Virus record (IMG/VR): IMGVR_UViG_3300011115_000173
Span: 1-61,002 of that record
DNA from: a virus
Lineage: Duplodnaviria > Caudoviricetes
DNA length: 61,002 nucleotides
Strand: one strand, 5' to 3'
Shown here: positions 1 through 61,002 of the stretch, piece by piece
Layout of the letters: every line of letters begins with the position of its first letter
How positions within the stretch are numbered: position 1 is the stretch's first letter
The notes under the pieces: model-generated
Databases searched by the model: none
Told to the model about the DNA's origin: nothing
The model's input: the letters and a program-made list of their open reading frames with translations, nothing else
Position numbers and translations under genes: made by a program

Positions 1-284
1 CCACTTACTGCTGAAGTTGCGTTGTAGCAAGCACCATAACCACCGCCAGCAGAAGTGACGGTATCAAACACAGAATTTGAACCATTGGTTGCGTTGTAAC
101 CTGTTGACGCACCACCGCCAGCACCACCCGCACCACCAGCCCCCACTGTTACTGTGTATGGGGTAGCTAAACTAAATGCGGATGTGCCAGTTCTAAATCC
201 ACCAGCACCACCACCAGCACCAGCATTTCCCACAGTGGATGCACCACCACCGCCACCGCCACCGCCAACGACCAAATAGTCAAC
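1..284. repeat. Mosaic direct repeat, copy A (copy B at 60525-60811)
   Basis: 1-75 matches 60525-60599 with one mismatch; 208-284 is identical to 60735-60811 (77 bp); parts of the middle are divergent. Confidence 0.95.
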
Positions 285-1139
285 AGACACGCCGCTCGTC
301 AAAGAACCACTTGATGTGAACGTGTGAATGGTGTTTCCACCGCTTGATGTAACTGTTCCACCAGTAAACTTTGGTGAACCAACATAAGAGATGATGACTA
401 CACCTGAGCCGCCAGCGCCTCCGTTTCCGTTTCCCGAACCGCCGCCGCCACCGCCTAAATTTGCAGTTCCGTTTGAGCCAGCAGCAGCACTATTACTACC
501 ATTACCGCCGCCGCCAGAGCCGCCAGTTCCAGCCGTGTAGCTATTATTGCAACCGCCGCCGCCACCACCAGCATAGGTTACAGATGTGCCGCTAATGCTG
601 GAGACAGTACCCGCACCACCATTGCCGCCAACTTGAAAAGCAGCGTTTGCACCAACTGCGGAAGCGCCGCCGCCGCCACCACCTGCTGTGTAAGTTACGG
701 CATCGGTTAATCCAGCACCGCCAGCAAAGCCTTGGCCTGAAGTACCAGCACCACCAGCATTGCCGGAAAGTCCACCAACGCCGCCGCCACCAGAACCGCC
801 AGTGTTACCAACACCAGTGACACCTCCCGATGCGCCGCCACCGCCGCCAGTTGATGTGGCGGTATTGAATACGGAATTTGAACCATTTGAGCCATTTGCA
901 GATGAAGATGTAGAACCTGCGCCCCCAGCGCCAACGGTTACCGTATAAGTAAGCGTAGGGTTAAGAGAACTTGTCCCAGTAAGCAAACCACCAGCACCAC
1001 CTGCCCCTGAAGCATTACCTTGACCACCTCCACCACCCCCGCCAGAAACGACTAAGTAACTAACACTGACAGGCGCTGCACCACCTGTCCACCCGAAGGC
1101 GGCAAGAGCGGCTGCACCAATTTTTGATAAACGAGGCAT
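1..1139 (-). CDS. Glycine-rich adhesin/tail-fibre-associated protein (3' end runs off the window)
   Basis: Not in the ORF track. ATG at 1139 after GAGGA; open frame MPRLSKIGAAALAAFGWTGG...; two tandem domains each starting YLVV(S/G)GGGGGG, the first ending GGSGVVIISY; no stop before position 1. Confidence 0.85.
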   Translation of the reverse strand, partial: MPRLSKIGAAALAAFGWTGGAAPVSVSYLVVSGGGGGGGQGNASGAGGAGGLLTGTSSLNPTLTYTVTVGAGGAGSTSSSANGSNGSNSVFNTATSTGGGGGASGGVTGVGNTGGSGGGGVGGLSGNAGGAGTSGQGFAGGAGLTDAVTYTAGGGGGGASAVGANAAFQVGGNGGAGTVSSISGTSVTYAGGGGGGCNNSYTAGTGGSGGGGNGSNSAAAGSNGTANLGGGGGGSGNGNGGAGGSGVVIISYVGSPKFTGGTVTSSGGNTIHTFTSSGSLTSGVSVDYLVVGGGGGGGGASTVGNAGAGGGAGGFRTGTSAFSLATPYTVTVGAGGAGGAGGGASTGYNATNGSNSVFDTVTSAGGGYGACYNATSAVS

Positions 1140-1148
1140 CTTTTATCC

Positions 1149-2339
1149 TCAAGCAAATTTTGTTTGCGATGCCAAGATTGTGAAAGCGGCACTGCCTGTT
1201 TTGATAATCACGTAGGTGTAGCCATCAACAGAGCTTGCGTTGCCGCTTGTCGGGGCTGTGCCGCCCTGCCATTTCGGAGTCACAGAGTTGCCGTCAACGG
1301 TCACTGCTGAGTTGTAGTACGCCGTAGCGCCTTGCGTTGACAAGAATGTCAGCGACAAAGATTCGCCTGTGTTCATCAGAGTGTTTAGGGATATGCCGCT
1401 TGTGCCTCTAAAGTTCAGCGTGAAGTTACCCGTTGCATTGGTCGTGTAGTACAGAACCGCTTGAGTTGATGCGTCAAAGTTAATCGTGCCAGTAGAGGCA
1501 GTTGCAGAAACAGTGATGGTTTCACGAATGGTTGTGGCAAGCTGGTTGGTAATGGCGGGGCTGGTAAGAGTCTTATTGGTAAAAGTCTCTGTACCCGCAA
1601 GCGTTGCTAAAGTTCCCGTAGTGGGGAATGTGACGTTTGTTGTGCTTGTCAGCGTCCGTGTGTACGCAAAGTTGCCAGAACCAGTGACAGTCATTGCCGC
1701 ATTGTTTGCTACGCCAGTACCGCCGTTTGCCGCCCCTAGGGTTCCCGTTACCCCAGTGGTCAATGGCAAACCTGTGACGTTGGTCATTACACCTGATGTG
1801 GGAGTACCAAGCAAAGGCGTAACCAAAGTTGGACTGGTAGCCAGTACATTACTTCCAGAACCTGTATTGGTGACACTGACTATGTTCTTACTTGCGTCGA
1901 GCGCCAGAGCCGTAGAAGCAGTTAGGCCGGACAAGGTTGCTGTGCTTGAAGCAGCCAAAGTGGTGAATGCCCCCGCAGCCGGGGTTGTTGCACCAATGGC
2001 TGGGGGAAAGGCCAACGTATCCGTTGTGACTGTCTTGCCCGCTGGGTAGGTGACGAATACATCTTTTGTGCCCGCTGAAAAACTTAACGCGGAAGGTTGT
2101 GTTGCGGAACTATTTGACAGCACCGTTGTTCGGGCTAAAGTTGTGCCCGAAGAGGTGTATGTACCAATCCCAACTTCCCACTCAGTACCTGTTTGGGCCA
2201 CAATAGCGTAGTAGGTGGTGTTGGCATTACCAACTGCCGCAAAAGACTGAAACCCAGTTGATGCGCCAAGAAGCGTCACTGTTCCAGTACCTGTCGTGGT
2301 AGTAGTTTCTTTTATCCGGTCTGCAACGACGAGCGCCAT
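1149..2339 (-). CDS. Tail fibre-like structural protein
   Basis: 396-aa T/G/A/S-rich ORF with MALVVADRIKETTTTTGTG N-terminus and GTLGAANGGTG fibre-type repeat; lies in the tail cluster. Confidence 0.75.
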   Translation of the reverse strand: MALVVADRIKETTTTTGTGTVTLLGASTGFQSFAAVGNANTTYYAIVAQTGTEWEVGIGTYTSSGTTLARTTVLSNSSATQPSALSFSAGTKDVFVTYPAGKTVTTDTLAFPPAIGATTPAAGAFTTLAASSTATLSGLTASTALALDASKNIVSVTNTGSGSNVLATSPTLVTPLLGTPTSGVMTNVTGLPLTTGVTGTLGAANGGTGVANNAAMTVTGSGNFAYTRTLTSTTNVTFPTTGTLATLAGTETFTNKTLTSPAITNQLATTIRETITVSATASTGTINFDASTQAVLYYTTNATGNFTLNFRGTSGISLNTLMNTGESLSLTFLSTQGATAYYNSAVTVDGNSVTPKWQGGTAPTSGNASSVDGYTYVIIKTGSAAFTILASQTKFA

Positions 2340-2357
2340 ATATATCCTTAGTCTGTC

Positions 2358-2867
2358 TTAAGTGCTTACCAACGTCCAGCTAGAAGATTGAGCGTCGTTA
2401 ACATTTTGCCAGTTTGCGGTCTGACTGTCATCTACCAAAATCCAATAAACGGGAATCACAGTTCCAACTGCACCCGAGGCTTGAACTCCAGACAACGCAA
2501 AAGACTTTGAAAATCCAACCGACCCAACGCCTCCACTTGCCAAATTCCCGGTTATCTCTGCTCCTCTAACAAATGCGACTGTACCTACAAGCCCTGAAGC
2601 TACCACTCCCGTAAGAGCATTCGAAATAGCAGGGGCTACTGTGCCAACCGACCCTATAGCCACATCGCCAGTCGTTACATCCGACTCGTTGTAGATCATC
2701 GTCCCAACAAGACCGGAAGCCGCTACACCTGATAGATCAAGGGACGTATCTCCGCGAGAAACAGTACCAACACTTCCAGACGCGGACACGCCCGTAAGGG
2801 CGACAGCAGTTACGCTTTCACCAAGAGCCGAAAACGGGGCTTGTGAAAATGCGGATATACCAAACAT
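2358..2867 (-). CDS. Putative tail/virion structural protein with xLTGVxAxGxVG repeats
   Basis: 169 aa with repeated GV(S/A)ASG(S/L)VGT units; late cluster. Confidence 0.6.
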   Translation of the reverse strand: MFGISAFSQAPFSALGESVTAVALTGVSASGSVGTVSRGDTSLDLSGVAASGLVGTMIYNESDVTTGDVAIGSVGTVAPAISNALTGVVASGLVGTVAFVRGAEITGNLASGGVGSVGFSKSFALSGVQASGAVGTVIPVYWILVDDSQTANWQNVNDAQSSSWTLVST

Positions 2868-2892
2868 GGTCTACGGCTTGCGCCGCCCCCGC

Positions 2893-3384
2893 TTAGGTTG
2901 TTGCCAAGCGAATTAACGCCGCTGCGGTTGTATTTGCAGGCATTGTCAGTAAAAACGTACCCGCCGTAATGGTCTGTGAACCAAACGTATGGACACTGAT
3001 GGCCTTGTTGCTCTGGGTCGAGTTATACAACAACACGGTATCAAACGCCGTAGACAGTGTTACGGTGGTATAGGTGAGTGAAGCTGAAGGAGTCCAGTAA
3101 CCCACACCAGCAGTAGCGGAACTGTTGGTAGAGGTAGGAGCCGTGGCATTCGTTACCGTTACGCCACCAGCACTGTAGCCTGTACCTGAAACTTCACCTG
3201 TTACCGTGTACACAGTGGTAGCGGCATTGATTGTTGCCGATGCCAAGTACAGTGCTGCTTTAAGCGTGTCTGTGGTGGGAGCGGTCAAACTTCCACGACT
3301 AACAATAGTTGATGCACCAAGCTGGTGTTGGCCTAACATCAGTTCACCAAGGAACGATGTACACATTGATTGGGTATTTGCCAC
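2893..3384 (-). CDS. Virion structural protein, paralogous to 3598-4044
   Basis: GTG start after AAAGGA; shares K.ALY, EV.GTGY.AGG and LxYNSTQ..K motifs with 3598-4044. Confidence 0.65.
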   Translation of the reverse strand: MANTQSMCTSFLGELMLGQHQLGASTIVSRGSLTAPTTDTLKAALYLASATINAATTVYTVTGEVSGTGYSAGGVTVTNATAPTSTNSSATAGVGYWTPSASLTYTTVTLSTAFDTVLLYNSTQSNKAISVHTFGSQTITAGTFLLTMPANTTAAALIRLATT

Positions 3385-3394
3385 GGTTTATCCT

Positions 3395-3589
3395 TTAAGC
3401 AAAAGAAGCGGTTTCAGCGCCAGCAAAAATAGGCGCTTTTTTTAAGGTCACATGTGCAGAGCGATGGACAAGTTCTTGACCAAACCAATACTCAACCCAA
3501 GTAGTCAACTCGTTTTCATTATCCACGGTTCCTTCTCGCTTTTCAAGCAGAGAGTCGTCCATATCGCCTTTGGTAGTAGTTACAAGCAT
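3395..3589 (-). CDS. Hypothetical protein
   Basis: 64-aa ORF packed between the two paralogous structural genes. Confidence 0.6.
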   Translation of the reverse strand: MLVTTTKGDMDDSLLEKREGTVDNENELTTWVEYWFGQELVHRSAHVTLKKAPIFAGAETASFA

Positions 3590-3597
3590 ATTGGCCC

Positions 3598-4044
3598 CTA
3601 TGAAATTCGTACGATTGCGCTAGAAGCGTTGGCAGTTGGAAACACGATCTCAAAAGTAGTGTTGGTCACAGTTTTATCCGCGCCAAAATCCAGCACCGCT
3701 ACCGACTTGTCGCCCTGCGTACTGTTGTAGATCAGAGCGCCGCGAGCCGTAAACGACGAGCTAGCCCAAGACGAATTAGTAAAGCTAACATAGGTAGTGG
3801 GCACGTTCAGGTTATTATCCCCCGAGGTCGGGCTTGTGGAGATGACAAGTGTGTTGCCCCCCGCTGTGTAGCCCGTGCCAACCACCTCATTGCTTGTTGT
3901 ATATACAGTCGTGCCCGGGCCAATATTTGAGTCCGCCGTGTATAGGGCAATCTTGAATGTGTTGGGCGAGGTTGGGCCAAAGTTGTGAACCGCCTGAAGC
4001 AGTTCCACCTTGAAGCTGGTCGTGGATGTCTGGGCTATGGTCAT
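3598..4044 (-). CDS. Virion structural protein, paralogous to 2893-3384
   Basis: 148 aa; FKIALYT, EVVGTGYTAGG, ALIYNSTQGDK; ATGA-type coupling to the upstream gene. Confidence 0.65.
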   Translation of the reverse strand: MTIAQTSTTSFKVELLQAVHNFGPTSPNTFKIALYTADSNIGPGTTVYTTSNEVVGTGYTAGGNTLVISTSPTSGDNNLNVPTTYVSFTNSSWASSSFTARGALIYNSTQGDKSVAVLDFGADKTVTNTTFEIVFPTANASSAIVRIS

Positions 4045-4766
4045 GTGTTAACCCGCAGTTTGGTCTGCCCATCACGGTACGCATCCCCGCGCTCAAGCCC
4101 ATCTCCGAGACGTTTAGCCAACGCAACTGCTTCGGCGTACTTGGCGTTGTACAGCGCAACAAGATCGGCTTCACTCTTCATGTACGTCATCGCCTCGACC
4201 AAGCTACCATACAGCAAGACCGTATCAAAGTTGTCGCCCAGCCATGTTTGCCCGCTGGAGGCGACTGTGATCGACTCAGGGTAGTAGTAATAGTGCAACT
4301 CTACGTAGTACGCCGCATCAGGCGTTGGGCCAAGGATGAGTGATAGCTCGTTTGTAATTGCCGAACTGACGATGGTTGGCCCAAACAAAGCGTAATATTT
4401 TGGCACGCCCGTGGAGTTTGGAGTTGGGTACGCCTGACGAATAAAGTTAGCATCTTTGTTGAGCAAATATTCGTACGTACCAGTGTCTAAATTTGCCCCG
4501 GTAACACCTGTCACTAAAGCCAGCGAATACACGGCTAAAAAGTCGTTTGGCAAAGATACATACTTGTTGTTTGCTGTTATTGCCGAGTACTGATTTTTGC
4601 GGATTGCAGGAAACTGCACCGAGTTGTAGATGCGCTGCTCCGCCTGCGTGATAAGCAAGTTGATCTGCGTTGTGCTGGACACGGTAGACCCGTTCGCCAG
4701 ATACGTAGTTGGGAACTGGTTTTCGGTGTAGCTCTGTATAGCTGCTACAAGTTCGGTGTAAGTCAA
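4041..4766 (-). CDS. Head-tail adaptor / tail tubular A-like protein
   Basis: 241 aa with MTYTEL start, GVPKYYA, LGPTPD and LLYGSLVEA, the pattern of podovirus adaptor proteins. Confidence 0.6.
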   Translation of the reverse strand: MTYTELVAAIQSYTENQFPTTYLANGSTVSSTTQINLLITQAEQRIYNSVQFPAIRKNQYSAITANNKYVSLPNDFLAVYSLALVTGVTGANLDTGTYEYLLNKDANFIRQAYPTPNSTGVPKYYALFGPTIVSSAITNELSLILGPTPDAAYYVELHYYYYPESITVASSGQTWLGDNFDTVLLYGSLVEAMTYMKSEADLVALYNAKYAEAVALAKRLGDGLERGDAYRDGQTKLRVNT

Positions 4767-4779
4767 GGGTAAACCCTAG

Positions 4780-5028
4780 TTAAGCCATTGGGCCACGGGC
4801 GGTGATGCCCTTGATGGCTGCGCCATTTCCGCGAGTAATGGTACCAGCGGTCTTGGTCGTCTCGTTGCCAGCGGTCTTGCTCAGATTCCCAACGCTGATG
4901 TCCAGCGTATCCGTCTTGCTCAAGTTTGGCATCTTGCCGGGGTTCTCTTCCACCGTCACAGATTTACCGGACATGGTGTGCGGCTTGGCGTATGCAGCGG
5001 CTTGAAGGTTGTTTACTTTGGTCGCCAT
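4780..5028 (-). CDS. Small late protein
   Basis: 82 aa ending RGNGAAIKGITARGPMA; tightly packed in the late operon. Confidence 0.6.
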   Translation of the reverse strand: MATKVNNLQAAAYAKPHTMSGKSVTVEENPGKMPNLSKTDTLDISVGNLSKTAGNETTKTAGTITRGNGAAIKGITARGPMA

Positions 5029-5030
5029 AA

Positions 5031-5219
5031 TTAGCCTCGCTTTTGGTTTGCAACTTTAGCCAACCCACGGCCCATACTGAGCATGTCCGCATCGGTCTTG
5101 CCGCCAGAGCCGCCTTTACCGCCTTTTTGAACAGCCAGAGACGGGCCGCTATCACCGAGGTTGCGGCCTTTTGTTTTGCCTTTTGAGGCAATGCCGTTGG
5201 CTGCTGATTTGAATGCCAT
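5031..5219 (-). CDS. Small basic late protein
   Basis: 62 aa, K/G-rich; AAGGAG RBS. Confidence 0.65.
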   Translation of the reverse strand: MAFKSAANGIASKGKTKGRNLGDSGPSLAVQKGGKGGSGGKTDADMLSMGRGLAKVANQKRG

Positions 5220-5229
5220 GATCGACTCC

Positions 5230-5619
5230 TTATGTCGTTTGAACCGTTACTGTACCAATTATCACGCCTAATGCCAATAGATTTGGCGTTAGAGCATCGT
5301 CAAAAAGCCTAGAGCCGCCAACTGGTGCCCAGCCCCACTGAATATTCCGACTGCCTTCGCCTTGGTAGCCGTTTGCCAAGAGTCCAGAAGCCACATAGCT
5401 TCGGTCTGGTCGCGGGCTACGCACGGCTTGCGGGTCGTCAATTGGGTACATACCCAACAGCAACTGCGGCTGGTCTGGGTCCCAGCATGTCGAGCAAACC
5501 AAAATCTCGCGTATCTTTGTCTTGACAGTCTCTCGGCGCAAATGTGTCAACTTAAACCGAAAGCCACAACGATCACACTCGGCAATTGAGTTCTTACCAG
5601 AGGAAAACCGATTGCCCAC
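5230..5619 (-). CDS. Zinc-finger-containing late protein
   Basis: CDRC...CSTC pair followed by WDPDQPQL. Confidence 0.65.
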   Translation of the reverse strand: MGNRFSSGKNSIAECDRCGFRFKLTHLRRETVKTKIREILVCSTCWDPDQPQLLLGMYPIDDPQAVRSPRPDRSYVASGLLANGYQGEGSRNIQWGWAPVGGSRLFDDALTPNLLALGVIIGTVTVQTT

Positions 5620-6321
5620 TTACGTACCGCTTCCAATGAACATCTGGCGGGGTACGAACCGTACAGCGGCTTTCTCACGATCTTCGTCCGCAGCCAACTG
5701 CCAAGCCTCGTCATACTGCTGCTTGAGCACCATCAGGCGTTCCAGCCCTCCGGGCACCTTCATAGCCAAGTAGTACGCCAGCCCCGCCACCATGCAGGGG
5801 ATAAAGCGGAATGGTACAGCCATCGTGTTCACGCCAGTGCCAGCGTCATCAATGCGTTTCATGCGCCAGTACACGAACGTGTACGTCTGGCTTGCATCGG
5901 GAACAGGCCACACGGTAATTTGGGGAGCGGGCTGAAGGCGTTGAATCCACACCTGAATAGGACGTGCTTGAGCCAGCTTGTTTGGAATCGTGGCGTAGGT
6001 AGAAACGCTGATGCGGGTAATGGTCAGGTCAGCTTGGGTGGCGGAGCTGCCTGCTCCCGTGCGAATAACGTGCTCAAGAAGGTCTACCGTGTCTGCGGGA
6101 AGGGTGTAGGTAGCTGTACCGGGAACCATCGCAATAGACCCCTGCTCAAACGTCCACATGTTGATGCCGCGATTGGCCCAATCCGCAAACAACAGGTTTA
6201 AAGACCGTCTGGCCGTCTTTAGGTCGTATCCGGTACGCATCTCAGACCCGACGCGCTCAAACGCCTCCTCGACCAGTTCTACGAGGTCTAGGTTGAATGT
6301 TGCTGTACCGGAGGTTGCCAT
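5620..6321 (-). CDS. Head-tail connector / tail tubular A-like protein
   Basis: 233 aa; ARRSLNLLFADWANRG, VWPVPD and GLAYYLA motifs; located downstream of the capsid genes. Confidence 0.6.
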   Translation of the reverse strand: MATSGTATFNLDLVELVEEAFERVGSEMRTGYDLKTARRSLNLLFADWANRGINMWTFEQGSIAMVPGTATYTLPADTVDLLEHVIRTGAGSSATQADLTITRISVSTYATIPNKLAQARPIQVWIQRLQPAPQITVWPVPDASQTYTFVYWRMKRIDDAGTGVNTMAVPFRFIPCMVAGLAYYLAMKVPGGLERLMVLKQQYDEAWQLAADEDREKAAVRFVPRQMFIGSGT

Positions 6322-6554
6322 TATCTAAAACCTGCTGTTTTCTTTGCGATGCGTTTGGGCTGGGCTACAAACTGCTTCCCGGCGGCTTTTCCTGCGCGCT
6401 TGGCTTTGGTCGTCGCAGCGTACTCAGCAGGACTGAGATTCTTGATTGCAGCTTCTGGCAGATATCGTTCACCAGTGACACTAGATTTTTTACCACTTTT
6501 CGTCCTCCATTTTTGGTCGCCCCAGTCCTTGAGGGATTTCTGCGGTGCCTTCAT
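6321..6554 (-). CDS. Small basic late protein
   Basis: Likely start MKAPQKSLKDW at 6554, just after the upstream stop; K/R-rich. Confidence 0.65.
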   Translation of the reverse strand: MKAPQKSLKDWGDQKWRTKSGKKSSVTGERYLPEAAIKNLSPAEYAATTKAKRAGKAAGKQFVAQPKRIAKKTAGFR

Positions 6555-6555
6555 G

Positions 6556-6831
6556 TCAGTCTCGATATCCGCCGCCTGCGGCTTTATATTTTTTGGCAAC
6601 AAGTTGCGCTTTTCTGGCTGACCACTGGCCTGCGCCCGTACCTTGCGTAGCTGCGGACTTCACTTGAGACAAGATACGTTTGCGTAAGTCAGGCTTGGTG
6701 TAGTTTCCCGCAGCGTTGACCTTGCCCCCCGCTTTGAACTGCGTAAAGGCTGTGTCGTCCTTACGGGCAACTTTCTTGCCCTTCGGCATTTTGCCGGGGG
6801 CAATATCACCCATGCCCCGGCTTGCCATCAT
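6556..6831 (-). CDS. Small basic late protein
   Basis: 91 aa; FKAGGKV and GQWSARKAQL motifs. Confidence 0.65.
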   Translation of the reverse strand: MMASRGMGDIAPGKMPKGKKVARKDDTAFTQFKAGGKVNAAGNYTKPDLRKRILSQVKSAATQGTGAGQWSARKAQLVAKKYKAAGGGYRD

Positions 6832-7403
6832 GCGCGTGTCCTTCCGCGCTGGGCAATCCCGTCAGCACGTTTAGAAGCGGAACCGCCACTAGACAGCTTC
6901 AAGACTGTGCCCTTGCCGCCTTTGTGCTCTTGCGCGTCATGCTGTTTAAACGCTTTTAGAATCATGGCCTTGTCTCGCACCTTATCCATTCCTACGGAAC
7001 CGCCAGAAGCCATTTTCTTGACCCTACCACCACGTTTCATGCTCATGTCGCTGACATCTTTATTTTCGTAGTTAATGTTGGTACCGGGCATAACTACTTC
7101 AGACAAAGTAGAAGTACGACGGGGTTTATAGCCGCTCATGAGCGATTCCATACTTGGCGCACCGGGGTCTATGCTGTCCGCAGCTATTTGAGCCGCTCTA
7201 TCGCGTGCTTCGCCCGCTGTTGGGTCAACTTCTTTGCGGCGCGTTAAACCACGTTCTTTGTTTAAAAAATCACGTAGGCTAAGACCAGAGTCTTCTAGTT
7301 CTTTTTTACTAACAATTCGTTGTTTAGCAGGCGCTGCTTTATCGGCAACAAACTTCATTGCCCTAGCGCGTGTAGCGTCATCAATGTTAGGATTTTGAGC
7401 CAT
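6828..7403 (-). CDS. Basic internal-virion-like protein with repeated xxxGG motifs
   Basis: MKRGG, MASGG, LSSGG; ends ADGIAQRGRTRA. Confidence 0.6.
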   Translation of the reverse strand: MAQNPNIDDATRARAMKFVADKAAPAKQRIVSKKELEDSGLSLRDFLNKERGLTRRKEVDPTAGEARDRAAQIAADSIDPGAPSMESLMSGYKPRRTSTLSEVVMPGTNINYENKDVSDMSMKRGGRVKKMASGGSVGMDKVRDKAMILKAFKQHDAQEHKGGKGTVLKLSSGGSASKRADGIAQRGRTRA

Positions 7404-7406
7404 GAT

Positions 7407-7769
7407 TTAGCACTTCCCGCCGTTTTTCATTTTGACCATCGCGCCCTTGGTCTTACCCTTGGTTTCGATGCCGCCACCTTTAGCCATCTTGGTCGCGCCG
7501 CCTTTTTTCATGCCCATCATCTGCTTTTTGTCAGTCGCCATGTCAGCTTTAGAGCCTTCTTGTGCGCCTTTTTTCTTAGCCATCATTGCCATAAAACCAG
7601 CGTTCATTTTGGAAGCCATAGTGTCACCACCTTTTGAAAATTTACGGCCTTTGTCGGCCTTGTTAAAGTCCTGTCCCACGGACTGTGGGATTCCTACTTT
7701 CTTGGCGAACGATGGCGAGTGAGCAATCGCAGCCATGAAATTGTGTTGCTTCTTACTAGTCGATGGCAT
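7407..7769 (-). CDS. Basic K/G/M-rich late protein
   Basis: FSKGG, MKKGG, MAKGG, MKNGG. Confidence 0.65.
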   Translation of the reverse strand: MPSTSKKQHNFMAAIAHSPSFAKKVGIPQSVGQDFNKADKGRKFSKGGDTMASKMNAGFMAMMAKKKGAQEGSKADMATDKKQMMGMKKGGATKMAKGGGIETKGKTKGAMVKMKNGGKC

Positions 7770-7998
7770 GATGCCCTCTCAAGTTGTCAATTTTGCGTTC
7801 TAGTCTGTCAAACCTATCGAGCAACTGCTGCATATCCGCACGGAACTCAGAGCGAGTGATATGGTCACGCGCCACTTCTTCACGAGTACGGTTCAGCAAA
7901 ATACTGAGCCTGTCCAACTCATCAAACCTGCCTTTAAGCAAGAAACCCATAACCGCAACAATTGCGCTCAGGGCTGCGTTCCACAGCATCATTTCCAT
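7756..7998 (-). CDS. Small membrane-anchored coiled-coil protein
   Basis: Likely start MEMMLWN at 7998; N-terminal hydrophobic helix followed by heptads (FDRLERKID). Confidence 0.6.
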   Translation of the reverse strand: MEMMLWNAALSAIVAVMGFLLKGRFDELDRLSILLNRTREEVARDHITRSEFRADMQQLLDRFDRLERKIDNLRGHHAID

Positions 7999-7999
7999 G

Positions 8000-8257
8000 T
8001 CAGCACTTCCATCTTGCCAATGACGCCGCCTTACGGGTAGGCTTACCCTTCTCATCCTTCATCGGCCCCGGCATACCGCTCATACGGGCGCAGAATGAGT
8101 CCTTGCGCTTACCGCCTTGAGGCTGTGGCGCTTTCAGGTTGCTGCCCGTTGCAGCGTTGTATTTGGCACGGCCTTTGGCAGTCAACCCCGCTCCCTTGGA
8201 GACGGGTAGCTTTTCACCGCGCCCAACCGAAAGAACGGGGCTTTTTTTCTTAGCCAT
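8000..8257 (-). CDS. Small basic late protein
   Basis: 85 aa; GLTAKGRAKYN...RKDSFCARM...LARWKC. Confidence 0.7.
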   Translation of the reverse strand: MAKKKSPVLSVGRGEKLPVSKGAGLTAKGRAKYNAATGSNLKAPQPQGGKRKDSFCARMSGMPGPMKDEKGKPTRKAASLARWKC

Positions 8258-8762
8258 AGAAAATATTGCAAAAAGCTACGTTAGACAGGTACGCATAAAT
8301 GCCGTTAACAACAAGCACGCCGTCATCAGGAATAAAAGGTGCATTGTTAAATGTGTCCGATGCTGCTACGTCATACGACATCAACCAACGGCTTGCATAG
8401 GCCATTGCAGCGCCAGCAGTGATACTGCCAGAGTTAATGTCCGTAATGGTAAACGTACTTGAGTCGGTTACCGTGACAGGGTAGTTGCCATTGGTAGCCG
8501 TACCACCTGTACCAGCGGCAAAGTCAATGCCAATTACGTCGCCAGTTGTTAACCCATGCGCGGATTGCGTAACTGTTACGGTTGTACCAGAACGTCCATA
8601 AGTTGCCGTAGTTACGGGGGCAGTAGTCGTATCAAATAATGCCACAAACCCAGCAGTAGATGTTCCGGTAAACGAAATGGCTTTTACACGATTACGCCCA
8701 AGAACAAGAAAGCCGCTACCGTTTAGGTGCGCTTGTTTTACAGGTGTCTGATTCATAATCAA
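8250..8762 (-). CDS. Virion structural protein
   Basis: 170 aa, beta-rich; AAGGAG RBS; contains an AHGLTTGD...NGNYPVT insert. Confidence 0.6.
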   Translation of the reverse strand: MIMNQTPVKQAHLNGSGFLVLGRNRVKAISFTGTSTAGFVALFDTTTAPVTTATYGRSGTTVTVTQSAHGLTTGDVIGIDFAAGTGGTATNGNYPVTVTDSSTFTITDINSGSITAGAAMAYASRWLMSYDVAASDTFNNAPFIPDDGVLVVNGIYAYLSNVAFCNIFYG

Positions 8763-8799
8763 TCTCCTTTTATGCAGGGGCCGAAGCCCCCGAGATTAA

Positions 8800-9300
8800 T
8801 TAAGCAGACGCTGGGTTAGCAGAGCCGTCTGAATCACGGACAGTGTATGTGACCGACACAACTAGTGAACCAGCAGTTGCATCAGCCGTAGCCGCTGTAA
8901 ACGTACCGTAGATGATTGCATCAGTTGTTCCTACGTTGTTGGTCTTAGACGCAACAGTAGCCGCAGCAATCGTTGCAGGAGAGACTTGCACCACTGCTGT
9001 TCCAGTGTTCAGCGTAGTCATATAAAAGTTGGCTGTTCCAGAGGTTCCAATAACAACGCCGCAATTACTAGCGCCAGTTAAAGCAGTAATTACGTAGATA
9101 TCAAAACGCATAATTTGTGCGCCAGCAGGCAAAGTAAACATCTGCACTGCGGTAGGGGATGCCAAGATAGTGGCTGTGGCTACGGTATACGATTGAGAAA
9201 CAATCGTTGCACCCATATTGCGGATTGTGCCAGCGGTGGTGCCCGTAGTGTTTTTTACAGTGCCAAGCAGCCAAGGGCCGAGGTGAGTTGCGAATCCCAT
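8800..9300 (-). CDS. Putative capsid decoration/minor structural protein
   Basis: 166 aa, T/A-rich with LPAGAQI motif; first gene after the major capsid gene, with its own promoter. Confidence 0.55.
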   Translation of the reverse strand: MGFATHLGPWLLGTVKNTTGTTAGTIRNMGATIVSQSYTVATATILASPTAVQMFTLPAGAQIMRFDIYVITALTGASNCGVVIGTSGTANFYMTTLNTGTAVVQVSPATIAAATVASKTNNVGTTDAIIYGTFTAATADATAGSLVVSVTYTVRDSDGSANPASA

Positions 9301-9383
9301 GATGATTTCCTTACATACAAGTGAAGTGCATCAATCGGTATGTCGTTTGCCGGGACAATTTGATGCACCGGAAACCCCGGATT
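9301..9383 (-). promoter_or_regulatory. Structured 5' leader with potential double pseudoknot
   Basis: 9-bp stem 9326-9334/9360-9368; loop segments complementary to 9376-9380 and to 9313-9318, the latter next to the SD. Confidence 0.5.
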
Positions 9384-9389
9384 AAAAGC

Positions 9390-9418
9390 AATATAGCACA
9401 GACAAACAAGAAGTGCAA
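9390..9418 (-). promoter_or_regulatory. Sigma70-type promoter
   Basis: TTGCAC-17 nt-TATATT with an extended TGn, just downstream of the capsid terminator. Confidence 0.65.
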
Positions 9419-9426
9419 CGGAAAAT

Positions 9427-9453
9427 AAAAAGGGAGCCGAAGCTCCCTTTTTT
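9427..9453. terminator. Bidirectional intrinsic terminator after the major capsid gene
   Basis: AAAAGGGAGC-CGAA-GCTCCCTTTTTT hairpin flanked by A and T tracts. Confidence 0.8.
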
Positions 9454-9486
9454 GTAGCAAGCTAGCTAGGCTAGCTGCGGATTCGA

Positions 9487-10419
9487 TTAAGACGAACCAG
9501 AGCTGCCCCACATTCCGAGCGGATCCGACCAGCCAAAGCTGTAGCGCTCACGAGACTTGTAACGGACGTTTCCAGTGTCGAAATCCCCGTCCATCGAGTT
9601 GTTCAATGGGGTACGCTCGAAGTGCTTCAGGCCGTTTGGCACGTCCGTGCAGAGGAACCAAGCGTTCGTGTCTGTCAAGAAGTGGTTAACGCAATAACCT
9701 TCTGGAATCGAACCGTTGTTCTTGATTGCGTTGATATCGTTGTCGGTAGTACCAACACGCAGGCTGGTTTCCAACAGACGGGTAGCAACGAATTGCAGAG
9801 CAGGCGGAACAATCATCTTGCGTGGCTTGGCGGCGATCAGCAGACCGCGCTCATCAACCCATGCAGCGATTTGAATCACAGCATTTTCCAGTGAGGTTTC
9901 GTTCAAGTCAACGCCAGTCGCTGGGCTGTTGTAGTTAACGCCGCCATTGACGAGTGGGTGACCCACACGAGAGCTGGAAGAATTAACGCCAAACAACGAT
10001 ACACCGTCACCGCCGAGGTAAGAACCGCTAAAGCCGTTGTTCACGACAGAAGCTGCTTTAACCTGCTTGGTGTAGGCCATAGCGCGTGCCAGACCTTTGG
10101 TGTAACGAGCCGACAGACTGTCGTACAGGTTATCTTCGACTGCCTCTTCGGTAATCGAGAAGCCCAAAGCGATGGTCTCGTGGCTGTAACGTGCAGTGAA
10201 GGCTTCCTGCGCATTGTCATAAGCAATGGCTTGGCCCTCGTTCTTCACTGGTGCAGCACCGAAGCCGGACAGCTTGGTTTCTTCTTCAAACGAGCGTTCC
10301 GATTTCTCGGTCTCGTAGATTTCCTTGTGCTCTTCGCCGTAACGTGCGTACTCCAGACCAAACAAAGCGTTCAGACCGGGGAGCAGTTCTTTAAGTAGTT
10401 GTGCGCGTGAAATAGCCAT
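9487..10419 (-). CDS. Major capsid protein
   Basis: 310 aa, MAISRAQLLKELLPGLNALFG; C-terminal RERYSFGWSDP; strong RBS, downstream terminator, follows scaffold region. Confidence 0.85.
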   Translation of the reverse strand: MAISRAQLLKELLPGLNALFGLEYARYGEEHKEIYETEKSERSFEEETKLSGFGAAPVKNEGQAIAYDNAQEAFTARYSHETIALGFSITEEAVEDNLYDSLSARYTKGLARAMAYTKQVKAASVVNNGFSGSYLGGDGVSLFGVNSSSSRVGHPLVNGGVNYNSPATGVDLNETSLENAVIQIAAWVDERGLLIAAKPRKMIVPPALQFVATRLLETSLRVGTTDNDINAIKNNGSIPEGYCVNHFLTDTNAWFLCTDVPNGLKHFERTPLNNSMDGDFDTGNVRYKSRERYSFGWSDPLGMWGSSGSS

Positions 10420-10431
10420 GATTTAGCTCCT

Positions 10432-11067
10432 TTACAGACCAACAGCGTTGCTGTAAGAGTGGTATCCGGGGTTAAACTTCACCAGAATGTCAGTATATGC
10501 GTCACCCGCAACCGAGAAGCCCTGCATGTTAGGAAAACCAATAACGCGGAAAGCGCCAGTGGTTGTCTGTGCTGTGGCACTTACAGAAGTGGTTGAGTTG
10601 CCAGTGGTAGTACTACCTGTAGAGGTAGATTGCGCAGCACTCAAAATTACGTTAGCGCCCAAAGCAGCAAAAGTCAAACTGCCATCGGCTTGCACTTGGA
10701 AAACAGCGCGGTCATCATCAATGACGTATGCAGTAATCGCCGTGCCAGTAGGAGCAGCGTAGTTGGCGGGGTAGTACTGAGCGTAGATTACCTGACCTTG
10801 TGCATTCACGTACGAGCAACCAACAAAAACGCCAACTACACCAGTGTTAGCCGTACCAGTGGGGAAACCATTGGTTGTAGCATCAGCACCAGTCGCGGTA
10901 GCGATTTGCAAATAGCCTGTCGAAGCTACGTAGACCAACGAACCATTGAAAATGTTCGTGTTGTAACCAGCAGGGTTAATGGGAAACTGACGCGTGCTGC
11001 CCGAATAGGGTAGACCGCCCAGCTCATTTACGGCTTTAAAGCCATAGGGTGAAGCAGTTGATGCCAT
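10432..11067 (-). CDS. Putative capsid cement/decoration protein
   Basis: 211 aa immediately upstream of the capsid gene; PYGFK, GVFVGCSY and DDDRAVFQVQ motifs. Confidence 0.6.
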   Translation of the reverse strand: MASTASPYGFKAVNELGGLPYSGSTRQFPINPAGYNTNIFNGSLVYVASTGYLQIATATGADATTNGFPTGTANTGVVGVFVGCSYVNAQGQVIYAQYYPANYAAPTGTAITAYVIDDDRAVFQVQADGSLTFAALGANVILSAAQSTSTGSTTTGNSTTSVSATAQTTTGAFRVIGFPNMQGFSVAGDAYTDILVKFNPGYHSYSNAVGL

Positions 11068-11078
11068 AAGGCACTCCT

Positions 11079-11531
11079 TTATTTAGAACCTGAACCAAAT
11101 CCTTGTCCGCGACTGGCTGTTGACTTGCGGTCAGCAAACAGAGGCATCCGAGGGTCATTATTTCGCATGAAGTGATTGTCCACTGAGTCCATCTGGTTCT
11201 GCGCTTGCAGGTTGTAGTACTCGTCACGGGACTGTGCGCGTTCGGCAGACATCTTGCAAAGCATGAGGCCACCAATCTCGACATTTCCGGTCTTTTCACT
11301 ACCTGCCAGCATCAGTTCTGGATGGTCTACTGCCTTTACAGGCTCCCAGCCTTCGCGCATCTTGCGAGACACGTTGGTCGGGTTTGCCTCGCCCAGCAAA
11401 TGGGTCATCACCCAACGATACACATAACCCGGCTCAGGAGTCGGGTCCGGTAACGCCGATGGTGGCACATACACAGAACGAGCAGTTTTGTCGCGTGATA
11501 CCAGATCACGAGGGGTGCGATTTTCAGCCAT
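11079..11531 (-). CDS. Head-assembly-region protein
   Basis: Likely start MAENRTPR; GYVYRWV...REGWEPV...GGLMLCK. Confidence 0.7.
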   Translation of the reverse strand: MAENRTPRDLVSRDKTARSVYVPPSALPDPTPEPGYVYRWVMTHLLGEANPTNVSRKMREGWEPVKAVDHPELMLAGSEKTGNVEIGGLMLCKMSAERAQSRDEYYNLQAQNQMDSVDNHFMRNNDPRMPLFADRKSTASRGQGFGSGSK

Positions 11532-12465
11532 TATTTTTCTCCAATTTTGCAACTTCAACAGCATATTGCTGCGGGGTTAATCCGTACTTTTTTGCCAACG
11601 CAATTTGCGTGGGGGTGAGTTGAATTTTTTTTGCGCCCGAAGAACGCGCTGCGGGAGCAACAACCGAGGTTGGCCGTTTTGGAGAGTCTGATGACTTCCG
11701 ATCTTCTGTTTCCCCAAAAACTTCAGGGAACTTAGACTTCACGCGTGCGTCAATGCGCTCGTAGTATTCGTCACTTCGCGGGTCAACCCCGTTATTGACT
11801 AGATTTTGGTGCAGCCCTAGTGCAAAGCTGGTAACTTCTTCAAACCCGTTTGACCCGAACCACTGGTTTTTTGCTTGCCAGCGCAAGGTTTTTTCGTCAG
11901 GTTGCACCTGTTGGGGTGCCGGTTGCCTCGTTTGTACATCATATTCTTCCGTCTGTAAAGGGGGTGGACGAAAGTTTTTTGCTGCCGCAATCTTCATTTT
12001 TGCTTCTGTCAGCGCTTCTTGGGCAGCAATAATGCCGTCCGTGTCAAACGACTCCTGCGCTACCTTGTAATCACGGCGGGCTTTGTCCAGCTCGGCTTCC
12101 GCAGCACTCTCAGCCATCTTGTTGTACTGCTGCGTGCCCGTGTCCACATACTGCTTGAGCCTTGTATTCTCGTTCTGCATGTGTTGAGCGATGCGCTCCA
12201 GCTCTTGCTTTTCACGCTGTATGGCTTCTTTAGCCCTGCGCTCGTCGTGGCGGGCGTGTGTCAACTCCTTGATACGCTCTTGAGCACCCTTGGTGTAGGT
12301 CTCAATTTCGGCATCGGTGGGGTCAAGTACTTCCCGGTCTAACGGCTTGCGCCCTCGGTCTCGTTCGGGGGTGTCATCGACAATCTCAATTTCGATCTCG
12401 TCGTCTTGTTGGTTGACTACAACAGTGGTTTCCTGTTCGTCGGGGAATTTGTATGCGTCTGCCAT
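11524..12465 (-). CDS. Putative scaffolding protein
   Basis: Acidic N-terminus, long coiled coil, C-terminal LTPTQIALAKKYGLTPQQYA; lies between portal and capsid genes. Confidence 0.7.
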   Translation of the reverse strand: MADAYKFPDEQETTVVVNQQDDEIEIEIVDDTPERDRGRKPLDREVLDPTDAEIETYTKGAQERIKELTHARHDERRAKEAIQREKQELERIAQHMQNENTRLKQYVDTGTQQYNKMAESAAEAELDKARRDYKVAQESFDTDGIIAAQEALTEAKMKIAAAKNFRPPPLQTEEYDVQTRQPAPQQVQPDEKTLRWQAKNQWFGSNGFEEVTSFALGLHQNLVNNGVDPRSDEYYERIDARVKSKFPEVFGETEDRKSSDSPKRPTSVVAPAARSSGAKKIQLTPTQIALAKKYGLTPQQYAVEVAKLEKNNG

Positions 12466-12476
12466 TTAAAGCTCCT

Positions 12477-12911
12477 TTAAGCGCGGGTTAACCCACGGGG
12501 GTCTTGGACAACTGCGTCCACCTGATCGTCATTTATCAAACGGAATTCTTTTCCGTAGATTTTGAAGCGCGTACCTGAATACGTACGCACGAGCACAAAG
12601 TCACCTGCCTTGCACCACGGACCTGCCGGGAACTTGGTGGTGTCGCTGTACGCGTCTGGGCCTACTTTTAAGACAAACAGCACCGTGGTGGCGTGTTCTT
12701 CTTGCCGCATGAACTGTCCGGCTTTAACAATAGACGAGTTCTCAAACGTCTCTACAACGTCAGGCACAGCGCACAGGATTTTCCAGCCCGATGGGTCGGG
12801 TAGCTGGCGTGCTTTTTCGTCGTCGGTGGGAGGGTCTACTTCTGGGGCTTCGGCTAAATGAGCCGTTTCGGGCAGCACGAAGCTGTTGGGTTCAAGGCTA
12901 AGTTCACTCAT
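12477..12911 (-). CDS. groES: GroES-like co-chaperonin
   Basis: PSGWKIL...VLKVGPDAY...GDFVL...YSGTRFKIYGKEFRLINDDQVDAVV matches the Cpn10 pattern. Confidence 0.8.
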   Translation of the reverse strand: MSELSLEPNSFVLPETAHLAEAPEVDPPTDDEKARQLPDPSGWKILCAVPDVVETFENSSIVKAGQFMRQEEHATTVLFVLKVGPDAYSDTTKFPAGPWCKAGDFVLVRTYSGTRFKIYGKEFRLINDDQVDAVVQDPRGLTRA

Positions 12912-13098
12912 CTGATTCTTCCACTTTCTTAGCAAGGTCGAGTAAGTAACGCTCTGCGATAGCCAGACCTTGGATGATTCCGCAGAGTTTTTGGTATTGA
13001 TCGAACGACCGACAGGCTCCCCCAGCGAGGTCGTCTGTGTAGTTGTTCATATCGGTGCGTATTTGTTCGCGCAATACGCGTGCGAAGTCTTGAATCAT
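12904..13098 (-). CDS. Small protein downstream of portal
   Basis: 64 aa; YQKLCGIIQGL. Confidence 0.65.
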   Translation of the reverse strand: MIQDFARVLREQIRTDMNNYTDDLAGGACRSFDQYQKLCGIIQGLAIAERYLLDLAKKVEESDE

Positions 13099-13107
13099 TT
13101 AATTAAC

Positions 13108-15573
13108 TTACCCTTTCGGTGGTTGGTTTTTCATTCCCGCCTGTTGGCGGCTTCTTGCGATATCGATGCCCATGCGAACACCGTCTCGTTCTTGGCTGGC
13201 TTGCAGTGTCTTGTCGGCTTGCGTGGCCTGCTGGCCCGCCTTAAACCCATCAAGCTGCATCTTGCCTTCCAGCGCTTGTTTCTTCAGCTCCAGCTCATCC
13301 GCCTTAGTGGCGGCATCAATCTGAAGTTTCTTTTCCTTGAGGTCAACTTCGCGTTCCTTGATCTTCATGTCCTGCTGCTGGAGCTGGATAACTGGGTCTT
13401 GGGCTTGCTGCTGCGCCTGCTGCTGCGCCGCTTGGGCTTGGCTCTGCTGGAGAACCTGCGCCGCCGCCTGCGCCATCATTCCCGACAACGCCAACTCAAT
13501 CTGCGGCGGGAGCTTCTCGTCTTCGGGCGGCAACGGCATACCCAACTGCTGCTCAATCTTCTGGCGGTAGCCAAAGCCAACGTGCTCAGCAATGTGCGCC
13601 ATCATCGCGCCCTGAAGCATCTGCGCCTTGGGGTTTTGTCCCACCAACTGCATGATGATGGGGTCTTGCATTGCAGCCATGTGTACTTTGATGTGCGACT
13701 CGTGGTCTTGGTACATGAACGCCTTGACAGGTGCGCCCTTGAGAATCTCCATGTTCTCCGTCACTGGGTCGCGTGGCTTCTGGTCGTCCGGCAGGGGCAC
13801 CAGCTTGTCTGCATTCTTAATACCCAGTACCTCAAGCATCTGGCGGTGCAGGTACGGCTGGTCGTAAATGGTCGGAGACATCTGCGCCATCTGGATGACG
13901 GCTTGGTACTGCACCACACGCTGGCTCATGGTGGCCGCGTTGGGGTCCGATACAGGAATAATGTCAACGTGGTTGTAGTCCTCGGCCTTGGCTCTACGTC
14001 CGCCTTTTTCTGGCTCGTAGTCGTAGTCTGGGTCGGTGTAGTCGCGTATCAAGCCCGCCAACAGGCGTAGCTCTTGTTTGAAGCTGTAGTGCAGTCGTGC
14101 CTGAACTGCGGACATCACTTTAAGCTGGCGCTCCAGCAGGGCCAGTGTGGTGCCTACGGGCGCGTTAGCCGACATGTCGGCTATCTTCATATCCGCAGTA
14201 GCCGCGAACCTGCGGCCCTCTTCAACGATGGTTCCTAACAGACCCGCCAAGACCTGACTTGGCTCTTTATACGGCAGGGGCAGAATACTGTCGCGCAGCG
14301 TGCCCGAGCCAATGTCTACATCCCGGAACTCGCCGGGGGCAATCGGAGTGTCATCACCCTTAATCCGAAGTCCCCGAGACTTGAGACCTCCGGGGAGGTT
14401 GGACAGGGTGCCCGCATCGACGAGTTGTCGCATGATGCTGGTGGCTGACTTGGCGTAGCCGCCGATGAGGTGGAACAGCCCAAAGCCGTAAGCCCCAAAG
14501 CCGGGGATGTATTGGTAGTGTACGAAGTGCTGGCGCTTGAGGTGTAAATCATCACTCTCAAGCCAGTTGCGTCGAATGGACAAGACATCATTAGTTCCTT
14601 TAATTAGGGTTACTACGTAGGGAAGCGCAATGCCCGTAACTTCCCCGGCTTCATCCTTATCCTCATATCCCGGCAGGTCCAGCTCTACGTGGCACTCCAT
14701 CAGGATATAGCGATCATCGTTCAAATCACTGAAGCCCGTCTCTTTGTCCTTGGCCTTCTCAATGTTGGTCTGCTCCCGGCTCGGGTCACCCAGCTCGATA
14801 TCGCGATAAAAGCCCGCTTGCTGGAGCTTGACGATCTCGTTCTTGGTCTTACGCATGACGTGCGTCACGCGGTAGCACGTATCCAAGTCAGTCGTGCCGT
14901 ACGGCAAGATGATGTCCTCGGCGGGCACAAACATGGACACCTGCCGACCCAGTGAGGGGTCGTAGTACACCTTCTTGAATGCCGAACCCGTGGCAGGCAG
15001 TGACCACAACATGCGTTCATGCTCGGGGCGGAACTCGCGCATCACGTCCGTCAGCTCGTAGTTCATGTCCGACTCAACCCGCTGCGCAGCTTGCTGCTTC
15101 TCAGGGGTCTCTTTACCAAGAATCTTGGTGCGCACCGGGCCTGCGGCTGGGAACGTCTCGGTGATCGTCTCACTCTGAAACCGCACAACGGCTTCGGTAA
15201 TCATGGGGTGGAACACGCCAGACGCTCCGTTCCACGGCTCCGTGCGCTCTTCAATCTGCAAGCCCAGTAGTTTCAAGCCCTCGGTGTAGGCTTTCTCCCA
15301 GTCCTTGCGGGAGTTCCTGTCGTTCTCAATGTCCCCAGCAAGGTCGCCAGCCATCGTCTCTATGGCGCTTGCGTCCATGTCGTCGGCCAGATTGGCATCA
15401 AAGTCGTCTTTAGCGTCGGCTTCAACCTTGGCAAGCTCCAGCTCAAAGCCCGGACCGTGGATGCTGACCCCTTCTGGGTCTACGATCTCAATCTCAATGC
15501 CCTGCTCATCTGCTGCATAGTCGTCTATGCCTTGGGGCTGTTGGTAGAGTGCTTTGTCGATGTTCGTTGCCAT
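13108..15573 (-). CDS. Portal protein (podovirus-type, with Q-rich C-terminal coiled coil)
   Basis: 821 aa directly after terL; GSAFKKVYYD motif; helical C-terminal region. Confidence 0.85.
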   Translation of the reverse strand: MATNIDKALYQQPQGIDDYAADEQGIEIEIVDPEGVSIHGPGFELELAKVEADAKDDFDANLADDMDASAIETMAGDLAGDIENDRNSRKDWEKAYTEGLKLLGLQIEERTEPWNGASGVFHPMITEAVVRFQSETITETFPAAGPVRTKILGKETPEKQQAAQRVESDMNYELTDVMREFRPEHERMLWSLPATGSAFKKVYYDPSLGRQVSMFVPAEDIILPYGTTDLDTCYRVTHVMRKTKNEIVKLQQAGFYRDIELGDPSREQTNIEKAKDKETGFSDLNDDRYILMECHVELDLPGYEDKDEAGEVTGIALPYVVTLIKGTNDVLSIRRNWLESDDLHLKRQHFVHYQYIPGFGAYGFGLFHLIGGYAKSATSIMRQLVDAGTLSNLPGGLKSRGLRIKGDDTPIAPGEFRDVDIGSGTLRDSILPLPYKEPSQVLAGLLGTIVEEGRRFAATADMKIADMSANAPVGTTLALLERQLKVMSAVQARLHYSFKQELRLLAGLIRDYTDPDYDYEPEKGGRRAKAEDYNHVDIIPVSDPNAATMSQRVVQYQAVIQMAQMSPTIYDQPYLHRQMLEVLGIKNADKLVPLPDDQKPRDPVTENMEILKGAPVKAFMYQDHESHIKVHMAAMQDPIIMQLVGQNPKAQMLQGAMMAHIAEHVGFGYRQKIEQQLGMPLPPEDEKLPPQIELALSGMMAQAAAQVLQQSQAQAAQQQAQQQAQDPVIQLQQQDMKIKEREVDLKEKKLQIDAATKADELELKKQALEGKMQLDGFKAGQQATQADKTLQASQERDGVRMGIDIARSRQQAGMKNQPPKG

Positions 15574-15581
15574 GTTGTTCC

Positions 15582-17117
15582 TTAGTAGTAGGCCGCTTTG
15601 CGTCCTCTGTAAATCCTATCGTCTTTCTCGTCGGTATCCAGCGAGATAAACCCACCTTGCCTGAAGCGTAGCAGCGCCTGACTGGTTGTGTCCACGTAGT
15701 CGTCGTTCTCGCCTACCGGGAACGCCGCTACTTCTTCAATGACTTCTCGCGCCCAGCGGGTATCCGGTGCCCAGACAATACCGGACGTGAACAGGTCTGC
15801 AATCGCGTTGACCCGCACCATCTTATCGTTTCCCCGGCTCGGTGTAAATTCTTGTACGGGGATGCCCATCGCCCGTAGCTCTTGGATGAGCGGACCCCCA
15901 GCGGCCTTTTTCTCCACAATAAACGCGTCTGGGTCCCACTCTTTCCAGTGCTTGAAGGCGATCACCTTCAGCTCGGGGAACGCCATCCGGTCTTTAAACG
16001 CGTCCAGCAGCATGAGCTGCGGGGCATTGTTTTCTTCTTCGTTGTACCAAACGCCCCAAGTCGTGCAGGCCGAATAGTCGGAGGTGCTCTTGGTCTCGTG
16101 CGCCGTGTCCCAGCTCTGGATGATGTACTCACAAGGCGGCGGGTCGTCGTGGAGCCAGATGCGCCAACTCTTTCGGCTGATGATGGCCGAAACGTCCGAG
16201 GTCGGCTGCTGCATGTACTGCGCGTTCCAATACCTCGGGTCCATCGACGACTTGGCGGACTTCAAAGACTCCAGAGGCCACTGCTCGGGCCAAAGTGACT
16301 TCTCGTTTTCCGTGCCTTCGTTGAGGATGGCAGGCAGCTCCACGATCTCCCAGCGCGGTGAGTCGGGGTTCTTGACTTGGTAGTCGATCAGCCGCCCGGT
16401 CAGGTCGAGCGGCCCCCAGCGGGTCATCACAACAATAATGGCACCGTTGGGCATCAAGCGCTGGAGCGGGCCTGTCTGGAACCACGACCAAGCCGTGTCA
16501 AACGCTAGACGACTGTTGGCTTTAACGTCTTGTTCTGAGTGGGGGTCGTCGATCATGAACAGGTCAGCGCCCCGGCCTGCCAAGGCTCCACCCACACCAG
16601 CGGCGTAATACTGACCACCGTCAGCCGTTGACCACTTGCCGGAGGCTTTCTGGTCTTGCGCGAGTTTGGTTCCGGGGAACACGGCGTTGTAGTCCTCGTC
16701 CTCCAGCATGTTCCTGACCCGGCGACCAAAGTCTTCCGACAAGGACGCGGTGTGCGTGCCCATGATAATTTTCTTATTAGGGTAATTACCTAGGAAGAAT
16801 GCCGGGAACAAATAACTGCTGAACTCGGACTTACCCATCCTCGGCGCGATATTAATAATGACGCGTTTCTTTTTGCCGTCGATCACGTCTTGGAAAATCT
16901 TGGACAGCTTGCGATGATGGGGGCCAACCTTGAAGCCGGGGTAAACGCGCCGAGCAAAGTCGATCATGTTGGTACGCGAGTTCTTAAGCGACATCCTGCG
17001 ATCGCGCTCTTCCAGCATCTCCATCAGCTCAAGCTTGTTCTTGACCGTCATCGTCGGCAACGCAGCGCGTATGGCCGCGATCTCTTCTGCCTTCAGGTTG
17101 AGTGCGTCAAGCTTCAT
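15582..17117 (-). CDS. terL: Terminase large subunit
   Basis: Walker A PRMGKS, Walker B FMIDD, coupling motif VMTRW, RNase H-like SWDTA...DDYVD. Confidence 0.95.
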   Translation of the reverse strand: MKLDALNLKAEEIAAIRAALPTMTVKNKLELMEMLEERDRRMSLKNSRTNMIDFARRVYPGFKVGPHHRKLSKIFQDVIDGKKKRVIINIAPRMGKSEFSSYLFPAFFLGNYPNKKIIMGTHTASLSEDFGRRVRNMLEDEDYNAVFPGTKLAQDQKASGKWSTADGGQYYAAGVGGALAGRGADLFMIDDPHSEQDVKANSRLAFDTAWSWFQTGPLQRLMPNGAIIVVMTRWGPLDLTGRLIDYQVKNPDSPRWEIVELPAILNEGTENEKSLWPEQWPLESLKSAKSSMDPRYWNAQYMQQPTSDVSAIISRKSWRIWLHDDPPPCEYIIQSWDTAHETKSTSDYSACTTWGVWYNEEENNAPQLMLLDAFKDRMAFPELKVIAFKHWKEWDPDAFIVEKKAAGGPLIQELRAMGIPVQEFTPSRGNDKMVRVNAIADLFTSGIVWAPDTRWAREVIEEVAAFPVGENDDYVDTTSQALLRFRQGGFISLDTDEKDDRIYRGRKAAYY

Positions 17118-17745
17118 CGGCTTCTGATGTTAGTGAGTGCTCACTCTGTTTTAACGGTTCTACGTCCGTTATGTCGGGTTTGATCTCGCCGGAAGTTGCC
17201 TCTACATCGACCACGTTGAGCAGCGTGTCGAGCTTGTCTTGGAGCTTCTTGTCGATCTCGGCGTCGGTCATGTCCGTTTTGGTGACCGATACGCGGTCCG
17301 TGAACAGCGCCACTTCCGTGACCCGGCCCAGCATCTCGATGGCCTTGAGCCGAATCCGAGCGTCTGGGTGGTTGGTCTCCTCAATGATTTTGGCGACCGC
17401 CATTCCGCGCATCTGTTTGGCCTGCTCGACGAATTCCCAGTCATAGGCTGACAGCATGGTGACGAGGTGACGCACTGACTCAGGGGTCTTAAGCAGCGTC
17501 AACTGCGTTTTGGTGTCGTTGGGTGCCGTGTTGTTAGTTAACGCAGCGAAGACGGTACGTGCGGCCTTGGCTTCGGCTTCCTGAAGAATCTTGTTGTCGT
17601 CGTCAACACCAAGCTGCTCTAACCACTTCGTTGTATTGACCTGTGCGTTCAGCGTTTGCTCGGGCGTGGCTTTATCCAGACCGGAAACGTCTTTGCCTGT
17701 GGCCTCTACCACCGGGGGTTCAAAAGAAATCAGATGCTCAAACAT
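17107..17745 (-). CDS. Putative terminase small subunit
   Basis: Helical protein overlapping the terL start; RLKAIEMLG; start taken at MFEHL (an in-frame GTG at 17814 is an alternative). Confidence 0.65.
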   Translation of the reverse strand: MFEHLISFEPPVVEATGKDVSGLDKATPEQTLNAQVNTTKWLEQLGVDDDNKILQEAEAKAARTVFAALTNNTAPNDTKTQLTLLKTPESVRHLVTMLSAYDWEFVEQAKQMRGMAVAKIIEETNHPDARIRLKAIEMLGRVTEVALFTDRVSVTKTDMTDAEIDKKLQDKLDTLLNVVDVEATSGEIKPDITDVEPLKQSEHSLTSEADEA

Positions 17746-17757
17746 GCGCGTAGTACC

Positions 17758-17805
17758 TTGCGGACTCGGAGCCTGTAATGTACACTGCTTTTTAGGTAGT
17801 GTCTG
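17758..17805. promoter_or_regulatory. Overlapping divergent sigma70-type promoters
   Basis: Plus strand: TTGCGG(17758-63)-17-TACACT(17781-86). Minus strand: CAGACA(17805-800)-17-TACATT(17782-77). The two -10 boxes overlap. Confidence 0.55.
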
Positions 17806-17877
17806 TGTTTTCACAGTCGTTGCTTCTCCTCCGATGGCTGAAAATCCATCTTTGCCCGGTTCGCCGGGCATTTTTTT
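17793..17877 (+). ncRNA. Candidate small RNA with an anti-RBS loop
   Basis: Promoter, then a 9-bp stem (17814-22/17832-40, three G-U pairs that only form on the plus strand) with loop CUUCUCCUC, then an intrinsic terminator. Confidence 0.55.
17853..17877 (+). terminator. Intrinsic terminator
   Basis: TGCCCGG-TTCG-CCGGGCA followed by T7. Confidence 0.8.
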
Positions 17878-17886
17878 GTGTGTATT

Positions 17887-17902
17887 TGTCTACTGTTAGA
17901 CA
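17887..17902. promoter_or_regulatory. Palindromic operator-like site 1
   Basis: TGTCTA-CTGT-TAGACA; related copies at 26577 and 35494. Confidence 0.6.
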
Positions 17903-18208
17903 GAATTTAGCTTAATTTTTGCAAAATTTTGTGGGGTATGGGCTAATTTTTGGGTGCCGGGGGGTGTTTCTGTAGGTGCTTTGTTTGCAATTTAAGGCTA
18001 ATTTGGGTGTGATTTATGGATGATTAGACAAAAATTGAGATGATGGGAGGGGAATAGTGTTCATGTGGGACGGCCCTAGCTTGCCCTGTATTGCTTGGTG
18101 GGGGGCGGGTGGGGTTCGCCATACCCGTTTACGCCCCTATAGGCGCGCGAATTTACCCCATTCTTACAATAGAGTTAGCGGTTAGGGGGTTCCTAGCCGC
18201 ATAACCAA

Positions 18209-18225
18209 CGGGTCACAGTGACCCG
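18209..18225. repeat. 17-bp palindrome CGGGTCAC-N-GTGACCCG, copy 1 of 6
   Basis: Other copies at 18632-18648, 18701-18717 (degenerate), 19391-19407, 20651-20667 and 21846-21862. Confidence 0.9.
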
Positions 18226-18244
18226 AACCTAAGAGGTAATTCAA

Positions 18245-18625
18245 ATGTCAACAGGAAACAAAGCACTGGCTTTCCAAACCCTCAACACCTTTGCAGATAG
18301 CAGGGTCGCACTCATCAGGGGGATGCGGGATGCGGGGTACACGTTGGAGACGGCACGCGGTGTCGTCATCGAATGGGCTTGCGGCAAGGTAGGTTCTGGC
18401 ATCAAGGGGTTCAAGGTCAACGAGGAGACGGGCAAGGTGTCGCTCATTACGAGCCATGCCAAGTACGAGAAAGCCAAGACCACGGTGCGCGACACCATGC
18501 TGATGCTGGCGGGGACAACCCGCCGCCAGTCCAGTAGCAAGGAGATTGACCTTGTTGCCGAGGCTCTCAAGGCATACGGCAAGCTCAATGCCGCGCAGAA
18601 GCGCAAGTTCTTGGCTTCTGTTTGA
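18245..18625 (+). CDS. First early protein, function unknown
   Basis: 126 aa; GAGG RBS; preceded by TACAAT at 18165-18170 and flanked by palindromes. Confidence 0.75.
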   Translation: MSTGNKALAFQTLNTFADSRVALIRGMRDAGYTLETARGVVIEWACGKVGSGIKGFKVNEETGKVSLITSHAKYEKAKTTVRDTMLMLAGTTRRQSSSKEIDLVAEALKAYGKLNAAQKRKFLASV

Positions 18626-18659
18626 TTCTTTCGGGTCACGGTGACCCGTTTTCTGTCCG

Positions 18660-18698
18660 CCGCCCTGCCAATCGGGTTGGGGCGGTATTCTTTTCTTT
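18660..18698 (+). terminator. Possible intrinsic terminator/attenuator
   Basis: Bulged CCGCC/GGCGG and CCAA/TTGG stem followed by TATTCTTTTCTTT. Confidence 0.45.
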
Positions 18699-18815
18699 GT
18701 CTAGTCACTGTGACCCGAAAACGGTTCTACCCTGAAGCACAGCACGCTGTGCTTTGGAGTGCGACCAGCACGACCGCACCGGACGGTATCCGGAATCCTT
18801 AATGGAGATAGCAAT

Positions 18816-19154
18816 ATGTTCAAACTCAACCTGTTTACCCGGCTAACCCACCGCTACGCGGACGGCTGGCGACACCTCGACGACGAGGAATTTACTGGCA
18901 CGGTCAAGGTGCTGGGCATCACACACGAGACCGAGGACGGGGGCTACGATGACGGCGGGACTGCCCGCTTCCGGGTGGTTGCGCCCTCGGCGCTCAAGGG
19001 AGCAGACCTGTCCCAGTCCATACGCCAGACGCTCAGCGGCAGTGGATGCCGTCATGAGTACGACTGCTGCGGCTGCGCCTCGACACGGGCTAGCGTCAAG
19101 CGTGTCAGCCCCAGAGAGTACGCCGTCAAAGTTTCCATCAGCTACAACTACTAG
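18816..19154 (+). CDS. Early hypothetical protein with Cys/His cluster
   Basis: GGAGA RBS, start MFKLN; CRHEYDCCGC motif. Confidence 0.75.
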   Translation: MFKLNLFTRLTHRYADGWRHLDDEEFTGTVKVLGITHETEDGGYDDGGTARFRVVAPSALKGADLSQSIRQTLSGSGCRHEYDCCGCASTRASVKRVSPREYAVKVSISYNY

Positions 19155-19164
19155 GAGAAATGAA

Positions 19165-19386
19165 ATGAGAAAAGCAACCCGGACAATCGTCCACGTAGGC
19201 ACTATCCAAACCCCGTCAGGGGCATGGAATCTGTACGACCAGTACCCCACCAGCAGGCGCGACTTCAAGATAACCTCGGCGGTTCCTGTGGGCAAGCCCA
19301 CGCAGGGTATCGCCTTCACTTGTGACCTCGCCTTCGAGCGCTGGCTGGCTGAGCGCATGACCCCGACTCAACGGGTGTTGTTCTGA
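19165..19386 (+). CDS. Early hypothetical protein
   Basis: AGGAGAA RBS, start MRKATRT. Confidence 0.65.
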   Translation: MRKATRTIVHVGTIQTPSGAWNLYDQYPTSRRDFKITSAVPVGKPTQGIAFTCDLAFERWLAERMTPTQRVLF

Positions 19387-19438
19387 AATTCGGGTCACGG
19401 TGACCCGCTTGCAGCGCGGAACAACCGAAATGCAAACG

Positions 19439-19820
19439 TGGTATATCAGTCGGGCAAGAAGTGTTGTATAAAAACCACTGTCCGGGGTGTCCACTGATAT
19501 ACCAGATTCATTTTCAAATACGGACACGCGCAACCCGCATGGATGCTAACGTCTGGGGGTTTAGTGTCCGTACTACTACTAAATATTTTTATTATTATAT
19601 ATAGTATAGAGAGTGTATATATTTTTTCTTCCGCGCTTGTTTTCTTTCTTGCTTTTAAGCTTTGGCTAGCTCCTTCTGTATGGCGAACAGTACTTCGGAC
19701 ACAAACTTCGAAAAGCTAGTATCCATGCGGGTTGCGCGTGTCCAAAAACGGGAATAGAATTGGTATTTAAATGGACAGTTCAAAAAAGCTGGACACTTTC
19801 GTAACCCAACTCTGGTATAT
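19439..19820. other. Candidate replication origin
   Basis: Non-coding; perfect 23-bp inverted repeat (19522-44/19721-43) around an AT-rich core; multiple GGACA/TGTCC pentamers. Confidence 0.55.
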
Positions 19821-19823
19821 AGC

Positions 19824-20663
19824 ATGAAATACCCCAAAAGCTTCTACAGTATGTCGGTCGCTGCCATGCGCAGCTACCTCATAAAACGCAACGTGCCCCC
19901 CGAGCTTATCGATGGGCTAATCACCGAAGAGCAGACCAGACGCGATGAGACGCGCCCCTTGCGCAAGAAGCGTGAGCAGCACATCAGGCTATGGCATCAG
20001 ATAATCGACCCGGCTGTGGCCGAGCTACGCAACGTGCAGCATATGCTGCGACTACCCCTGCTGTACCCTACACCTGAACGCACCGCTGCGCTCGAAGCCT
20101 ATGCCAAGGTGCTCGAACTGCTCATCGACAAGCTCAAGCAGAACGTGGACAAGATAAAGCGCAGCGATGCCGATACCGCTGACGACCTCCTGACCCCTAG
20201 CAGGCAGGCTAGCAAACCCACACGGGCATTCCCACACGGCAAGCCCAACGGGGGAACGCATTGGGTGGACTACGTGCCGCCCAACATCGTCCGGGAGATA
20301 AACGCCCTGTTCGACTCGATTCCCCGAGTAAAGGGGGTCAAGCGCAAGTACCCCTTCCTTGTCGTACTTGACCGAGCCACCAGCGCTAAACGTAGGCAAG
20401 CCCTGACCGAGCGTACACAAAACGAGCTGACCCACGTCGAGCGTCTCCTCGCGGTCGAGCTTGCCGATGCTAGGTTGACCGACACCCATGTGTTCAAGCA
20501 GCAGGAGATAGCTGACCTGCGCATCCAGATAAGCAAGATGCAGTACGCCCTGCACATCATCAGCCTGCTGCCCCCGAACGCCTTCATACCCCCGACATGG
20601 CACGGGGTGATGACCCCACGCACAGCACCGGGCGAGTTCCCTATCAACAAAGGGTCACAGTGA
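19824..20663 (+). CDS. Early hypothetical protein
   Basis: 279-aa basic helical ORF; its stop codon lies inside a palindrome copy. Confidence 0.7.
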   Translation: MKYPKSFYSMSVAAMRSYLIKRNVPPELIDGLITEEQTRRDETRPLRKKREQHIRLWHQIIDPAVAELRNVQHMLRLPLLYPTPERTAALEAYAKVLELLIDKLKQNVDKIKRSDADTADDLLTPSRQASKPTRAFPHGKPNGGTHWVDYVPPNIVREINALFDSIPRVKGVKRKYPFLVVLDRATSAKRRQALTERTQNELTHVERLLAVELADARLTDTHVFKQQEIADLRIQISKMQYALHIISLLPPNAFIPPTWHGVMTPRTAPGEFPINKGSQ

Positions 20664-20718
20664 CCCGAAACCAAAACGGTCAGCAGCCTGCCGTCTCAGG
20701 CTGCACATTAATTGGAGA
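20652..20718 (+). repeat. 67-bp palindrome-hairpin-RBS cassette, copy 1
   Basis: Identical to 21847-21913. Confidence 0.95.
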
Positions 20719-20724
20719 AGAGAA

Positions 20725-21842
20725 ATGACCAAAGAGAAACTTATCAACCGCGTTCTAGCGCAAATGCAGCGCGACATAGACGCACAAGACTGGACGGCAA
20801 TCGAGGGGCTGCTTGCCCACACACCGGAGCAGCACCTGCAAGGGTTTCTGTCTGAGTTCGAACAAGAGCGCGAGGACACGCCGCGCTCCACCTACATGTC
20901 AGCGAGGGAGTCAGCCATCGATGAGCAAGCCGCTGAGTATGACGATATGTTTGACGAACAAGGAGACGAGAAATGAAGTTTGCTTACATCCCCAAGGGGG
21001 ACTACCGCATCGGGCAGGTCTTGCAAGTACACGGCAAGCCCATGCGTGTCGAGAGCTTTTCATATACAGGCAAGAATTTTAGAGCGACAACACTTGAGGG
21101 AGCGCCGGACTTCGAGCGCATCGTCTGTATCTGCACTGATGAACAACCAATCGAGGAGAAGAGAAATGACTGACTTTGAGTTTTACTTCTTGATGATTGT
21201 CATCAAGGTATGTGCGCTTGCTGCGCTGGTCGTCCCGTATTACTTTAACTAAGGAGAAGAGAGATGCAAGTTTATTCTGTGCTGGAAGACCACCTGTGTG
21301 ACGACCACTACTACAAGGCAAGCCCCCACACTGTCGCCATCTACGCAACCAAAAAAGCCGCGCAGCTTGCCGTAGCTAGGTACAAGAGGGAATGCAAACG
21401 CAAGCTTGAGAAAAGCGAAGAAGAAAACACGCGCACCATTGACGGGGTAGTGTACCGCTCGATGGACTTGGAGTACGTGAAGTGCAACACATACAGGTAT
21501 GTGCCCAAGGATAAGTACGACTACAGCGCGATGTGGGAACGCTACCCCGAGCGCTGGATTAAAGAAGACGCAGTGATTGAATAACCAAAGGAGAACGACA
21601 TGGCACAAATGAAATTTTCAAACGGCGCTTGGCACTTGAGCGATGACTGGTCTATCGAGGACGTGCGTAACGTCATCGACTGCGACAACATCGAGGACGC
21701 AGAAGACTTCACGGACGAGGACTGCGTGAGGGTACTTGAGCTGGTGGTCGATGCGTTCGATGCCAACATCGGCGTTAACTGGGAGGTCATCGGCGCAGCC
21801 GTTGACATGGTGGTTCAAGACAAACAAAGGGCGCTGAAATAA
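20725..21842 (+). other. Five small early CDS (20725-20976, 20973-21173, 21166-21252, 21264-21584, 21600-21842)
   Basis: Each is preceded by an RBS containing GGAGA; tightly packed between the two 67-bp repeats. Confidence 0.7.
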
Positions 21843-21846
21843 AACC

Positions 21847-21913
21847 GGGTCACAGTGACCCGAAACCAAAACGGTCAGCAGCCTGCCGTCTCAGGCTGCA
21901 CATTAATTGGAGA
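21847..21913 (+). repeat. 67-bp palindrome-hairpin-RBS cassette, copy 2
   Basis: Identical to 20652-20718. Confidence 0.95.
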
Positions 21914-21919
21914 TACAAC

Positions 21920-23374
21920 ATGAACATAGGCACATCAGAAAAAGCCATCAACTTCTGCCGAGCAGCAGAAATAGTCTGGCACACTCGCATCTGGCATCAA
22001 AACCTACAGCGCAAGCACAACCTGCACCCCGCAGTCGAGTACGCCTTCAGTCTCGCTGACCCGCAGGACTGGCAGCGCTTGCTGCTGGAGTGGCCTCACG
22101 TAGCGGAGACGGATGAAACCCGCGCGGCCTACACACGGGACGAGCGGGCAGGCGTGGACGACAAGCAGACGCTGACCAGTCTGGGCAAGTACATCAAGCG
22201 GCACTGGCCGGATATGCCTGACCACATCATCCGGGACATGGTTGCCAAGTACGGCACGGCATCTAGCTTTCGCATCGAGCACACCACCGAGGCCATCGTC
22301 AGGGCGGTGTAGGAGGGGCCATCGTCTTGCATGAAGTTCGTTGACGATGATGGTAACGAAGACTACATCGATGAGCTGGGGCATCACCCCTATGAGACAT
22401 ACGCTCCGAAGTATGGCTGGCACATTGCCACACGTATCATGCACAACAGTATCGTGGGCAGGGCGCTACTCATGCAGCGCAACAATGATGCAAGCAAACC
22501 CAAGTACTTCGTGCGTACCTACAGACATCGCGATGGCGAGACGTACTCGCAGCCCGATGACGAGCTGATTCAGTGGCTCATCGGGCAGGGGTATGAGTAC
22601 CAATGCTCTTGGCTGGGTGAGCGGCTGGCGCTCCTGTCCAGCAATCACAGAAACGCGGAGTTCATTGCCCCGTACATCGACGGTGGTGCGCAGGAGGTGG
22701 ACATTGACCATGGCTACCTCAACCCATCAGACCAGCAGCGCACCAAGTGCCTCGTCATCACAAACAGCGGCGAGTATCGATGCTGCAACACGGACGGTAC
22801 GCCGGACGAGAACAACAGTTGCGCCTGTGCAGATTGCGGTAGACGTGTACATGAGGACGACACACGCCACATCGGCTACCACTCGGACAGGATGGTGGGT
22901 GACTGCTGCATCGATGCCTACACATATGTCACTGGGCGCAGGAGCAGTGAATACTACATCTCCGACGACAATGCTGTGGAGGTGGACGGCAAATACTACG
23001 ACGAAGAGTATCTTGAGGATAACGGCATCGTGACGCTGCACGATGGGAAGTATGCGCTGGCTGACAACTCGGTGTATGTCGAGAGCAAGTCAGATTTCTA
23101 CCTACTTGATGACTGCGTGTGCCTACCCGATGGCGAGTACGAGGTAGCCGAGGACTGCGTGGAGCTGCACGATGGTAACTGGGCGCTGATTGATGACTGC
23201 GTGGAGCTAGCCAACGGTTGGTGGGTGCTGGAGGAGGATGCGTGGGAGTGTGCCGGGTCAGGCAAGTGGTATCTCAAGGACGAGGAGCTGGCGGTGCTCG
23301 TCAACGGTGAGCTTTACCACGCGGCCTATGCTCCCAAAAATACAATTGAAGTAACCAAGGAAGTATCATGCTAA
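21920..23374 (+). pseudogene. Early gene interrupted by one in-frame TAG (or two adjacent CDS)
   Basis: ORFs 21920-22312 and 22331-23374 are in the same frame, joined by RAV*EGPSSCMK; C-terminal CxxC and CVxLxDGxW/Y repeats. Confidence 0.55.
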
Positions 23375-24495
23375 ACAAGAAGACGATTCTCTACAAGACG
23401 CTGGCGCGTGCGCTCTCCATGAAGCGGCCACACGCAACGGCATCGACACGGGCATTCACGGACTGGCTGCATACGCACCTGCCCCGTCTCCCACACATTG
23501 CGGTCAGCTATGACGCGGTGGGTAACCTGCACGTTGATGCAAGGCAAGACCTGCTCAGCCGCACGCTGTTCGTAGCGCACGTTGACACGGTGCATCGGGA
23601 GGAGGGGTCAAACCGTTTCAGGAAGACGCGGGGTATGTGGTATGCCGATGGTGCGCCCCTTGGCGCTGATGATGGTGCGGGATGCGCATTACTTATGCAC
23701 TTGATTCATGCGCAAGTGCCGGGGTATTACATCTTCACGCAGGGCGAGGAGAAGGGGGGTATCGGTGCCAAGTACCTTGCCGACCATAGCAAGGAGCTGC
23801 TGGCTCAGTTCGACCGTGCCATTGCGTTCGACAGGCGGGGCATCGACAGCATCATCACGCATCAGGGCTGGGGTAGGTGCTGCTCGGATGACTTCGCTGC
23901 TGCGCTGTCCGACACGATGTGCGCTGACGAGGTGCTGATGTATCTGGGCGATGACACCGGGGTGTACACCGACACTGCCGAGTTTGTTGACATCATCCCC
24001 GAATGCACGAACATCAGCGTGGGCTACGACCACGAGCACTCAGACCGCGAGACGCTGGACTTGCACCACTTCAAAGCGCTGGCTGCTGCGGTGGTACGCA
24101 TCAAGTGGGACGAGCTGCCTACGGTACGTGACCCGGCTGTTGTGGAAGCGCCCAAGCACATCGACTGGCTCGGTGCGTACAAGACGCAGGCCAGCCCATT
24201 GTCAACCAAGTGGGACGGTGTGTGGGTCGATGATGAAGACGATGAGTACGATGCCACTACCCACAGCCTCATGGTGATGGACTGCATTGACGATGCGCTG
24301 CGCGGTATGTACCACGACTTGCTTGCGATGATTGCCCACACAGCGTACCCAGAAGACCCGGAGTTTGCGCTGCGGTTCTTGAACAAGCGGCTGCTGACTG
24401 ACGAGGTGCTTGAGAAAGCGCTGGACGACTGCGCTGTTTACGATGCCGATACTGTGCTGCTGTCCCTGTTCGATGCAGCGCACTGCGAGGTCTGA
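23368..24495 (+). CDS. Zn-dependent exopeptidase-fold protein (M28/M20-like)
   Basis: AHVDTVH, LGADDGAG, GEEKGGIG, AFDRRG, TDT and GYDHEH metal-ligand pattern. Confidence 0.8.
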   Translation: MLNKKTILYKTLARALSMKRPHATASTRAFTDWLHTHLPRLPHIAVSYDAVGNLHVDARQDLLSRTLFVAHVDTVHREEGSNRFRKTRGMWYADGAPLGADDGAGCALLMHLIHAQVPGYYIFTQGEEKGGIGAKYLADHSKELLAQFDRAIAFDRRGIDSIITHQGWGRCCSDDFAAALSDTMCADEVLMYLGDDTGVYTDTAEFVDIIPECTNISVGYDHEHSDRETLDLHHFKALAAAVVRIKWDELPTVRDPAVVEAPKHIDWLGAYKTQASPLSTKWDGVWVDDEDDEYDATTHSLMVMDCIDDALRGMYHDLLAMIAHTAYPEDPEFALRFLNKRLLTDEVLEKALDDCAVYDADTVLLSLFDAAHCEV

Positions 24496-24524
24496 CTTTG
24501 GATATCGGTATTCACCGTTGGAAA

Positions 24525-24567
24525 CGGTTTGCAGCCTGCCGTCTCAGGCTGCGCATTAATTGGAGAA
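24525..24567 (+). repeat. 43-bp hairpin-RBS cassette, copy 3
   Basis: Identical to 24847-24889; shares the GCAGCCTGCCGTCTCAGGCTGC..ATTAATTGGAGA core with the 67-bp repeat. Confidence 0.95.
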
Positions 24568-24572
24568 ACAAC

Positions 24573-24839
24573 ATGACTATTAAATTGAGAAAAGCAAAAG
24601 AGACCGCAATCAACCCAGACCACATGCCGAAGGACACACACTTCTACGCAGCCAGCGTAGCGGACTGGGCGACAACGAACGATACGCGTGACTTGCGTGC
24701 GCTCATCAAGCTGATGGAGAAGTTCGGCTACTCATACAACTTGTGGCTCGTGCCCCTGCCGTTTAACGCGGACTACGACATCAAGATGTACCAGCCCCAA
24801 GTTAAAGGGGTGCAGTGGCTGGGTTACTACAAGGTATAG
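24573..24839 (+). CDS. Early hypothetical protein
   Basis: Start MTIKLRK after the cassette RBS; bounded by two 43-bp repeats. Confidence 0.7.
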   Translation: MTIKLRKAKETAINPDHMPKDTHFYAASVADWATTNDTRDLRALIKLMEKFGYSYNLWLVPLPFNADYDIKMYQPQVKGVQWLGYYKV

Positions 24840-24846
24840 AGGTTAT

Positions 24847-24889
24847 CGGTTTGCAGCCTGCCGTCTCAGGCTGCGCATTAATTGGAGAA
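24847..24889 (+). repeat. 43-bp hairpin-RBS cassette, copy 4
   Basis: Identical to 24525-24567. Confidence 0.95.
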
Positions 24890-24893
24890 GTAA

Positions 24894-26574
24894 ATGAAAA
24901 CAGTAACGATAGGCTTTATGCGCGAGGACGGGGACATTCAAGTCCTTGCCACGCTGAACAACAACGACGACACCACAGACGAGGTGCATTTCAGACTGTT
25001 TGTTGCGGTCGTCAAATCAAATTGGCAGCGGCTCTCAGGAGAGAACGTCGAAGTGTTCGAGCGCCAAGATGCGCCGGACTATGTAACACCAGAAGGAGAA
25101 AGCAAAGTGAACGATATGAACGAAGACCAAACGCTCAAGGTAGCGCTCTTGATGGAGAGGGTAGGCGGCAGCTTCGCTGCGTCGATAGCTAAAGCATGGA
25201 TAGTGGGGGACAGCAGCAACAAACGACGGGTGTATGCCGCGTTCCCGGAACTGTTCGAGAAGTATGCGGCGTGGGTAAAGGAGGAGATTTGAAATGACTA
25301 TGCTCACACAACCAAACCAAATCGCACTGTTCCGCTTGATGACACTACGCGGTATGCTTTCTCTGGAGGTCAGAGGCATGACCCGCAGGGGTCGTTCGGC
25401 GTACGCCATCATCAACTCCTTGTTGGAGCTGAAGGATAAGAAAGCATGGGCGATGGTTCATCCATCGTTCGTCACATGGGCTCGCGAGAACCAGTACATG
25501 TTTGCTGGCCTCAAGGGATAAACCGACAATTTAAAGGATTAAAACCATGACTTACGATAAATTAATTACTTATTACGCTAATCAACGCACGCGCTTGCTG
25601 CGCGAATTACTGAGTCAAGATTACGGCAAATACCGCATCACGCGAAACAACGAAATTTACGTTTACGGAAAAATGCCGGGCAGTATTGTGATCGGCTGGC
25701 GGTTGCTGGGCACGCGCCGGGAAGTTGAAAACAATTATCAACTTTAAGTACTAACATGAGCAACAAGCACAGCTCGTACACCCCGGCAGAACGAGCTGGT
25801 GACCATGCGTTTGCGTACGACAGCAAAGACGTAGGGCGCAAGTTCTGGCTTGAGGTCGTGCAGATAATCCGCAAAACAGAGAAAGGAAACTGAAATGAAA
25901 ACGTACCAAGTAGAACTCAAGCGCGTCAGCTACGTGACCATGACCGTGGAGGCAGAGACCGAGGACGCAGCCGAGGATGCGGCGTGGGACGAACTTGCAT
26001 CAGACGGGAGCTGGAACGACAGCAATGCAAGTTGGACAGTAGAAAGTATTGAGGAGGATTCAAAATGAACGCACTTGACTACTGCCAACACGAGGGGCAA
26101 TACGCATGGTGGGAACACGATGCGCAAGGCATACCGCTATGCAAGGTGTGTGAGCTATGTGCTGCGCACAAGCTCAGCAAGTATCGGCCCGAGATTCTTG
26201 AGGGCTACGACCAGAGCGATGTAGATGAACCAATCGAGGAGAACTGAAATGAAACTGAAACCAGTAGAAGTTGTCGAGCGGGTAGTGCTGCTGCTTGCCA
26301 TGATTGTCGTAGCGCTTGACCTCTTAGTGTGGAGGCCGTGATGGATATCAACACCAAGCAAGGCATGGCTGCGGCCAAGGCATGGACGGAGCAGCTACTC
26401 AGTACGCTCAACGATGGGGGGACGTGGGCAGTGCCCCGGTCTGGCACCATCATTCGTTTCGACAAGGCGAACAAGAAGGCGCTGGTTATCCACCAGATGT
26501 CCCCGGACATATCCATAGAGCGCGTGCTGGAGGCTATGGGGTGGGAAATTACTTACAAAGATAGTGAGCACTAA
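24894..26574 (+). other. Eight small early CDS (24894-25292, 25294-25521, 25547-25747, 25756-25893, 25895-26068, 26065-26247, 26249-26341, 26341-26574)
   Basis: Head-to-tail ORFs, most with an RBS; three read directly from sequence because they fall below the ORF-track size cutoff. Confidence 0.65.
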
Positions 26575-26576
26575 CC

Positions 26577-26592
26577 TGTCTAATGGTGGACA
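26577..26592. promoter_or_regulatory. Palindromic operator-like site 2
   Basis: TGTCTA-ATGG-TGGACA in an 80-bp intergenic gap. Confidence 0.55.
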
Positions 26593-26654
26593 ATAAGTGC
26601 CTATAAATGTGATACGGGAACGGTGTTCCCTATCAACAAAACAAGGAGAAAGCA

Positions 26655-29538
26655 ATGACTATGTTCAATGAGTTCAAACGAATGTTCAAGACCCCTACGC
26701 CTATGCAGATGGCAGTGGCAGAGCTTGCCGATGTTGAGCTGGAGCTGCTCAAGGCAGAGACCTACGTGGAGTACGCCAACAGCATCGTGATGTACAACAC
26801 TGCCCGAGCCAAGCGCCTGCGTGCCTACATCGACGCACAGAACCGCACACAGGAGCAACAGCATGACGACCTATGAGTGGGACTGCGAGCTGCATACCGA
26901 GGGTGAGTTAAAGGATAGTGAGGTGCTATCGCACAGCTACCTCACCGACTACAGGCGCGTCAAGGAATTCATCGACGCAGCGGTGCCAGACGAGGGCTGC
27001 GAGTTTGTGGCTGTGCTTGTTCGGACTGACGACGACAACAAAGCGTGGGCTTACGTTCAGGACGGGCAGCTACCCAAGTTTTTTCTTGACGCATACAACA
27101 GCGAGTACCGCAAGGTGCCGAAGAAGTTTCACGCCGAGGTAGCCAGAGTTGAAGGAGAAAAGAAGTGCTGATGCAAATCATTGACCTTACGTTTTTATTT
27201 TTTGCACTGTCGGGGCTGGCGTTTTGGATAGCGTTGGTATGCCTTTGTGTTTATATGTGGAGGAATGAACCATGAACAAAGAAATCAAAGAACAATGGAT
27301 TGCCGCACTGACAAGCGGTAAGTACAAGCAAGGCATAGGTCAGCTACGCAGTGGCAACAAGTTTTGCTGTCTTGGGGTGCTGTGCAATTTACACGCGCAA
27401 GCGCATCCAGAGATTGCTGAGAAACAAACAAGACCGGGAAAGTACATGGGCGAAGACTCTTTCTTGCCAAATGAGGTTATGGAGTGGGCGGGATTAGATA
27501 GTGATGATGGTGGATATGTTGTGTGCGATGAGAACGTGACATTATTGGCTGAAAGAAACGATGACGGTTTTTCATTCCGCAAGATTGCCAAAATTATTGG
27601 GGAGAAGTTTTGATGACACACACAGAAGACATTATCCGCATGGCGCGTGAGGCTGGCATTCAAGATGCACATTCCCGCGACCCCCACACAGGTGTTATGG
27701 CGCAACTTCAACGCTTTGCCGCCCTTGTTGCAGCGGACGAGCGCGAGGCTTGTGCGAAGCTGGCAGACCTTGCAGAGCCGTATCAGACGGCTGATTTAAT
27801 CCGAGCAAGGGGGCAAGCATGAACAAGGAACGGAGCGCATATCTACACATCATCACTTTGCCATTTGTTATTTCAGCGGCATTTGAATTTTTACCTGCGT
27901 GGCTGTATTGGCCTATTGCTGTGATTTGCGGCATTGCGTGGTTCGGTGCTTTTGTAAATTTGTCAGAGGTAAACCATGACTAAAGACGAAGCATTGAAGC
28001 AAGCTGTTTATGGGCTGGAAAGAATACTGGGCACGTTTGAAAAAAACGGCAAAGTTGTAATGTCGTCAATGATTCGCAATGAGTTGTTTGCAGAAATAAG
28101 TTTGCTTTTGAAGAAAGCTAAAAAAGCCTTGGCACAGCCAAAGGAGAACATATGACTAAAGAAGTATTGGAGCTGGCGCTTGAGGCGTTGGAAGTTTACT
28201 GGGGCAAGGCAGAACATCGTCGTACCAAAGAAGATGAAAGCAAAGCGGTAGAAGCCATTACCGCTATCAAAGAAGCCTTGGCACAGCCAGTGCAGGAGCC
28301 TGTGGCGATGAAGTTCAAAATCTACCTGCCCGTGAAGCATCAAATCAACCACGCAAACTTGCCTTGGGTGTATGACCAAGACCGTTCAACTGGAAGTGTT
28401 GCAAGCATGTGGGTTACGCCTGTGGCAACACTTCCACCACAACACAAGGAGACAAAATGACATGGGGTCAGACTGTCGCGTTCGTATTGTTCTTATATGT
28501 TTTCTTTATTGCTTTGACGGAGGGCTTTGATGACTAAGAAGGGAGACAACGCTGACTTGCTGTGCCAAGACTGCTATGTCCCATTGTTCCGATGGTTCTT
28601 GTCGCGTGTGGATTGGGTGAGGATACTCAAGACGCAAGGCGACGAACCGCTACGGAAAGAAATACAAACCGCAAAAAGTGAAAGGGTCACAAATGATTGA
28701 AGTATCTATATCGGAGATTGTTCTGTTCGCATGGGCATCACCTGACATTTGGAATGACCCTGTGTATATAAAGAAGGAGAACAAATGACCTACGAAGAAT
28801 TTTTAAAATTTGTGCCGCGCAAGTGTATGTACGAAACCATCTATGAAGATAGTAATGGGCATACGCTTCTTGTGATTAAGCTGCTTGATGCCTACGGTAT
28901 GGTGAACAAAGCCCAGCGCGAATGGGTAGGGCTGACGGAGGAGGATAAATCCGCCATCTTGCAACATAAGTGGTGGAACTTTGAAGATGAGTTTGACCTA
29001 GACGGATTACTGAAATTGGTTGAACAACGGTTGAGGAGCAAGAACACATGAACTGGGACGAATACAACATCTTATTCCACAAGTGCAACCTAAACCTTGT
29101 GGCGTTTAAACGGCTGATGGACTGCGACCAAGAAGTGTTAAAGCTGGTGAACGCCGCAATAGAAACAAAGCGCCCGTGGGTAGGGCTGACGGAGGAGGAA
29201 TTAAAACCGTTGTGTGACGAATGGCGAGTTGTCTACGGCGGGTGGACCGAGGACTTTGCAAAAGCCATCGAAGAAAAATTAAGGAGTAAGAACACATGAC
29301 TGATAAGAAACCACCAAACGTCTTTGATTGGCGGCGTACACCGAAAGACAGCATTGTGAGAGCAATAAGCGAAACAGCGCAGCGCAGCGCCAGCGCTACA
29401 AAAGTTGTTGAGAGGCACCGCGCCAAGGACCCAAACTACGGCAAGATTTCAAAGCTATCGAAGCCCCATGAGGGGGGCTTACTTCAACCAAGGCCGTTCA
29501 CGGTATACAGCAAAGTAAAAACGACGAAAGGAAGTTGA
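26655..29538 (+). other. Cluster of small middle CDS (e.g. 26655-26876, 26863-27171, 27272-27613, 27610-27822, 27819-27983, 27976-28155, 28152-28460, 28785-29051, 29048-29299, 29296-29538)
   Basis: Mostly ATGA-coupled ORFs; recurrent ALAQP and WVGLTEE peptide modules; several short hydrophobic ORFs. Confidence 0.65.
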
Positions 29539-29539
29539 G

Positions 29540-29755
29540 ATGAATGCGGACGAAAGACAGGTCAGCGGCAACCACTACAAGGACATGCCCATCCAGCCTT
29601 GGGCAATCATGGAAGCCGTAATGACGCACGAGGAGTTCCTTGGATTTCTCAAGGGCAACATAATCAAATACAGTCTGAGAGCTGGACGCAAGGACGGCAG
29701 CGATGACGCAGGCAAGGCGCTGCACTACATGCAGAAACTGAAAGAGGTGATGTGA
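29540..29755 (+). CDS. DUF3310 / T7 gp1.7-like putative nucleotide kinase
   Basis: QVSGNHY...IQPW...FLKGNIIKYSLRAGRKDG..D..KALHY. Confidence 0.75.
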   Translation: MNADERQVSGNHYKDMPIQPWAIMEAVMTHEEFLGFLKGNIIKYSLRAGRKDGSDDAGKALHYMQKLKEVM

Positions 29756-30123
29756 TGACATCCGCTCGTATGGAACGTGCGTTAATACTGGCGGACAAGT
29801 GCTGGGAAAAAGCAAACAACATTGCGCCGGAGTTTGTGGAGCGCTATCTTGAATTGTGTGAAGAGCTGCTGACCACAAAACCGCTCGTTCAGGGGGATGA
29901 GTTTAGAGAGTACTGCAATCATGGCAAGCTGTATCGAGACAGCAAGCTGCACCCCAACGTGTGGGTGTCAGGCGTGCGGGCGCTCAAAGCGCTTGGTTGG
30001 ATTGAACCCATAGCGAAGGTGCTGCCAACACAGGCGCACAATCACATGCCGTCCGTTACGCTGTGGCGCAGCGCCGTTTTTTACGAAGAAGTTAAAGGAA
30101 CACACCATGCCCCAGACACCTGA
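29752..30123 (+). CDS. Hypothetical protein
   Basis: 123-aa ORF coupled to both neighbours. Confidence 0.65.
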   Translation: MMTSARMERALILADKCWEKANNIAPEFVERYLELCEELLTTKPLVQGDEFREYCNHGKLYRDSKLHPNVWVSGVRALKALGWIEPIAKVLPTQAHNHMPSVTLWRSAVFYEEVKGTHHAPDT

Positions 30124-30400
30124 AGGTAAAGTCAAGGCAGCAGTACGTAAGCTGCTGGTCGAGTACGGTATCTACTACTTCAGCCCCGCAGCGAATGGCT
30201 TCGGGCGTGCGGGTATACCGGACATCATCTGCTGCGTTCAGGGCAGGTTCTTAGCCATCGAGTGCAAGGCAGGAAAGGGAACAACAACCGCACTGCAAGA
30301 CCGTGAGTTAGCGGCGATACGCACCGCTGGCGGCATGGCGATGGTGGTGAACGAAAACAACTTATTGGAACTAAAGGAGAAACTGCAATGGATGATATGA
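30107..30400 (+). CDS. VRR-NUC nuclease (Holliday junction resolvase-like)
   Basis: PEGKVK...GIPDII...FLAIECKA...LQ. Confidence 0.85.
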   Translation: MPQTPEGKVKAAVRKLLVEYGIYYFSPAANGFGRAGIPDIICCVQGRFLAIECKAGKGTTTALQDRELAAIRTAGGMAMVVNENNLLELKEKLQWMI

Positions 30401-30666
30401 CAGATGCGCACGTAATGAGAGCGCTTGAAGATATAAACGAGGAAGCGCGCGAGTACCTCAAGCTGCTGCTAAGCCGCGTCATGCGCTGCTTCGTAGACCC
30501 CGAATATAGGGCGGTGATGATATTTAGAAGACCCGGAGAAGAAATGTCGTCAGTCTGTACAGCCAACTGCGACGAGGCAACCGCTGCTGACGTACTCAGT
30601 CAGGCATACAACACGATGATATTCATGTCCACAGCAGACGCACCACCCAAGGAGAACTTTAATTGA
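30388..30666 (+). CDS. Hypothetical protein
   Basis: 92 aa; AAGGAGAA RBS. Confidence 0.65.
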   Translation: MDDMTDAHVMRALEDINEEAREYLKLLLSRVMRCFVDPEYRAVMIFRRPGEEMSSVCTANCDEATAADVLSQAYNTMIFMSTADAPPKENFN

Positions 30667-32633
30667 CCGCACCCTACGACCAGATAGTAACCATCGACTT
30701 TGAAACGGTCTGGTACCGCAAGACAGGCTACTCGCTTTCTATGATGACAACAGAGGAGTACATACGCCATGATGACTTTCACGCTTTTGGAGCGTGTACC
30801 CATTTATTTGGAAGCGATGAACCAACTGAGTGGGTACGAGGACACGACCTACATAAACACCTTCAGCAGTACGATTGGGGACGAACCGCCATCCTTGCAC
30901 ATAACGCACAGTTCGACGTATCAATACTCGAATGGGTCTACGGAGTACGACCCGCCTTTATCTTCGACACCTTATCAATGGCGCGGGCTTTACGCGGCGT
31001 GGAGGTTGGCAATAGTCTCGCCAGACTTGCAGCAGATTTTGGTCTTCCCGCTAAAGGGACAGCCGTATACAGTACAGAGGGACTCAATACACTTTCCCCT
31101 GCGCTTGAAGCCGAACTCGCTGAATACTGCAAACACGACGTATATCTCTGCGAACAAATTTTTCAACGCCTTGTTGAAGGATATCCGGCGAAAGAGTTAC
31201 GGCTAATCGACATGACGCTCAAGATGTACACACGCCCTGTGCTGGAGCTGGACAGCGCCATGTTGGTCGATGCCATACACACCGAGAAAGAAGCCCGCGA
31301 AGCGCTACTCACAAGGCTCAACGTGGACGAGGCGGTGCTTGCATCGAACCCAAAGTTTGCTGCCACACTGGAGGCGCTCGGTGTACCCGCTCCGCGCAAG
31401 ACGAGTAAGACGACAGGCAAGAGCACCCTTGCACTGGCAAAGAGCGATGCGATGTTCCAAGCCCTGCTCAACGGGGAGAACGAAGACGTAGCGCTTTTGT
31501 GCGAGGCGCGGCTGAAGGTCAAGTCAACAACCGAGCGTACACGGGCACAACGCTTTCTGGACATCAGCAAGCGCGGGGCGCTCCCGGTTCCTCTGAGCTA
31601 CTACGGAGCCAGCACGGGTAGGTGGACAGCCAGCAAGGGCAGCGCCATCAACATGCAGAACCTAAAGCGCGGCTCGTTCCTGCGCAAGTCAATCATGGCT
31701 CCGGCTGGGCACCAGCTTGTTGTAGGTGACCTGTCTCAGATTGAGCCACGGGTGTTAGCGTGGCTGGCGGACTACGAAGAGATGCTTGACATCTTCCGCG
31801 CAGGAAGTGACCCCTATGCTGCTTTCGGTGCTCAGATGTTTGACATCCCCGGCTTGACCAAGGAGAGCCACCCAGACCTTCGCCAGTCGGCAAAGTCGGC
31901 GCTGCTGGGCTGCGGGTATGGCCTAGGCTGGGCTTCGTTTGCATCGCAGCTAACAACAGGGTTTCTGGGTGCGCCGCCTGTGCGTTACAGCGGCTCGTTT
32001 GCGCGGCAACTGGGCGTTACCAAGAAAGGGGCGATTACATTCTTGAAGTGGCTGGACACAGAAGCCAAGCTACGGAACATCCCGCACACATGCAGCATAG
32101 ACGAGTTGGTTCTCCACTGTCTCGCTGCTAAGGCCATCATCGACAAGTACCGCCGAGCCGCTGCGCCAGTGGTAGCGCTGTGGGAACTGTTTGGGAACTT
32201 GATTCAGCACAGCCTGTACGAAGGCAACGAGTACACCCACAAGTGCGTGACCTTCAAGAAGGGTGAGATTGTGCTGCCCTCGGGTATGAGCCTGCTGTAC
32301 CCCGACCTTACGCCGGGGAAAGACGAGCAGGGAAGATTGCAGTGGACATACGGCGCAGATAAGACTAAACTGTATGCAGGAAAAATAACCAACAATGTCA
32401 CGCAGGGCGTAGCGAGATGCGTGATGACTGATGGGATGCTCAGAACCGCGAAGAGGTACTTCGTGGCTGGAACCGTGCATGACGAGCAACTTGTCGTTGT
32501 GCCGGATGAGGAGGTTGCTGACGCTAAGACTTGGGTCTTGGCGCAGATGACTATGGAGCCGAAGTATATGCCGGGCATACCTTTGGCTGCGGACGGCGGC
32601 GCACACAGGCGCTATGGATTGGCAAAGAACTAA
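30663..32633 (+). CDS. polA: Family A DNA polymerase with 3'-5' exonuclease domain
   Basis: Exonuclease DFET, HNAQFD, YCKHD; motif A DLSQIEPR; motif B RQSAKSALLGCGYG; motif C VHDE; TTG start. Confidence 0.92.
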   Translation: MTAPYDQIVTIDFETVWYRKTGYSLSMMTTEEYIRHDDFHAFGACTHLFGSDEPTEWVRGHDLHKHLQQYDWGRTAILAHNAQFDVSILEWVYGVRPAFIFDTLSMARALRGVEVGNSLARLAADFGLPAKGTAVYSTEGLNTLSPALEAELAEYCKHDVYLCEQIFQRLVEGYPAKELRLIDMTLKMYTRPVLELDSAMLVDAIHTEKEAREALLTRLNVDEAVLASNPKFAATLEALGVPAPRKTSKTTGKSTLALAKSDAMFQALLNGENEDVALLCEARLKVKSTTERTRAQRFLDISKRGALPVPLSYYGASTGRWTASKGSAINMQNLKRGSFLRKSIMAPAGHQLVVGDLSQIEPRVLAWLADYEEMLDIFRAGSDPYAAFGAQMFDIPGLTKESHPDLRQSAKSALLGCGYGLGWASFASQLTTGFLGAPPVRYSGSFARQLGVTKKGAITFLKWLDTEAKLRNIPHTCSIDELVLHCLAAKAIIDKYRRAAAPVVALWELFGNLIQHSLYEGNEYTHKCVTFKKGEIVLPSGMSLLYPDLTPGKDEQGRLQWTYGADKTKLYAGKITNNVTQGVARCVMTDGMLRTAKRYFVAGTVHDEQLVVVPDEEVADAKTWVLAQMTMEPKYMPGIPLAADGGAHRRYGLAKN

Positions 32634-32639
32634 GGAGAA

Positions 32640-32969
32640 GTGATGGAAAAGAAAGCAGTAAGACATCCGATACCGCGCAGGATGCGCATCGGCAAGAAAA
32701 TGTACTCAGTTGAGATTGTGGAGGCCATGCTTGAGAAGCGCCGTAAGGGCACCATCAACTACACGGCGCAGACAATCAGGCTGGGGCAGCGCAGCAACGT
32801 GACGAACAAGGCGTTCCAACCAGAGCAATTGCAGGAGACTTTCTGGCACGAAGTTATCCACGGCATCCTGTACGACATGGGACGCAGCACACTGAACCGG
32901 GACGAGCGCTTCGTCAGCGAGTTCGCATACCGACTGACCAAGGCAATTAACTCAGCGAGGTTTGAATGA
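32640..32969 (+). CDS. Small HExxH metallopeptidase-like protein
   Basis: ETFWHEVIHGIL...DERFV. Confidence 0.6.
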   Translation: MMEKKAVRHPIPRRMRIGKKMYSVEIVEAMLEKRRKGTINYTAQTIRLGQRSNVTNKAFQPEQLQETFWHEVIHGILYDMGRSTLNRDERFVSEFAYRLTKAINSARFE

Positions 32970-33637
32970 CCACCAAGAAAGTAACGTGGAGCCACAGCTC
33001 CCTCAAAGACTACGAAGGCTGTGCTCGGCGTTACCACGAGGTCAAGATTCTCAAGAAGTACCCCTTCGTTGAGACCGATGCAACGCGCTACGGAACGATA
33101 CTACACAAGGCCGCTGAAGACTACGTGGCTGACGGTACGCCGATTCCCCCAGAGTTCGCGTTCGTCACGGCTACGCTGGATGCGCTGATTGCCAAGCCGG
33201 GGCGCAAGATAGCCGAGCTTCAGATGGCGCTGACTCAAGACTTGAACGTGTGCGATTGGAAGTCTAAGGACGCATGGGCGCGGGGTATTGCCGACTTGCT
33301 CATCATCGACGACGAGAACATGACAGCGTGGGTGGTGGACTACAAGACGGGCAACGACAAGTACCCAGACCGTGACCAGCTACGTCTCATGTCTTTGATG
33401 GTGTTCAAGCACTTCCCGCACATACGCAAGGTTAACTCTGCGCTGCTGTTCGTGGTCAAGAACTCGATGGTCAAGCACAGCATGACGGTTGACGAAGCCG
33501 ATGCTGAGTGGTGGCGCTATCGGGAGCGAGTCGCTAAGATTGAGGCGTCGGTAGCGAACGACATATGGAACCCTACACGTACCCCGCTCTGCGGCTGGTG
33601 CAGCGTAGTGGATTGTGAATTTAACACTAAGAGGTAA
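32966..33637 (+). CDS. PD-(D/E)XK exonuclease (RecB/Cas4-like)
   Basis: WSHSSL..Y..C, GTILH, GIADL, VDYKTG, C-terminal CGWC...C. Confidence 0.85.
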   Translation: MTTKKVTWSHSSLKDYEGCARRYHEVKILKKYPFVETDATRYGTILHKAAEDYVADGTPIPPEFAFVTATLDALIAKPGRKIAELQMALTQDLNVCDWKSKDAWARGIADLLIIDDENMTAWVVDYKTGNDKYPDRDQLRLMSLMVFKHFPHIRKVNSALLFVVKNSMVKHSMTVDEADAEWWRYRERVAKIEASVANDIWNPTRTPLCGWCSVVDCEFNTKR

Positions 33638-33640
33638 ATC

Positions 33641-33886
33641 ATGGCACAACCAAGCAGCAAACGCGATTACAAAAAAGAGTACGCCGAGTATCACGGCCAA
33701 CCCAAACAAGTCGCCAACCGTGCGGAGCGCGTCAAAGCGCGGCGCATCATGGAGAAAACGGGCGAGGCAACTAAGGGGGATGGCAAAGATGTTGACCACA
33801 TCAAGCCCCTCAAGAGCGGCGGCACTTCGGCAAAGAGCAACCTGCGAATGCAGAGCATTGCAAAGAACCGCGCCAGCTCAAAATAA
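33641..33886 (+). CDS. Small HNH endonuclease-like protein
   Basis: DVDHIKPLKSGG....NLR......NR. Confidence 0.75.
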   Translation: MAQPSSKRDYKKEYAEYHGQPKQVANRAERVKARRIMEKTGEATKGDGKDVDHIKPLKSGGTSAKSNLRMQSIAKNRASSK

Positions 33887-33898
33887 TATGGAGACGTA

Positions 33899-35461
33899 AT
33901 GGAAATCATTGAAAACAAGGCACTACTTTTAAGAACGCGCAGTCCAGATAAATACAAGGTTATTCCGAGAAGCAAGATAGTCGAAGAGCATGAAGATGGG
34001 TCAAGTTCAGTAGCAGTTTTCTGGGGGTTGGATGAGGTCAGGGTACTCAAGAACTTAGGTGTCAAGAACATACCCTCGCCCATTACGCGCAACTACACAT
34101 GGCCCGGACGTTACAAGCCGATGGCGCACCAGATTGAAACGGCATCGTTCCTGACGCTGCACCGCAAGGCGTTTGTGTTCAGCGAACCCGGCACAGGCAA
34201 GACGCTCAGTGCGCTGTGGGCAGCAGACTACTTGATGCAGCGCGGTGAGGTGCGGCGTGTTCTCGTACTGTGCCCACTGTCCATCATGCAGTCGGCGTGG
34301 ATGGGCGACATCAGCAACAGCGTTATCCATCGTTCAGCCATCGTTGCCCACCATCCGCAAGCATCGCGGCGCATCGAGATGATTCAGAAGAACTACGAGA
34401 TTGTCATCACCAACTACGAGGGTCTGAACCTTATTGCCAGCGAAGTGGTTGCCAACGGGAAGTTTGATTTGGTTATCGTGGACGAGGCGAACTCTTACAA
34501 GACCGTGAGCACCAAGCGCTGGAAGTCCCTATCAACAGTTATCAAGCCCCAGACGTTTTTGTGGATGATGACCGGAACCCCGGCATCGCAGTCTCCAGTG
34601 GACGCATACGGGCTGGCTAAGCTGGTGAACCCAGAGGGCGTGCCAAAGTTCTTTACCGCATGGCGCGACAAGGTGATGAACAAAATCACTACGTTCAAGT
34701 GGGCACCGAAGACCGAGGCCAAGCAGTTGGTACACACGGCGCTGCAACCCGCAATCAGGTTCACAAAAGCCCAGTGCCTAGACCTACCGCCAGTCGTCAC
34801 CATCACGCGAGAAGTGGCGCTGACACCGCAGCAAGCCAAGTACTACAACCAGCTCAAAGACCAGATGATGATTTATGCGGCAGGCGAGACAATCAGCGCG
34901 GTCAATGCCGCAGCTAGCGTGTCCAAGCTGCTTCAGATAAGTTGCGGTAACGCATACACCGATGACCACGAAGTCGTTGAGTTCGACGCATCACCAAGGC
35001 TCAGCGTGCTGGAAGAAATACTTGAAGAGACAGACCGCAAGGTTTTAATCTTCGCTTTGTTCCGCTCCAGCATCGACCTGATACACACGCACTTGCTCAA
35101 AAAGGGAATCAGCGCGGAGTGTATTCACGGCGGCGTTACGCCCCCAAAGCGTTCAGATATTATTCGGCGCTTTCAAAACGAAGCAGACCCCAGAGTGCTG
35201 GTGATGCAGCCACAAGCTTCGGCACACGGGATTACCCTAACTGCTGCGGACACGGTTGTGTTCTACGGACCATTGATGTCTGTTGAGCAGTATGTGCAGT
35301 GCATAGCACGAGCTGACAGGAAGGGTCAGGACTCAGACAAGGTGACCGTCATCCACATCGAGGGTAGCCCCATCGAGAAAAGGATGTTCAAAGCCTTGCA
35401 AACGAATGTGAGTAGTCACTCACTTTTGACTGAGATGTTCAACATGGAAATAAAAAAGTAA
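33899..35461 (+). CDS. SNF2-family (SF2) helicase
   Basis: PGTGKT, IVDEA, MTGTP, HGITLT, Q...RADRKGQ. Confidence 0.9.
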   Translation: MEIIENKALLLRTRSPDKYKVIPRSKIVEEHEDGSSSVAVFWGLDEVRVLKNLGVKNIPSPITRNYTWPGRYKPMAHQIETASFLTLHRKAFVFSEPGTGKTLSALWAADYLMQRGEVRRVLVLCPLSIMQSAWMGDISNSVIHRSAIVAHHPQASRRIEMIQKNYEIVITNYEGLNLIASEVVANGKFDLVIVDEANSYKTVSTKRWKSLSTVIKPQTFLWMMTGTPASQSPVDAYGLAKLVNPEGVPKFFTAWRDKVMNKITTFKWAPKTEAKQLVHTALQPAIRFTKAQCLDLPPVVTITREVALTPQQAKYYNQLKDQMMIYAAGETISAVNAAASVSKLLQISCGNAYTDDHEVVEFDASPRLSVLEEILEETDRKVLIFALFRSSIDLIHTHLLKKGISAECIHGGVTPPKRSDIIRRFQNEADPRVLVMQPQASAHGITLTAADTVVFYGPLMSVEQYVQCIARADRKGQDSDKVTVIHIEGSPIEKRMFKALQTNVSSHSLLTEMFNMEIKK

Positions 35462-35466
35462 AGGAG

Positions 35467-35509
35467 TTGCAAAAACAGAATTCGCATGTAAACTGTCCAA
35501 CCTTAGACA
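35467..35509 (+). promoter_or_regulatory. Sigma70-type promoter overlapped by operator-like site 3
   Basis: TTGCAA-16-TAAACT, with TGTCCA-ACCT-TAGACA (35494-35509) covering the start region. Confidence 0.6.
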
Positions 35510-35528
35510 AATAATACAGGAGAAGTTA

Positions 35529-35933
35529 ATGACCACAGAAGTTATCCCCCTCGACAAGTTAGCGAAGGTCTATCGAAAGATTCGCAGCGAAATCGAAACG
35601 CTGACCAGAGAGTACGACACGCAAGTGGAGTTGCTCAAGGCCACGCAAACCGACATCAAGCACGCAATGAAAGACCAGATGCAAGCGCTTGGTGTCACCT
35701 CAGTCAACACGCCGCAAGGCACAGTTGTCTTGTCGATCAAAACACGCTACTCAACATCGGACTGGGATTCGTTCAAGACCTTTGTGATGCAGCATGAAGC
35801 GCTCGACCTTTTTGAGAAACGAATTGCCCAATCCAACATGAAGCAGTTTCTCGAAGAAAACCCCGGCGTTCTGCCGCCCGGACTTAACTCCAATGCAGAG
35901 TTCGATATCAGTGTAAGAAAACCATCCAACTAA
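35529..35933 (+). CDS. Replication-module coiled-coil protein
   Basis: N-terminal coiled coil, TPQGTV, DWDSF, LPPGL. Confidence 0.7.
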   Translation: MTTEVIPLDKLAKVYRKIRSEIETLTREYDTQVELLKATQTDIKHAMKDQMQALGVTSVNTPQGTVVLSIKTRYSTSDWDSFKTFVMQHEALDLFEKRIAQSNMKQFLEENPGVLPPGLNSNAEFDISVRKPSN

Positions 35934-35944
35934 GGAAAACCAAA

Positions 35945-36931
35945 ATGAGTAACGTAGCTCTTTTCAACCCCGCTAATGTCCCCGCCTTTGCACGCAAAGC
36001 TGAGATGTCGGATATCGCCAAAGCCCTTGCAGGCGGTGGTGCTGGTGCCAGCGGTCACCGTGTTTCAATCAAAGGCGGCGTGTTCCGTCTGGTTGCTGGT
36101 GGCAAAGAAGTCGCCGCGATTGACGAGCGCTTTCTTGATGTTGTCATCGTCAAAGCCGCACCGAAGATTGCCCGTGTGTTCTACGCAGCCAAGTACGACA
36201 AAGACGCGTCTGCCGCAGCGCCTGATTGCCAATCCAATGATGGTGACAAGCCTGACCCAAGCAGCAAGAACAAGCAGTCCGAGACGTGCGCCAGTTGCCC
36301 GAACAACGTAGCGGGTTCTGGTCAGGGTAATAGCCGTGCCTGCCGTTACCAGCAGCGCTTGGCTGTGACTTTAGCCAACGATATCGAAGGCAATGTGATG
36401 CAGTTGACTTTGCCAGCACAGTCTATCTTCGGCAGGGAAGAAGGCGACAACCGTCCGCTGCAAGCGTACGCTCGTTGGTTGGTTGCACAAGGCGTTGACC
36501 CCAGCACCGTGGTGACCCGCATGAAGTTCGACACTGCCAGCGAGTCGCCCAAGTTGTTCTTCAAAGCAATGCGCTGGTTGACCGATGACGAGTTTGCTGA
36601 AGCCACCGCACAGGGCAGCACCGAAGCCGCCAAGAAGGCCATCACGTCTGACTCAGGCAGCATGGACATGGGTAAGCCAGCAGACGCGCTCAAGGGCGCA
36701 GCACCTAAAGCCAAGGCCAAGCCAATGGGTGACCTCATGAATGAGGAAGACGCACCTGCGTACGAACCCATCGCGGCAAAAGCAAAAGCCAAGGCCAAGC
36801 CAGCCCCTGTGGTCGAGGAAGACGAAGAAGCGGAAGAGCCAGTCGTCAAGAAGGCACCAGCGGCAAAGCCAACGGCTGTACCCGGCAAGAAGGCGCTGGC
36901 TGATGTCGTCGCTGACTGGGATGACGAGTAA
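35945..36931 (+). CDS. Putative single-stranded DNA-binding/annealing protein
   Basis: Cys cluster (CQS...CASCP...AC); A/K/E-rich linker and acidic-aromatic C-terminus DWDDE; replication context. Confidence 0.6.
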   Translation: MSNVALFNPANVPAFARKAEMSDIAKALAGGGAGASGHRVSIKGGVFRLVAGGKEVAAIDERFLDVVIVKAAPKIARVFYAAKYDKDASAAAPDCQSNDGDKPDPSSKNKQSETCASCPNNVAGSGQGNSRACRYQQRLAVTLANDIEGNVMQLTLPAQSIFGREEGDNRPLQAYARWLVAQGVDPSTVVTRMKFDTASESPKLFFKAMRWLTDDEFAEATAQGSTEAAKKAITSDSGSMDMGKPADALKGAAPKAKAKPMGDLMNEEDAPAYEPIAAKAKAKAKPAPVVEEDEEAEEPVVKKAPAAKPTAVPGKKALADVVADWDDE

Positions 36932-36943
36932 TTAAGTAAGTTT

Positions 36944-37051
36944 CGCTGGGCCGCAGGCAGCGGTCGCATTGCATGGGTCGGCGGTAATTTCTCGTCGTTA
37001 GACATGACACACAAATCCATGACTGCGTTTCCTGCCCTGCGTGTCCCAGCG
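36944..37051 (+). other. Long intergenic stem-loop
   Basis: Nested pairings CGCTGGG/CCCAGCG, CGCAGG/CCTGCG and CATGG/CCATG. Confidence 0.6.
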
Positions 37052-37066
37052 CCCTTTAAGACCACT

Positions 37067-37345
37067 ATGGCTTACTCACAAAAAACAATCGACATGGTTA
37101 TGCGGGCACCAAAGACTCCGGGCAATCAGCTCGGACGTTGGGCGGTGCATCACAACTTTTCTGTTGTTCGCATTTCCAAGGCGCTTGGCGTAACCCGCCA
37201 AACCGCATACAACTGGTTCGCTGGTGGAGACATCTTCGCCGCGTACGAGCACCGTGTAGAAACGATGCTCAAGTACCTTCAAAATTCACGTTCTGCCGAT
37301 GAGGCATGGGGAAAAATATGCAAGCATTACGGCCTTCAGCCTTGA
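37067..37345 (+). CDS. Cro/XRE-like HTH protein
   Basis: SVVRISKALGVTRQTAYNWFAG helix-turn-helix. Confidence 0.75.
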   Translation: MAYSQKTIDMVMRAPKTPGNQLGRWAVHHNFSVVRISKALGVTRQTAYNWFAGGDIFAAYEHRVETMLKYLQNSRSADEAWGKICKHYGLQP

Positions 37346-37500
37346 GCAACCGCGAACTGCTCTTGGCTTGCGACAACGCATGGACTTCGGCGGGTCTGCC
37401 CCTTGACCTCCAGTTTGAGTTGTACTCACGCTTTCGCAACCTCGCTCCTGTAGACGCGCACCCACAACGCGACGAAAAGCAACTCGACCTTTTCATGTAA
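37318..37500 (+). CDS. Small protein with C-terminal QLDLF beta-clamp-binding-like motif
   Basis: Ends KQLDLFM; lies directly before the primase gene. Confidence 0.55.
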   Translation: MQALRPSALSNRELLLACDNAWTSAGLPLDLQFELYSRFRNLAPVDAHPQRDEKQLDLFM

Positions 37501-37513
37501 CCCCAAGGACTCT

Positions 37514-40447
37514 ATGAACCCGCTTGAATTCCTTGCGGTTATTCTGCCGTCCCCGGCATCTGGGGTTTACTGTGCGGCGGAACTAAGCACAAAAAAGAAG
37601 GAGCATCTGTATGTTGAAAACATGGAGGACATTTACCCTGCCGTAGACGGCTGGGTTGAAGCTAAGCAGGACGCTTACTTCGCTTTGGCTACGTTTAAAA
37701 GCGTAGGCAAACGCACTGCGGAGAACGCCGCCTGCATGAAAGCCTTGTTCATTGACATGGACGGCTACGCTTCCAAGAAGCAAGCAGCACTGGCGCTCGG
37801 TGCGTTCCTTGCCGATACTGGCTTGGACGCGCTGGGTGCTCCGTGGATTGTGGCCTCCGGCGGGGGTCTGCACTCCTACTGGCCTCTCACCGAGGACACG
37901 GACGTGGCGGTGTGGAAGTCTACCGCCGAGAACTTCAAGCGCCTGTGTAAGCAGCAAAAGCTGAACATCGACATGACGGTGACAGCAGACGCAGCGCGGG
38001 TACTGCGGATTCCCGGTACGTACAACTTCAAGAAAAACAAAGACGGCTCGTGGAAGTACGGTGAACCCAAGCAGGTAACGCTCCTGACAGAAGGGGACAC
38101 ATTCGACTTCGACACCATCAGTCATGCCATCGCAGCCAAGCTGACCACAATCGCTCCAGTAGCGGCAACGTCTGCGTTGAATCTGCCGGGTAAGCGCCCA
38201 GATGCAGCGCCTGTAGTGCCGACCACGATGGCTGTGTCCAAGCTGTTCGAGAACAGCACGACCAAGTTTGGCACGATCTTCTTGAAGACCAAGAAGGGGG
38301 TCGGCTGCGCCCAGCTCAAGCATTTTGTTGAGAACGCTGAAGACGATGGCATGGAGCCGCTGTGGCGGGGCTGGCTGAGTATTGCGCAGAAGTGTACGGA
38401 CGGGGAGAAGGCAAGCGTTTGGCTAAGCGGGCTGCATCCCTACGACGAGAACCGGATGCGCGAGAAGCAGGCGCAGATTAAAGGCCCGTACCCGTGCGTC
38501 AAGTTTGAGAGCGAGAACCCCGGCGTGTGCGGCGACTGTCCGCACTTCGGCAAGATAACCAACCCACTGGCACTGGGGCGGGAGATTGCAGTCGAGACCG
38601 CTGAGAAAGAAATCGAAATCATTGTGCCTTCGGACAGTCCCAGCATCGCCCCCGAAGTTAAGAAGCTGCTGCGCCCAACCCCTCCGCGTGGGTTTGGTTA
38701 CGGTAGCAAGGGCGGTGTATTTTCAGAAAAATCTATGGAGGATGCAGAGGGCAAAACAACGAAGAAACAAGTCATGTTGTTGCCTTACGATTTGTTTGTC
38801 GTGGATATTTTGAACAGCAACGGTGACCACACGGTTTACATGTTGGCATTGCGTCCAGAAGGTCCGGCAACAGTCACTATCCCGCAAAGAGCGGTAGTTA
38901 GTAAAGACGAGACAGTCAAAGCGCTGGCTCAACAAAACATCATCGCCGCTTTCGGCGCTGGTAACGATAAAAACCTTTTTGAATATGTTAGGGCATGTGT
39001 GGAACAAGCAAGTACAGGCAAGGCAGCCGTTAAAGTGCCATCAAACTACGGCTGGCAAGAAGACGATACGTTCGTCTTTGCTGGCAAAATCTATAGCAAG
39101 ACAGGAGCGCCAGTCTCCGTACCTATGGCCGGGTTGGAAAACCTTGTGGCTAATACCAAGCCAACAGGAACCATCGAGGCATGGCGTGCGTTTGTCAACC
39201 TCCTCATCCACAAGAAGATGTACGCTCACTTGGCGGTCTTGCTTGCCGGGGCTGGAGCACCGCTGATGCGCTTTACAGGCATCTACGGCATGACGTACCA
39301 CTGCGGCTCCACTGAGTCAGGCACAGGCAAGACGCTGGCGCTTGAGGCAGCAGCCTCGGTATGGGGTCACCCTACGCACTACCGCACAGGTAAGGGCACA
39401 TCGCCTGTAGCCATGCAGCAGCGCCTCGGCCTGCTCAACAGCAACCCGCTGATTACAGACGAGATAACCAGCAAGAACCGCAACAACTTCGAATGGTTCC
39501 CTGAGTTTCTGCTGGACATGACCGAAGGCCGGGGCAAGGAGCGCATGGAGTCCGGCTCCAACAAAGAGCGCCTGAACCTGTCTACGTGGATGACCGTTGC
39601 CATCATGTCGTCTAACACCCACGCTGTTGATATGCTGACCGGGGGACGCACCCACTCGTCCGAGGGCGAGATGCGCCGCTTGCTGGAGTTCATCATGGAC
39701 CAGCCGCTGACGTGGGAGCCGCATGAGATTGAGATCGTTAAGTCGTTGCAGCACAACTACGCTGTTGCTGGGCACATGCTGGTCGAGTACATGGCTAAGA
39801 ACGTGGACTTGCTCAAGACGCTGGTGCCTGAGATTGTGGCGAACATGTACAAGGAGTTCAACGCGACCAATGATGAGCGCTTCTGGATGGCTGGGTTGGC
39901 TGAGCTGGTCGGCGCAGGGGTGCTTATGTCCAACGCCCACGCCGGGGTTATTGACATCCCGATGGGCAAGATTATCGAGTTCCTGCACGGCATCGTCACA
40001 GGTATGCGCAACAACATCAAGGGCAACGCTCGTAGTGCCGAAGACGTACTGAACGCATACACCCGTGAGCACTACGGTCACTTCATTGTTATCCGCCACA
40101 TTGAGGGCAACCGGGTGCTGGCTGAGCTGGGCAACGGCAAAGAGATCGATGACTCCACCACTAGGTCGCGTATCATGGGGCGCATTGAGCACGGCGCAAC
40201 GCCGGGGTACATCGACTACTTCATTGAGCAGAGTATGCTCAAGGCGTGCTGCGCCAACATGAGCTTTGGCTACACGGACTTCAAGCGCCAGCTTGGGGAG
40301 CTGTTCAAGGTGTCTGAGATAACCAAGAAGGACATGACGGCTAAGACCCGTGGCCCTCAGATGCGCGTGTCCGTGCTGAAGATTTCACGCCTTATCACCG
40401 AGAAGGACAATGAGCTACTCAATTCGGTTCCCGTGGGACAAGACTGA
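37514..40447 (+). CDS. Primase-helicase fusion (AEP/RepB-like primase plus DUF927-type helicase)
   Basis: FIDMD, SGGGLHSYW, RVLRIPGTYN; CxxC; Walker A SGTGKT and ITDE. Confidence 0.85.
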   Translation: MNPLEFLAVILPSPASGVYCAAELSTKKKEHLYVENMEDIYPAVDGWVEAKQDAYFALATFKSVGKRTAENAACMKALFIDMDGYASKKQAALALGAFLADTGLDALGAPWIVASGGGLHSYWPLTEDTDVAVWKSTAENFKRLCKQQKLNIDMTVTADAARVLRIPGTYNFKKNKDGSWKYGEPKQVTLLTEGDTFDFDTISHAIAAKLTTIAPVAATSALNLPGKRPDAAPVVPTTMAVSKLFENSTTKFGTIFLKTKKGVGCAQLKHFVENAEDDGMEPLWRGWLSIAQKCTDGEKASVWLSGLHPYDENRMREKQAQIKGPYPCVKFESENPGVCGDCPHFGKITNPLALGREIAVETAEKEIEIIVPSDSPSIAPEVKKLLRPTPPRGFGYGSKGGVFSEKSMEDAEGKTTKKQVMLLPYDLFVVDILNSNGDHTVYMLALRPEGPATVTIPQRAVVSKDETVKALAQQNIIAAFGAGNDKNLFEYVRACVEQASTGKAAVKVPSNYGWQEDDTFVFAGKIYSKTGAPVSVPMAGLENLVANTKPTGTIEAWRAFVNLLIHKKMYAHLAVLLAGAGAPLMRFTGIYGMTYHCGSTESGTGKTLALEAAASVWGHPTHYRTGKGTSPVAMQQRLGLLNSNPLITDEITSKNRNNFEWFPEFLLDMTEGRGKERMESGSNKERLNLSTWMTVAIMSSNTHAVDMLTGGRTHSSEGEMRRLLEFIMDQPLTWEPHEIEIVKSLQHNYAVAGHMLVEYMAKNVDLLKTLVPEIVANMYKEFNATNDERFWMAGLAELVGAGVLMSNAHAGVIDIPMGKIIEFLHGIVTGMRNNIKGNARSAEDVLNAYTREHYGHFIVIRHIEGNRVLAELGNGKEIDDSTTRSRIMGRIEHGATPGYIDYFIEQSMLKACCANMSFGYTDFKRQLGELFKVSEITKKDMTAKTRGPQMRVSVLKISRLITEKDNELLNSVPVGQD

Positions 40448-40595
40448 ACGGGGGCAGGGGTTTTTTGTCCCCTGCCTCGACACGCAAGCCGTGCGCATCA
40501 AGGGCTTGAACGTTGCTTTGAGATACCGGGATGCCCGCGCTATTGCGGGCATCCGTAACGGCCTCATCGGGGTGTGGTTCTATCGGCTAGGCTAA
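40410..40595 (+). CDS. Small putative DNA-binding protein, last gene of the early arm
   Basis: FPW...GQGFFVP...GVWFYR; overlaps both the primase end and the convergent giant gene. Confidence 0.5.
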   Translation: MSYSIRFPWDKTERGQGFFVPCLDTQAVRIKGLNVALRYRDARAIAGIRNGLIGVWFYRLG

Positions 40596-43500
40596 GGAAC
40601 TGCCTAGCGTAGGCCACCTTCATTTTGTCTAGACGCTCAAGCGCCGCGTCTTTCTGAGCAGTGGTAAGCTTAGGTGCGCTCCTTATCGCTCGTTCTTGCT
40701 TAGCCATCTCTCCCAGCGCCTTCTGCACTGACCCCGAGGTGGACACAAGCGCCAACTGGTTTGAATACTCCTGCACAAACGCCGCAGCTTCGGCACGCTT
40801 GCCTTCTTCAACCAACTTGTTGTACGACCCCTTAACCTGCTGAATTTCCTGCATCTTGTCGTAGGCCGAATCCAACGTGCCGCGCCCTTCTACTGGCTGG
40901 AACAAACCGCCGATGAACGGCATCTTGCTCGGCTTCGTGGAAGGCTTCTCAACGGCAGTCGTTTCCGTATTGAGCAGCGGGTTGGCAAGCTGCACCAGCG
41001 CAATTCCAAGACCTCCGGTATAGCCCCGAATTAGGTAGTCGATCTTGATGGGGCTGACACCCACAGCGCCAGTTACGGAGCCTAGGAGTTTTGCCACCTC
41101 AGTGCTGTTTTCGCGGTAGCGGTCTTTAGCCAGCGTCTGCTTCTCGCGCTCGGACTCGATGTCGCCACCAAAGAACGACTTGCCCAGCACCACTTCGGTC
41201 AGCGGCTTGATGGCCTGCGGCAAAGCAAACGGGTTGGACTGCCCCAGCAGCTTACCCATACCCTTGACGACCTCGCCCGCTTTTTCGTCGCCAGCAGCGA
41301 GGTTGTACACGGCTTCAGGCAATGACTTGAACAAGTATCCCAATTCAAACGGGATGGGTACGCGCAGTGGCTCTGAAACGCCGGGAACGTATACAAACCA
41401 ATTGCTGTAGCGCTCTTCTGGCTTGGCGCGTTTGTACGCCTCGTCGTCTTGCATTGCCGCAGCGTAGGCCATCGTACCGATTGCCAGCAGCATACCGCGC
41501 TGAAAGAGTTTCTCGCGTATTTGTAGCTGTTCGTTGTGCGTCATGTCGCCCTTGAAGGCGCGGTACAACACATCCAGACCCTGAATCTGCGCGTTAAAGA
41601 ACGGAATCATCGTGGACAGCATCTGGATGCTGGGCGACAAACCGCGACGGCTGAAGTTCATTGACTCGACTGAGCGCAGCAGCGCCTGCTGGTGGCTCAT
41701 GCCCTTGGCTATGGAGTCCTTGTAGATCGTAGCGCGGGTTGCCGTATCGCCTTGCAGCGCAAACGCATCGGCCTTAGCCAAGAGTTTTGACCAGCCGGAC
41801 TTGCCTGAAGTAATCTCGCGCAGCACCTTGCTCATGTCGCGCTCATCGCCAGTAAAGACGTTGCTGCTTACCGCGCCTGACTCCATCAGGGTGCGCTCGG
41901 TTTCGCTGCGGCCTGCAACCATCGTTGCCAGCTCTTTGAACGAACTCAGCACCGGGATAGCGTCCGTCCCAGTTGTCAGCCACGCATTGAGCGGGTCACG
42001 GATAGTCTGGCGTATAGCGTATGGCGGCGCACGGGTCACAAACTTCCGCAAGATATCAGCAGGCATACCCAGCAGCTTGACCACCGCAGGAATGGTTGTC
42101 TTGATACCTTCCATACCCTCAACAATGTACTTGGCGGGGATGCCATACATATCGGTGTCGATTACAACGTGCATGTCCACGCCGTTTTGCTTGAAGCGCA
42201 CGGTGTTTGGGCTAGCAGGGCCGGGGCCGTTTGCAATACGGCTAGCAATGCCAATCTTGCGCAGCATGAACGCGGTTTCCTTGACGCTTTGATTGCGCAG
42301 ACCCAAGTTGGTCAGCATAAACGTGTTCTGCACCATGCTGGCAAAGATCGGCATGATCTCTTTGTTGTCGCCCACAAGCTGCTGAAGCTGCGGCTCGTCC
42401 TTGATGTTGCCGATACGCACTGGGCGCTCTTTGTCAATCATTAACTGGACTTCGCCGTTGGCGTTCACGCGGTAGTACGGCACGTACGTGATGGCTTTCA
42501 GCTCGGCTGCTTTGGTGGCAGTCAGCTCCCCGGTCTGCACAAGGAAGTCCATCTGCCCCGCGTTAATCTTTTGGTAGATCGCCATTGCTTCCTTGATGGC
42601 TTCTTTCTGTTTGGGGTTTGCATCAAGATGCGCTAGTGCGCGTTCGTATTTAGCTTTGGCAGCGGCGGGGTCAGAGTAGTTCAACTTTGCCCAGTCAACC
42701 TGTTTGGCACGCTCTCCGGAGGTAATAATCGTCAGCAACCCTTCAGCTTCGGAGTCACTGGCAAACCCGCCCTTGTTCAGCGCTTCTGCCATTTGCATGG
42801 CGTTCGCACCCTTGGTGCTTTGGTAGGTGTGCTCAATACCTCTGTCCGTCTTGGTCGTGACCAGCGACACGGAGCCGTTGGTAAGAAACTGAGTAGCAAG
42901 CTGACTGCGGTGCTCACCAAAACGAAGCAAGTATTCTGCGTTACCCGCCTCAACATCTGTCAGCACACCCTTACTCATGCCAACTTTGAAAGCTTCGGAC
43001 ACCGCAGCAAACTTGTCAACGAGCTGCATACGTCCGGCAAGCCCAAGCACATTGCCAAAAAACTTATCAACAGCGGACGGCTCGGGCGTTGCGTCAAACT
43101 CGCCGGGGGTGCGGCGTGATGTAAAGGAGAAGCGCCCTTTGCCTTCGTCTTTTACGCCATACGCTTTCGGTGCGTAAACTGGCACCTCCGGCGCTTCAAC
43201 CAGCGCTTGCACAGGTGCAACATCACCGATACGGTTCGGCGCAATCAGCTTTGATTCGGGGTACGCTACATCGGCCTCAACAAAATGCAGCGGGTTGTCT
43301 GCGTCGTACGGTTTACCGTCCGACATGATGGCGCGGTAGTCTAGTTTTTCTGACTCAGCAGGAGCAATGTAGTCGAGCGGGTTTGCCTTCATGTCTTCTA
43401 ATCGGGCTTTACCAATGCGGTCAGCATCTTCGGGGGTACGGTCTTTCTGCTTGATTTCAATACCAAACTGCGCGGCAAACTCCCGCATCGAGTTGCTTCC

Positions 43501-46500
43501 GTCTTCAAGGGCCGCAATATCTTTCTGAGCCAGTACATGCGCCACAGGCGTTTCAACCGTTCCGTTCTCAATGTAGCGGTACGAAGGGGGAACGAACAGC
43601 GCGTCGATGGCGGTGATTGCCGACCCCAGCATGGTGTCCGTTTTTTCCACGCCCAGCATACGCATGATGATGCTTTTAAACCCGGCAAAAGCGTCAGACA
43701 GTTTCCACGGCTTTTTACGCAACTGCTCTTGCAAGTTTCTGTTCGACATGACCTCGGCCACGAACTCGGACAAGCTGCTTTTGGCATTAACGCTGGTGAT
43801 GCGGGGATCTGCTTTAGCCGCAGCATGGAGCATCTTTAGTTCGCGTATAGCAACGCGTTGCATCTCCGAAAGCATACTCGGGTCTATCTCGTACATCTGA
43901 ATGACACGCTCTGTGCCTGCGTGTGTGCCTTCATGCAGCAAAACTTCCTGAGACAAGCCGCCATTTTGGTTTAACGAAACCATGCGGCTGGTAGCCATGC
44001 CCAGCACTTCCTTGCCGTTTTTATCCGTCAGGCCGGGGACAATCTCAGAATTAGTTTTGTCAAGCAATATAGCCAAGCGCTGAGCTACTGCACGGTTAAG
44101 CGTGGATGTACCTTTGTCGCTTGCCATGTCCTGCAACGCCGCACCAATGTCGTTTTCTTGGAGCGACATAACTTGAGTTGGCGTGAGGTCAGGGCTTTCA
44201 ACTTCCACGCCACGGGCAAAGCTGGGTTCTTCGGGTATTTTTCCAGCAGTGCTTTGGTTTACTACATCTTCAACCGCCGATTCTGCGGCTAAAGCAGCCT
44301 GTTCTGCGGCGGCTTCTTTTCTACGTTGCGGCCCGGTTTTGCTGTTCTCAATAGCCGTTTGAAGTTCTAGCTCAGCCGCGTAAAGGGCGTTGTCCGCAGC
44401 ATCCGAGCGTTGCAAAGCTGCATCGGAATCAGCCGCTTTGGCTTTGCCTACAGCAAGCGCAGCTTGTTTAGCAGTTTCTTGTGCGTCGGCTACCTTCTTA
44501 CGCAGTGCGTCTAAAGAAACTACATTGGCGCTGCGCTGCGCTTGCAGGCCTGTTATTGGGCGTACTTGTCCGGCCTGCAATACTTTGCCTTGTCCAACAC
44601 CGATTTTGCGCACCACGGGGCCAATCTTGCGTGCAGGTAAGCGCTCCGACCCCACCACATCTTCGTCCGGCGCAGCCTCAATACGCCCTTTAGCAACTGG
44701 AGCGCGTTCTATACCGCGTTTAGTATCCCGTCTAGCCTCAAGTGAGGCAAGTTCCCGTTTGTATTTGCGTACGGCGCGTTCGCGGGATTCGCGCAATTTG
44801 GCCGACTGGCCTTTTTCGTTCTGAAGCAGGTCTTCGTTCTTGGCAATGTTCTGCTGTACCTTCGGTATCCGGGCATTAATAGTCTCAAAAATGGGGTTCG
44901 GCAGCGCTTCGCCTTCGGCGTTGTACTGCACGTCGTTAGCAAACTGCTGCTCAATCTCCGCAGCGCGGGTCAACAGCTTGGTTTTTTTGCCTTGGGCATC
45001 TACCTGTTCGGCTTTGATCTGGGCAACTTCGGTTTCAACACGCGGAAGAGTGGCAACCAATGCAGCGCGTTCTTCGCGCAAACGGTCTAACACGATCTTT
45101 TCGGACTGCCGCTCAAGTTTGTTTTTGAACCCTTTGCCTTTGCTGAACACCTTCTTTGCGCTGGCGGCAATCTGCACATCAAGCGCGGCGATCTCTGCTT
45201 GAACACGCTCTGCACGCGCCTGCGTGTTGGCTATCATCTCGTCAGCGCCGTCAATCACGGCATCAAGCTCAAGCACGCGTTCAGGAACTGCGTTCACCAC
45301 ATCCAGCAGTTTGCGGCGTTTCTCAAACGAGACACGCTCGGCAGGGAGTGCTTGTAGCGCTTCAATTTGCGTCTGCTCGGTATTGCGTTCTGCGTTGTCC
45401 CGTGCTTCGCGGTCTGCCTTTGTTTCGTTTTTTGGCGCACCAAGGCGTGTCTGCGCTGGCATCTTGGGTGTTAAGCGTGCAGCTTCGGCAAGCTGGAAGG
45501 CGCGTTCAGCGCTGGCTAAACGCATTTCTGACGCGAGTTGTTTTTCTAAATCCGTAGCCGCTTTCATAATGTCAACAAAATTAGCCACATCTTCTTTTGC
45601 AGCTACGTTGACGTTCGTCCTGTTCATCTCTGCCAACAGCGCTTTTTCAGTAGCCGTAACGTCTGCCAGAGCAGTTTCTGCCTTAGACACAAGGTCGCGT
45701 GCAGCCAACATATCTTGACCAGCAGCCCTCAGTTCGGCTTTGTTGGCAGGCTTACGCTGCTGTTGTTTGAAGGCCAAGTCCAGAGTCAGTTTGGCGTTAA
45801 GCATCCGCGACACCAGCTCGTCCATCTGGTTTGCTTCTTCTTGCAACTGCATCTGGAAGTTCAAGTCTTTGTCCAAAAAGGCAACGACCCGGCTTTGCGT
45901 CTGGTTCAAAGCAAACGATGCCCGCCACTGGCGCGTAGCGTCTACAATTTTTTGTTGTGCAACAACTACTTTTTTGTCTTTACTAAAGTCTTCAAGTACG
46001 CTGGCCCAGTTTTTACCTGCCGTCTTGTCTGCGCCGCCGGGGAACATATCAGACTTTAATTTATTAAGCAGGAAATCCAGTTCTTTCTTAGCGTCCAATA
46101 CCTTTCGGATTGCGGCCATCTCACCTTTTTGAAACTCCGTGGTGTTAGCGGCAATAGCTTTGGTGATGTCTTCCGAGGTTTTTACGGAGAAGTTAAACGC
46201 TGTTTCTGCTTGTATAAATTCTTGCTGGTATGCTGTCAGCTCGGCATCCATCCTATCTTGGACGGCTTTTAAATTAGCTTCTGCTTCACTCAACATTTCT
46301 TGTGCCAAACGTAGCTGGGCGCTGCGTGCCGTACGTTCTGCCGAAGACATCTCTCTGAGCGAAACAGCGTCTGCTGCCTTACGGGTTTGCAGTGCTTGAT
46401 ATTGAGCGCCAAGATTTTCAATGCGTGTTGTTAACGCATCGGCTTGAGCGCGGAACGCATCTGCACGTTTTTGAAACGGAGCCAAACGCTGAAGCAGGCG

Positions 46501-49500
46501 CGAGATTGTCGGCATACCCAAACCAACCGAGGAACGCATTTGTTGCAGTGCATCGCTGGCAAGCCACTTGTCGAACGCAGCAGGGGTGTCAAAAATATAC
46601 CCTTGCAGTTCTTTATCCGAAGCAAACAACTCTTGTTGTTGTGCAGTGGTGACTTTTGTACCCCCACCAAAAAACCTTTCCCGTGTTTCAATCTGCGTTT
46701 CAGACCGTTTAGCGCGTTCAATCGTGGCTAACTCAGCTTTGATATCTGACGTAAGCTCTGCCGATGGTGCAACACGGGCGTTGATACGTGCAGCATACGC
46801 TGCGGCCATGCTGCGGCGCTCGGGGTTAATGTTGAACATTTGGAGGTTGTCGGCAATAGCCTCCAGTACCTCTCGCTGATTAGCGGGGATGTCGCCACGC
46901 GCAAAGGCTCTGTCCAGTTCAGCCCGCAGAGTCTTCTCGGTATCTTGAGCAACCGACAGCTTGCGCTCAACGGTTGTTTGGTTGGTGGCAACAGCCTTGT
47001 TCTTCAGTTCGTTCAAGCCTTCTTTGATTGACTGGCTGGCAGCGTACTGCTTGGCAAACGTCTGCCGTCCCGGAGCGCGAGATTCAACGGTAGGAAAGCC
47101 TCTACCCTCAACAGGCGATGCAGAGAACGAGCCGTCTTTGTTTTGCGCGGGTAAGAACAGGTCTTTGTCTTTTTGACTCAGGTTACGCGTGTCACCAAAG
47201 CGCGACACAAGGTCGTACAGCAGTTGGTTAGCCTGTGCCCGGATAACGCTGGCTTCTTCTTCGGACACAGCAACGCCGCGTGTAGCCTCAATGTCAGTAA
47301 TTAAATTGTCTACGACAGCAGCACGCGCCGTTTCCAGTTCGTCGGCTTTCGCCAAACCCTTGTTGTACTTAGACACAATCGAAACCATGTCAGCGTAGGC
47401 TTGGGCGCGTGCATCAGCAGCATCTTGTTGTTGAGATACCCGTACAGGTTGTCTTGCGCGTGCAAAGTCCCCTTGTCTCTGTGCCGTAGTGCCCGCAAAC
47501 TTGTCTTCGCCTTTTTCGCTCGGAGCCAGATCATCCAGTTGTTTTTGCGCACGGTTTGCTGCGGCCTTGTTGCCTGTTTCACGGGCAATCTGAATCTCCG
47601 CTTGCAGCTCAGCGCGAGACGCCGTGGGCGCAGCCCGCTTTTCACCTGACTGGATACCGCTGTTTGTCTCTTGCCCAAACAACAAGCCTTGCTCGGACAC
47701 TGTTGCAGATTTGCCCATCTGCGCTTGCTTTTCCATCCTCGCAATGTCTTGCTCCGTAAAGCCGTCTTGGCGCATACGGTCGAGCATTTCTTGGTCGCTC
47801 AGGTAATCGGCGTAGGGTTGCTCTAGCAAGGAAGTCTGCTGTTCTTGTAAGTCCCCCTGCGGTTCGTACGTGCGCTTATTGAACTGCGCGGTTGTTTCCG
47901 ACTTGTTTTTAAACCTTGCCAGAGGGATTTCTTGCTGTCTTGACGTAAGCCCCTCCGCTTTTAGTTCAAGCAGCTGTTGGGCGTATTTACGAATCTGGTC
48001 GGAATCGCCTTCTTTTTTAGCAATTTTAAGATGGCGGGTAATACGTGCCAACTTGTCCGCACTAGATTTTGGCGTAGCAGCGGCAGCTTTAATAGCGTCA
48101 GCCAATGCAGCGCGAGTTTTATCCTGTCGGTCAAGTAACTTAATAAGCTCTTCTGGGTCCGATGTCTGTGCAAGTTGTACCTGCTGATCTTCGTCAAGTT
48201 GCTGGAGCTGGCGTACCTGCTGCGCGTAATCAACAGGCGCTTCTGTAGTCGGTTCAGCCGTTGGTGGTGCGGTTGTGCCCGCAGGTTCAAAACCGGGAAG
48301 CTGTGCTTGGTAGCCGGGGATTTGCGTAACTTGAATCTGTTTGATCGCGGGGGCAAGCCTGTTGTACTCCGCGCCCAGTCGTGAAAGTTCGGGCGCTAAG
48401 TCTTGAAGCTGCTGGTTAAGCTCGGCGTTAAACGCTTTGTCCGCTGTCGCGGTGGGCGAGTCTTTAGTTATCTTGCGCTTCTGGGCAATCAAATCCGCTT
48501 TGGCCTTCTCGGCTGCGGCATAGTCATCTGCAATCTTAAGCGCGTACTCTGGCGTGTTCCTAGCGGCTTGGTCTGCGGCTGCTTGTTCTGCTGCTTGTTT
48601 AGCGGCAATCTGCCTGTCTTCCGTAGCTACCGTGGACCTTGCTCCCATACGCTCATGCACGCCCAAGCCCCCACCAAGCGGAGAAGCCAGCACCATGTTC
48701 AGCGCTGTGGCACGGTAGCTCTTGAACGCATCGTCGTCCGCCAGAGGCTTGCCAACGGCTGCACGGTCAACTACGTCCTGCAAAATCTCGGTTGGCAACT
48801 CGCCCAAGGCAAACCCGCCCGTACCACGGGCGATTGTTTCAAGCGTGCCACGACCCGCTACCTTGCGGGCTTCGTCAATAAGTTCTTTTCGCGCTGCGGC
48901 GGCTGCGGCATCGGCGGTCTCTTCAGCTACTTTTTTACCGATTGCGTTTTTAAAGACGCTTGGCATGGCAATCTTGGTGCCCACCAAATTGAATGCTGCG
49001 TTAACTGCGGCATACGGGGCAAGTTCCAAAGCGCTGACATCCGGCTTTTCGCCTGCTTCTTTTTGTGTTTGGATTTTTTCTTGGGCTTGCCCACCCAACG
49101 CTTGAATGGCGTTGACTAGAAACGGAACGGCGTATTGACCAACTTGGGCACCAGCAACAGCACCGGCGGGGCCAGCCAAAGCGCCCAGCGCACCGCCACC
49201 AAGACGGCCAGCCGCAGCCAAACCAAACTCTTGCCCGATGGACGGTACGAGGCTAGCCATAGCCGATGGCACTTGACGGATCGCTTCGCCAGCAGCGCCG
49301 AGGTACTCACCTTGGTTAAACTTATCAAACACCTTTTCGGGTTCAAAACCCGACTTGTATTTTTTCTGGAGTTCTTCTTGGCGGGTCAAGCCTGCTTGTG
49401 CCGCTTGAGTGGCATCCCCTGTCAAGGCCGCTATACCTGTGCGGCCAATATTCAGCAGGTTGGAACCCGCCCCCATGACATCGGCCATCAAGCCTTCTTT

Positions 49501-49629
49501 GGGGGCAGCGGTAGTGGCTTGAAATAAATCGGGAAACTTGACTCTAGCCTTTGCCATTGCCTCGTCGTAGGACATATCGTCAGCAACTTTAAGCGATGAG
49601 CCGTCCGGCAAAGGTAGGTATTTAGCCAT
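40564..49629 (-). CDS. Giant polyvalent internal virion/ejection protein
   Basis: 3021 aa; hydrophobic G/A-rich N-terminal segment, long coiled coils, zincin-like LLHEGTH...EFVAE; C-terminal PFFNAQIQG...RVPIPFELG...IDYLIRGYTGG resembling LPD38. Confidence 0.75.
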   Translation of the reverse strand: MAKYLPLPDGSSLKVADDMSYDEAMAKARVKFPDLFQATTAAPKEGLMADVMGAGSNLLNIGRTGIAALTGDATQAAQAGLTRQEELQKKYKSGFEPEKVFDKFNQGEYLGAAGEAIRQVPSAMASLVPSIGQEFGLAAAGRLGGGALGALAGPAGAVAGAQVGQYAVPFLVNAIQALGGQAQEKIQTQKEAGEKPDVSALELAPYAAVNAAFNLVGTKIAMPSVFKNAIGKKVAEETADAAAAAARKELIDEARKVAGRGTLETIARGTGGFALGELPTEILQDVVDRAAVGKPLADDDAFKSYRATALNMVLASPLGGGLGVHERMGARSTVATEDRQIAAKQAAEQAAADQAARNTPEYALKIADDYAAAEKAKADLIAQKRKITKDSPTATADKAFNAELNQQLQDLAPELSRLGAEYNRLAPAIKQIQVTQIPGYQAQLPGFEPAGTTAPPTAEPTTEAPVDYAQQVRQLQQLDEDQQVQLAQTSDPEELIKLLDRQDKTRAALADAIKAAAATPKSSADKLARITRHLKIAKKEGDSDQIRKYAQQLLELKAEGLTSRQQEIPLARFKNKSETTAQFNKRTYEPQGDLQEQQTSLLEQPYADYLSDQEMLDRMRQDGFTEQDIARMEKQAQMGKSATVSEQGLLFGQETNSGIQSGEKRAAPTASRAELQAEIQIARETGNKAAANRAQKQLDDLAPSEKGEDKFAGTTAQRQGDFARARQPVRVSQQQDAADARAQAYADMVSIVSKYNKGLAKADELETARAAVVDNLITDIEATRGVAVSEEEASVIRAQANQLLYDLVSRFGDTRNLSQKDKDLFLPAQNKDGSFSASPVEGRGFPTVESRAPGRQTFAKQYAASQSIKEGLNELKNKAVATNQTTVERKLSVAQDTEKTLRAELDRAFARGDIPANQREVLEAIADNLQMFNINPERRSMAAAYAARINARVAPSAELTSDIKAELATIERAKRSETQIETRERFFGGGTKVTTAQQQELFASDKELQGYIFDTPAAFDKWLASDALQQMRSSVGLGMPTISRLLQRLAPFQKRADAFRAQADALTTRIENLGAQYQALQTRKAADAVSLREMSSAERTARSAQLRLAQEMLSEAEANLKAVQDRMDAELTAYQQEFIQAETAFNFSVKTSEDITKAIAANTTEFQKGEMAAIRKVLDAKKELDFLLNKLKSDMFPGGADKTAGKNWASVLEDFSKDKKVVVAQQKIVDATRQWRASFALNQTQSRVVAFLDKDLNFQMQLQEEANQMDELVSRMLNAKLTLDLAFKQQQRKPANKAELRAAGQDMLAARDLVSKAETALADVTATEKALLAEMNRTNVNVAAKEDVANFVDIMKAATDLEKQLASEMRLASAERAFQLAEAARLTPKMPAQTRLGAPKNETKADREARDNAERNTEQTQIEALQALPAERVSFEKRRKLLDVVNAVPERVLELDAVIDGADEMIANTQARAERVQAEIAALDVQIAASAKKVFSKGKGFKNKLERQSEKIVLDRLREERAALVATLPRVETEVAQIKAEQVDAQGKKTKLLTRAAEIEQQFANDVQYNAEGEALPNPIFETINARIPKVQQNIAKNEDLLQNEKGQSAKLRESRERAVRKYKRELASLEARRDTKRGIERAPVAKGRIEAAPDEDVVGSERLPARKIGPVVRKIGVGQGKVLQAGQVRPITGLQAQRSANVVSLDALRKKVADAQETAKQAALAVGKAKAADSDAALQRSDAADNALYAAELELQTAIENSKTGPQRRKEAAAEQAALAAESAVEDVVNQSTAGKIPEEPSFARGVEVESPDLTPTQVMSLQENDIGAALQDMASDKGTSTLNRAVAQRLAILLDKTNSEIVPGLTDKNGKEVLGMATSRMVSLNQNGGLSQEVLLHEGTHAGTERVIQMYEIDPSMLSEMQRVAIRELKMLHAAAKADPRITSVNAKSSLSEFVAEVMSNRNLQEQLRKKPWKLSDAFAGFKSIIMRMLGVEKTDTMLGSAITAIDALFVPPSYRYIENGTVETPVAHVLAQKDIAALEDGSNSMREFAAQFGIEIKQKDRTPEDADRIGKARLEDMKANPLDYIAPAESEKLDYRAIMSDGKPYDADNPLHFVEADVAYPESKLIAPNRIGDVAPVQALVEAPEVPVYAPKAYGVKDEGKGRFSFTSRRTPGEFDATPEPSAVDKFFGNVLGLAGRMQLVDKFAAVSEAFKVGMSKGVLTDVEAGNAEYLLRFGEHRSQLATQFLTNGSVSLVTTKTDRGIEHTYQSTKGANAMQMAEALNKGGFASDSEAEGLLTIITSGERAKQVDWAKLNYSDPAAAKAKYERALAHLDANPKQKEAIKEAMAIYQKINAGQMDFLVQTGELTATKAAELKAITYVPYYRVNANGEVQLMIDKERPVRIGNIKDEPQLQQLVGDNKEIMPIFASMVQNTFMLTNLGLRNQSVKETAFMLRKIGIASRIANGPGPASPNTVRFKQNGVDMHVVIDTDMYGIPAKYIVEGMEGIKTTIPAVVKLLGMPADILRKFVTRAPPYAIRQTIRDPLNAWLTTGTDAIPVLSSFKELATMVAGRSETERTLMESGAVSSNVFTGDERDMSKVLREITSGKSGWSKLLAKADAFALQGDTATRATIYKDSIAKGMSHQQALLRSVESMNFSRRGLSPSIQMLSTMIPFFNAQIQGLDVLYRAFKGDMTHNEQLQIREKLFQRGMLLAIGTMAYAAAMQDDEAYKRAKPEERYSNWFVYVPGVSEPLRVPIPFELGYLFKSLPEAVYNLAAGDEKAGEVVKGMGKLLGQSNPFALPQAIKPLTEVVLGKSFFGGDIESEREKQTLAKDRYRENSTEVAKLLGSVTGAVGVSPIKIDYLIRGYTGGLGIALVQLANPLLNTETTAVEKPSTKPSKMPFIGGLFQPVEGRGTLDSAYDKMQEIQQVKGSYNKLVEEGKRAEAAAFVQEYSNQLALVSTSGSVQKALGEMAKQERAIRSAPKLTTAQKDAALERLDKMKVAYARQFLSLADRTTPR

Positions 49630-49712
49630 ATCAATCGAATTGTTAGACCGTTGTGTGTGCGACTCTCCGGTAGGTCAGTTCCGGGAAGACGTATTTTATT
49701 TTCGCACGATTA

Positions 49713-51359
49713 CTAATCTTCGTCTAGCGAGCGTACCGCACCACTTTCAGGGGCTTTGTTGAACCCTATTCCCGCCGCATAAGAAGACAGGAACGGGTTG
49801 TTTTGCAGCGCGGCACGTAAAGCGTTGTTGTAAAGCGCCGTCTTCTTATTTGGGTCTTGTTCCAGCGCGTAATTAGGGTTTTTGCTTAGATCGGCCATGA
49901 CTTTGGTTTGTAAAGTGATGTAGTCTTTGCGTACTTTGTCTTGCCCACCATATTGCTGCGCCAGCATTTTATTGCGTTCCATTCCCGGACCCGCCGCAAT
50001 TCGTGCTGCTTCCAATGTGGTCGCCAATTTTTTATCTAACTCGGCGGATGCAATTTTAGTAGCCACGGACGTACGGAAATCAGCGTCGCTCACGCCTGTT
50101 GCGGCTACCACTCCGGCACGAAGTTCGCGTTGTCCGTCCAGTACAGTTTTGCGCAAATCCTTTTCTTCGGCACGTATGGCGCTCTTGTTCATGGATTCTT
50201 GATTTTGGCGCAACTCTTCCATACGGTCACGCGCATCGTCCAGTTTTTCCTGTGCTGATTTGATTTTGTCAATACCTGCGGCGTACTGTTTAACGCCTAT
50301 GCCCGCGCCTTGTGCAATAGCAGCTAATCCGGGACCGCGTGCCTGCATCATTGCCAGACCCGCTTCAAGAAAAGCCAAGCCTGTATTGGTATCTTTGGAC
50401 TTCTCTATTTCGCCTTCGCGTTTGTTAATACGTCCTTCTTGGCCTTTGCGCATTACGGCCATATCAGCCGCTTGGTCTGCTTTAAGCGCTGCAATGCCTT
50501 CTTTTACGCCTTGCTCTGCTTTTTCGTTAATTGCTCTGGTATCTGCGGCGTAAGGGTCAACAACAGTCCCCCGTTTTTTCCGCATGCCTTCTAACTGTGC
50601 CAAGTAGTCTTGTGCTGTTTGGTCTGCTGGTGTTGCTGCAACGGGCGCACGAGGAGCTGACGCACGAGGGGCAGCAGGAGCAGGAGCCTGCGTGCCCGTT
50701 GAGCCTTGCCCCGGGTAGTTGCCTCGGTCCGCATTAGAACTTGCAACACCTGTAGAAACAGCAGGGGCAGGAGAGGTAACTGGAGGCGTGGAGGGTGCCG
50801 AGAATGAGGTATTACCAGTTGGCCCGCCAAAATATGGAGCCTGTGAGTTTGCTTGCTGGTATGCAGCTTCGGCCAGTTCGCGTTCTTGGCGTGCTTGTTC
50901 CATCGCGGCTTGTAGTCCTGCGTAGGATTCTGGTTGTTGCCGACGATATGCAAGACCGCCGCTTGGCCCCCGCAAAGTATCTTGAATGATTCGTTCTTTG
51001 GTTCTAGCCAAATCCAACTCTGCGCCTACATCTCCACGCACCAAAGACGGGCCTTCCCCTGCAAAAGCCACAATGCCACCCTCGGCCATACCCTGCATGT
51101 TGGGCGCTGGGAGTGCGCCGATACCTACATCCTCGGGCATGGGGGATGTCATCGCGGCAATGTCTTGGTCAACTACTTTTGGCGGTGGGGTCATGTCTTG
51201 TTGACCCTGTGCGCTTGTGCGTAATACTTTGCGGCGGTTGGACTCAGCCAGTGCCAGCGACACCGTGTACGGGTCGTTCTTGTGCATCTGCGCGTACTGC
51301 TGTAGCGCTTGGTCAGGCATCCGGGCCAGTTGCGACGTAATTTGATTGACGTTAATCAT
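49713..51359 (-). CDS. Internal virion/ejection protein
   Basis: 548 aa, Q/A-rich helical; MAEGGIVAF motif; hydrophobic LAFLEAGLAMM segment. Confidence 0.65.
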   Translation of the reverse strand: MINVNQITSQLARMPDQALQQYAQMHKNDPYTVSLALAESNRRKVLRTSAQGQQDMTPPPKVVDQDIAAMTSPMPEDVGIGALPAPNMQGMAEGGIVAFAGEGPSLVRGDVGAELDLARTKERIIQDTLRGPSGGLAYRRQQPESYAGLQAAMEQARQERELAEAAYQQANSQAPYFGGPTGNTSFSAPSTPPVTSPAPAVSTGVASSNADRGNYPGQGSTGTQAPAPAAPRASAPRAPVAATPADQTAQDYLAQLEGMRKKRGTVVDPYAADTRAINEKAEQGVKEGIAALKADQAADMAVMRKGQEGRINKREGEIEKSKDTNTGLAFLEAGLAMMQARGPGLAAIAQGAGIGVKQYAAGIDKIKSAQEKLDDARDRMEELRQNQESMNKSAIRAEEKDLRKTVLDGQRELRAGVVAATGVSDADFRTSVATKIASAELDKKLATTLEAARIAAGPGMERNKMLAQQYGGQDKVRKDYITLQTKVMADLSKNPNYALEQDPNKKTALYNNALRAALQNNPFLSSYAAGIGFNKAPESGAVRSLDED

Positions 51360-51368
51360 GGTTTACCC

Positions 51369-52409
51369 TTATGCCATCTTTGAGAGCGCCAACTCAGCCA
51401 GACCAGCAGGGCGTTGTTTCTTTGCTTTGACCTTGCCGCCTTTTGCCATGCTCCCAAGTTTTGACAGGCCGAGTGCTGCCGTACCCAAACCCGCTGCCGT
51501 AGCCAGCCCCGTTGGCGGTGCTGTGTACAGTGTTTGTGCCGTGCCCGATGGCGTGCCGCGCAAGAGGTTGGACTGGAACTCCAGTTGTTGATAGGGAGCA
51601 CGTTTCTGGTCGAGGAAGTCTTGGTACTGCTGGCTCAAGACCGTTTGGTCGCGTTGCTGTTGTGTAGTGCCCGTGAGTTGTTGCAGCTTATTGACATCCA
51701 TCCCTTGCTGGAAGCCTTGGTTCGCACCTGTGAGGGCGGTCTGCAAGCCCTGAAGCCCCAAGCCAGCGCCGTATTGTTTTGATTGTTCCCCGAGCTGCTG
51801 CTCTGTATTGAACTGAGTCTGTCCACGGGTGTATGCGTCCTGCAACCCACGAGCTTGAATGTCGCCTTGTTGTGTGGCTAAGTTCCGCGCTGCTTCTGCA
51901 TCGGTGATGGCTTGACGGCTACCGCCAAACGCCCCGGCCTTAACTGCTTGCGCTCCGCGCTGTGTGCCAGCAATATCGGCTTGACGCTGCGCTTCGCGTT
52001 GCTGTATGTTTACCACGTTCTGCATGTACGGGTCCATGTACTGCTGCGAAGTTTGCGCGTTGAACTGCCCCGGATTGTATGGGTCGTACGAGGTATTCAG
52101 CGCCTGTTGAGTGGCATCGCCCGTGGCAGCAGATGGCCCCATAGCCCCCGCTGCCTGAAACGCTTGCTGTTGCAAGGGGGTGAACTGCGCTGTGCGCTCT
52201 CCGGTGTAAGCTTGATACGGTGCCGAAGCCAACGCCGACCCTTTGCCCAGAACATCTTGCGCGTAGGGAATAGCCCAGTCTGGCAAGTCCTGCGTCTGCG
52301 TCATGCTTGTGGCGGCAGGGGCGGGAGCTGGAGCGGGGCTACCACCGTCCATTGGATACAGCCTGCGGTTGTCGCGGGAATACCCACTGTATTTAGTGCC
52401 AATAATCAT
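51369..52409 (-). CDS. Internal virion/DNA pilot-like protein
   Basis: Q-rich; YMDPYMQNVV, GAFGGSRQ; hydrophobic C-terminal segment then MAKGG. Confidence 0.65.
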   Translation of the reverse strand: MIIGTKYSGYSRDNRRLYPMDGGSPAPAPAPAATSMTQTQDLPDWAIPYAQDVLGKGSALASAPYQAYTGERTAQFTPLQQQAFQAAGAMGPSAATGDATQQALNTSYDPYNPGQFNAQTSQQYMDPYMQNVVNIQQREAQRQADIAGTQRGAQAVKAGAFGGSRQAITDAEAARNLATQQGDIQARGLQDAYTRGQTQFNTEQQLGEQSKQYGAGLGLQGLQTALTGANQGFQQGMDVNKLQQLTGTTQQQRDQTVLSQQYQDFLDQKRAPYQQLEFQSNLLRGTPSGTAQTLYTAPPTGLATAAGLGTAALGLSKLGSMAKGGKVKAKKQRPAGLAELALSKMA

Positions 52410-52813
52410 AGTTCAATCCTCATTACTTTGTGGGTATTAGTCATACCCATTTTCTCGTACATTGGCACTAAATTGTCTTGACACCAGCACTGTGCCTTGG
52501 TAGCTCCGTGTAGCCGCATCCACTGCATCGCGGACTCAAATACGTGCTTGCGAACAATACTCTTACCGCCCATCAGGTGCGCGTGGGCAATGCGGTGCAT
52601 GGGTAAATCTTGAAAGCTAATGGTAACCGCGCCTGTGATGCCTTCTTCTGGTTCTTCCCAAACCAACAAATAGTACGCTCCCGTGCGAATGCCGTACTCC
52701 ACTTGCTCAATGGTTATTGCACTGGGGTCAAGATCAATGGCTTTTTGCAGCAACGGCGCTGCCAGCGGCCAGATAGAAGGCATAAGGTTGGGCGATACGT
52801 GGTGCAGTGGCAT
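52406..52813 (-). CDS. GNAT-fold acetyltransferase-like protein
   Basis: 135 aa with alternating alpha/beta pattern ending MYEKMGM; sits among ejection genes. Confidence 0.55.
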   Translation of the reverse strand: MPLHHVSPNLMPSIWPLAAPLLQKAIDLDPSAITIEQVEYGIRTGAYYLLVWEEPEEGITGAVTISFQDLPMHRIAHAHLMGGKSIVRKHVFESAMQWMRLHGATKAQCWCQDNLVPMYEKMGMTNTHKVMRIEL

Positions 52814-52815
52814 GG

Positions 52816-54150
52816 TCAGGCGGGGAGGAGGTTGGCGGCTTTGCTGTTCGTTGCTACTTTGTCTTTGCCCATAGACTTCTTCCGGGCATTCTGGACGCGG
52901 GCTATCATTGCGTAGAGCTGTTTAGCGCCTGCTTCGGTTGAGCCATTGCCAAGTTCAGAGACAATCCGCGAGGGCACCACAAACTCACCATCGGCAAGGC
53001 GGGCAGGTTGTTTGCCTCCAATATCGGCAGGAATGCTGTCAGATACGCCATCACCGGGGCCGCGCAGCAACTGACCACCATCCGAGTAACCACCCAGCGT
53101 GCTGATACCGCCGCTGGCGTACGAGGAGTTCATAGGCATGTCGGATGTCATACCGCCCGCCGCTGCTGTGCGTGTAAACGTGGGGTTGAAGTATGTGCGC
53201 TGTCCAGACTCTGCTCCGGTGTATCCAGCCTGCGGATTAGCAACGCGCCCCGGATTGTAGGTGTATTCATAAGGGCGCAGTTTGTTCGCGGCAGGCAGAG
53301 CGCTTCCAGCGCTTGAATCCATGCTGCTCATCAATAAAGGAGCAGCGGCAGCACCGCCGTATTTAAGTAGGCCAGACAAACCGCCAACACCTGTTTCCTC
53401 TACGCCTTTTGACGCGGCTTTGCCTAAGAACTTATTGAAAAAGGACGGTTCTGGTGTGGGGGCTACAGCAACGGGGGCTGGGGGGGTTACGGGCGCTGTT
53501 ACCGTGGTTGGCACCATCGCCCCCGCTTGTGTAGGGGGAATTGCGTTTGCAAGTTGACCGCCAGCGGCGGGGTTGCCTACGTGCCCCATTGCATCGTAAA
53601 AAGAAGGTGAAGCCGAACTTGTAGCCACGCCGGGATACACGTTCATACCTGCATCTAAAGCGCTGGGTGCAAGGGTTTGCGCGGCCCCGATAGTTCCCGT
53701 TGGCATGACCCCCATACCCGCATCCAAAGCACTCATTCCCGCTCCGGCTCCAGCCCCCGCCGCACCAGCACCCATCACCCCGCCAGCCAGTCCGGCTCCG
53801 CCGTATGCGCCCAAGCCAGCCATCAGACCTTTGGAAAGACTGCCTGTAGCTAAACCTGTGACTGCGCCCGTACCCAACCCAATGAGGGCGGCGTTACTCA
53901 TACCCGCAATCAAAGGAGTTGCAGCGCCGCCAGTTGCAGCCATCAAACCAGCGCCCACCACCATCGGCAGGATGCTAGACAGGAAGCCCGCTTCGGGTAA
54001 ACCCGTATCTGGATTGATCGTGAGGGAGCCGCCATGTGCTTTGGCAAGCGCCTGCAAGCCCGCAACTTCTTGTGGGGCCATGTGCATTAACTGTGTGTCT
54101 GGCCCCCTGCCGCGAGAGGCGAGATGCTGTGCAGCAATTTGTAAGCTCAT
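52816..54150 (-). CDS. Internal virion protein with tape-measure-like C-terminal GPGDGxSD...GEFV module
   Basis: GRGPDT...INPDTGLPE; G/A-rich hydrophobic region; GPGDGVSDSIPA...LADGEFVV. Confidence 0.65.
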   Translation of the reverse strand: MSLQIAAQHLASRGRGPDTQLMHMAPQEVAGLQALAKAHGGSLTINPDTGLPEAGFLSSILPMVVGAGLMAATGGAATPLIAGMSNAALIGLGTGAVTGLATGSLSKGLMAGLGAYGGAGLAGGVMGAGAAGAGAGAGMSALDAGMGVMPTGTIGAAQTLAPSALDAGMNVYPGVATSSASPSFYDAMGHVGNPAAGGQLANAIPPTQAGAMVPTTVTAPVTPPAPVAVAPTPEPSFFNKFLGKAASKGVEETGVGGLSGLLKYGGAAAAPLLMSSMDSSAGSALPAANKLRPYEYTYNPGRVANPQAGYTGAESGQRTYFNPTFTRTAAAGGMTSDMPMNSSYASGGISTLGGYSDGGQLLRGPGDGVSDSIPADIGGKQPARLADGEFVVPSRIVSELGNGSTEAGAKQLYAMIARVQNARKKSMGKDKVATNSKAANLLPA

Positions 54151-54184
54151 AGTTGCCTCTGAAATGGGGGTTGAGTCGAGTTTA

Positions 54185-54496
54185 TCATGGGGCTACCTTT
54201 AGCACAAACGTAGTTGTGTCATAGTAAACGTCTCCGGTCTTGAGCTTGCCCGCCGCTTGGTCTACCTGTGTTGGAAGACTAATACGCAGAGTCCCGGCGG
54301 TAGTTCCCGGCTGGCTAAAGCTAAGCGCAGTGGTAATTTTACCAGCGACATCTTGTGTAGAGGCCAGTATGGAACCGGGGTTGTCCAGTTGATTGAAATA
54401 CAGGCGCAAATTACTGAGCAACGCCTCCATATACTGTTGGTCGTACTCAGGCGTAGGACTGGCTAAACGTGGAGCACGAATTAACGGATTGCTCAT
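54185..54496 (-). CDS. Small tail-associated protein
   Basis: 103 aa; LRLYFNQLD; ATGA-coupled to the endonuclease gene. Confidence 0.6.
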   Translation of the reverse strand: MSNPLIRAPRLASPTPEYDQQYMEALLSNLRLYFNQLDNPGSILASTQDVAGKITTALSFSQPGTTAGTLRISLPTQVDQAAGKLKTGDVYYDTTTFVLKVAP

Positions 54497-55122
54497 GCAA
54501 CTCCCCAGTGAATTCGTTCTAGCTCTTTACGTGCAGCGGCGGCTTCTTCCACAGTGTTGCAAGCCGAGGAATAAAACTTTTTTTTCTTTGCTGTAATTTC
54601 AGCGTACCACTTCTTATAGCGCATGTGTACTCCTGTGTGGCCGGACGTGCTATTTTCGCGGACACGGACGTTTCTTGCTTGTGTCGGCAACAAAGCCCAG
54701 CGGCAGTTTTCAGGGGAGTAGTGCCCGTAGGGGTCTATGCGATCAAGCGTTTCTGTGCCGGACGGCTCCCCCATATCGCGCTCAAATTGTAAGTAGTCAC
54801 CCCACTGAGGACACACTTTTATGCCAACGGCCCCATAGCGTTTATAGTCTTTGTCTAAAGGATTGTTGCACCGCCGCTGCATTCCCCGCCACGTATTGTA
54901 GGAAGATTTGTTCCAGCCACCGTGTTTGGTGATTTTTTCCCTCAAATAACAGCCGCATGAAACAGAGTTCCCTGTTACCAAATCACCGGAAGTACGCACG
55001 GCCACATTGCCGCAATCACAAACGCACCTCCATAAAACCTTTTTTAGCGCATTACGTCCCGCCTCTTCCGCCACCAAAAGACGACCAAAACGCTGTCCAG
55101 CGCGATCAATAAACTTTGGCAT
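54493..55122 (-). CDS. HNH-AP2 homing endonuclease
   Basis: GQRFGRL, WRCVCDCG, SCGC, MQRRC, LDRID..GHYSPENCRW, C-terminal AP2-like GV...WYAEI...EEAAAAR; AGGAGG RBS before ATG at 55122. Confidence 0.85.
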   Translation of the reverse strand: MPKFIDRAGQRFGRLLVAEEAGRNALKKVLWRCVCDCGNVAVRTSGDLVTGNSVSCGCYLREKITKHGGWNKSSYNTWRGMQRRCNNPLDKDYKRYGAVGIKVCPQWGDYLQFERDMGEPSGTETLDRIDPYGHYSPENCRWALLPTQARNVRVRENSTSGHTGVHMRYKKWYAEITAKKKKFYSSACNTVEEAAAARKELERIHWGVA

Positions 55123-55174
55123 AAGCCCTCCTAAAAGAGCTTTTATTATACACTGTAATCGGTTCATAAGTCAA
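55123..55174 (-). promoter_or_regulatory. Promoter and RBS-occluding hairpin of the endonuclease gene
   Basis: TTGACT-18-TATAAT; AAGCTCT/AGGGCTT stem overlaps AGGAGG. Confidence 0.55.
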
Positions 55175-57102
55175 CGTCTGCCGTCAGGCCGGAAGTCAAT
55201 GGACGGCACGCCAAGCTGCCACTGCACACCAAGCCCATCAGAGCTGACTTTAAACGCCATCTGCCTACCACGGACTCGCGTATAGACGATCTCCGTAAAC
55301 TGCTGCACTGCATAGTTCCGCTGCCCTTGATAGTTCTGCGTGCTGGCAACCGTAGGCGTATTTGCCGAGTTGTAATTAGCGCCCGGATTCTGTCGTGGAC
55401 GCATAGTGAAGGTCACCGACGGGTTATTGACGTACGAGCCGTCAAACGTAATATCTGGAACCATCCGCCAGACAAACCCGTAGTTGTGCCCGTCACCAAT
55501 ATTAAAGTCAGCAGACTGTATATACGAAGTAATGGCCGAAGGTGGGTTGGTCGTGCCGTCATCCACGCCAGTCTCGTGATACACAAGCTGGTTTCCATAG
55601 GTGGTTGCCATAGGCTGAGAACGCAGGGGACTGTCCATCCAAGCAGTACGGGCTAAAGTCCCGTAAGACCAGACTTTCTCTAAGTAGTTGTACACCACAT
55701 AGCTGTCAACTGTCGTTGAGCTAGCTGAGCAGTAGTACCACCAAATCTCGTTGTATCCCTCGTTCGTACCAGAAAAAACCTGAAACGACTGAGACAGATT
55801 AATATTGCCAAAAATATACTGACGAAGGGGGCAATATAGGGTTTCTACTTGCCCGGAATACAGGTAGAACTTGTCCACGCCCATCCAATAAACAGCGTTG
55901 CTAGCCGTAGACGCTGCATTTGGACTAATAATAGATATGTTGTCGGCAAGCAGTTGAAAACCCCACACGTACGGGGGGCCAAGATATTGCATGGAATAGA
56001 TCGTCGCGTCTGTCCACACCAGAATCTCCTGCCGGGTTTGCATAGCAGAAACAATCTGGGAACCGTGGCTGAGTGTATAGCTGCCTGCTTGATTAGTGAC
56101 AGCCGGGGTCCATTGCGTGTAGTCTTCTTGATCTGACCAGCGTATCAGCATCGGGCTTTGTACGGCGGAGCCGTAGTCATTTACACCAAAGCCAACTACA
56201 AAACGTGAGGCATCCGACACCATGACAAAATTACAAATGTCTGGGGTATCCCCAGCGGTAAGTAAAGTGCCCCGGTCAAAAATATTTGGGTTGGCGTTAA
56301 CTGTCCAGTAGTACAGTCCACCACCACGGGGGTTAAAGATCAAATCCTGCCCGTAATTAGACTGACTCCACAGGCGAAGTTGCGTGCCAAGTCCCAAACC
56401 CGAAGAAGCGGGCGAACCCCAGCCTATGCTTGTATATCCCGTGGTAATACCGCCCCAACCACCAGCACCCCAGCCCACGCTGTTCGTGTAAATATCAGAG
56501 CCGGTTGTAATTTGGTACGTACCCACAGTAGCACTACCACCATTGCCGACATCAGAAGCGTTTGCTGCAACGGTAGAGGTGACGGTGTAGACGTTATTGC
56601 TAATGACAGTCACTACTTGGTACTCTTTATTAAGCACAACCGCCGTAATTACTCCACCAAGCGTGACTGCGCCACTATACGTGACAAAGTCCCCCGCTCG
56701 CGCTCCGTGCGCGGCGTCCGTAACCGTCAAGGTGGTCGACCCGTTGGTAGCTGCAAAAGTTACATCACCAGCAGCGGTGGTAGTGCGGATAGGGGTTACA
56801 TCGTAGAAATAACCGCCACCGCTGTTCTGTATATAGAACTTCAGGTTTGTGCCAACGCCCAGCAAGTTGTAGTTAGACAACGTAATCCAGTTCCACAGAG
56901 AGCGGCAAACACCCCAGAACGAACCTGCAGGGGGTGTTAGCGTAGAAGTGGTTGTGCCCGTATCAGCAACCCAGCCGCCAATCTTCTCTGGATAGCCTGA
57001 ACGAAAACGAACTTTATCCATCTCAAAGTACGTGCCCTCATTAGCAAGCGTAGTTGATTCCCGATTTATACCGGGACGAAGTTGGAGTTTTTGTAAAGGC
57101 AC
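55171..57102 (-). CDS. Tail tubular B / nozzle-like beta-propeller protein
   Basis: 643 aa, beta-rich with IRWSDQED, VYWMG and EIWWYY; typical position upstream of ejection genes. Confidence 0.65.
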   Translation of the reverse strand: MPLQKLQLRPGINRESTTLANEGTYFEMDKVRFRSGYPEKIGGWVADTGTTTSTLTPPAGSFWGVCRSLWNWITLSNYNLLGVGTNLKFYIQNSGGGYFYDVTPIRTTTAAGDVTFAATNGSTTLTVTDAAHGARAGDFVTYSGAVTLGGVITAVVLNKEYQVVTVISNNVYTVTSTVAANASDVGNGGSATVGTYQITTGSDIYTNSVGWGAGGWGGITTGYTSIGWGSPASSGLGLGTQLRLWSQSNYGQDLIFNPRGGGLYYWTVNANPNIFDRGTLLTAGDTPDICNFVMVSDASRFVVGFGVNDYGSAVQSPMLIRWSDQEDYTQWTPAVTNQAGSYTLSHGSQIVSAMQTRQEILVWTDATIYSMQYLGPPYVWGFQLLADNISIISPNAASTASNAVYWMGVDKFYLYSGQVETLYCPLRQYIFGNINLSQSFQVFSGTNEGYNEIWWYYCSASSTTVDSYVVYNYLEKVWSYGTLARTAWMDSPLRSQPMATTYGNQLVYHETGVDDGTTNPPSAITSYIQSADFNIGDGHNYGFVWRMVPDITFDGSYVNNPSVTFTMRPRQNPGANYNSANTPTVASTQNYQGQRNYAVQQFTEIVYTRVRGRQMAFKVSSDGLGVQWQLGVPSIDFRPDGRR

Positions 57103-57105
57103 TTT

Positions 57106-57447
57106 TTACCCCACGTTACGCTCGAAATGAGGGCAATCTACGAGCGATTTAAAATTTCCACCCCAGCGGTTCTTGGAGTGCAAAGACTCCCAATAAGCGC
57201 CAAGTGGAGCAAGCGTTTCTTTGTTCCAGATTATCTGCCCATCTTTGAAGAAGTTCAAGTCAATAGCGCATCGTTTTAGGTGGATTGAATTTAAAGTCTT
57301 TGAGCGCCCTGTTTTGACGTAGATAGCCTGCTGTTCAGGGGTACGGGCAAGTTCACCCCCAGTGACCATGAATCCTTGCTCAGTAGCGTATTGAATCAGC
57401 TTGCAGGCATCCAGTAGGAATGCGGCTTGTTCTTGGGAAAGACTCAT
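57106..57447 (-). CDS. Endolysin, M15-family peptidase
   Basis: RTPEQQ, SIHLKRCAID, WGGNF...DCPHFE. Confidence 0.85.
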   Translation of the reverse strand: MSLSQEQAAFLLDACKLIQYATEQGFMVTGGELARTPEQQAIYVKTGRSKTLNSIHLKRCAIDLNFFKDGQIIWNKETLAPLGAYWESLHSKNRWGGNFKSLVDCPHFERNVG

Positions 57448-57956
57448 TTTTTGCTCCTCATGTCTGCCAATTTCTCTACCGTTCGGCCTCCAAAATAAGC
57501 GAGGAAGATGATTTGCCCCCACTGCCCCAGCAAATTCACATAGCTCTCTTGAGCGTTAAACCCGAAGGCCGACATCATGGTGAACAAGAAGAACGCCACA
57601 AAGATGGCAATCAGAGCCAGAGGTCGGATGTTTTTGGAAAGCCAAGAGTCAGAAGACATATCCGCTTTCCAGCGGTCAGTTATGTTGTTGTTTTCACTGG
57701 CTTGGGCGGCAAGCAGTGCTTTCAGTTCTTCTTGCTCAAGACGGGCTTTTTCAATACCCAACTCCAGTAGGCGTTCTTCATGGTCAAACTGAAGTTGGCG
57801 CAGCTTCGCAATTTCTTCCGAGTTTGGGTTGTCAGAAATCTTTACGCCGATGGCGTTTTCAACAACCTCTTTGCCTTTGGCTTGAATGGCGGAAGACAAA
57901 AGACCTAAGCCGCTTTCAGCTAGCGTACCCAGCAGTGCCCCAATGATTGGAATCAT
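57444..57956 (-). CDS. Holin (3-TM, GTA-release type)
   Basis: SWLSKNIRP, two hydrophobic helices, AYFGGRTVEK; adjacent to the endolysin. Confidence 0.75.
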   Translation of the reverse strand: MIPIIGALLGTLAESGLGLLSSAIQAKGKEVVENAIGVKISDNPNSEEIAKLRQLQFDHEERLLELGIEKARLEQEELKALLAAQASENNNITDRWKADMSSDSWLSKNIRPLALIAIFVAFFLFTMMSAFGFNAQESYVNLLGQWGQIIFLAYFGGRTVEKLADMRSKK

Positions 57957-57957
57957 G

Positions 57958-58440
57958 TTATCGTCCTTTAAAATCAACAAATTGAACAGTCGCCCATGCA
58001 ACAAGGATGACCACCAAACCGCCCAGCGCAACCATTAAAATTAAATTTATTGCTTCACTGACTTCCTTGGACCGCTTGGCTCTAGCCAACGCTTCTTGTT
58101 TTTCTTCGGCCTTGCGCCGAGCGACAATGTTATTACGTTCCAACATAATGGCTTGCCAAACATCTGCGTCCCCGGACATGATTAAGTATTCTTTAAGCTC
58201 GTTCTCAGCGTCCTGAAGTTGTTTGGCATGAAGAACAGTCTCAAATGCCTGCGCGGTGTCCGACTTTCCAAACGTACTCTTTTTTGGATTGACCGCTGCT
58301 TTAGCTACTACATCTTTGCACTCAAAAAACTTTGTCAGGTCACCAGTTATTGCGTGGATATCCTTGCCCATCTTGATAGCGGCTTGAATACCTTTTATCG
58401 CAACTTGCGCCGTAGCAAACGCTGTTACCGGATCAATCAC
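57958..58440 (-). CDS. Membrane-anchored hypothetical protein
   Basis: GTG start (IDPVTAFA); coiled coil followed by a C-terminal TM helix. Confidence 0.65.
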   Translation of the reverse strand: MIDPVTAFATAQVAIKGIQAAIKMGKDIHAITGDLTKFFECKDVVAKAAVNPKKSTFGKSDTAQAFETVLHAKQLQDAENELKEYLIMSGDADVWQAIMLERNNIVARRKAEEKQEALARAKRSKEVSEAINLILMVALGGLVVILVAWATVQFVDFKGR

Positions 58441-58577
58441 TTGTCTTTCTCCCGCCACTGTACACACCAGACATACGGATTAAAAGGATACTTCTCGCTC
58501 CACACCCACGCCCACTGCACGCACACATACACGGGGGCTTGTATGGTTGGCAATTGCGCGAGTAGAACCTCGATCAT
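58437..58577 (-). CDS. Small Trp/Cys-rich protein (46 aa)
   Basis: Read from sequence: MIEVLLAQLPTIQAPVYVCVQWAWVWSEKYPFNPYVWCVQWREKDK; fills the gap exactly. Confidence 0.55.
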   Translation of the reverse strand: MIEVLLAQLPTIQAPVYVCVQWAWVWSEKYPFNPYVWCVQWREKDK

Positions 58578-59585
58578 TTACACAGTCCGTTTCCACATAT
58601 ACACAGTGATGTACGGCTGGTAGTTAGCGTTTGTGCCCGAAGAGCCAGCGGAGTTTATGCTGATTCCAGTAACAGCCGAGTCTGTAAAAGCAACTGACGA
58701 ACCCCTAACCCCAGCGCCATTCAAATTGAAGGTATTGGGTGCTGCGTCACTTATATAATTTACACCGTGTACGTGTCCGGGGTCTGTAACTGTGTGCGTG
58801 TGGCTAACAGTAATTGCATTCGCAGAGCCGCCTGTTTCTTCAGCCGTGTCAAACAAGGCATTGCTAGAGTCAAAGCCCACAGGCACGCGCCCAGCGCCGA
58901 ATGCTACCCAAGTGCCAAAGCCAAACAGTGTTCCGGGGTTGGTTGCGTTGGTCGCGTTGATGTAGATTGAACCAACTGGGTACATAGCCGCTTGTACAAA
59001 TGCAGTGGTAGCAAGCTGCGTCGTGTTAGTCCCGAAAGAAGCAGTAGGCGCAGCCGGAACTCCTGTAAACGTAGGGCTGGCGCTCAAAACCGTGCTGCCC
59101 GTGCCCGTGGAAGTAGTTACGCCCGTGCCACCGTTAACCACCGGAAGCACCCCGGAGAAGCTACCAGCGTCAGTAGTTCGGAAGTTGGTTCCGTCACTGA
59201 ACACCGCCACTTTGCCCCCTGTGGTTACCGCGACCCCTGTGCCCGCTGCGGTTGTATTGCCCTGTACCGTAGAGTTGTAGATAGTCGCTGTATAAGCAGT
59301 GGTGTTGTAGATGATGTATGTCTTCTCCTGCGGGGGAGCGTAGACGGCAAAGTTGGCCGAGGTTGTGGTGCTCAGTGCAATGACGGCGTTTCGCGCTTGG
59401 TCAGCAGCACCGTCCAGCGCAGTAAAAGCTTGGTTAGCCGAGGTAACGGACACAGCCACGTATCCAGCAATAGCCGACTCAATCAGCGTACCAAGGTTGG
59501 TGTTAGTCGTGTTGTTCCACGTTCCGGCTTGTTCGCCAGCGCCAATCAGTTCAATCCGTAGCGAGGGGGAGTATGTGCTTGCCAT
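58578..59585 (-). CDS. Tail fibre protein with collar-like C-terminal domain
   Basis: GEQAGTW, NTTQLATTAFV, YPVGSIY...GTWVAFGAGRV, QPYITVYMWKRT. Confidence 0.75.
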   Translation of the reverse strand: MASTYSPSLRIELIGAGEQAGTWNNTTNTNLGTLIESAIAGYVAVSVTSANQAFTALDGAADQARNAVIALSTTTSANFAVYAPPQEKTYIIYNTTAYTATIYNSTVQGNTTAAGTGVAVTTGGKVAVFSDGTNFRTTDAGSFSGVLPVVNGGTGVTTSTGTGSTVLSASPTFTGVPAAPTASFGTNTTQLATTAFVQAAMYPVGSIYINATNATNPGTLFGFGTWVAFGAGRVPVGFDSSNALFDTAEETGGSANAITVSHTHTVTDPGHVHGVNYISDAAPNTFNLNGAGVRGSSVAFTDSAVTGISINSAGSSGTNANYQPYITVYMWKRTV

Positions 59586-59611
59586 GAGTGTCCTTTAGGT
59601 ATTGTTTCATG

Positions 59612-59956
59612 TCAGTTAGTAATCTCAAGCCAAGACAATGTGGCTTCATCCCATGTGTACAAGCCACCATCTGTAGGCATTGGCGTTGGGGCAGACCAGA
59701 GGCAAGTGTCATCGCTCATAGTCCATGACGGGAATGGCTGTGGCGGGATGAACGCATCGCGGCTCACATCGTAGGTATAGCCCACGCCAGCGTAGTTCTT
59801 ACGCAGTGGAGTGCCGCCGTTGGCATGAACGCCACCGTGCGTGTTGTATGAGGTCTGCACCCAACCGTGACCGAAAATGCCTGAGTCGATAACGTCTTGT
59901 TCCGCAACAATAACATTAACAACTACCCCATTTTCTACTTTTGCAAAATGACTCAT
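59612..59956 (-). CDS. Tail-fibre-associated/assembly chaperone-like protein
   Basis: MSHFAK...WVQTSYN...RKNYAG...DAFIPPQPFPSW...WDE. Confidence 0.65.
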   Translation of the reverse strand: MSHFAKVENGVVVNVIVAEQDVIDSGIFGHGWVQTSYNTHGGVHANGGTPLRKNYAGVGYTYDVSRDAFIPPQPFPSWTMSDDTCLWSAPTPMPTDGGLYTWDEATLSWLEITN

Positions 59957-59965
59957 ATGTTTTCC

Positions 59966-60916
59966 TTAAAAAGTGATTGAGCCCGATGAAGTCCATTGAT
60001 ATACACGGTAGCCGCCAGCTACGGTGATTGTTGGAGAGCCTGTGGTTGATGTTGCGGCGGCATAGGTGTCTGCGTAGCGAATAATGACAACACCAGAACC
60101 ACCAGCACCGCCGATAAAGTTTGCGGTTGTGTTGTTTGCTCCGTCAGTATTACCAGCACCGCCACCACCTGTGTTGGCAGTGCCAGCGTTGCCGGGATTT
60201 GCTGAACTTGCAGTCCCACCGCCGCCTGCGCCGCCTGTCCCGTTAGAGCCGCCTGAAGATGGTCGCCCAGCCCCAGCACCGCCACCAGCGTAGGTAACGC
60301 TTGAGCCAGAGATGCTGGACGCTGTTCCAGCACCACCATTGCCGCCACTTACATTAGTTGCGTTGCCACCAACTGCACCAGCACCGCCACCACCAGAACC
60401 TCCATCATCAAGAGATGTTCCAGCATTATTTCCTTGGCTTGGTGATGTGGATGGGGTATTTCCAGCACCACCTGAGTTTGCCGCAAGAGAACCACCACCA
60501 CTTCCACCACTCCCACCAGCACGACCACTTACTACTGAAGTTGCGTTGTAGCAAGCACCATAACCACCGCCAGCAGAAGTGACGGTATCAAACACAGAAC
60601 TAGAACCTTGCGTTGCGTTGTAACCTGTTGACGCACCACCGCCGGCACCGCCTGCGCCACCCGCACCAATTGTTAATGTGTAGGGAACGCTTCCTAATAC
60701 GGCTAAAGAATTTGCTGTGCGATAACCGCCTGCGCCACCACCAGCACCAGCATTTCCCACAGTGGATGCACCACCACCGCCACCGCCACCGCCAACGACC
60801 AAATAGTCAACGGCAGTCGGGCCGGAATACGGCGTTGCCCTACCCGAAAAAAGAGCAGCAATATTGCCAAGACCAATGGCAACACCATTCCGAATAGGAA
60901 TGCCAAAATAGTTCAT
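59966..60916 (-). CDS. Glycine-rich adhesin-like protein
   Basis: Likely start MNYFGIP at 60916 (ATGA overlap); one YLVVGGGG...GGSGVVIIRY domain. Confidence 0.8.
   Translation of the reverse strand: MNYFGIPIRNGVAIGLGNIAALFSGRATPYSGPTAVDYLVVGGGGGGGGASTVGNAGAGGGAGGYRTANSLAVLGSVPYTLTIGAGGAGGAGGGASTGYNATQGSSSVFDTVTSAGGGYGACYNATSVVSGRAGGSGGSGGGSLAANSGGAGNTPSTSPSQGNNAGTSLDDGGSGGGGAGAVGGNATNVSGGNGGAGTASSISGSSVTYAGGGAGAGRPSSGGSNGTGGAGGGGTASSANPGNAGTANTGGGGAGNTDGANNTTANFIGGAGGSGVVIIRYADTYAAATSTTGSPTITVAGGYRVYQWTSSGSITF
60525..60811. repeat. Mosaic direct repeat, copy B (copy A at 1-284)
   Basis: Identical blocks alternate with divergent blocks; same reading frame as copy A. Confidence 0.95.
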
Positions 60917-61002
60917 TGTGTGTTCATTGGTTTGGCGTAAACCGTGCCGCCCGTAGACACCTGAATCGCGCTTACGCGCCAAGGTGCGCCAGTACCTTGT
61001 GG
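60913..61002 (-). CDS. 3' end of a gene truncated by the window edge
   Basis: PQGTGAPWRVSAIQVSTGGTVYAKPMNTQ*, ATGA-coupled to the gene starting at 60916. Confidence 0.55.
   Translation of the reverse strand, partial: PQGTGAPWRVSAIQVSTGGTVYAKPMNTQ

Follow-up and report, generated by a model that had tools for sequence, protein, structure and literature searches.

A conserved candidate small RNA gene beside terS in uncultured freshwater phages, with an invariant core complementary to early/middle ribosome binding sites

Staphylococcal or Bacillus RsaE/RoxS belong to the class of bacterial small RNAs (sRNAs) with C/U-rich anti-Shine-Dalgarno (SD) motifs, as do the Burkholderia anti-hemB RNA (RF02837) and the Betaproteobacteria toxic sRNAs (RF02278). 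The candidate sRNA described here resembles this class in being predicted as a short independent transcript with an SD-complementary pyrimidine motif and a GC-rich intrinsic terminator, and in that several mRNAs would be addressable via their ribosome binding sites (RBSs). In contrast to these bacterial sRNAs, it is encoded by a lytic-type phage, its motif lies in a linker between helices and in a stem base rather than in a hairpin loop, and its seed runs past the SD into the spacer, where it matches the consensus of the phage's own early/middle RBSs. Membership in either Rfam family was rejected, since the scores (19.0 bits for RF02837, threshold 49.5; 17.6 bits for RF02278, threshold 50) stayed below threshold and a 9-bp hairpin carrying the motif in its loop was not conserved.

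The timing of early/middle shut-off in lytic phages without their own RNA polymerase is poorly understood, and the known SD-directed case, T4 RegB, is a protein. RegB inactivates many early mRNAs via the SD motif GGAG, which aids the transition from early to later stages. It represents a functional analogue of the sRNA proposed here, with the difference that RegB is a protein nuclease, whereas in our case RNA–RNA pairing would read the address and the bases 3' of GGAG would provide the discrimination. Phage-encoded small RNAs blocking ribosome access to phage mRNAs are P22 sar, P1/P7 c4, and lambda OOP. While these RNAs are cis-encoded or have one dedicated target within the immunity circuits of temperate phages, the present sRNA has no coding gene opposite it, its candidate targets are located elsewhere, and it would address many genes via a common RBS word. 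For c4, PMC12197685 places its action at or near the ant RBS. In the literature surveyed, i.e., main texts from journals outside subscription, neither an sRNA in this phage group nor a phage sRNA against its own early RBS class was described.

The window analyzed in this study, a stretch of 61,002 nucleotides, derives from an uncultured freshwater phage and carries the sRNA unit (17758–17877) with packaging genes on one side and early genes on the other. An earlier note on this DNA had proposed that an independent RNA gene on the plus strand, complete with promoter and terminator, occupies this site. Both elements are present as claimed: the −35 TTGCGG (17758–17763, +; based on sequence and conservation) is followed by a 17-nt spacer and TACACT (17781–17786), and an intrinsic terminator at 17853–17877 (+), with a 7-bp stem (six GC pairs), a UUCG loop, A, and U7, was also picked up by a terminator scan. 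If its 5' end is set by the −10 and its 3' end by the U-tract, the predicted sRNA measures about 84 nt (17794–17877, +). The sequencing runs listed for window positions 15000–21000, 20 in all, are DNA.

Searching with covariance model R1 resulted in a sole match in the window (17794–17878, 76.8 bits). A scan for terL reported at least 599 relatives, and R1 was run on 80 terL-retrieved loci, 67 of which matched with one copy per locus, on the same strand and in the same place, divergent from a putative small terminase gene (terS); 10 of the 13 negative loci came without upstream DNA. A second, noisy scan with a bare DNA pattern listed 79 loci, of which 42 revealed an R1 match, all 42 with a divergent terS at a distance of 32–79 nt, and 37 lacked one and were taken as chance. 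For the alignment, 58 dereplicated relatives were used, all of them displaying a hairpin and at least six T at the 3' end, as this was the criterion for entry; it removed five loci with enough upstream DNA. Since promoter, fold, core, and terminator are kept across phages whose terS is 44–90% identical, the conservation of the whole unit is far beyond chance. Thus, R1 matches, strand bias, and the conservation of promoter and terminator bear out the RNA gene as predicted from the letters. The cultured relatives, with terL identities of no more than 51.5%, are distant, and R1 found no match in the terL neighborhoods of DSL-LC04 and HTVC027P (L084, L085); likewise, a nucleotide search of a phage collection with positions 17000–19000 resulted in no match. 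Rfam 15, applied to the whole window at gathering thresholds, yielded 0 matches, the best sub-threshold scores at the sRNA locus being 12–20 bits against thresholds of 38–105. The locus would give a large clade of uncultured freshwater phages a new and well-supported RNA family, in which the seed and the fold are conserved along with promoter and terminator.

Folding of the window sRNA gave a minimum free energy of −30.5 kcal/mol (z = −5.0), compared to −24.8 kcal/mol (z = −3.7) for the opposite strand. The plus-strand fold was the stabler one in 58/58 sequences, with a mean gap of 8.0 kcal/mol, and across these sequences G-U pairs accounted for 246/1628 pairs on the plus strand versus 42/1404 on the minus strand. 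Stem-loop SL1 (17795–17824, +) comprises an outer stem (17795–17801/17818–17824) with four G-U pairs and an inner hairpin (17803–17807/17812–17816). Its outer stem was 93.1% paired in the family alignment, 6/7 pairs showed changes on both sides, and many of the changes were wobble-compatible (G-U to A-U, C-G to U-G), so that pairing is kept on the plus strand only. SL2 (17833–17850, +; GAUGG/CCAUC with an 8-nt loop) was 95.3% paired with compensatory changes in 5/5 pairs, and its stem sequences are wholly different between clades. For the three-hairpin fold as a whole, 87.8% of the cells were paired in an alignment that was itself fitted to the covariance model, compared to 70.6% after shuffling and 43–64% with partner columns slid. 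No shuffle out of 500 equaled the real value, and covariation was 0.50 versus 0.22 for the shuffled alignments, although kinship of the sequences means that these shuffle statistics exaggerate independence. Double changes were found in 15/18 pairs. The three predicted stem-loops are thus supported by covariation. Aligning all 58 sequences with MAFFT followed by RNAalifold gave no structure, because MAFFT misaligned the loops, and the model-guided alignment was used instead.

The fold differs from the one suggested in the earlier note, which had placed the pyrimidine core in the loop of a 9-bp stem (17814–17822/17832–17840). The two arms can indeed form nine pairs around CUUCUCCUC, three of them G-U, but this stem is missing from both the minimum free energy and the centroid structures, and with 73.9% paired versus 69.4% shuffled and a covariation of 0.21 versus 0.18 it hardly rises above the shuffles. 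Instead, CUCCU belongs to the linker between two hairpins in the conserved fold, and the base of SL1 takes in UUGCUU.

The invariant core UUGCUUCUCCU (17820–17830, +), whose complement reads AGGAGAAGCAA, is the proposed seed. Among the 58 sequences, TCTCC was invariant and CTTCTCCT was conserved to at least 90%. CUCCU, located between SL1 and SL2, was predicted as unpaired (probability > 0.8) in 54/55 sequences. UUGCUU was mostly paired (unpaired probability < 0.3 in 47/55) and closes the weak, G-U-rich SL1; this sequestration of half of the seed counts against the pairing model. A second point concerns the suggestion that core and RBS consensus would co-vary: in G002, the sole variant genome tested (core UUGCUCUCUCCU), no matching shift was seen, its RBSs pairing at −10.35 kcal/mol with the phage's own core and at −11.05 kcal/mol with the canonical one. 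Further variant cores occur in other clades (the L017/L021/L023/L036, L037, L041/L046, and L060/L062 types). The candidate displays several features of a trans-acting, RBS-occluding base-pairing sRNA, namely a predicted promoter and terminator of its own, no coding gene antisense to it, an accessible conserved seed, and potential sites in start regions.

The complement of the core, AGGAGAAG(CAA), corresponds to the RBS style of the early/middle genes. In the window, GAGGAGAAG (21153–21161, +) precedes ATG 21166, which opens a frame of only 28 codons, with the 9/9 match noted before. AGGAGAAG was found at 21252–21259 (+; ATG 21264, 106 aa), 32633–32640 (+; ATG 32643, 108 aa; duplex −17.8 kcal/mol), and 35518–35525 (+; ATG 35529, 134 aa); the earlier note had listed the same word before three starts, of which 21264 and 35529 are correct and the third is 32643 instead of 32640. 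These matches end at 8–9 nt (AGGAGAAG followed by AGA, TGA, or TTA) and are shorter than those in relatives, where the full 11-mer occurs before start codons. In G001, G002, and G004, the ATG of the 35529 ortholog immediately follows a complete AGGAGAAGCAA, and orthologs of the 32643 gene in G003, G004, and G005 carry GGAGAAGCA at the RBS. Counted over the genomes of five relatives, GGAGAAGCA occurred 25 times and the reversed word five times. Downstream of it, 20 distinct frames of at least 45 aa were found, 19 of which are plausible early/middle-arm genes with the word 1–7 nt before the start, several being orthologous to the window genes 35529, 32643, 33899, and 29540.

Comparison of early and late genes from four genomes, with gene starts from a crude home-made caller, revealed median duplex energies between seed and translation initiation region of −12.6 kcal/mol for early (n = 111) and −9.05 kcal/mol for late genes (n = 112; Mann–Whitney p = 6e-11). 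Matches of at least 7 nt were present in 39/111 early versus 6/112 late genes, whereas a generic anti-SD complement matched both alike (5.27 versus 5.18 nt). As to the non-SD half of the seed, 1/400 random 6-mers paired as well and 1/400 yielded an equal early–late gap, and among permutations the real 6-mer ranked 1 of 30. Counts of 8-mers independent of starts, real versus reversed, were 39 versus 10 in early arms and 55 versus 74 in late arms, a comparison that is confounded because late-arm coding sequence is purine-rich. By duplex energy, match length, and the counts of GGAGAAGCA, the pyrimidine core complements RBSs of the early/middle style far better than late ones, in line with the earlier note. 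The A-rich AGGAGAAGCAA could also have been favored as an optimal RBS independently of the sRNA.

Since the invariant, exposed core complements early/middle RBSs, the sRNA probably lowers their translation. We propose that host sigma70 RNA polymerase would transcribe it from TTGCGG-17-TACACT while the other face of a symmetric promoter would drive terS and the late operon, and that transcription would stop at the strong intrinsic terminator just ahead of the early promoter. The search for an RNA polymerase of virion or phage type was negative; a 3021-aa ORF showed an LPD38 domain only. In the folded RNA, an unpaired CUCCU(C) linker would connect SL1 to SL2, with the terminator hairpin following. 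Exposed CUCCU would then nucleate on the SD of early/middle mRNAs, and pairing would spread into the weak base of SL1 until UUGCUUCUCCU is paired with all of AGGAGAAG(CAA) as far as the start codon, thereby blocking 30S binding and lowering the translation, and probably the stability, of many early/middle messages. Messages of the late type, with AGGAGCT, AGGAGTG, or similar RBSs, would pair over about 5 nt only and be largely spared. Regarding timing, the sRNA might accumulate with late-promoter firing or compete against it. We consider the chances about even that this whole explanation holds, i.e., that a large clade of uncultured freshwater phages shares an sRNA of about 84 nt, which is encoded at 17794–17877 (+) in the window and represses early/middle genes as described. 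More tentatively, and with the balance tilting against it, the RNA may read a phage-wide "RBS address code", in which about 85 nt transcribed from the back face of the late promoter recognize AGGAGAAG(CAA) and shut early/middle messages together at late onset, as an RNA counterpart of T4 RegB across hundreds of abundant freshwater phages; late genes would escape since their RBSs diverge immediately past GGAG. If true, an sRNA addressing a whole temporal class by a common RBS word would be a new logic of phage developmental timing.

The core might, however, serve a real RNA with another partner, either as an Hfq-type sRNA acting on host SD regions or as a decoy titrating an RNA-binding protein. 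Between SL2 and the terminator the sRNA is U-rich, and it ends in a tail of U7–9; such U tails are typical of Hfq binders. Moreover, any SD would be open to pairing with the exposed CUCCU, phages with probably different hosts share the invariant core, and the sub-threshold Rfam look-alikes are bacterial CU-rich sRNAs. The tuning of the non-SD half of the core to the flanks of phage early RBSs (the 1/400 random extensions mentioned above) and the retention of the 11-nt match in orthologous phage genes do not fit such a partner, so that we rate it as unlikely, though it survives best among the alternatives to early/middle repression.

The architecture of the promoter bears on a second alternative. 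In the window, the sRNA promoter is weak on its own, with 7/12 consensus positions, and does not appear in the list of a 9-of-12 scan. Among the relatives, the TTG of the −35 is located exactly 17 nt upstream of the −10 in 53/58 cases, whatever the distance of the terS ATG, and 55/58 rows retain TAyACT as the plus-strand −10, the exceptions being TAAACT, TATAGT, and one mis-anchored row. With TTGnnn and TAnnnT spaced by 17 ± 1 bp, a sigma70-type promoter is predicted. TACACT is part of the near-palindrome AATGTACACT (17777–17786, both strands), which also holds TACATT on the complement (17777–17782), facing terS, and the four bases upstream of TAyACT that complete this terS-facing hexamer are conserved too among relatives. 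As −10 hexamers are thus present on both strands, AATGTACACT forms the core of a probable bidirectional promoter, and the sRNA promoter and the terS-facing promoter are probably one symmetric element. A possible −35 in the terS direction, CAGACA (17800–17805, −), lies 17 nt from TACATT and was read from the sequence only; in relatives, TTGCGC or TTGCAC is found at 16–18 nt, with irregular spacing in a table that has some rows out of register. Since the opposed −10 hexamers overlap by 2 bp, start sites about 23–24 bp apart are predicted. Overlapping −10 hexamers with start-site spacing classes of 10, 18, or 23 bp are described for bacterial bidirectional promoters in PMC12825309, so that the predicted gap would fall into a common class. 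Further features shared with the sigma70 promoters of the Warman/Grainger type are the palindromic −10 with a TAnnnT hexamer per strand and a predicted −35 on either side. In contrast to those, one predicted product is a conserved structured sRNA instead of an mRNA or a spurious transcript. The locus would thus illustrate, in nature, how a probable bidirectional promoter may yield a functional RNA as its second product.

The RNA could accordingly be a mere by-product or interference device of the symmetric late promoter, without a function in trans, its terminator insulating the early promoter. RNA polymerase bound toward the sRNA would occlude the terS promoter, or vice versa. The palindromic −10 held in common with the terS-facing hexamer is in line with this, as are the bidirectional promoters about 23 bp apart and the competition between orientations that PMC12825309 describes. 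Downstream, the right half of the palindrome TGTCTACTGTTAGACA (17887–17902, +) represents the −35 of the probable first early promoter; in most relatives, TGTCnAnCGTTnGACA, 17–18 nt, and TATAAA(T) form a near-consensus early promoter directly past the terminator, as insulation would suggest. A by-product would not, however, keep an invariant 11-mer, two covarying hairpins, and substitutions that are wobble-only on a single strand, nor a seed matched to early RBSs. We therefore regard this alternative as improbable.

A further alternative concerns the putative terS (17107–17745, −), which was named by position only: its end overlaps the start of the adjacent downstream gene, a clear terL (phrog_38, 3.6e-98), and no PHROG or Pfam family was matched. 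Its start is ATG 17745 and not 17871 or 17814, leaving 49 nt between the coding start and the sRNA gene on the other strand. It had been considered that GTG 17814, with GGAGGAG as SD, might start terS. In tblastn, however, homology begins at M43 of the long frame in 72/78 and 42/42 loci of the two sets, and the homologs are mostly 208–223 aa in length. With the start at 17745, this alternative finds no support. Small ORFs on either strand of the sRNA locus were rejected as well, because they differ in frame and length between relatives and their would-be start positions covary as paired bases.

Nevertheless, a terS/late leader might span the region, e.g., from GTG 17814, and the sRNA would then pair perfectly with this leader as a cis-antisense RNA. 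The window frame is open from 17871 into terS, a few extended database proteins exist (P0001, P0002, 245–246 aa), about 60% of the relatives have an ATG or GTG 3–5 nt past AGGAGAAGCAA on the terS strand (tallied by eye), and one relative (L045) carries a tRNA gene upstream on that strand. Apart from the homology that starts only at 17745, several observations speak against such a leader: the upstream stretch varies in frame and length, the GTGTACAC motif lies in different frames in hand-read examples, and the "ATG" positions covary as SL1 pairs 8-65 and 9-64. Read leftward, the terS-facing −10 comes only after the sRNA gene, which would leave no overlap between the two transcripts, and no conserved leftward promoter was seen by eye in 150-nt stretches of the relatives. 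Thus, there is little to be said for an antisense RNA in cis.

The terminator, GCCCGG-UUCG-CCGGGC (17854–17869) followed by A and T7 (17871–17877), takes this form in the plus direction only and is predicted to be intrinsic. The locus therefore has promoter, short structured RNA, terminator, and long same-strand operon in this order, which is also the layout of the lambda late leader. By analogy with the 6S RNA of lambda PR'-tR', the RNA might be a leader with an attenuator through which antitermination lets transcripts read into the early arm. But most relatives have the separate near-consensus promoter between terminator and first early gene, no antiterminator gene was identified in the gene annotation, and the invariant core matched to RBSs would be left unexplained, making this reading very unlikely. 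Finally, pac sites are often found in or beside terS, and conserved motifs and inverted repeats at its 5' end could point to a DNA element (a pac site, a terS-binding site, or an origin) and not an RNA, a notion that is hardly credible given that G-T wobble is useless to duplex DNA, that helix changes keep pairing on one strand only, and that hairpin and T-run make up a canonical terminator, preceded by a promoter with the correct spacing.

The 61,002-bp IMG/VR virus record is linear, with an estimated completeness of 94%. The minus strand carries the structural and packaging genes between about 17,745 and position 1, among them the portal gene (13108-15573), the large terminase gene terL (15582-17117; phrog_38, 3.6e-98), and, just upstream of terL, a gene for 212 aa that was named putative small terminase (terS) from its position alone. 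Replication and other early/middle genes are located on the plus strand (18245-40447) and a second minus-strand block spans 40564-61002, so that the sRNA unit (17758-17877, plus strand) occupies the sole divergent junction of the genome. Among cultured phages, no relative at the nucleotide level was found; terL revealed at most 51.5% identity to those of DSL-LC04 and the pelagiphages HTVC023P/027P, and the DNA runs containing the phage are viral, riverine, and freshwater metagenomes. A search for a phage RNA polymerase gave no hit. An ORF of 3021 aa (40564-49629, minus strand) showed a C-terminal LPD38 'large polyvalent protein' (3e-35) as its sole domain and no PHROG match; its product is probably not an RNA polymerase but an injected polyvalent protein.

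All sequence features of the unit listed in the earlier note were found in the window, namely the promoter TTGCGG (17758-63), 17-nt spacer, TACACT (17781-86) and the terminator GCCCGG-UUCG-CCGGGC followed by U7, ending at 17877, which was also picked up by a terminator scan. Relatives whose terS is merely 44-90% identical share one layout upstream of this gene: in window orientation, a -35 TTG stands exactly 17 nt before the near-palindrome AGTGTACACT, and after it come a 5' stem that varies, TTGCTTCTCCT, a hairpin whose sequence changes, CTT, a GC hairpin, and T6-9. Among 58 dereplicated sequences, the TTG at 17 nt was present in 53 and the -10 TAyACT was retained in 55. Since this spacing is constant although the distance to the terS ATG varies from 32 to 79 nt, the TTG is not simply the terS Shine-Dalgarno (SD) sequence read backwards. 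A covariance model built on 18 sequences matched the window once (17794-17878, 76.8 bits) and 67 of 80 loci retrieved via terL, with constant position and strand; among the 13 loci without a match, the DNA is missing in ten, and three (L043, L053, L079) carry visibly diverged versions. A scan with the bare DNA pattern yielded at least 120 stretches, and 42 of the 79 new loci listed had a model match, the other 37 being taken as chance matches. The model found no match beside terL of DSL-LC04 and HTVC027P, and Rfam held no family for the sRNA, its nearest look-alikes being Burkholderia CU-rich sRNAs far under threshold. Altogether, the element is very likely a real RNA gene representing a well-supported new sRNA family. 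About ten relatives (L029, L030, L032, L034, L035, L039, L044, L059, L061, L072) possess an extra GGCC-loop-GGCC hairpin in the apical part of the first stem-loop (SL1), which extends the RNA to about 110-130 nt and leaves the remaining fold undisturbed.

In regard to its structure, the plus-strand RNA (about 84 nt, 17794-17877) is predicted to form SL1 (17795-17801 with 17818-17824, around an inner hairpin of 17803-07 with 17812-16), the free linker CUCCUCC, a second stem-loop SL2 (17833-37 with 17846-50), and the terminator hairpin (17853-59 with 17864-70). Its minimum free energy was -30.5 kcal/mol (z = -5.0), compared with -24.8 (z = -3.7) on the opposite strand, where the outer SL1 stem is lost. 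In a model-guided alignment of 59 distinct rows, 87.8% of cells were paired vs 70.6% after shuffling (0/500 reached the observed value) and 43-64% with partners slid. Double changes occurred in 15 of 18 pairs; SL2 was 95.3% paired with compensatory pairs at 5/5 positions, and SL1 93.1%, where changes from A-U to G-U and from C-G to U-G were frequent. All these figures are generous, given the relatedness among the sequences and an alignment fitted to the covariance model. Independently of the alignment, the plus-strand fold was more stable in 58/58 sequences (mean 8.0 kcal/mol), and G-U pairs made up 246 of 1628 pairs on this strand vs 42 of 1404 on the other, as would be expected under selection for a plus-strand RNA. 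Of the invariant 11-nt core (17820-17830), CUCCU was predicted unpaired in 54/55 sequences and UUGCUU mostly paired in 47/55, while exactly two hairpins lay 3' of it in 53/55.

The 9-bp stem with three G-U pairs proposed earlier (17814-22/17832-40) is possible in the sequence, yet the conserved fold is a different one, this stem being 73.9% paired vs 69.4% shuffled, with a covariation of 0.21 vs 0.18. It competes with SL1 and SL2 and may be a minor alternative conformer. An N-terminal extension of terS to GTG 17814, suggested earlier as an alternative, or to 17871 was also examined. Most of 120 listed terS homologues have 208-223 aa, spanning about 82% of the 254-aa frame. tblastn homology opened exactly at M43 (ATG 17745) in 72 of the 78 loci that gave a terS match, six being truncated by the locus end, and in 42/42 independently retrieved loci; the extension is therefore not conserved as protein. 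Read on the terS strand, the core gives AGGAGAAGCAA, followed by ATG or GTG in about 60% of relatives (by-eye tally), yet a hidden ORF over it was rejected, as these positions covary with the SL1 5' arm (pairs 8-65, 9-64), whole-hairpin insertions occur among relatives, and the common GTGTACAC motif sits in differing frames.

As to possible targets of the sRNA, GGAGAA(G) ribosome binding sites (RBSs) abound in the window's plus-strand arm and are rare in its late arms. The RBS matches quoted earlier are present, except that the start codon behind the third is ATG 32643, not 32640; ATG 21166, behind another, opens a frame of 28 codons only. The 9-mer GGAGAAGCA occurred 25 times in the genomes of five relatives vs five for its reversed control. 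Leaving aside the sRNA loci and about three further sites, the occurrences were RBSs 1-7 nt before starts of early/middle ORFs of 50-499 aa, many with the full AGGAGAAGCAA. Several of these genes have orthologues in the window, namely 35529, 32643, 33899 (helicase), and 29540. With starts from a simple gene caller for four genomes, limited to those with a recognisable SD, the median duplex energy of seed and start region was -12.6 kcal/mol for early (n=111) vs -9.05 for late genes (n=112; p = 6e-11; each single genome p ~1e-3), and contiguous matches of at least 7 nt were found in 39/111 vs 6/112, whereas the match to the generic anti-SD complement was equal (5.27 vs 5.18 nt). Of 400 random 6-mers replacing UUGCUU, one paired as well with early starts and one separated early from late genes as widely; the real hexamer ranked first of 30 permutations. 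Two results run against an anti-RBS reading: relative G002, whose core has an extra base, lacks the expected corresponding change in its RBSs, and start-independent 8-mer counts are confounded by purine-rich coding sequence.

An anti-RBS role is plausible, with the chances about evenly balanced. The analysis shows the gene, its fold and strand, the exposed core, and the bias in complementarity; we infer expression, pairing in vivo, direction of effect, and timing as follows: host polymerase would transcribe the sRNA, the exposed CUCCU would seed on the SD, and pairing would next invade the weak SL1 base, covering the RBS of early/middle messages up to the start codon and sparing late messages. 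In T4, targeting a temporal class of its own genes is the job of the protein RegB. The predicted action resembles that of bacterial anti-SD sRNAs and of phage antisense regulators such as c4 (PMC12197685); unlike these, the sRNA is trans-encoded, belongs to a lytic-type phage, and would aim at the phage's own temporal gene class. Noncoding RNAs of unknown role have been reported from virulent phages (PMC10914365).

The near-palindrome carries a TAyAyT hexamer on each strand with a 2-bp overlap, an arrangement from which divergent start sites are expected near 17794 and 17770, separated by about 23-24 bp. Bases completing the terS-facing hexamer are conserved, and the -35 on that side is less regular. 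For the 23-bp class of bacterial bidirectional promoters, the two polymerase orientations are described as mutually exclusive (PMC12825309). Directly after the terminator, most relatives show TGTCnAnCGTTnGACA, 17-18 nt, and TATAAA(T), a near-consensus promoter pointing rightward into the early arm, so that the sRNA would form an insulated unit between late and early promoters. A 16-bp palindrome, TGTCTACTGTTAGACA, lies here (within 17887-17925); its right half (TTGACA or TAGACA) precedes the 17-18 nt and TATAAA(T) in most relatives, giving a symmetric, operator-like -35, and the window's clade has TGCAAA instead of TATAAA. Ahead of the AGGAGAAG RBS of gene 35529 (window 35500-35530) and its orthologues (G001, G002, G004, G005), at a distance of about 10-15 nt, stands the word TTAGACAAA, which resembles a half-site of this palindrome (17887-17902). 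No tRNA genes were found in the window; in two relatives, a tRNA-Met gene (L045:2985-3058) and a tRNA-like gene with a 4-base anticodon (L031:2932-3004) stand just past the sRNA terminator on the terS strand, in place of the usual early-promoter block.

The early arm also contains repeats. The palindromic hairpin GGTCACnGTGACC has six copies in its first 3.7 kb vs 0.15 expected by chance (18211-18223, 18634-18646, 18703-18715, 19393-19405, 20653-20665, 21848-21860; one with a mismatch); these might serve as operators, as terminators, or for processing. A 5'-UTR module precedes early genes at 20650-20725 and 21845-21920, with 3' halves at about 24510-24573 and 24832-24894; it consists of a GGGTCAC hairpin, AAACCAAAACGGT, a hairpin CAGCCTG...CAGGCTG, and CACATTAATTGGAGA, with the ATG 5-6 nt on. 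The sequence GCRCATTAATTGGAGA occurs four times vs 0.03 expected. The intergenic region holds three copies of GCTAATTT(TT)GGGTG-like words (17925-18020), and many relatives share with the window a conserved box, GGGGAATAGTGTTCA (18049-18063), in the intergenic region on the early side.

Follow-up and report, generated by a model that had tools for sequence, protein, structure and literature searches.

Different bases follow the Shine-Dalgarno core of early and late genes in a 61-kb phage and its relatives

Early and late genes of a 61-kb phage appear to be preceded by different variants of the Shine-Dalgarno (SD) sequence, GGAGAA on one side and (T)AAGGAG[C/T] on the other, which raises the question of whether the difference is real and what might sustain it. 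The window, meaning here the whole stretch of 61,002 nt that was analysed, derives from a phage unrelated to T4, with a capsid resembling those of Pag-Yong1 and HTVC023P. It was compared with five complete genomes of uncultured relatives (G001-G005) and with two distant phages, Pag-Yong1 and DSL-LC04. The coordinates of its arms and of the sites discussed below are collected in Table 1. Every gene call above the coding-potential score in the early arm lies on the plus strand, and the products (PHROG, Pfam) include a DNA polymerase, a helicase, an exonuclease and a primase, alongside numerous small ORFs with no assigned function. Conservation of these genes is low, with about 10 of 44 having homologues in all five complete relatives; those conserved are of replication or DNA-nuclease types, and the single conserved unknown that was probed, gene 32643, resembles a SprT/M78-type peptidase. 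The accessory early genes thus turn over fast, yet the early and late ribosome binding site (RBS) dialects persist.

Table 1. Positions of the genome arms, SD sites, hairpins and non-coding stretch in the window.
Feature	Position	Strand	Remarks
Early/replication arm	18245..40447	+	About 46 genes; PHROG and Pfam scans
Late/structural arm A	1..17871	-	Terminase, portal, scaffold-like protein, capsid and tail genes; PHROG scan, capsid relatives
Late arm B	40564..61002	-	3021-aa LPD38 polyvalent virion protein, ejection protein, lysis and tail-fibre-like genes
GGAGAA SD of gene 19165	19154..19159	+	Representative of the 16 early GGAGAA sites
Early GGAGAA SDs (16), first base	19154, 20714, 21155, 21253, 21590, 24562, 24884, 26238, 26645, 27601, 28143, 28776, 30376, 30651, 32634, 35519	+	
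Capsid SD AAGGAG	10427..10432	-	AAGGAGCT
SD of scaffold-like gene 12465	12472-12477	-	Capsid-type AAGGAG
SD of gene 11067	11074-11079	-	Capsid-type AAGGAG, AAGGAGTG
SD of gene 5219	5226-5231	-	Capsid-type AAGGAG, AAGGAGTC
Late-arm exception GGAGAA, before start 11531	11537..11542	-	Within the upstream coding region
Second late-arm exception GGAGAA, before start 58440	58447-58452		
D1 hairpin, GCAGCCTG-CCGTCT-CAGGCTGC	20683..20704	+	9 nt upstream of the SD; repeat family D1
Further D1 hairpin copies	21878-21899, 24531-24552, 24853-24874		
Non-coding stretch, 437 nt, pyrimidine-rich tract	19387..19823	+	CTCCTT at 19670 is the sole anti-SD-like site in intergenic sequence

Gene models and starts were taken from an in-house caller that is blind to RBSs, with either a longest-ORF or a minimum-overlap start rule. 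Two ORFs within the open-ended gene 3-1139 were replaced by that gene, while ORFs 18057-18185 and 40410-40595, which fall mostly within the intergenic stretches that bound the early arm on either side, were dropped. The enrichment of GGAGAA in the early arm, proposed earlier from a hand count, was borne out by Fisher's exact test on positions -20 to -1: the hexamer precedes 12 of 46 early genes, compared with none of 44 late genes under the longest-ORF rule (p=2e-4) and 2 of 44 when overlap is minimised (p=0.007). With curated starts the counts are 16 of 46 early and 2 of 42 late genes (p=5e-4). All strings quoted in the original prediction (16 GGAGAA, five GGAGA, nine late variants and four exceptions) were found where it had placed them. 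With curated starts, GGAG occurs 3-12 nt upstream at 28/46 early and 8/42 late genes (p=8e-5), and the base directly 3' of it is a purine at 25/28 and 3/8 of these sites, respectively (p=0.006). AAGGAG itself shows no arm difference (11/46 early, 5/44 late), while any GGAG, GAGG or AGGA core precedes 36/46 early and 18/44 late genes. Since AAGGAG is equally used, the contrast resides in AA versus C or T after the core, together with a higher overall SD content in the early arm. Counting both strands, the window holds 38 copies of GGAGAA compared with 21.75 +/- 4.1 in 100 dinucleotide shuffles, none of which reaches 38; the sense strand of the early arm (22.5 kb) accounts for 25 of the 38, and that of the late arms (38.4 kb) for seven.

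The gap between hexamer and start is 3-6 nt at 15 of the 16 early GGAGAA sites. The exception is the site at 32634, which is abutted by GTG 32640 with no spacer, so that ATG 32643, 3 nt further on, is the likelier start. At another site, TTG 27610 sits 3 nt ahead of ATG 27613, and two of the 16 starts open tiny ORFs (21166-21252, 28 aa; 26249-26341, 30 aa).

The early/late difference is conserved. It was found in each of the five further complete genomes (p 0.0009 to 0.044), in 160 IMG/VR loci and in cluster-weighted logos, and a weaker trend in the same direction was seen in Pag-Yong1 and DSL-LC04. When the window and its five complete relatives are pooled, GGAGAA precedes 51/215 early and 4/227 late genes. 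The ratio of purines to pyrimidines after GGAG over the six complete genomes is 81:28 early and 14:39 late, and A follows GGAG at 9 of 53 late sites, an avoidance in which the late counts are not independent, as the same orthologous sites recur. In G003, none of 15 distinct late genes has A at this position, against about 0.4 A in spacers generally. Relatives retain C or T after GGAG at the orthologues of the four capsid-type SDs, and orthologous early core genes, such as 35529, keep GGAGAAG while the flanks vary.

An SD core pairs with the CCUCC stretch near the 3' end of 16S rRNA, and an AGGAG or AAGGAG core of this type is present in both arms, with pairing judged on the general bacterial tail. 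In the GGAG-bearing unique upstream sequences of the relatives (473 of 1011 early, 207 of 569 late), the distance from GGAG to the start has a mode of 7 nt in both arms, lying mainly at 5-8 nt early and 5-7 nt late. A is frequent at -1 (0.80 early, 0.72 late) and at -2 (0.56 and 0.54), and its content over -8 to -1 is alike (0.40 and 0.39), so the early/late difference is position-specific. G seldom follows GGAG in either arm (0.08-0.11). Among intergenic SDs, AA follows GGAG at 122/208 early and 6/120 late sites, whereas SDs within the upstream coding region do not differ (103/220 and 24/58), which confines the arm difference to intergenic SDs. Early intergenic sites have A at 0.65 and 0.61 in the first two positions after GGAG, while late ones have T at 0.46 and C at 0.27 in the first, giving a late consensus T-A-A-GGAG-[T/C] in which TAA is the stop codon of the upstream gene. 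Information after GGAG ends at about +3. Compensation for helix length was also considered and is ruled out, the arms differing within the same 5'-extension class: in the AA-GGAG class alone, the frequency of A at +1 is 0.78 in the early arm but 0.09 in the late arms. Predicted folds of early start regions are slightly less stable in six of six genomes, significantly so in two.

Part of the early pattern is carried by repeats. RBS-spanning repeats in the window comprise four copies of D1, three of D9, and D17, D18 and D19. The D1 copies precede genes 20725, 21920, 24573 and 24894, with more copies in relatives, and the element takes in three of the 16 GGAGAA SDs along with a single GGAGAT SD. 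A hairpin is predicted to fold in all four copies with the SD unpaired; its stem carries compensatory changes in two related loci (L153 and L085), and the loop CCGTCT is fixed. Relatives have long cassettes of their own, GGAGAACCAACC-ATG in G003 and AAGGAGAAGAACACATGA in G001 and G005. Over the 5 nt after GGAG, early sites of one genome have an identity of 0.407 and those of different genomes one of 0.362 (permutation p<=0.003), an effect that does not appear at late sites. A scan of 10 kb for the sigma-70 consensus gave three promoter-like sites where 6.4 were expected, none of them at cassettes, although the promoter type of the host may differ.

Several explanations have to be weighed against these observations. 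An origin of the asymmetry in chance, gene-calling bias or base composition can draw on the weakness of the window-only conditional test (AA after GGAG at 16/28 early and 2/8 late sites, p=0.23) and on the fact that several early sites are related by duplication, yet it is highly improbable, being refuted by the replication in relatives: the RBS-blind start rules retain significance, no shuffle attains the observed count, and the base composition of arms and of spacers is nearly equal. The proposal that early GGAGAA sites are targets of a phage-encoded small RNA (sRNA) that pairs with them is close to refuted. The 437-nt stretch in the early arm, with its pyrimidine-rich tract and one CTCCTT, might seem a suitable source, and as it matches no Rfam family a new RNA would still be compatible with it. 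However, the CTCCTT lies in AGCTCCTT, the complement of the late variant AAGGAGCT and not of GGAGAA, and TTCTCC, the complement of GGAGAA, occurs in none of the intergenic regions on either strand. In RNAduplex comparisons of 16 intergenic regions on both strands (32 tests) with 46 early and 42 late start regions, none favoured the early regions and most paired better with the late ones; the 437-nt stretch likewise has no early bias in its predicted pairing. Homologues of the window's non-coding regions are absent from G001-G005, Pag-Yong1 and DSL-LC04, except that 22 nt of the divergent region match G002 (E 0.003), yet the five complete relatives keep the same asymmetry, with the weaker trend in the two distant phages, a finding that had been named beforehand as one that would speak against an anti-RBS RNA.

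The original prediction had offered an RBS-specific protein or RNase, as with T4 RegB, as the other possible reader of the pattern; this half fared better than the sRNA half, as the site logic of RegB/S1 is matched while no RegB homologue was found. According to two studies (PMC1702504, PMC3014915), RegB/S1 of T4 acts on GGAGRAYARAA, in which C hardly ever occupies positions 5-6, and late GGAG sites resist it, a split that the early and late arms mirror. A factor other than RegB (a RegB analogue or a RegA-type repressor), maybe together with S1, might accordingly read single-stranded GGAG-A-A-purine in early start regions and shut off or degrade early mRNA, with late C/T sites escaping. This is unlikely to be the explanation, though several observations suit it: the A frequencies of early intergenic sites at those positions and the late preference for T or C, the shunning of A at late sites, the presence of the asymmetry in each of six complete genomes and the 160 loci, and the predicted unpaired SD beside a conserved hairpin. 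Phage lambda, in addition, has no early/late asymmetry after GGAG, which indicates that the asymmetry is not universal among phages. Per-genome homogenisation of early spacers is likewise compatible with their having co-evolved with a factor specific to each genome. Against such a factor, a Pfam scan of 45 proteins (the 3021-aa virion protein, 41 from the early arm and three from the late arms) at E<=0.01 gave no RegB homologue, a six-frame search of the whole contig with PF10715 at E<=1 gave no match, and PHROGs, Pfam and NCBIfam gave no RNase, RelE/YoeB-like or other RNA-binding family; the conserved early genes are of the types named above, including the peptidase-like 32643. The early loss of information after GGAG is nothing like the 11-nt T4 site, late coding-region SDs have AA as often as early ones (24/58), and GGAGAA is not depleted inside late coding regions (observed/expected 1.01). 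The broader reading that an uncultured family of aquatic phages of about 61-66 kb, unrelated to T4, runs a RegB-like temporal switch through a non-homologous factor, with early start regions tagged by GGAG-A-A-R for repression or cleavage, late ones protected by the pyrimidine and each early cassette co-evolved with its own factor, is similarly doubtful.

The reading that is favoured, with some reserve, is that of ordinary SD sites combined with genome-specific, homogenised early start cassettes, and not of an sRNA target. Core and spacing are the same in both arms, the early arm carries repeats and per-genome homogenisation, and the searches of the window gave neither an anti-RBS RNA nor RegB; the cause suggested by these observations is selection on translation together with cassette spread. 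The same host ribosome would read both arms through an AGGAG core about 5-8 nt before the start, with the dialect differing around that core. The early arm would consist largely of small accessory genes that turn over quickly and that share standardised, purine-rich, weakly structured start regions of the form A-GGAG-A-A-R, 3-5 nt, ATG. Such cassettes may spread and become homogenised within each genome through duplication and recombination, and may be kept by selection for efficient initiation soon after infection, possibly with the help of S1. The late arm would represent old, vertically inherited core genes with compact junctions (TAA stop, GGAG, pyrimidine), at which pairing with the 16S tail would be extended on the 5' side (UAAGGAG). 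A dedicated trans-acting RNA or nuclease would not be needed. Counted against the cassette reading are the AA-GGAG class split, the result in lambda, the retention of GGAGAAG at orthologues, the match to the RegB/S1 site and the late avoidance of A, which indicates that late sites are not merely unstandardised and which the spread of early cassettes does not predict.

A class-specific RBS flavour offers a cheap means, needing only sequence, of recognising temporal gene classes when phages are uncultured, and in the six complete genomes it tells early and late genes apart with no recourse to expression data. If only standardised cassettes are involved, the pattern documents the packaging and shuffling of accessory early genes. 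Were a RegB-like switch to operate, SD-based shut-off of early mRNA would have emerged beyond the T4 group by way of another protein, and GGAGAA versus GGAGCT would constitute a defined motif pair for direct testing.

In T4-type phages, regulatory cassettes (promoter-early stem-loops) flank early ORFs. The cassettes described here are similar in placing a repeated intergenic hairpin and a standard start region before unrelated small early ORFs; they differ in that no sigma-70-type promoter was detected in the element and in the hairpin, with its fixed loop CCGTCT and covarying stem. With sRNAs that pair with RBSs, the only likeness is the idea of a shared RBS motif as a common target, and the window yielded no complementary RNA candidate. 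As in the T4 RegB targets, early GGAG is followed by an A-rich context, here GGAGAA(R), which late GGAG lacks, here GGAG[C/T], with a pyrimidine after GGAG at 39/53 late sites over six genomes. Set against GGAGRAYARAA, positions 5-6 agree in their A content, position 7 is a purine here but a pyrimidine in T4, and positions 8-9 carry nearly no information. RegB of T4 cleaves early mRNA between the G and A of GGAG, with stimulation by S1; the likeness here is one of sequence, and the searches above gave no RegB-family gene. With canonical phage SDs, both arms have in common the purine core AGGAG, placed 5-8 nt ahead of the start. T7, which has no RegB, shows a related trend but only a partial split: its early and middle genes mix GGAGA with GGAGG (A 12 and G 12 of 25), while the form with longer pairing prevails among its late genes (A 4 and G 16 of 21). 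Late genes in the present phages instead pair further on the 5' side (TAAGGAG) and mostly have a pyrimidine after GGAG, where T7 has a purine at 44/46 sites.

The early arm of the window carries an excess of Shine-Dalgarno (SD) sites reading GGAGAA. This hexamer occurs 38 times in the whole window, compared with 21.75 +/- 4.1 in dinucleotide shuffles (0/100 of which reach 38), and on the sense strand it is found 25 times in the 22.5-kb early arm and seven times in the 38.4-kb late arms. The upstream strings quoted in the original prediction, which had set GGAGAA in the early arm against AAGGAG-type sites in the late arms, are all present in the sequence. Since choosing starts by eye may favour good ribosome-binding sites (RBSs), genes were called by Markov score and their starts were picked blind to the RBS. 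Under these conditions the early excess has been upheld by systematic counting, with GGAGAA located in the -20..-1 region of 12/46 early and 0/44 late genes for longest-ORF starts (p=2e-4), and of 12/46 and 2/44, respectively, for least-overlap starts (p=0.007). With curated starts, GGAGAA precedes 16/46 early and 2/42 late genes, GGAG lies 3-12 nt upstream of 28/46 early and 8/42 late genes, and a purine directly follows it in 25 of the 28 early sites and three of the eight late ones. The early arm thus also has more SD-bearing genes. AAGGAG itself shows no difference between the arms, and the contrast resides in the bases after the core. Arm composition was rejected as a cause, the base composition of both arms being nearly equal. 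Three micro-ORFs of the early arm (28, 30, and 36 aa), each with a well-spaced GGAGAA site, may be real micro-genes, and a 25-nt upstream repeat is common to the first two. The gene starting at 19824 has no SD, and TGGTATATA ends 2 nt 5' of its ATG (window 19800-19826), so that its message may be leaderless.

Location of the features discussed in the text (window coordinates unless a relative is named)
Feature	Coordinates	Strand	Content or context
Late arms	1-17871; 40564-61002	minus	terminase, portal, capsid, tail and lysis proteins; 3021-aa LPD38 'polyvalent' virion protein
Early arm	18245-40447	plus	DNA polymerase, helicase, exonuclease, primase; ~35 small proteins of unknown function
83-nt repeated intergenic element	20652-20734; 21847-21929; 24500-24582; 24822-24904		before four unrelated early genes
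Palindrome GGGTCAC-N-GTGACCC	18209-18225; 18632-18648; 18704-18720; 19391-19407; 20652-20666; 21847-21863		six copies
Micro-ORFs	21166-21252; 26249-26341; 27165-27275
Gene without SD	19824-20663		279 aa
Non-coding stretch	19387-19823		437 nt
Imperfect inverted repeats	19488-19562 / 19703-19777		75 nt; 72% complementary
Tandem arrays of small early paralogues	28785-29538; G001 16275-18452; G005 62660-64215		window and two complete relatives
Tail-fibre-like paralogues at contig ends	3-1139; 59966-60982	minus	glycine-rich; phrog_2295

In both arms the spacing between GGAG and the start codon is most often 7 nt, and A is similarly frequent at -1 and -2. Spacer composition was likewise rejected as a cause, with A contents of 0.40 and 0.39. 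The arms diverge at the first and second positions after GGAG: cluster-weighted logos give A-GGAG-A(0.65)-A(0.61)-a/g for early intergenic sites and T-A-A-GGAG-T(0.46)/C(0.27) for late ones, where TAA is the stop codon of the preceding gene. Among intergenic SDs, AA follows GGAG in 122/208 early vs. 6/120 late sites, while SDs inside the upstream coding region do not differ (103/220 and 24/58). Coding constraint is ruled out as the cause of the split, because the difference is confined to intergenic SDs. A test for compensation, in which the base after GGAG would trade off against how far the SD extends 5', showed none.

The record is a single phage contig which the window covers whole, and its strand layout is matched by every gene call passing a simple coding-potential model. 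Both contig ends fall within paralogues of one tail-fibre-like family; no overlap exists between the two ends and joining them into a circle breaks the reading frame, and the contig was probably broken inside a repeated gene. Capsid identity is 70% with Planktothrix phage Pag-Yong1 and 63% with Pelagibacter phage HTVC023P; polymerase relatives reach only ~32% among named phages and 69-90% in many IMG/VR contigs. A phage-collection nucleotide search with the early arm gave no match, Rfam at gathering thresholds and a tRNA scan each returned none across the entire window, and the public sequencing runs listed for this phage comprise 16 DNA runs and no RNA run.

The blind pipeline was repeated on 160 IMG/VR loci that surround homologues of the polymerase and portal, where GGAGAA precedes 313/1242 and 66/228 early-strand vs. 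54/677 late-strand genes; AAGGAG[C/T] occurs in 5, 4, and 14% of these three sets, respectively. In five complete relatives (polymerase 68-74% and capsid 83-88% identical) and the window, pooled counts for GGAGAA are 51/215 early vs. 4/227 late genes, with a significant difference in each of the six genomes (p from 0.0009 to 0.044), and the purine to pyrimidine ratio after GGAG is 81:28 early and 14:39 late. Late counts across relatives repeat orthologous sites and are therefore non-independent, making single-genome counts fairer; in one relative (G003), A follows GGAG in none of 15 different late genes. The more distant phages Pag-Yong1 and DSL-LC04 lean the same way less strongly, with a purine after GGAG in 13/13 early and 6/8 late sites of the former, and in the latter A in 4/5 early sites and A, G, and T in four, three, and five late sites. 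At annotated T7 starts a purine follows GGAG in 44/46 sites, A being commoner in early and middle genes (12/25) and G in late ones (16/21), and lambda has no early/late asymmetry. These controls indicate that the late pyrimidine is a trait of this phage family and not of phages generally. The second codon is also arm-specific in the six genomes: late genes often start ATG-GCN (G 0.37 at +4, C 0.51 at +5) and early genes ATG-A.. (A 0.56 at +4).

Early start regions form parts of longer repeated units, with five repeat families spanning an RBS in the window. The 83-nt element contains, in this order, a palindrome, the hairpin GCAGCCTG-CCGTCT-CAGGCTGC and the SD; the SD lies 9 nt downstream of the hairpin and is left unpaired in the predicted fold. 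A CGGTT is conserved 5' of the stem, the CCGTCT loop is fixed, and the stem has compensatory changes in two further relatives (GCGGTCTG/CAGACCGC in L153, GTGGTGTG/CACACCGC in L085); processing, protein binding or antitermination are possible functions of this element. The GGGTCAC-N-GTGACCC palindromes may serve as operators or attenuators. All six fall in the initial 3.7 kb of the early arm, mostly directly 3' of stop codons, and a plus-strand T run follows one copy only, that at 18632. The idea that the GGGTCACnGTGACCC palindromes are hairpin promoters for a virion RNA polymerase was abandoned, since LPD38 is the only domain seen in the 3021-aa protein, which matches no polymerase family. Other genomes have cassettes of their own, GGAGAACCAACC-ATG in G003 and AAGGAGAAGAACACATGA in the relatives G001 and G005. 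The tandem arrays of the window, G001 and G005 share the same overlapping junction, AAGGAG(A/T/C)AAGAACACATGA, where the stop overlaps the start of the next gene. Identity of the 5 nt after GGAG in early genes is 0.407 within and 0.362 between genomes (permutation p<=0.003), with no such within-genome excess in late genes. Accessory early genes nearly all differ between relatives, yet they carry the same dialect, and early start regions have slightly less stable folds in 6/6 genomes.

An anti-RBS small RNA, originally proposed to target the early GGAGAA sites, is contradicted on several counts. The complement TTCTCC is missing from every intergenic region, whichever strand is read, and when duplexes were predicted for 16 intergenic regions, in both orientations, with all 88 start regions, none favoured the early set. 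The non-coding regions of the window have no homologue in seven related complete genomes, except for 22 nt of the divergent region matched in the relative G002 (E 0.003), and the five complete relatives still show the asymmetry, the outcome that the original prediction had itself named as refuting. The only intergenic anti-SD-like site, CTCCTT at 19670, is embedded in AGCTCCTT, which is complementary to the late variant AAGGAGCT of the capsid and scaffold SDs. It lies in the 437-nt non-coding stretch, where inverted repeats enclose a pyrimidine-rich tract and a core of very high AT content; conservation of this stretch is limited to the closest relatives (L153, L095), and it could be a replication origin or a structured RNA.

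The main rival, which is considered rather unlikely, is that a RegB-like factor acts on the early GGAGAA sites. Two T4 papers (PMC1702504, PMC3014915) describe RegB as cutting GGAG in early start regions, with a full site GGAGRAYARAA that hardly ever has C at positions 5 or 6, and with most middle and all late GGAG sites resistant. The split between early GGAGAA(R) and late GGAG[C/T] follows the same logic, and the late avoidance of A after GGAG is what such a system predicts. Against this reading, no RegB homologue was found and early proteins searched against PHROGs, Pfam, and NCBIfam gave no RNase or RNA-binding family. Early genes common to all relatives are replication-type, and the conserved unknown 32643, the only such gene probed, points faintly to a peptidase (in the ESM Atlas, only viral hypothetical clusters with faint SprT/M78 leads). 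Moreover, conservation after GGAG ends at +3, AA is freely present in late SDs inside coding regions, and late coding regions lack the GGAGAA depletion that would signal nuclease avoidance (observed/expected 1.01 late, 0.89 early). The explanation leaned toward is that these are ordinary SD sites, the early versions being standardised purine-rich cassettes that would have spread through duplication and recombination and been retained for efficient initiation, while late genes would retain old, compact junctions of stop codon plus SD. Taken together, the RBS-spanning repeats, the per-genome likeness, the gene turnover under a constant dialect and the weaker folding fit this account; it leaves the late avoidance of A unexplained, so that it is held with only slightly more belief than doubt.

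Literature searching not aimed at this phage group yielded no description of an SD dialect in it, and a dialect tied to temporal class is already known from T4. Family-wide, few sites in either arm have G after GGAG (0.08-0.11), a base that would extend the helix formed with the 16S tail, unlike in T7, where G is the commonest base at this position.
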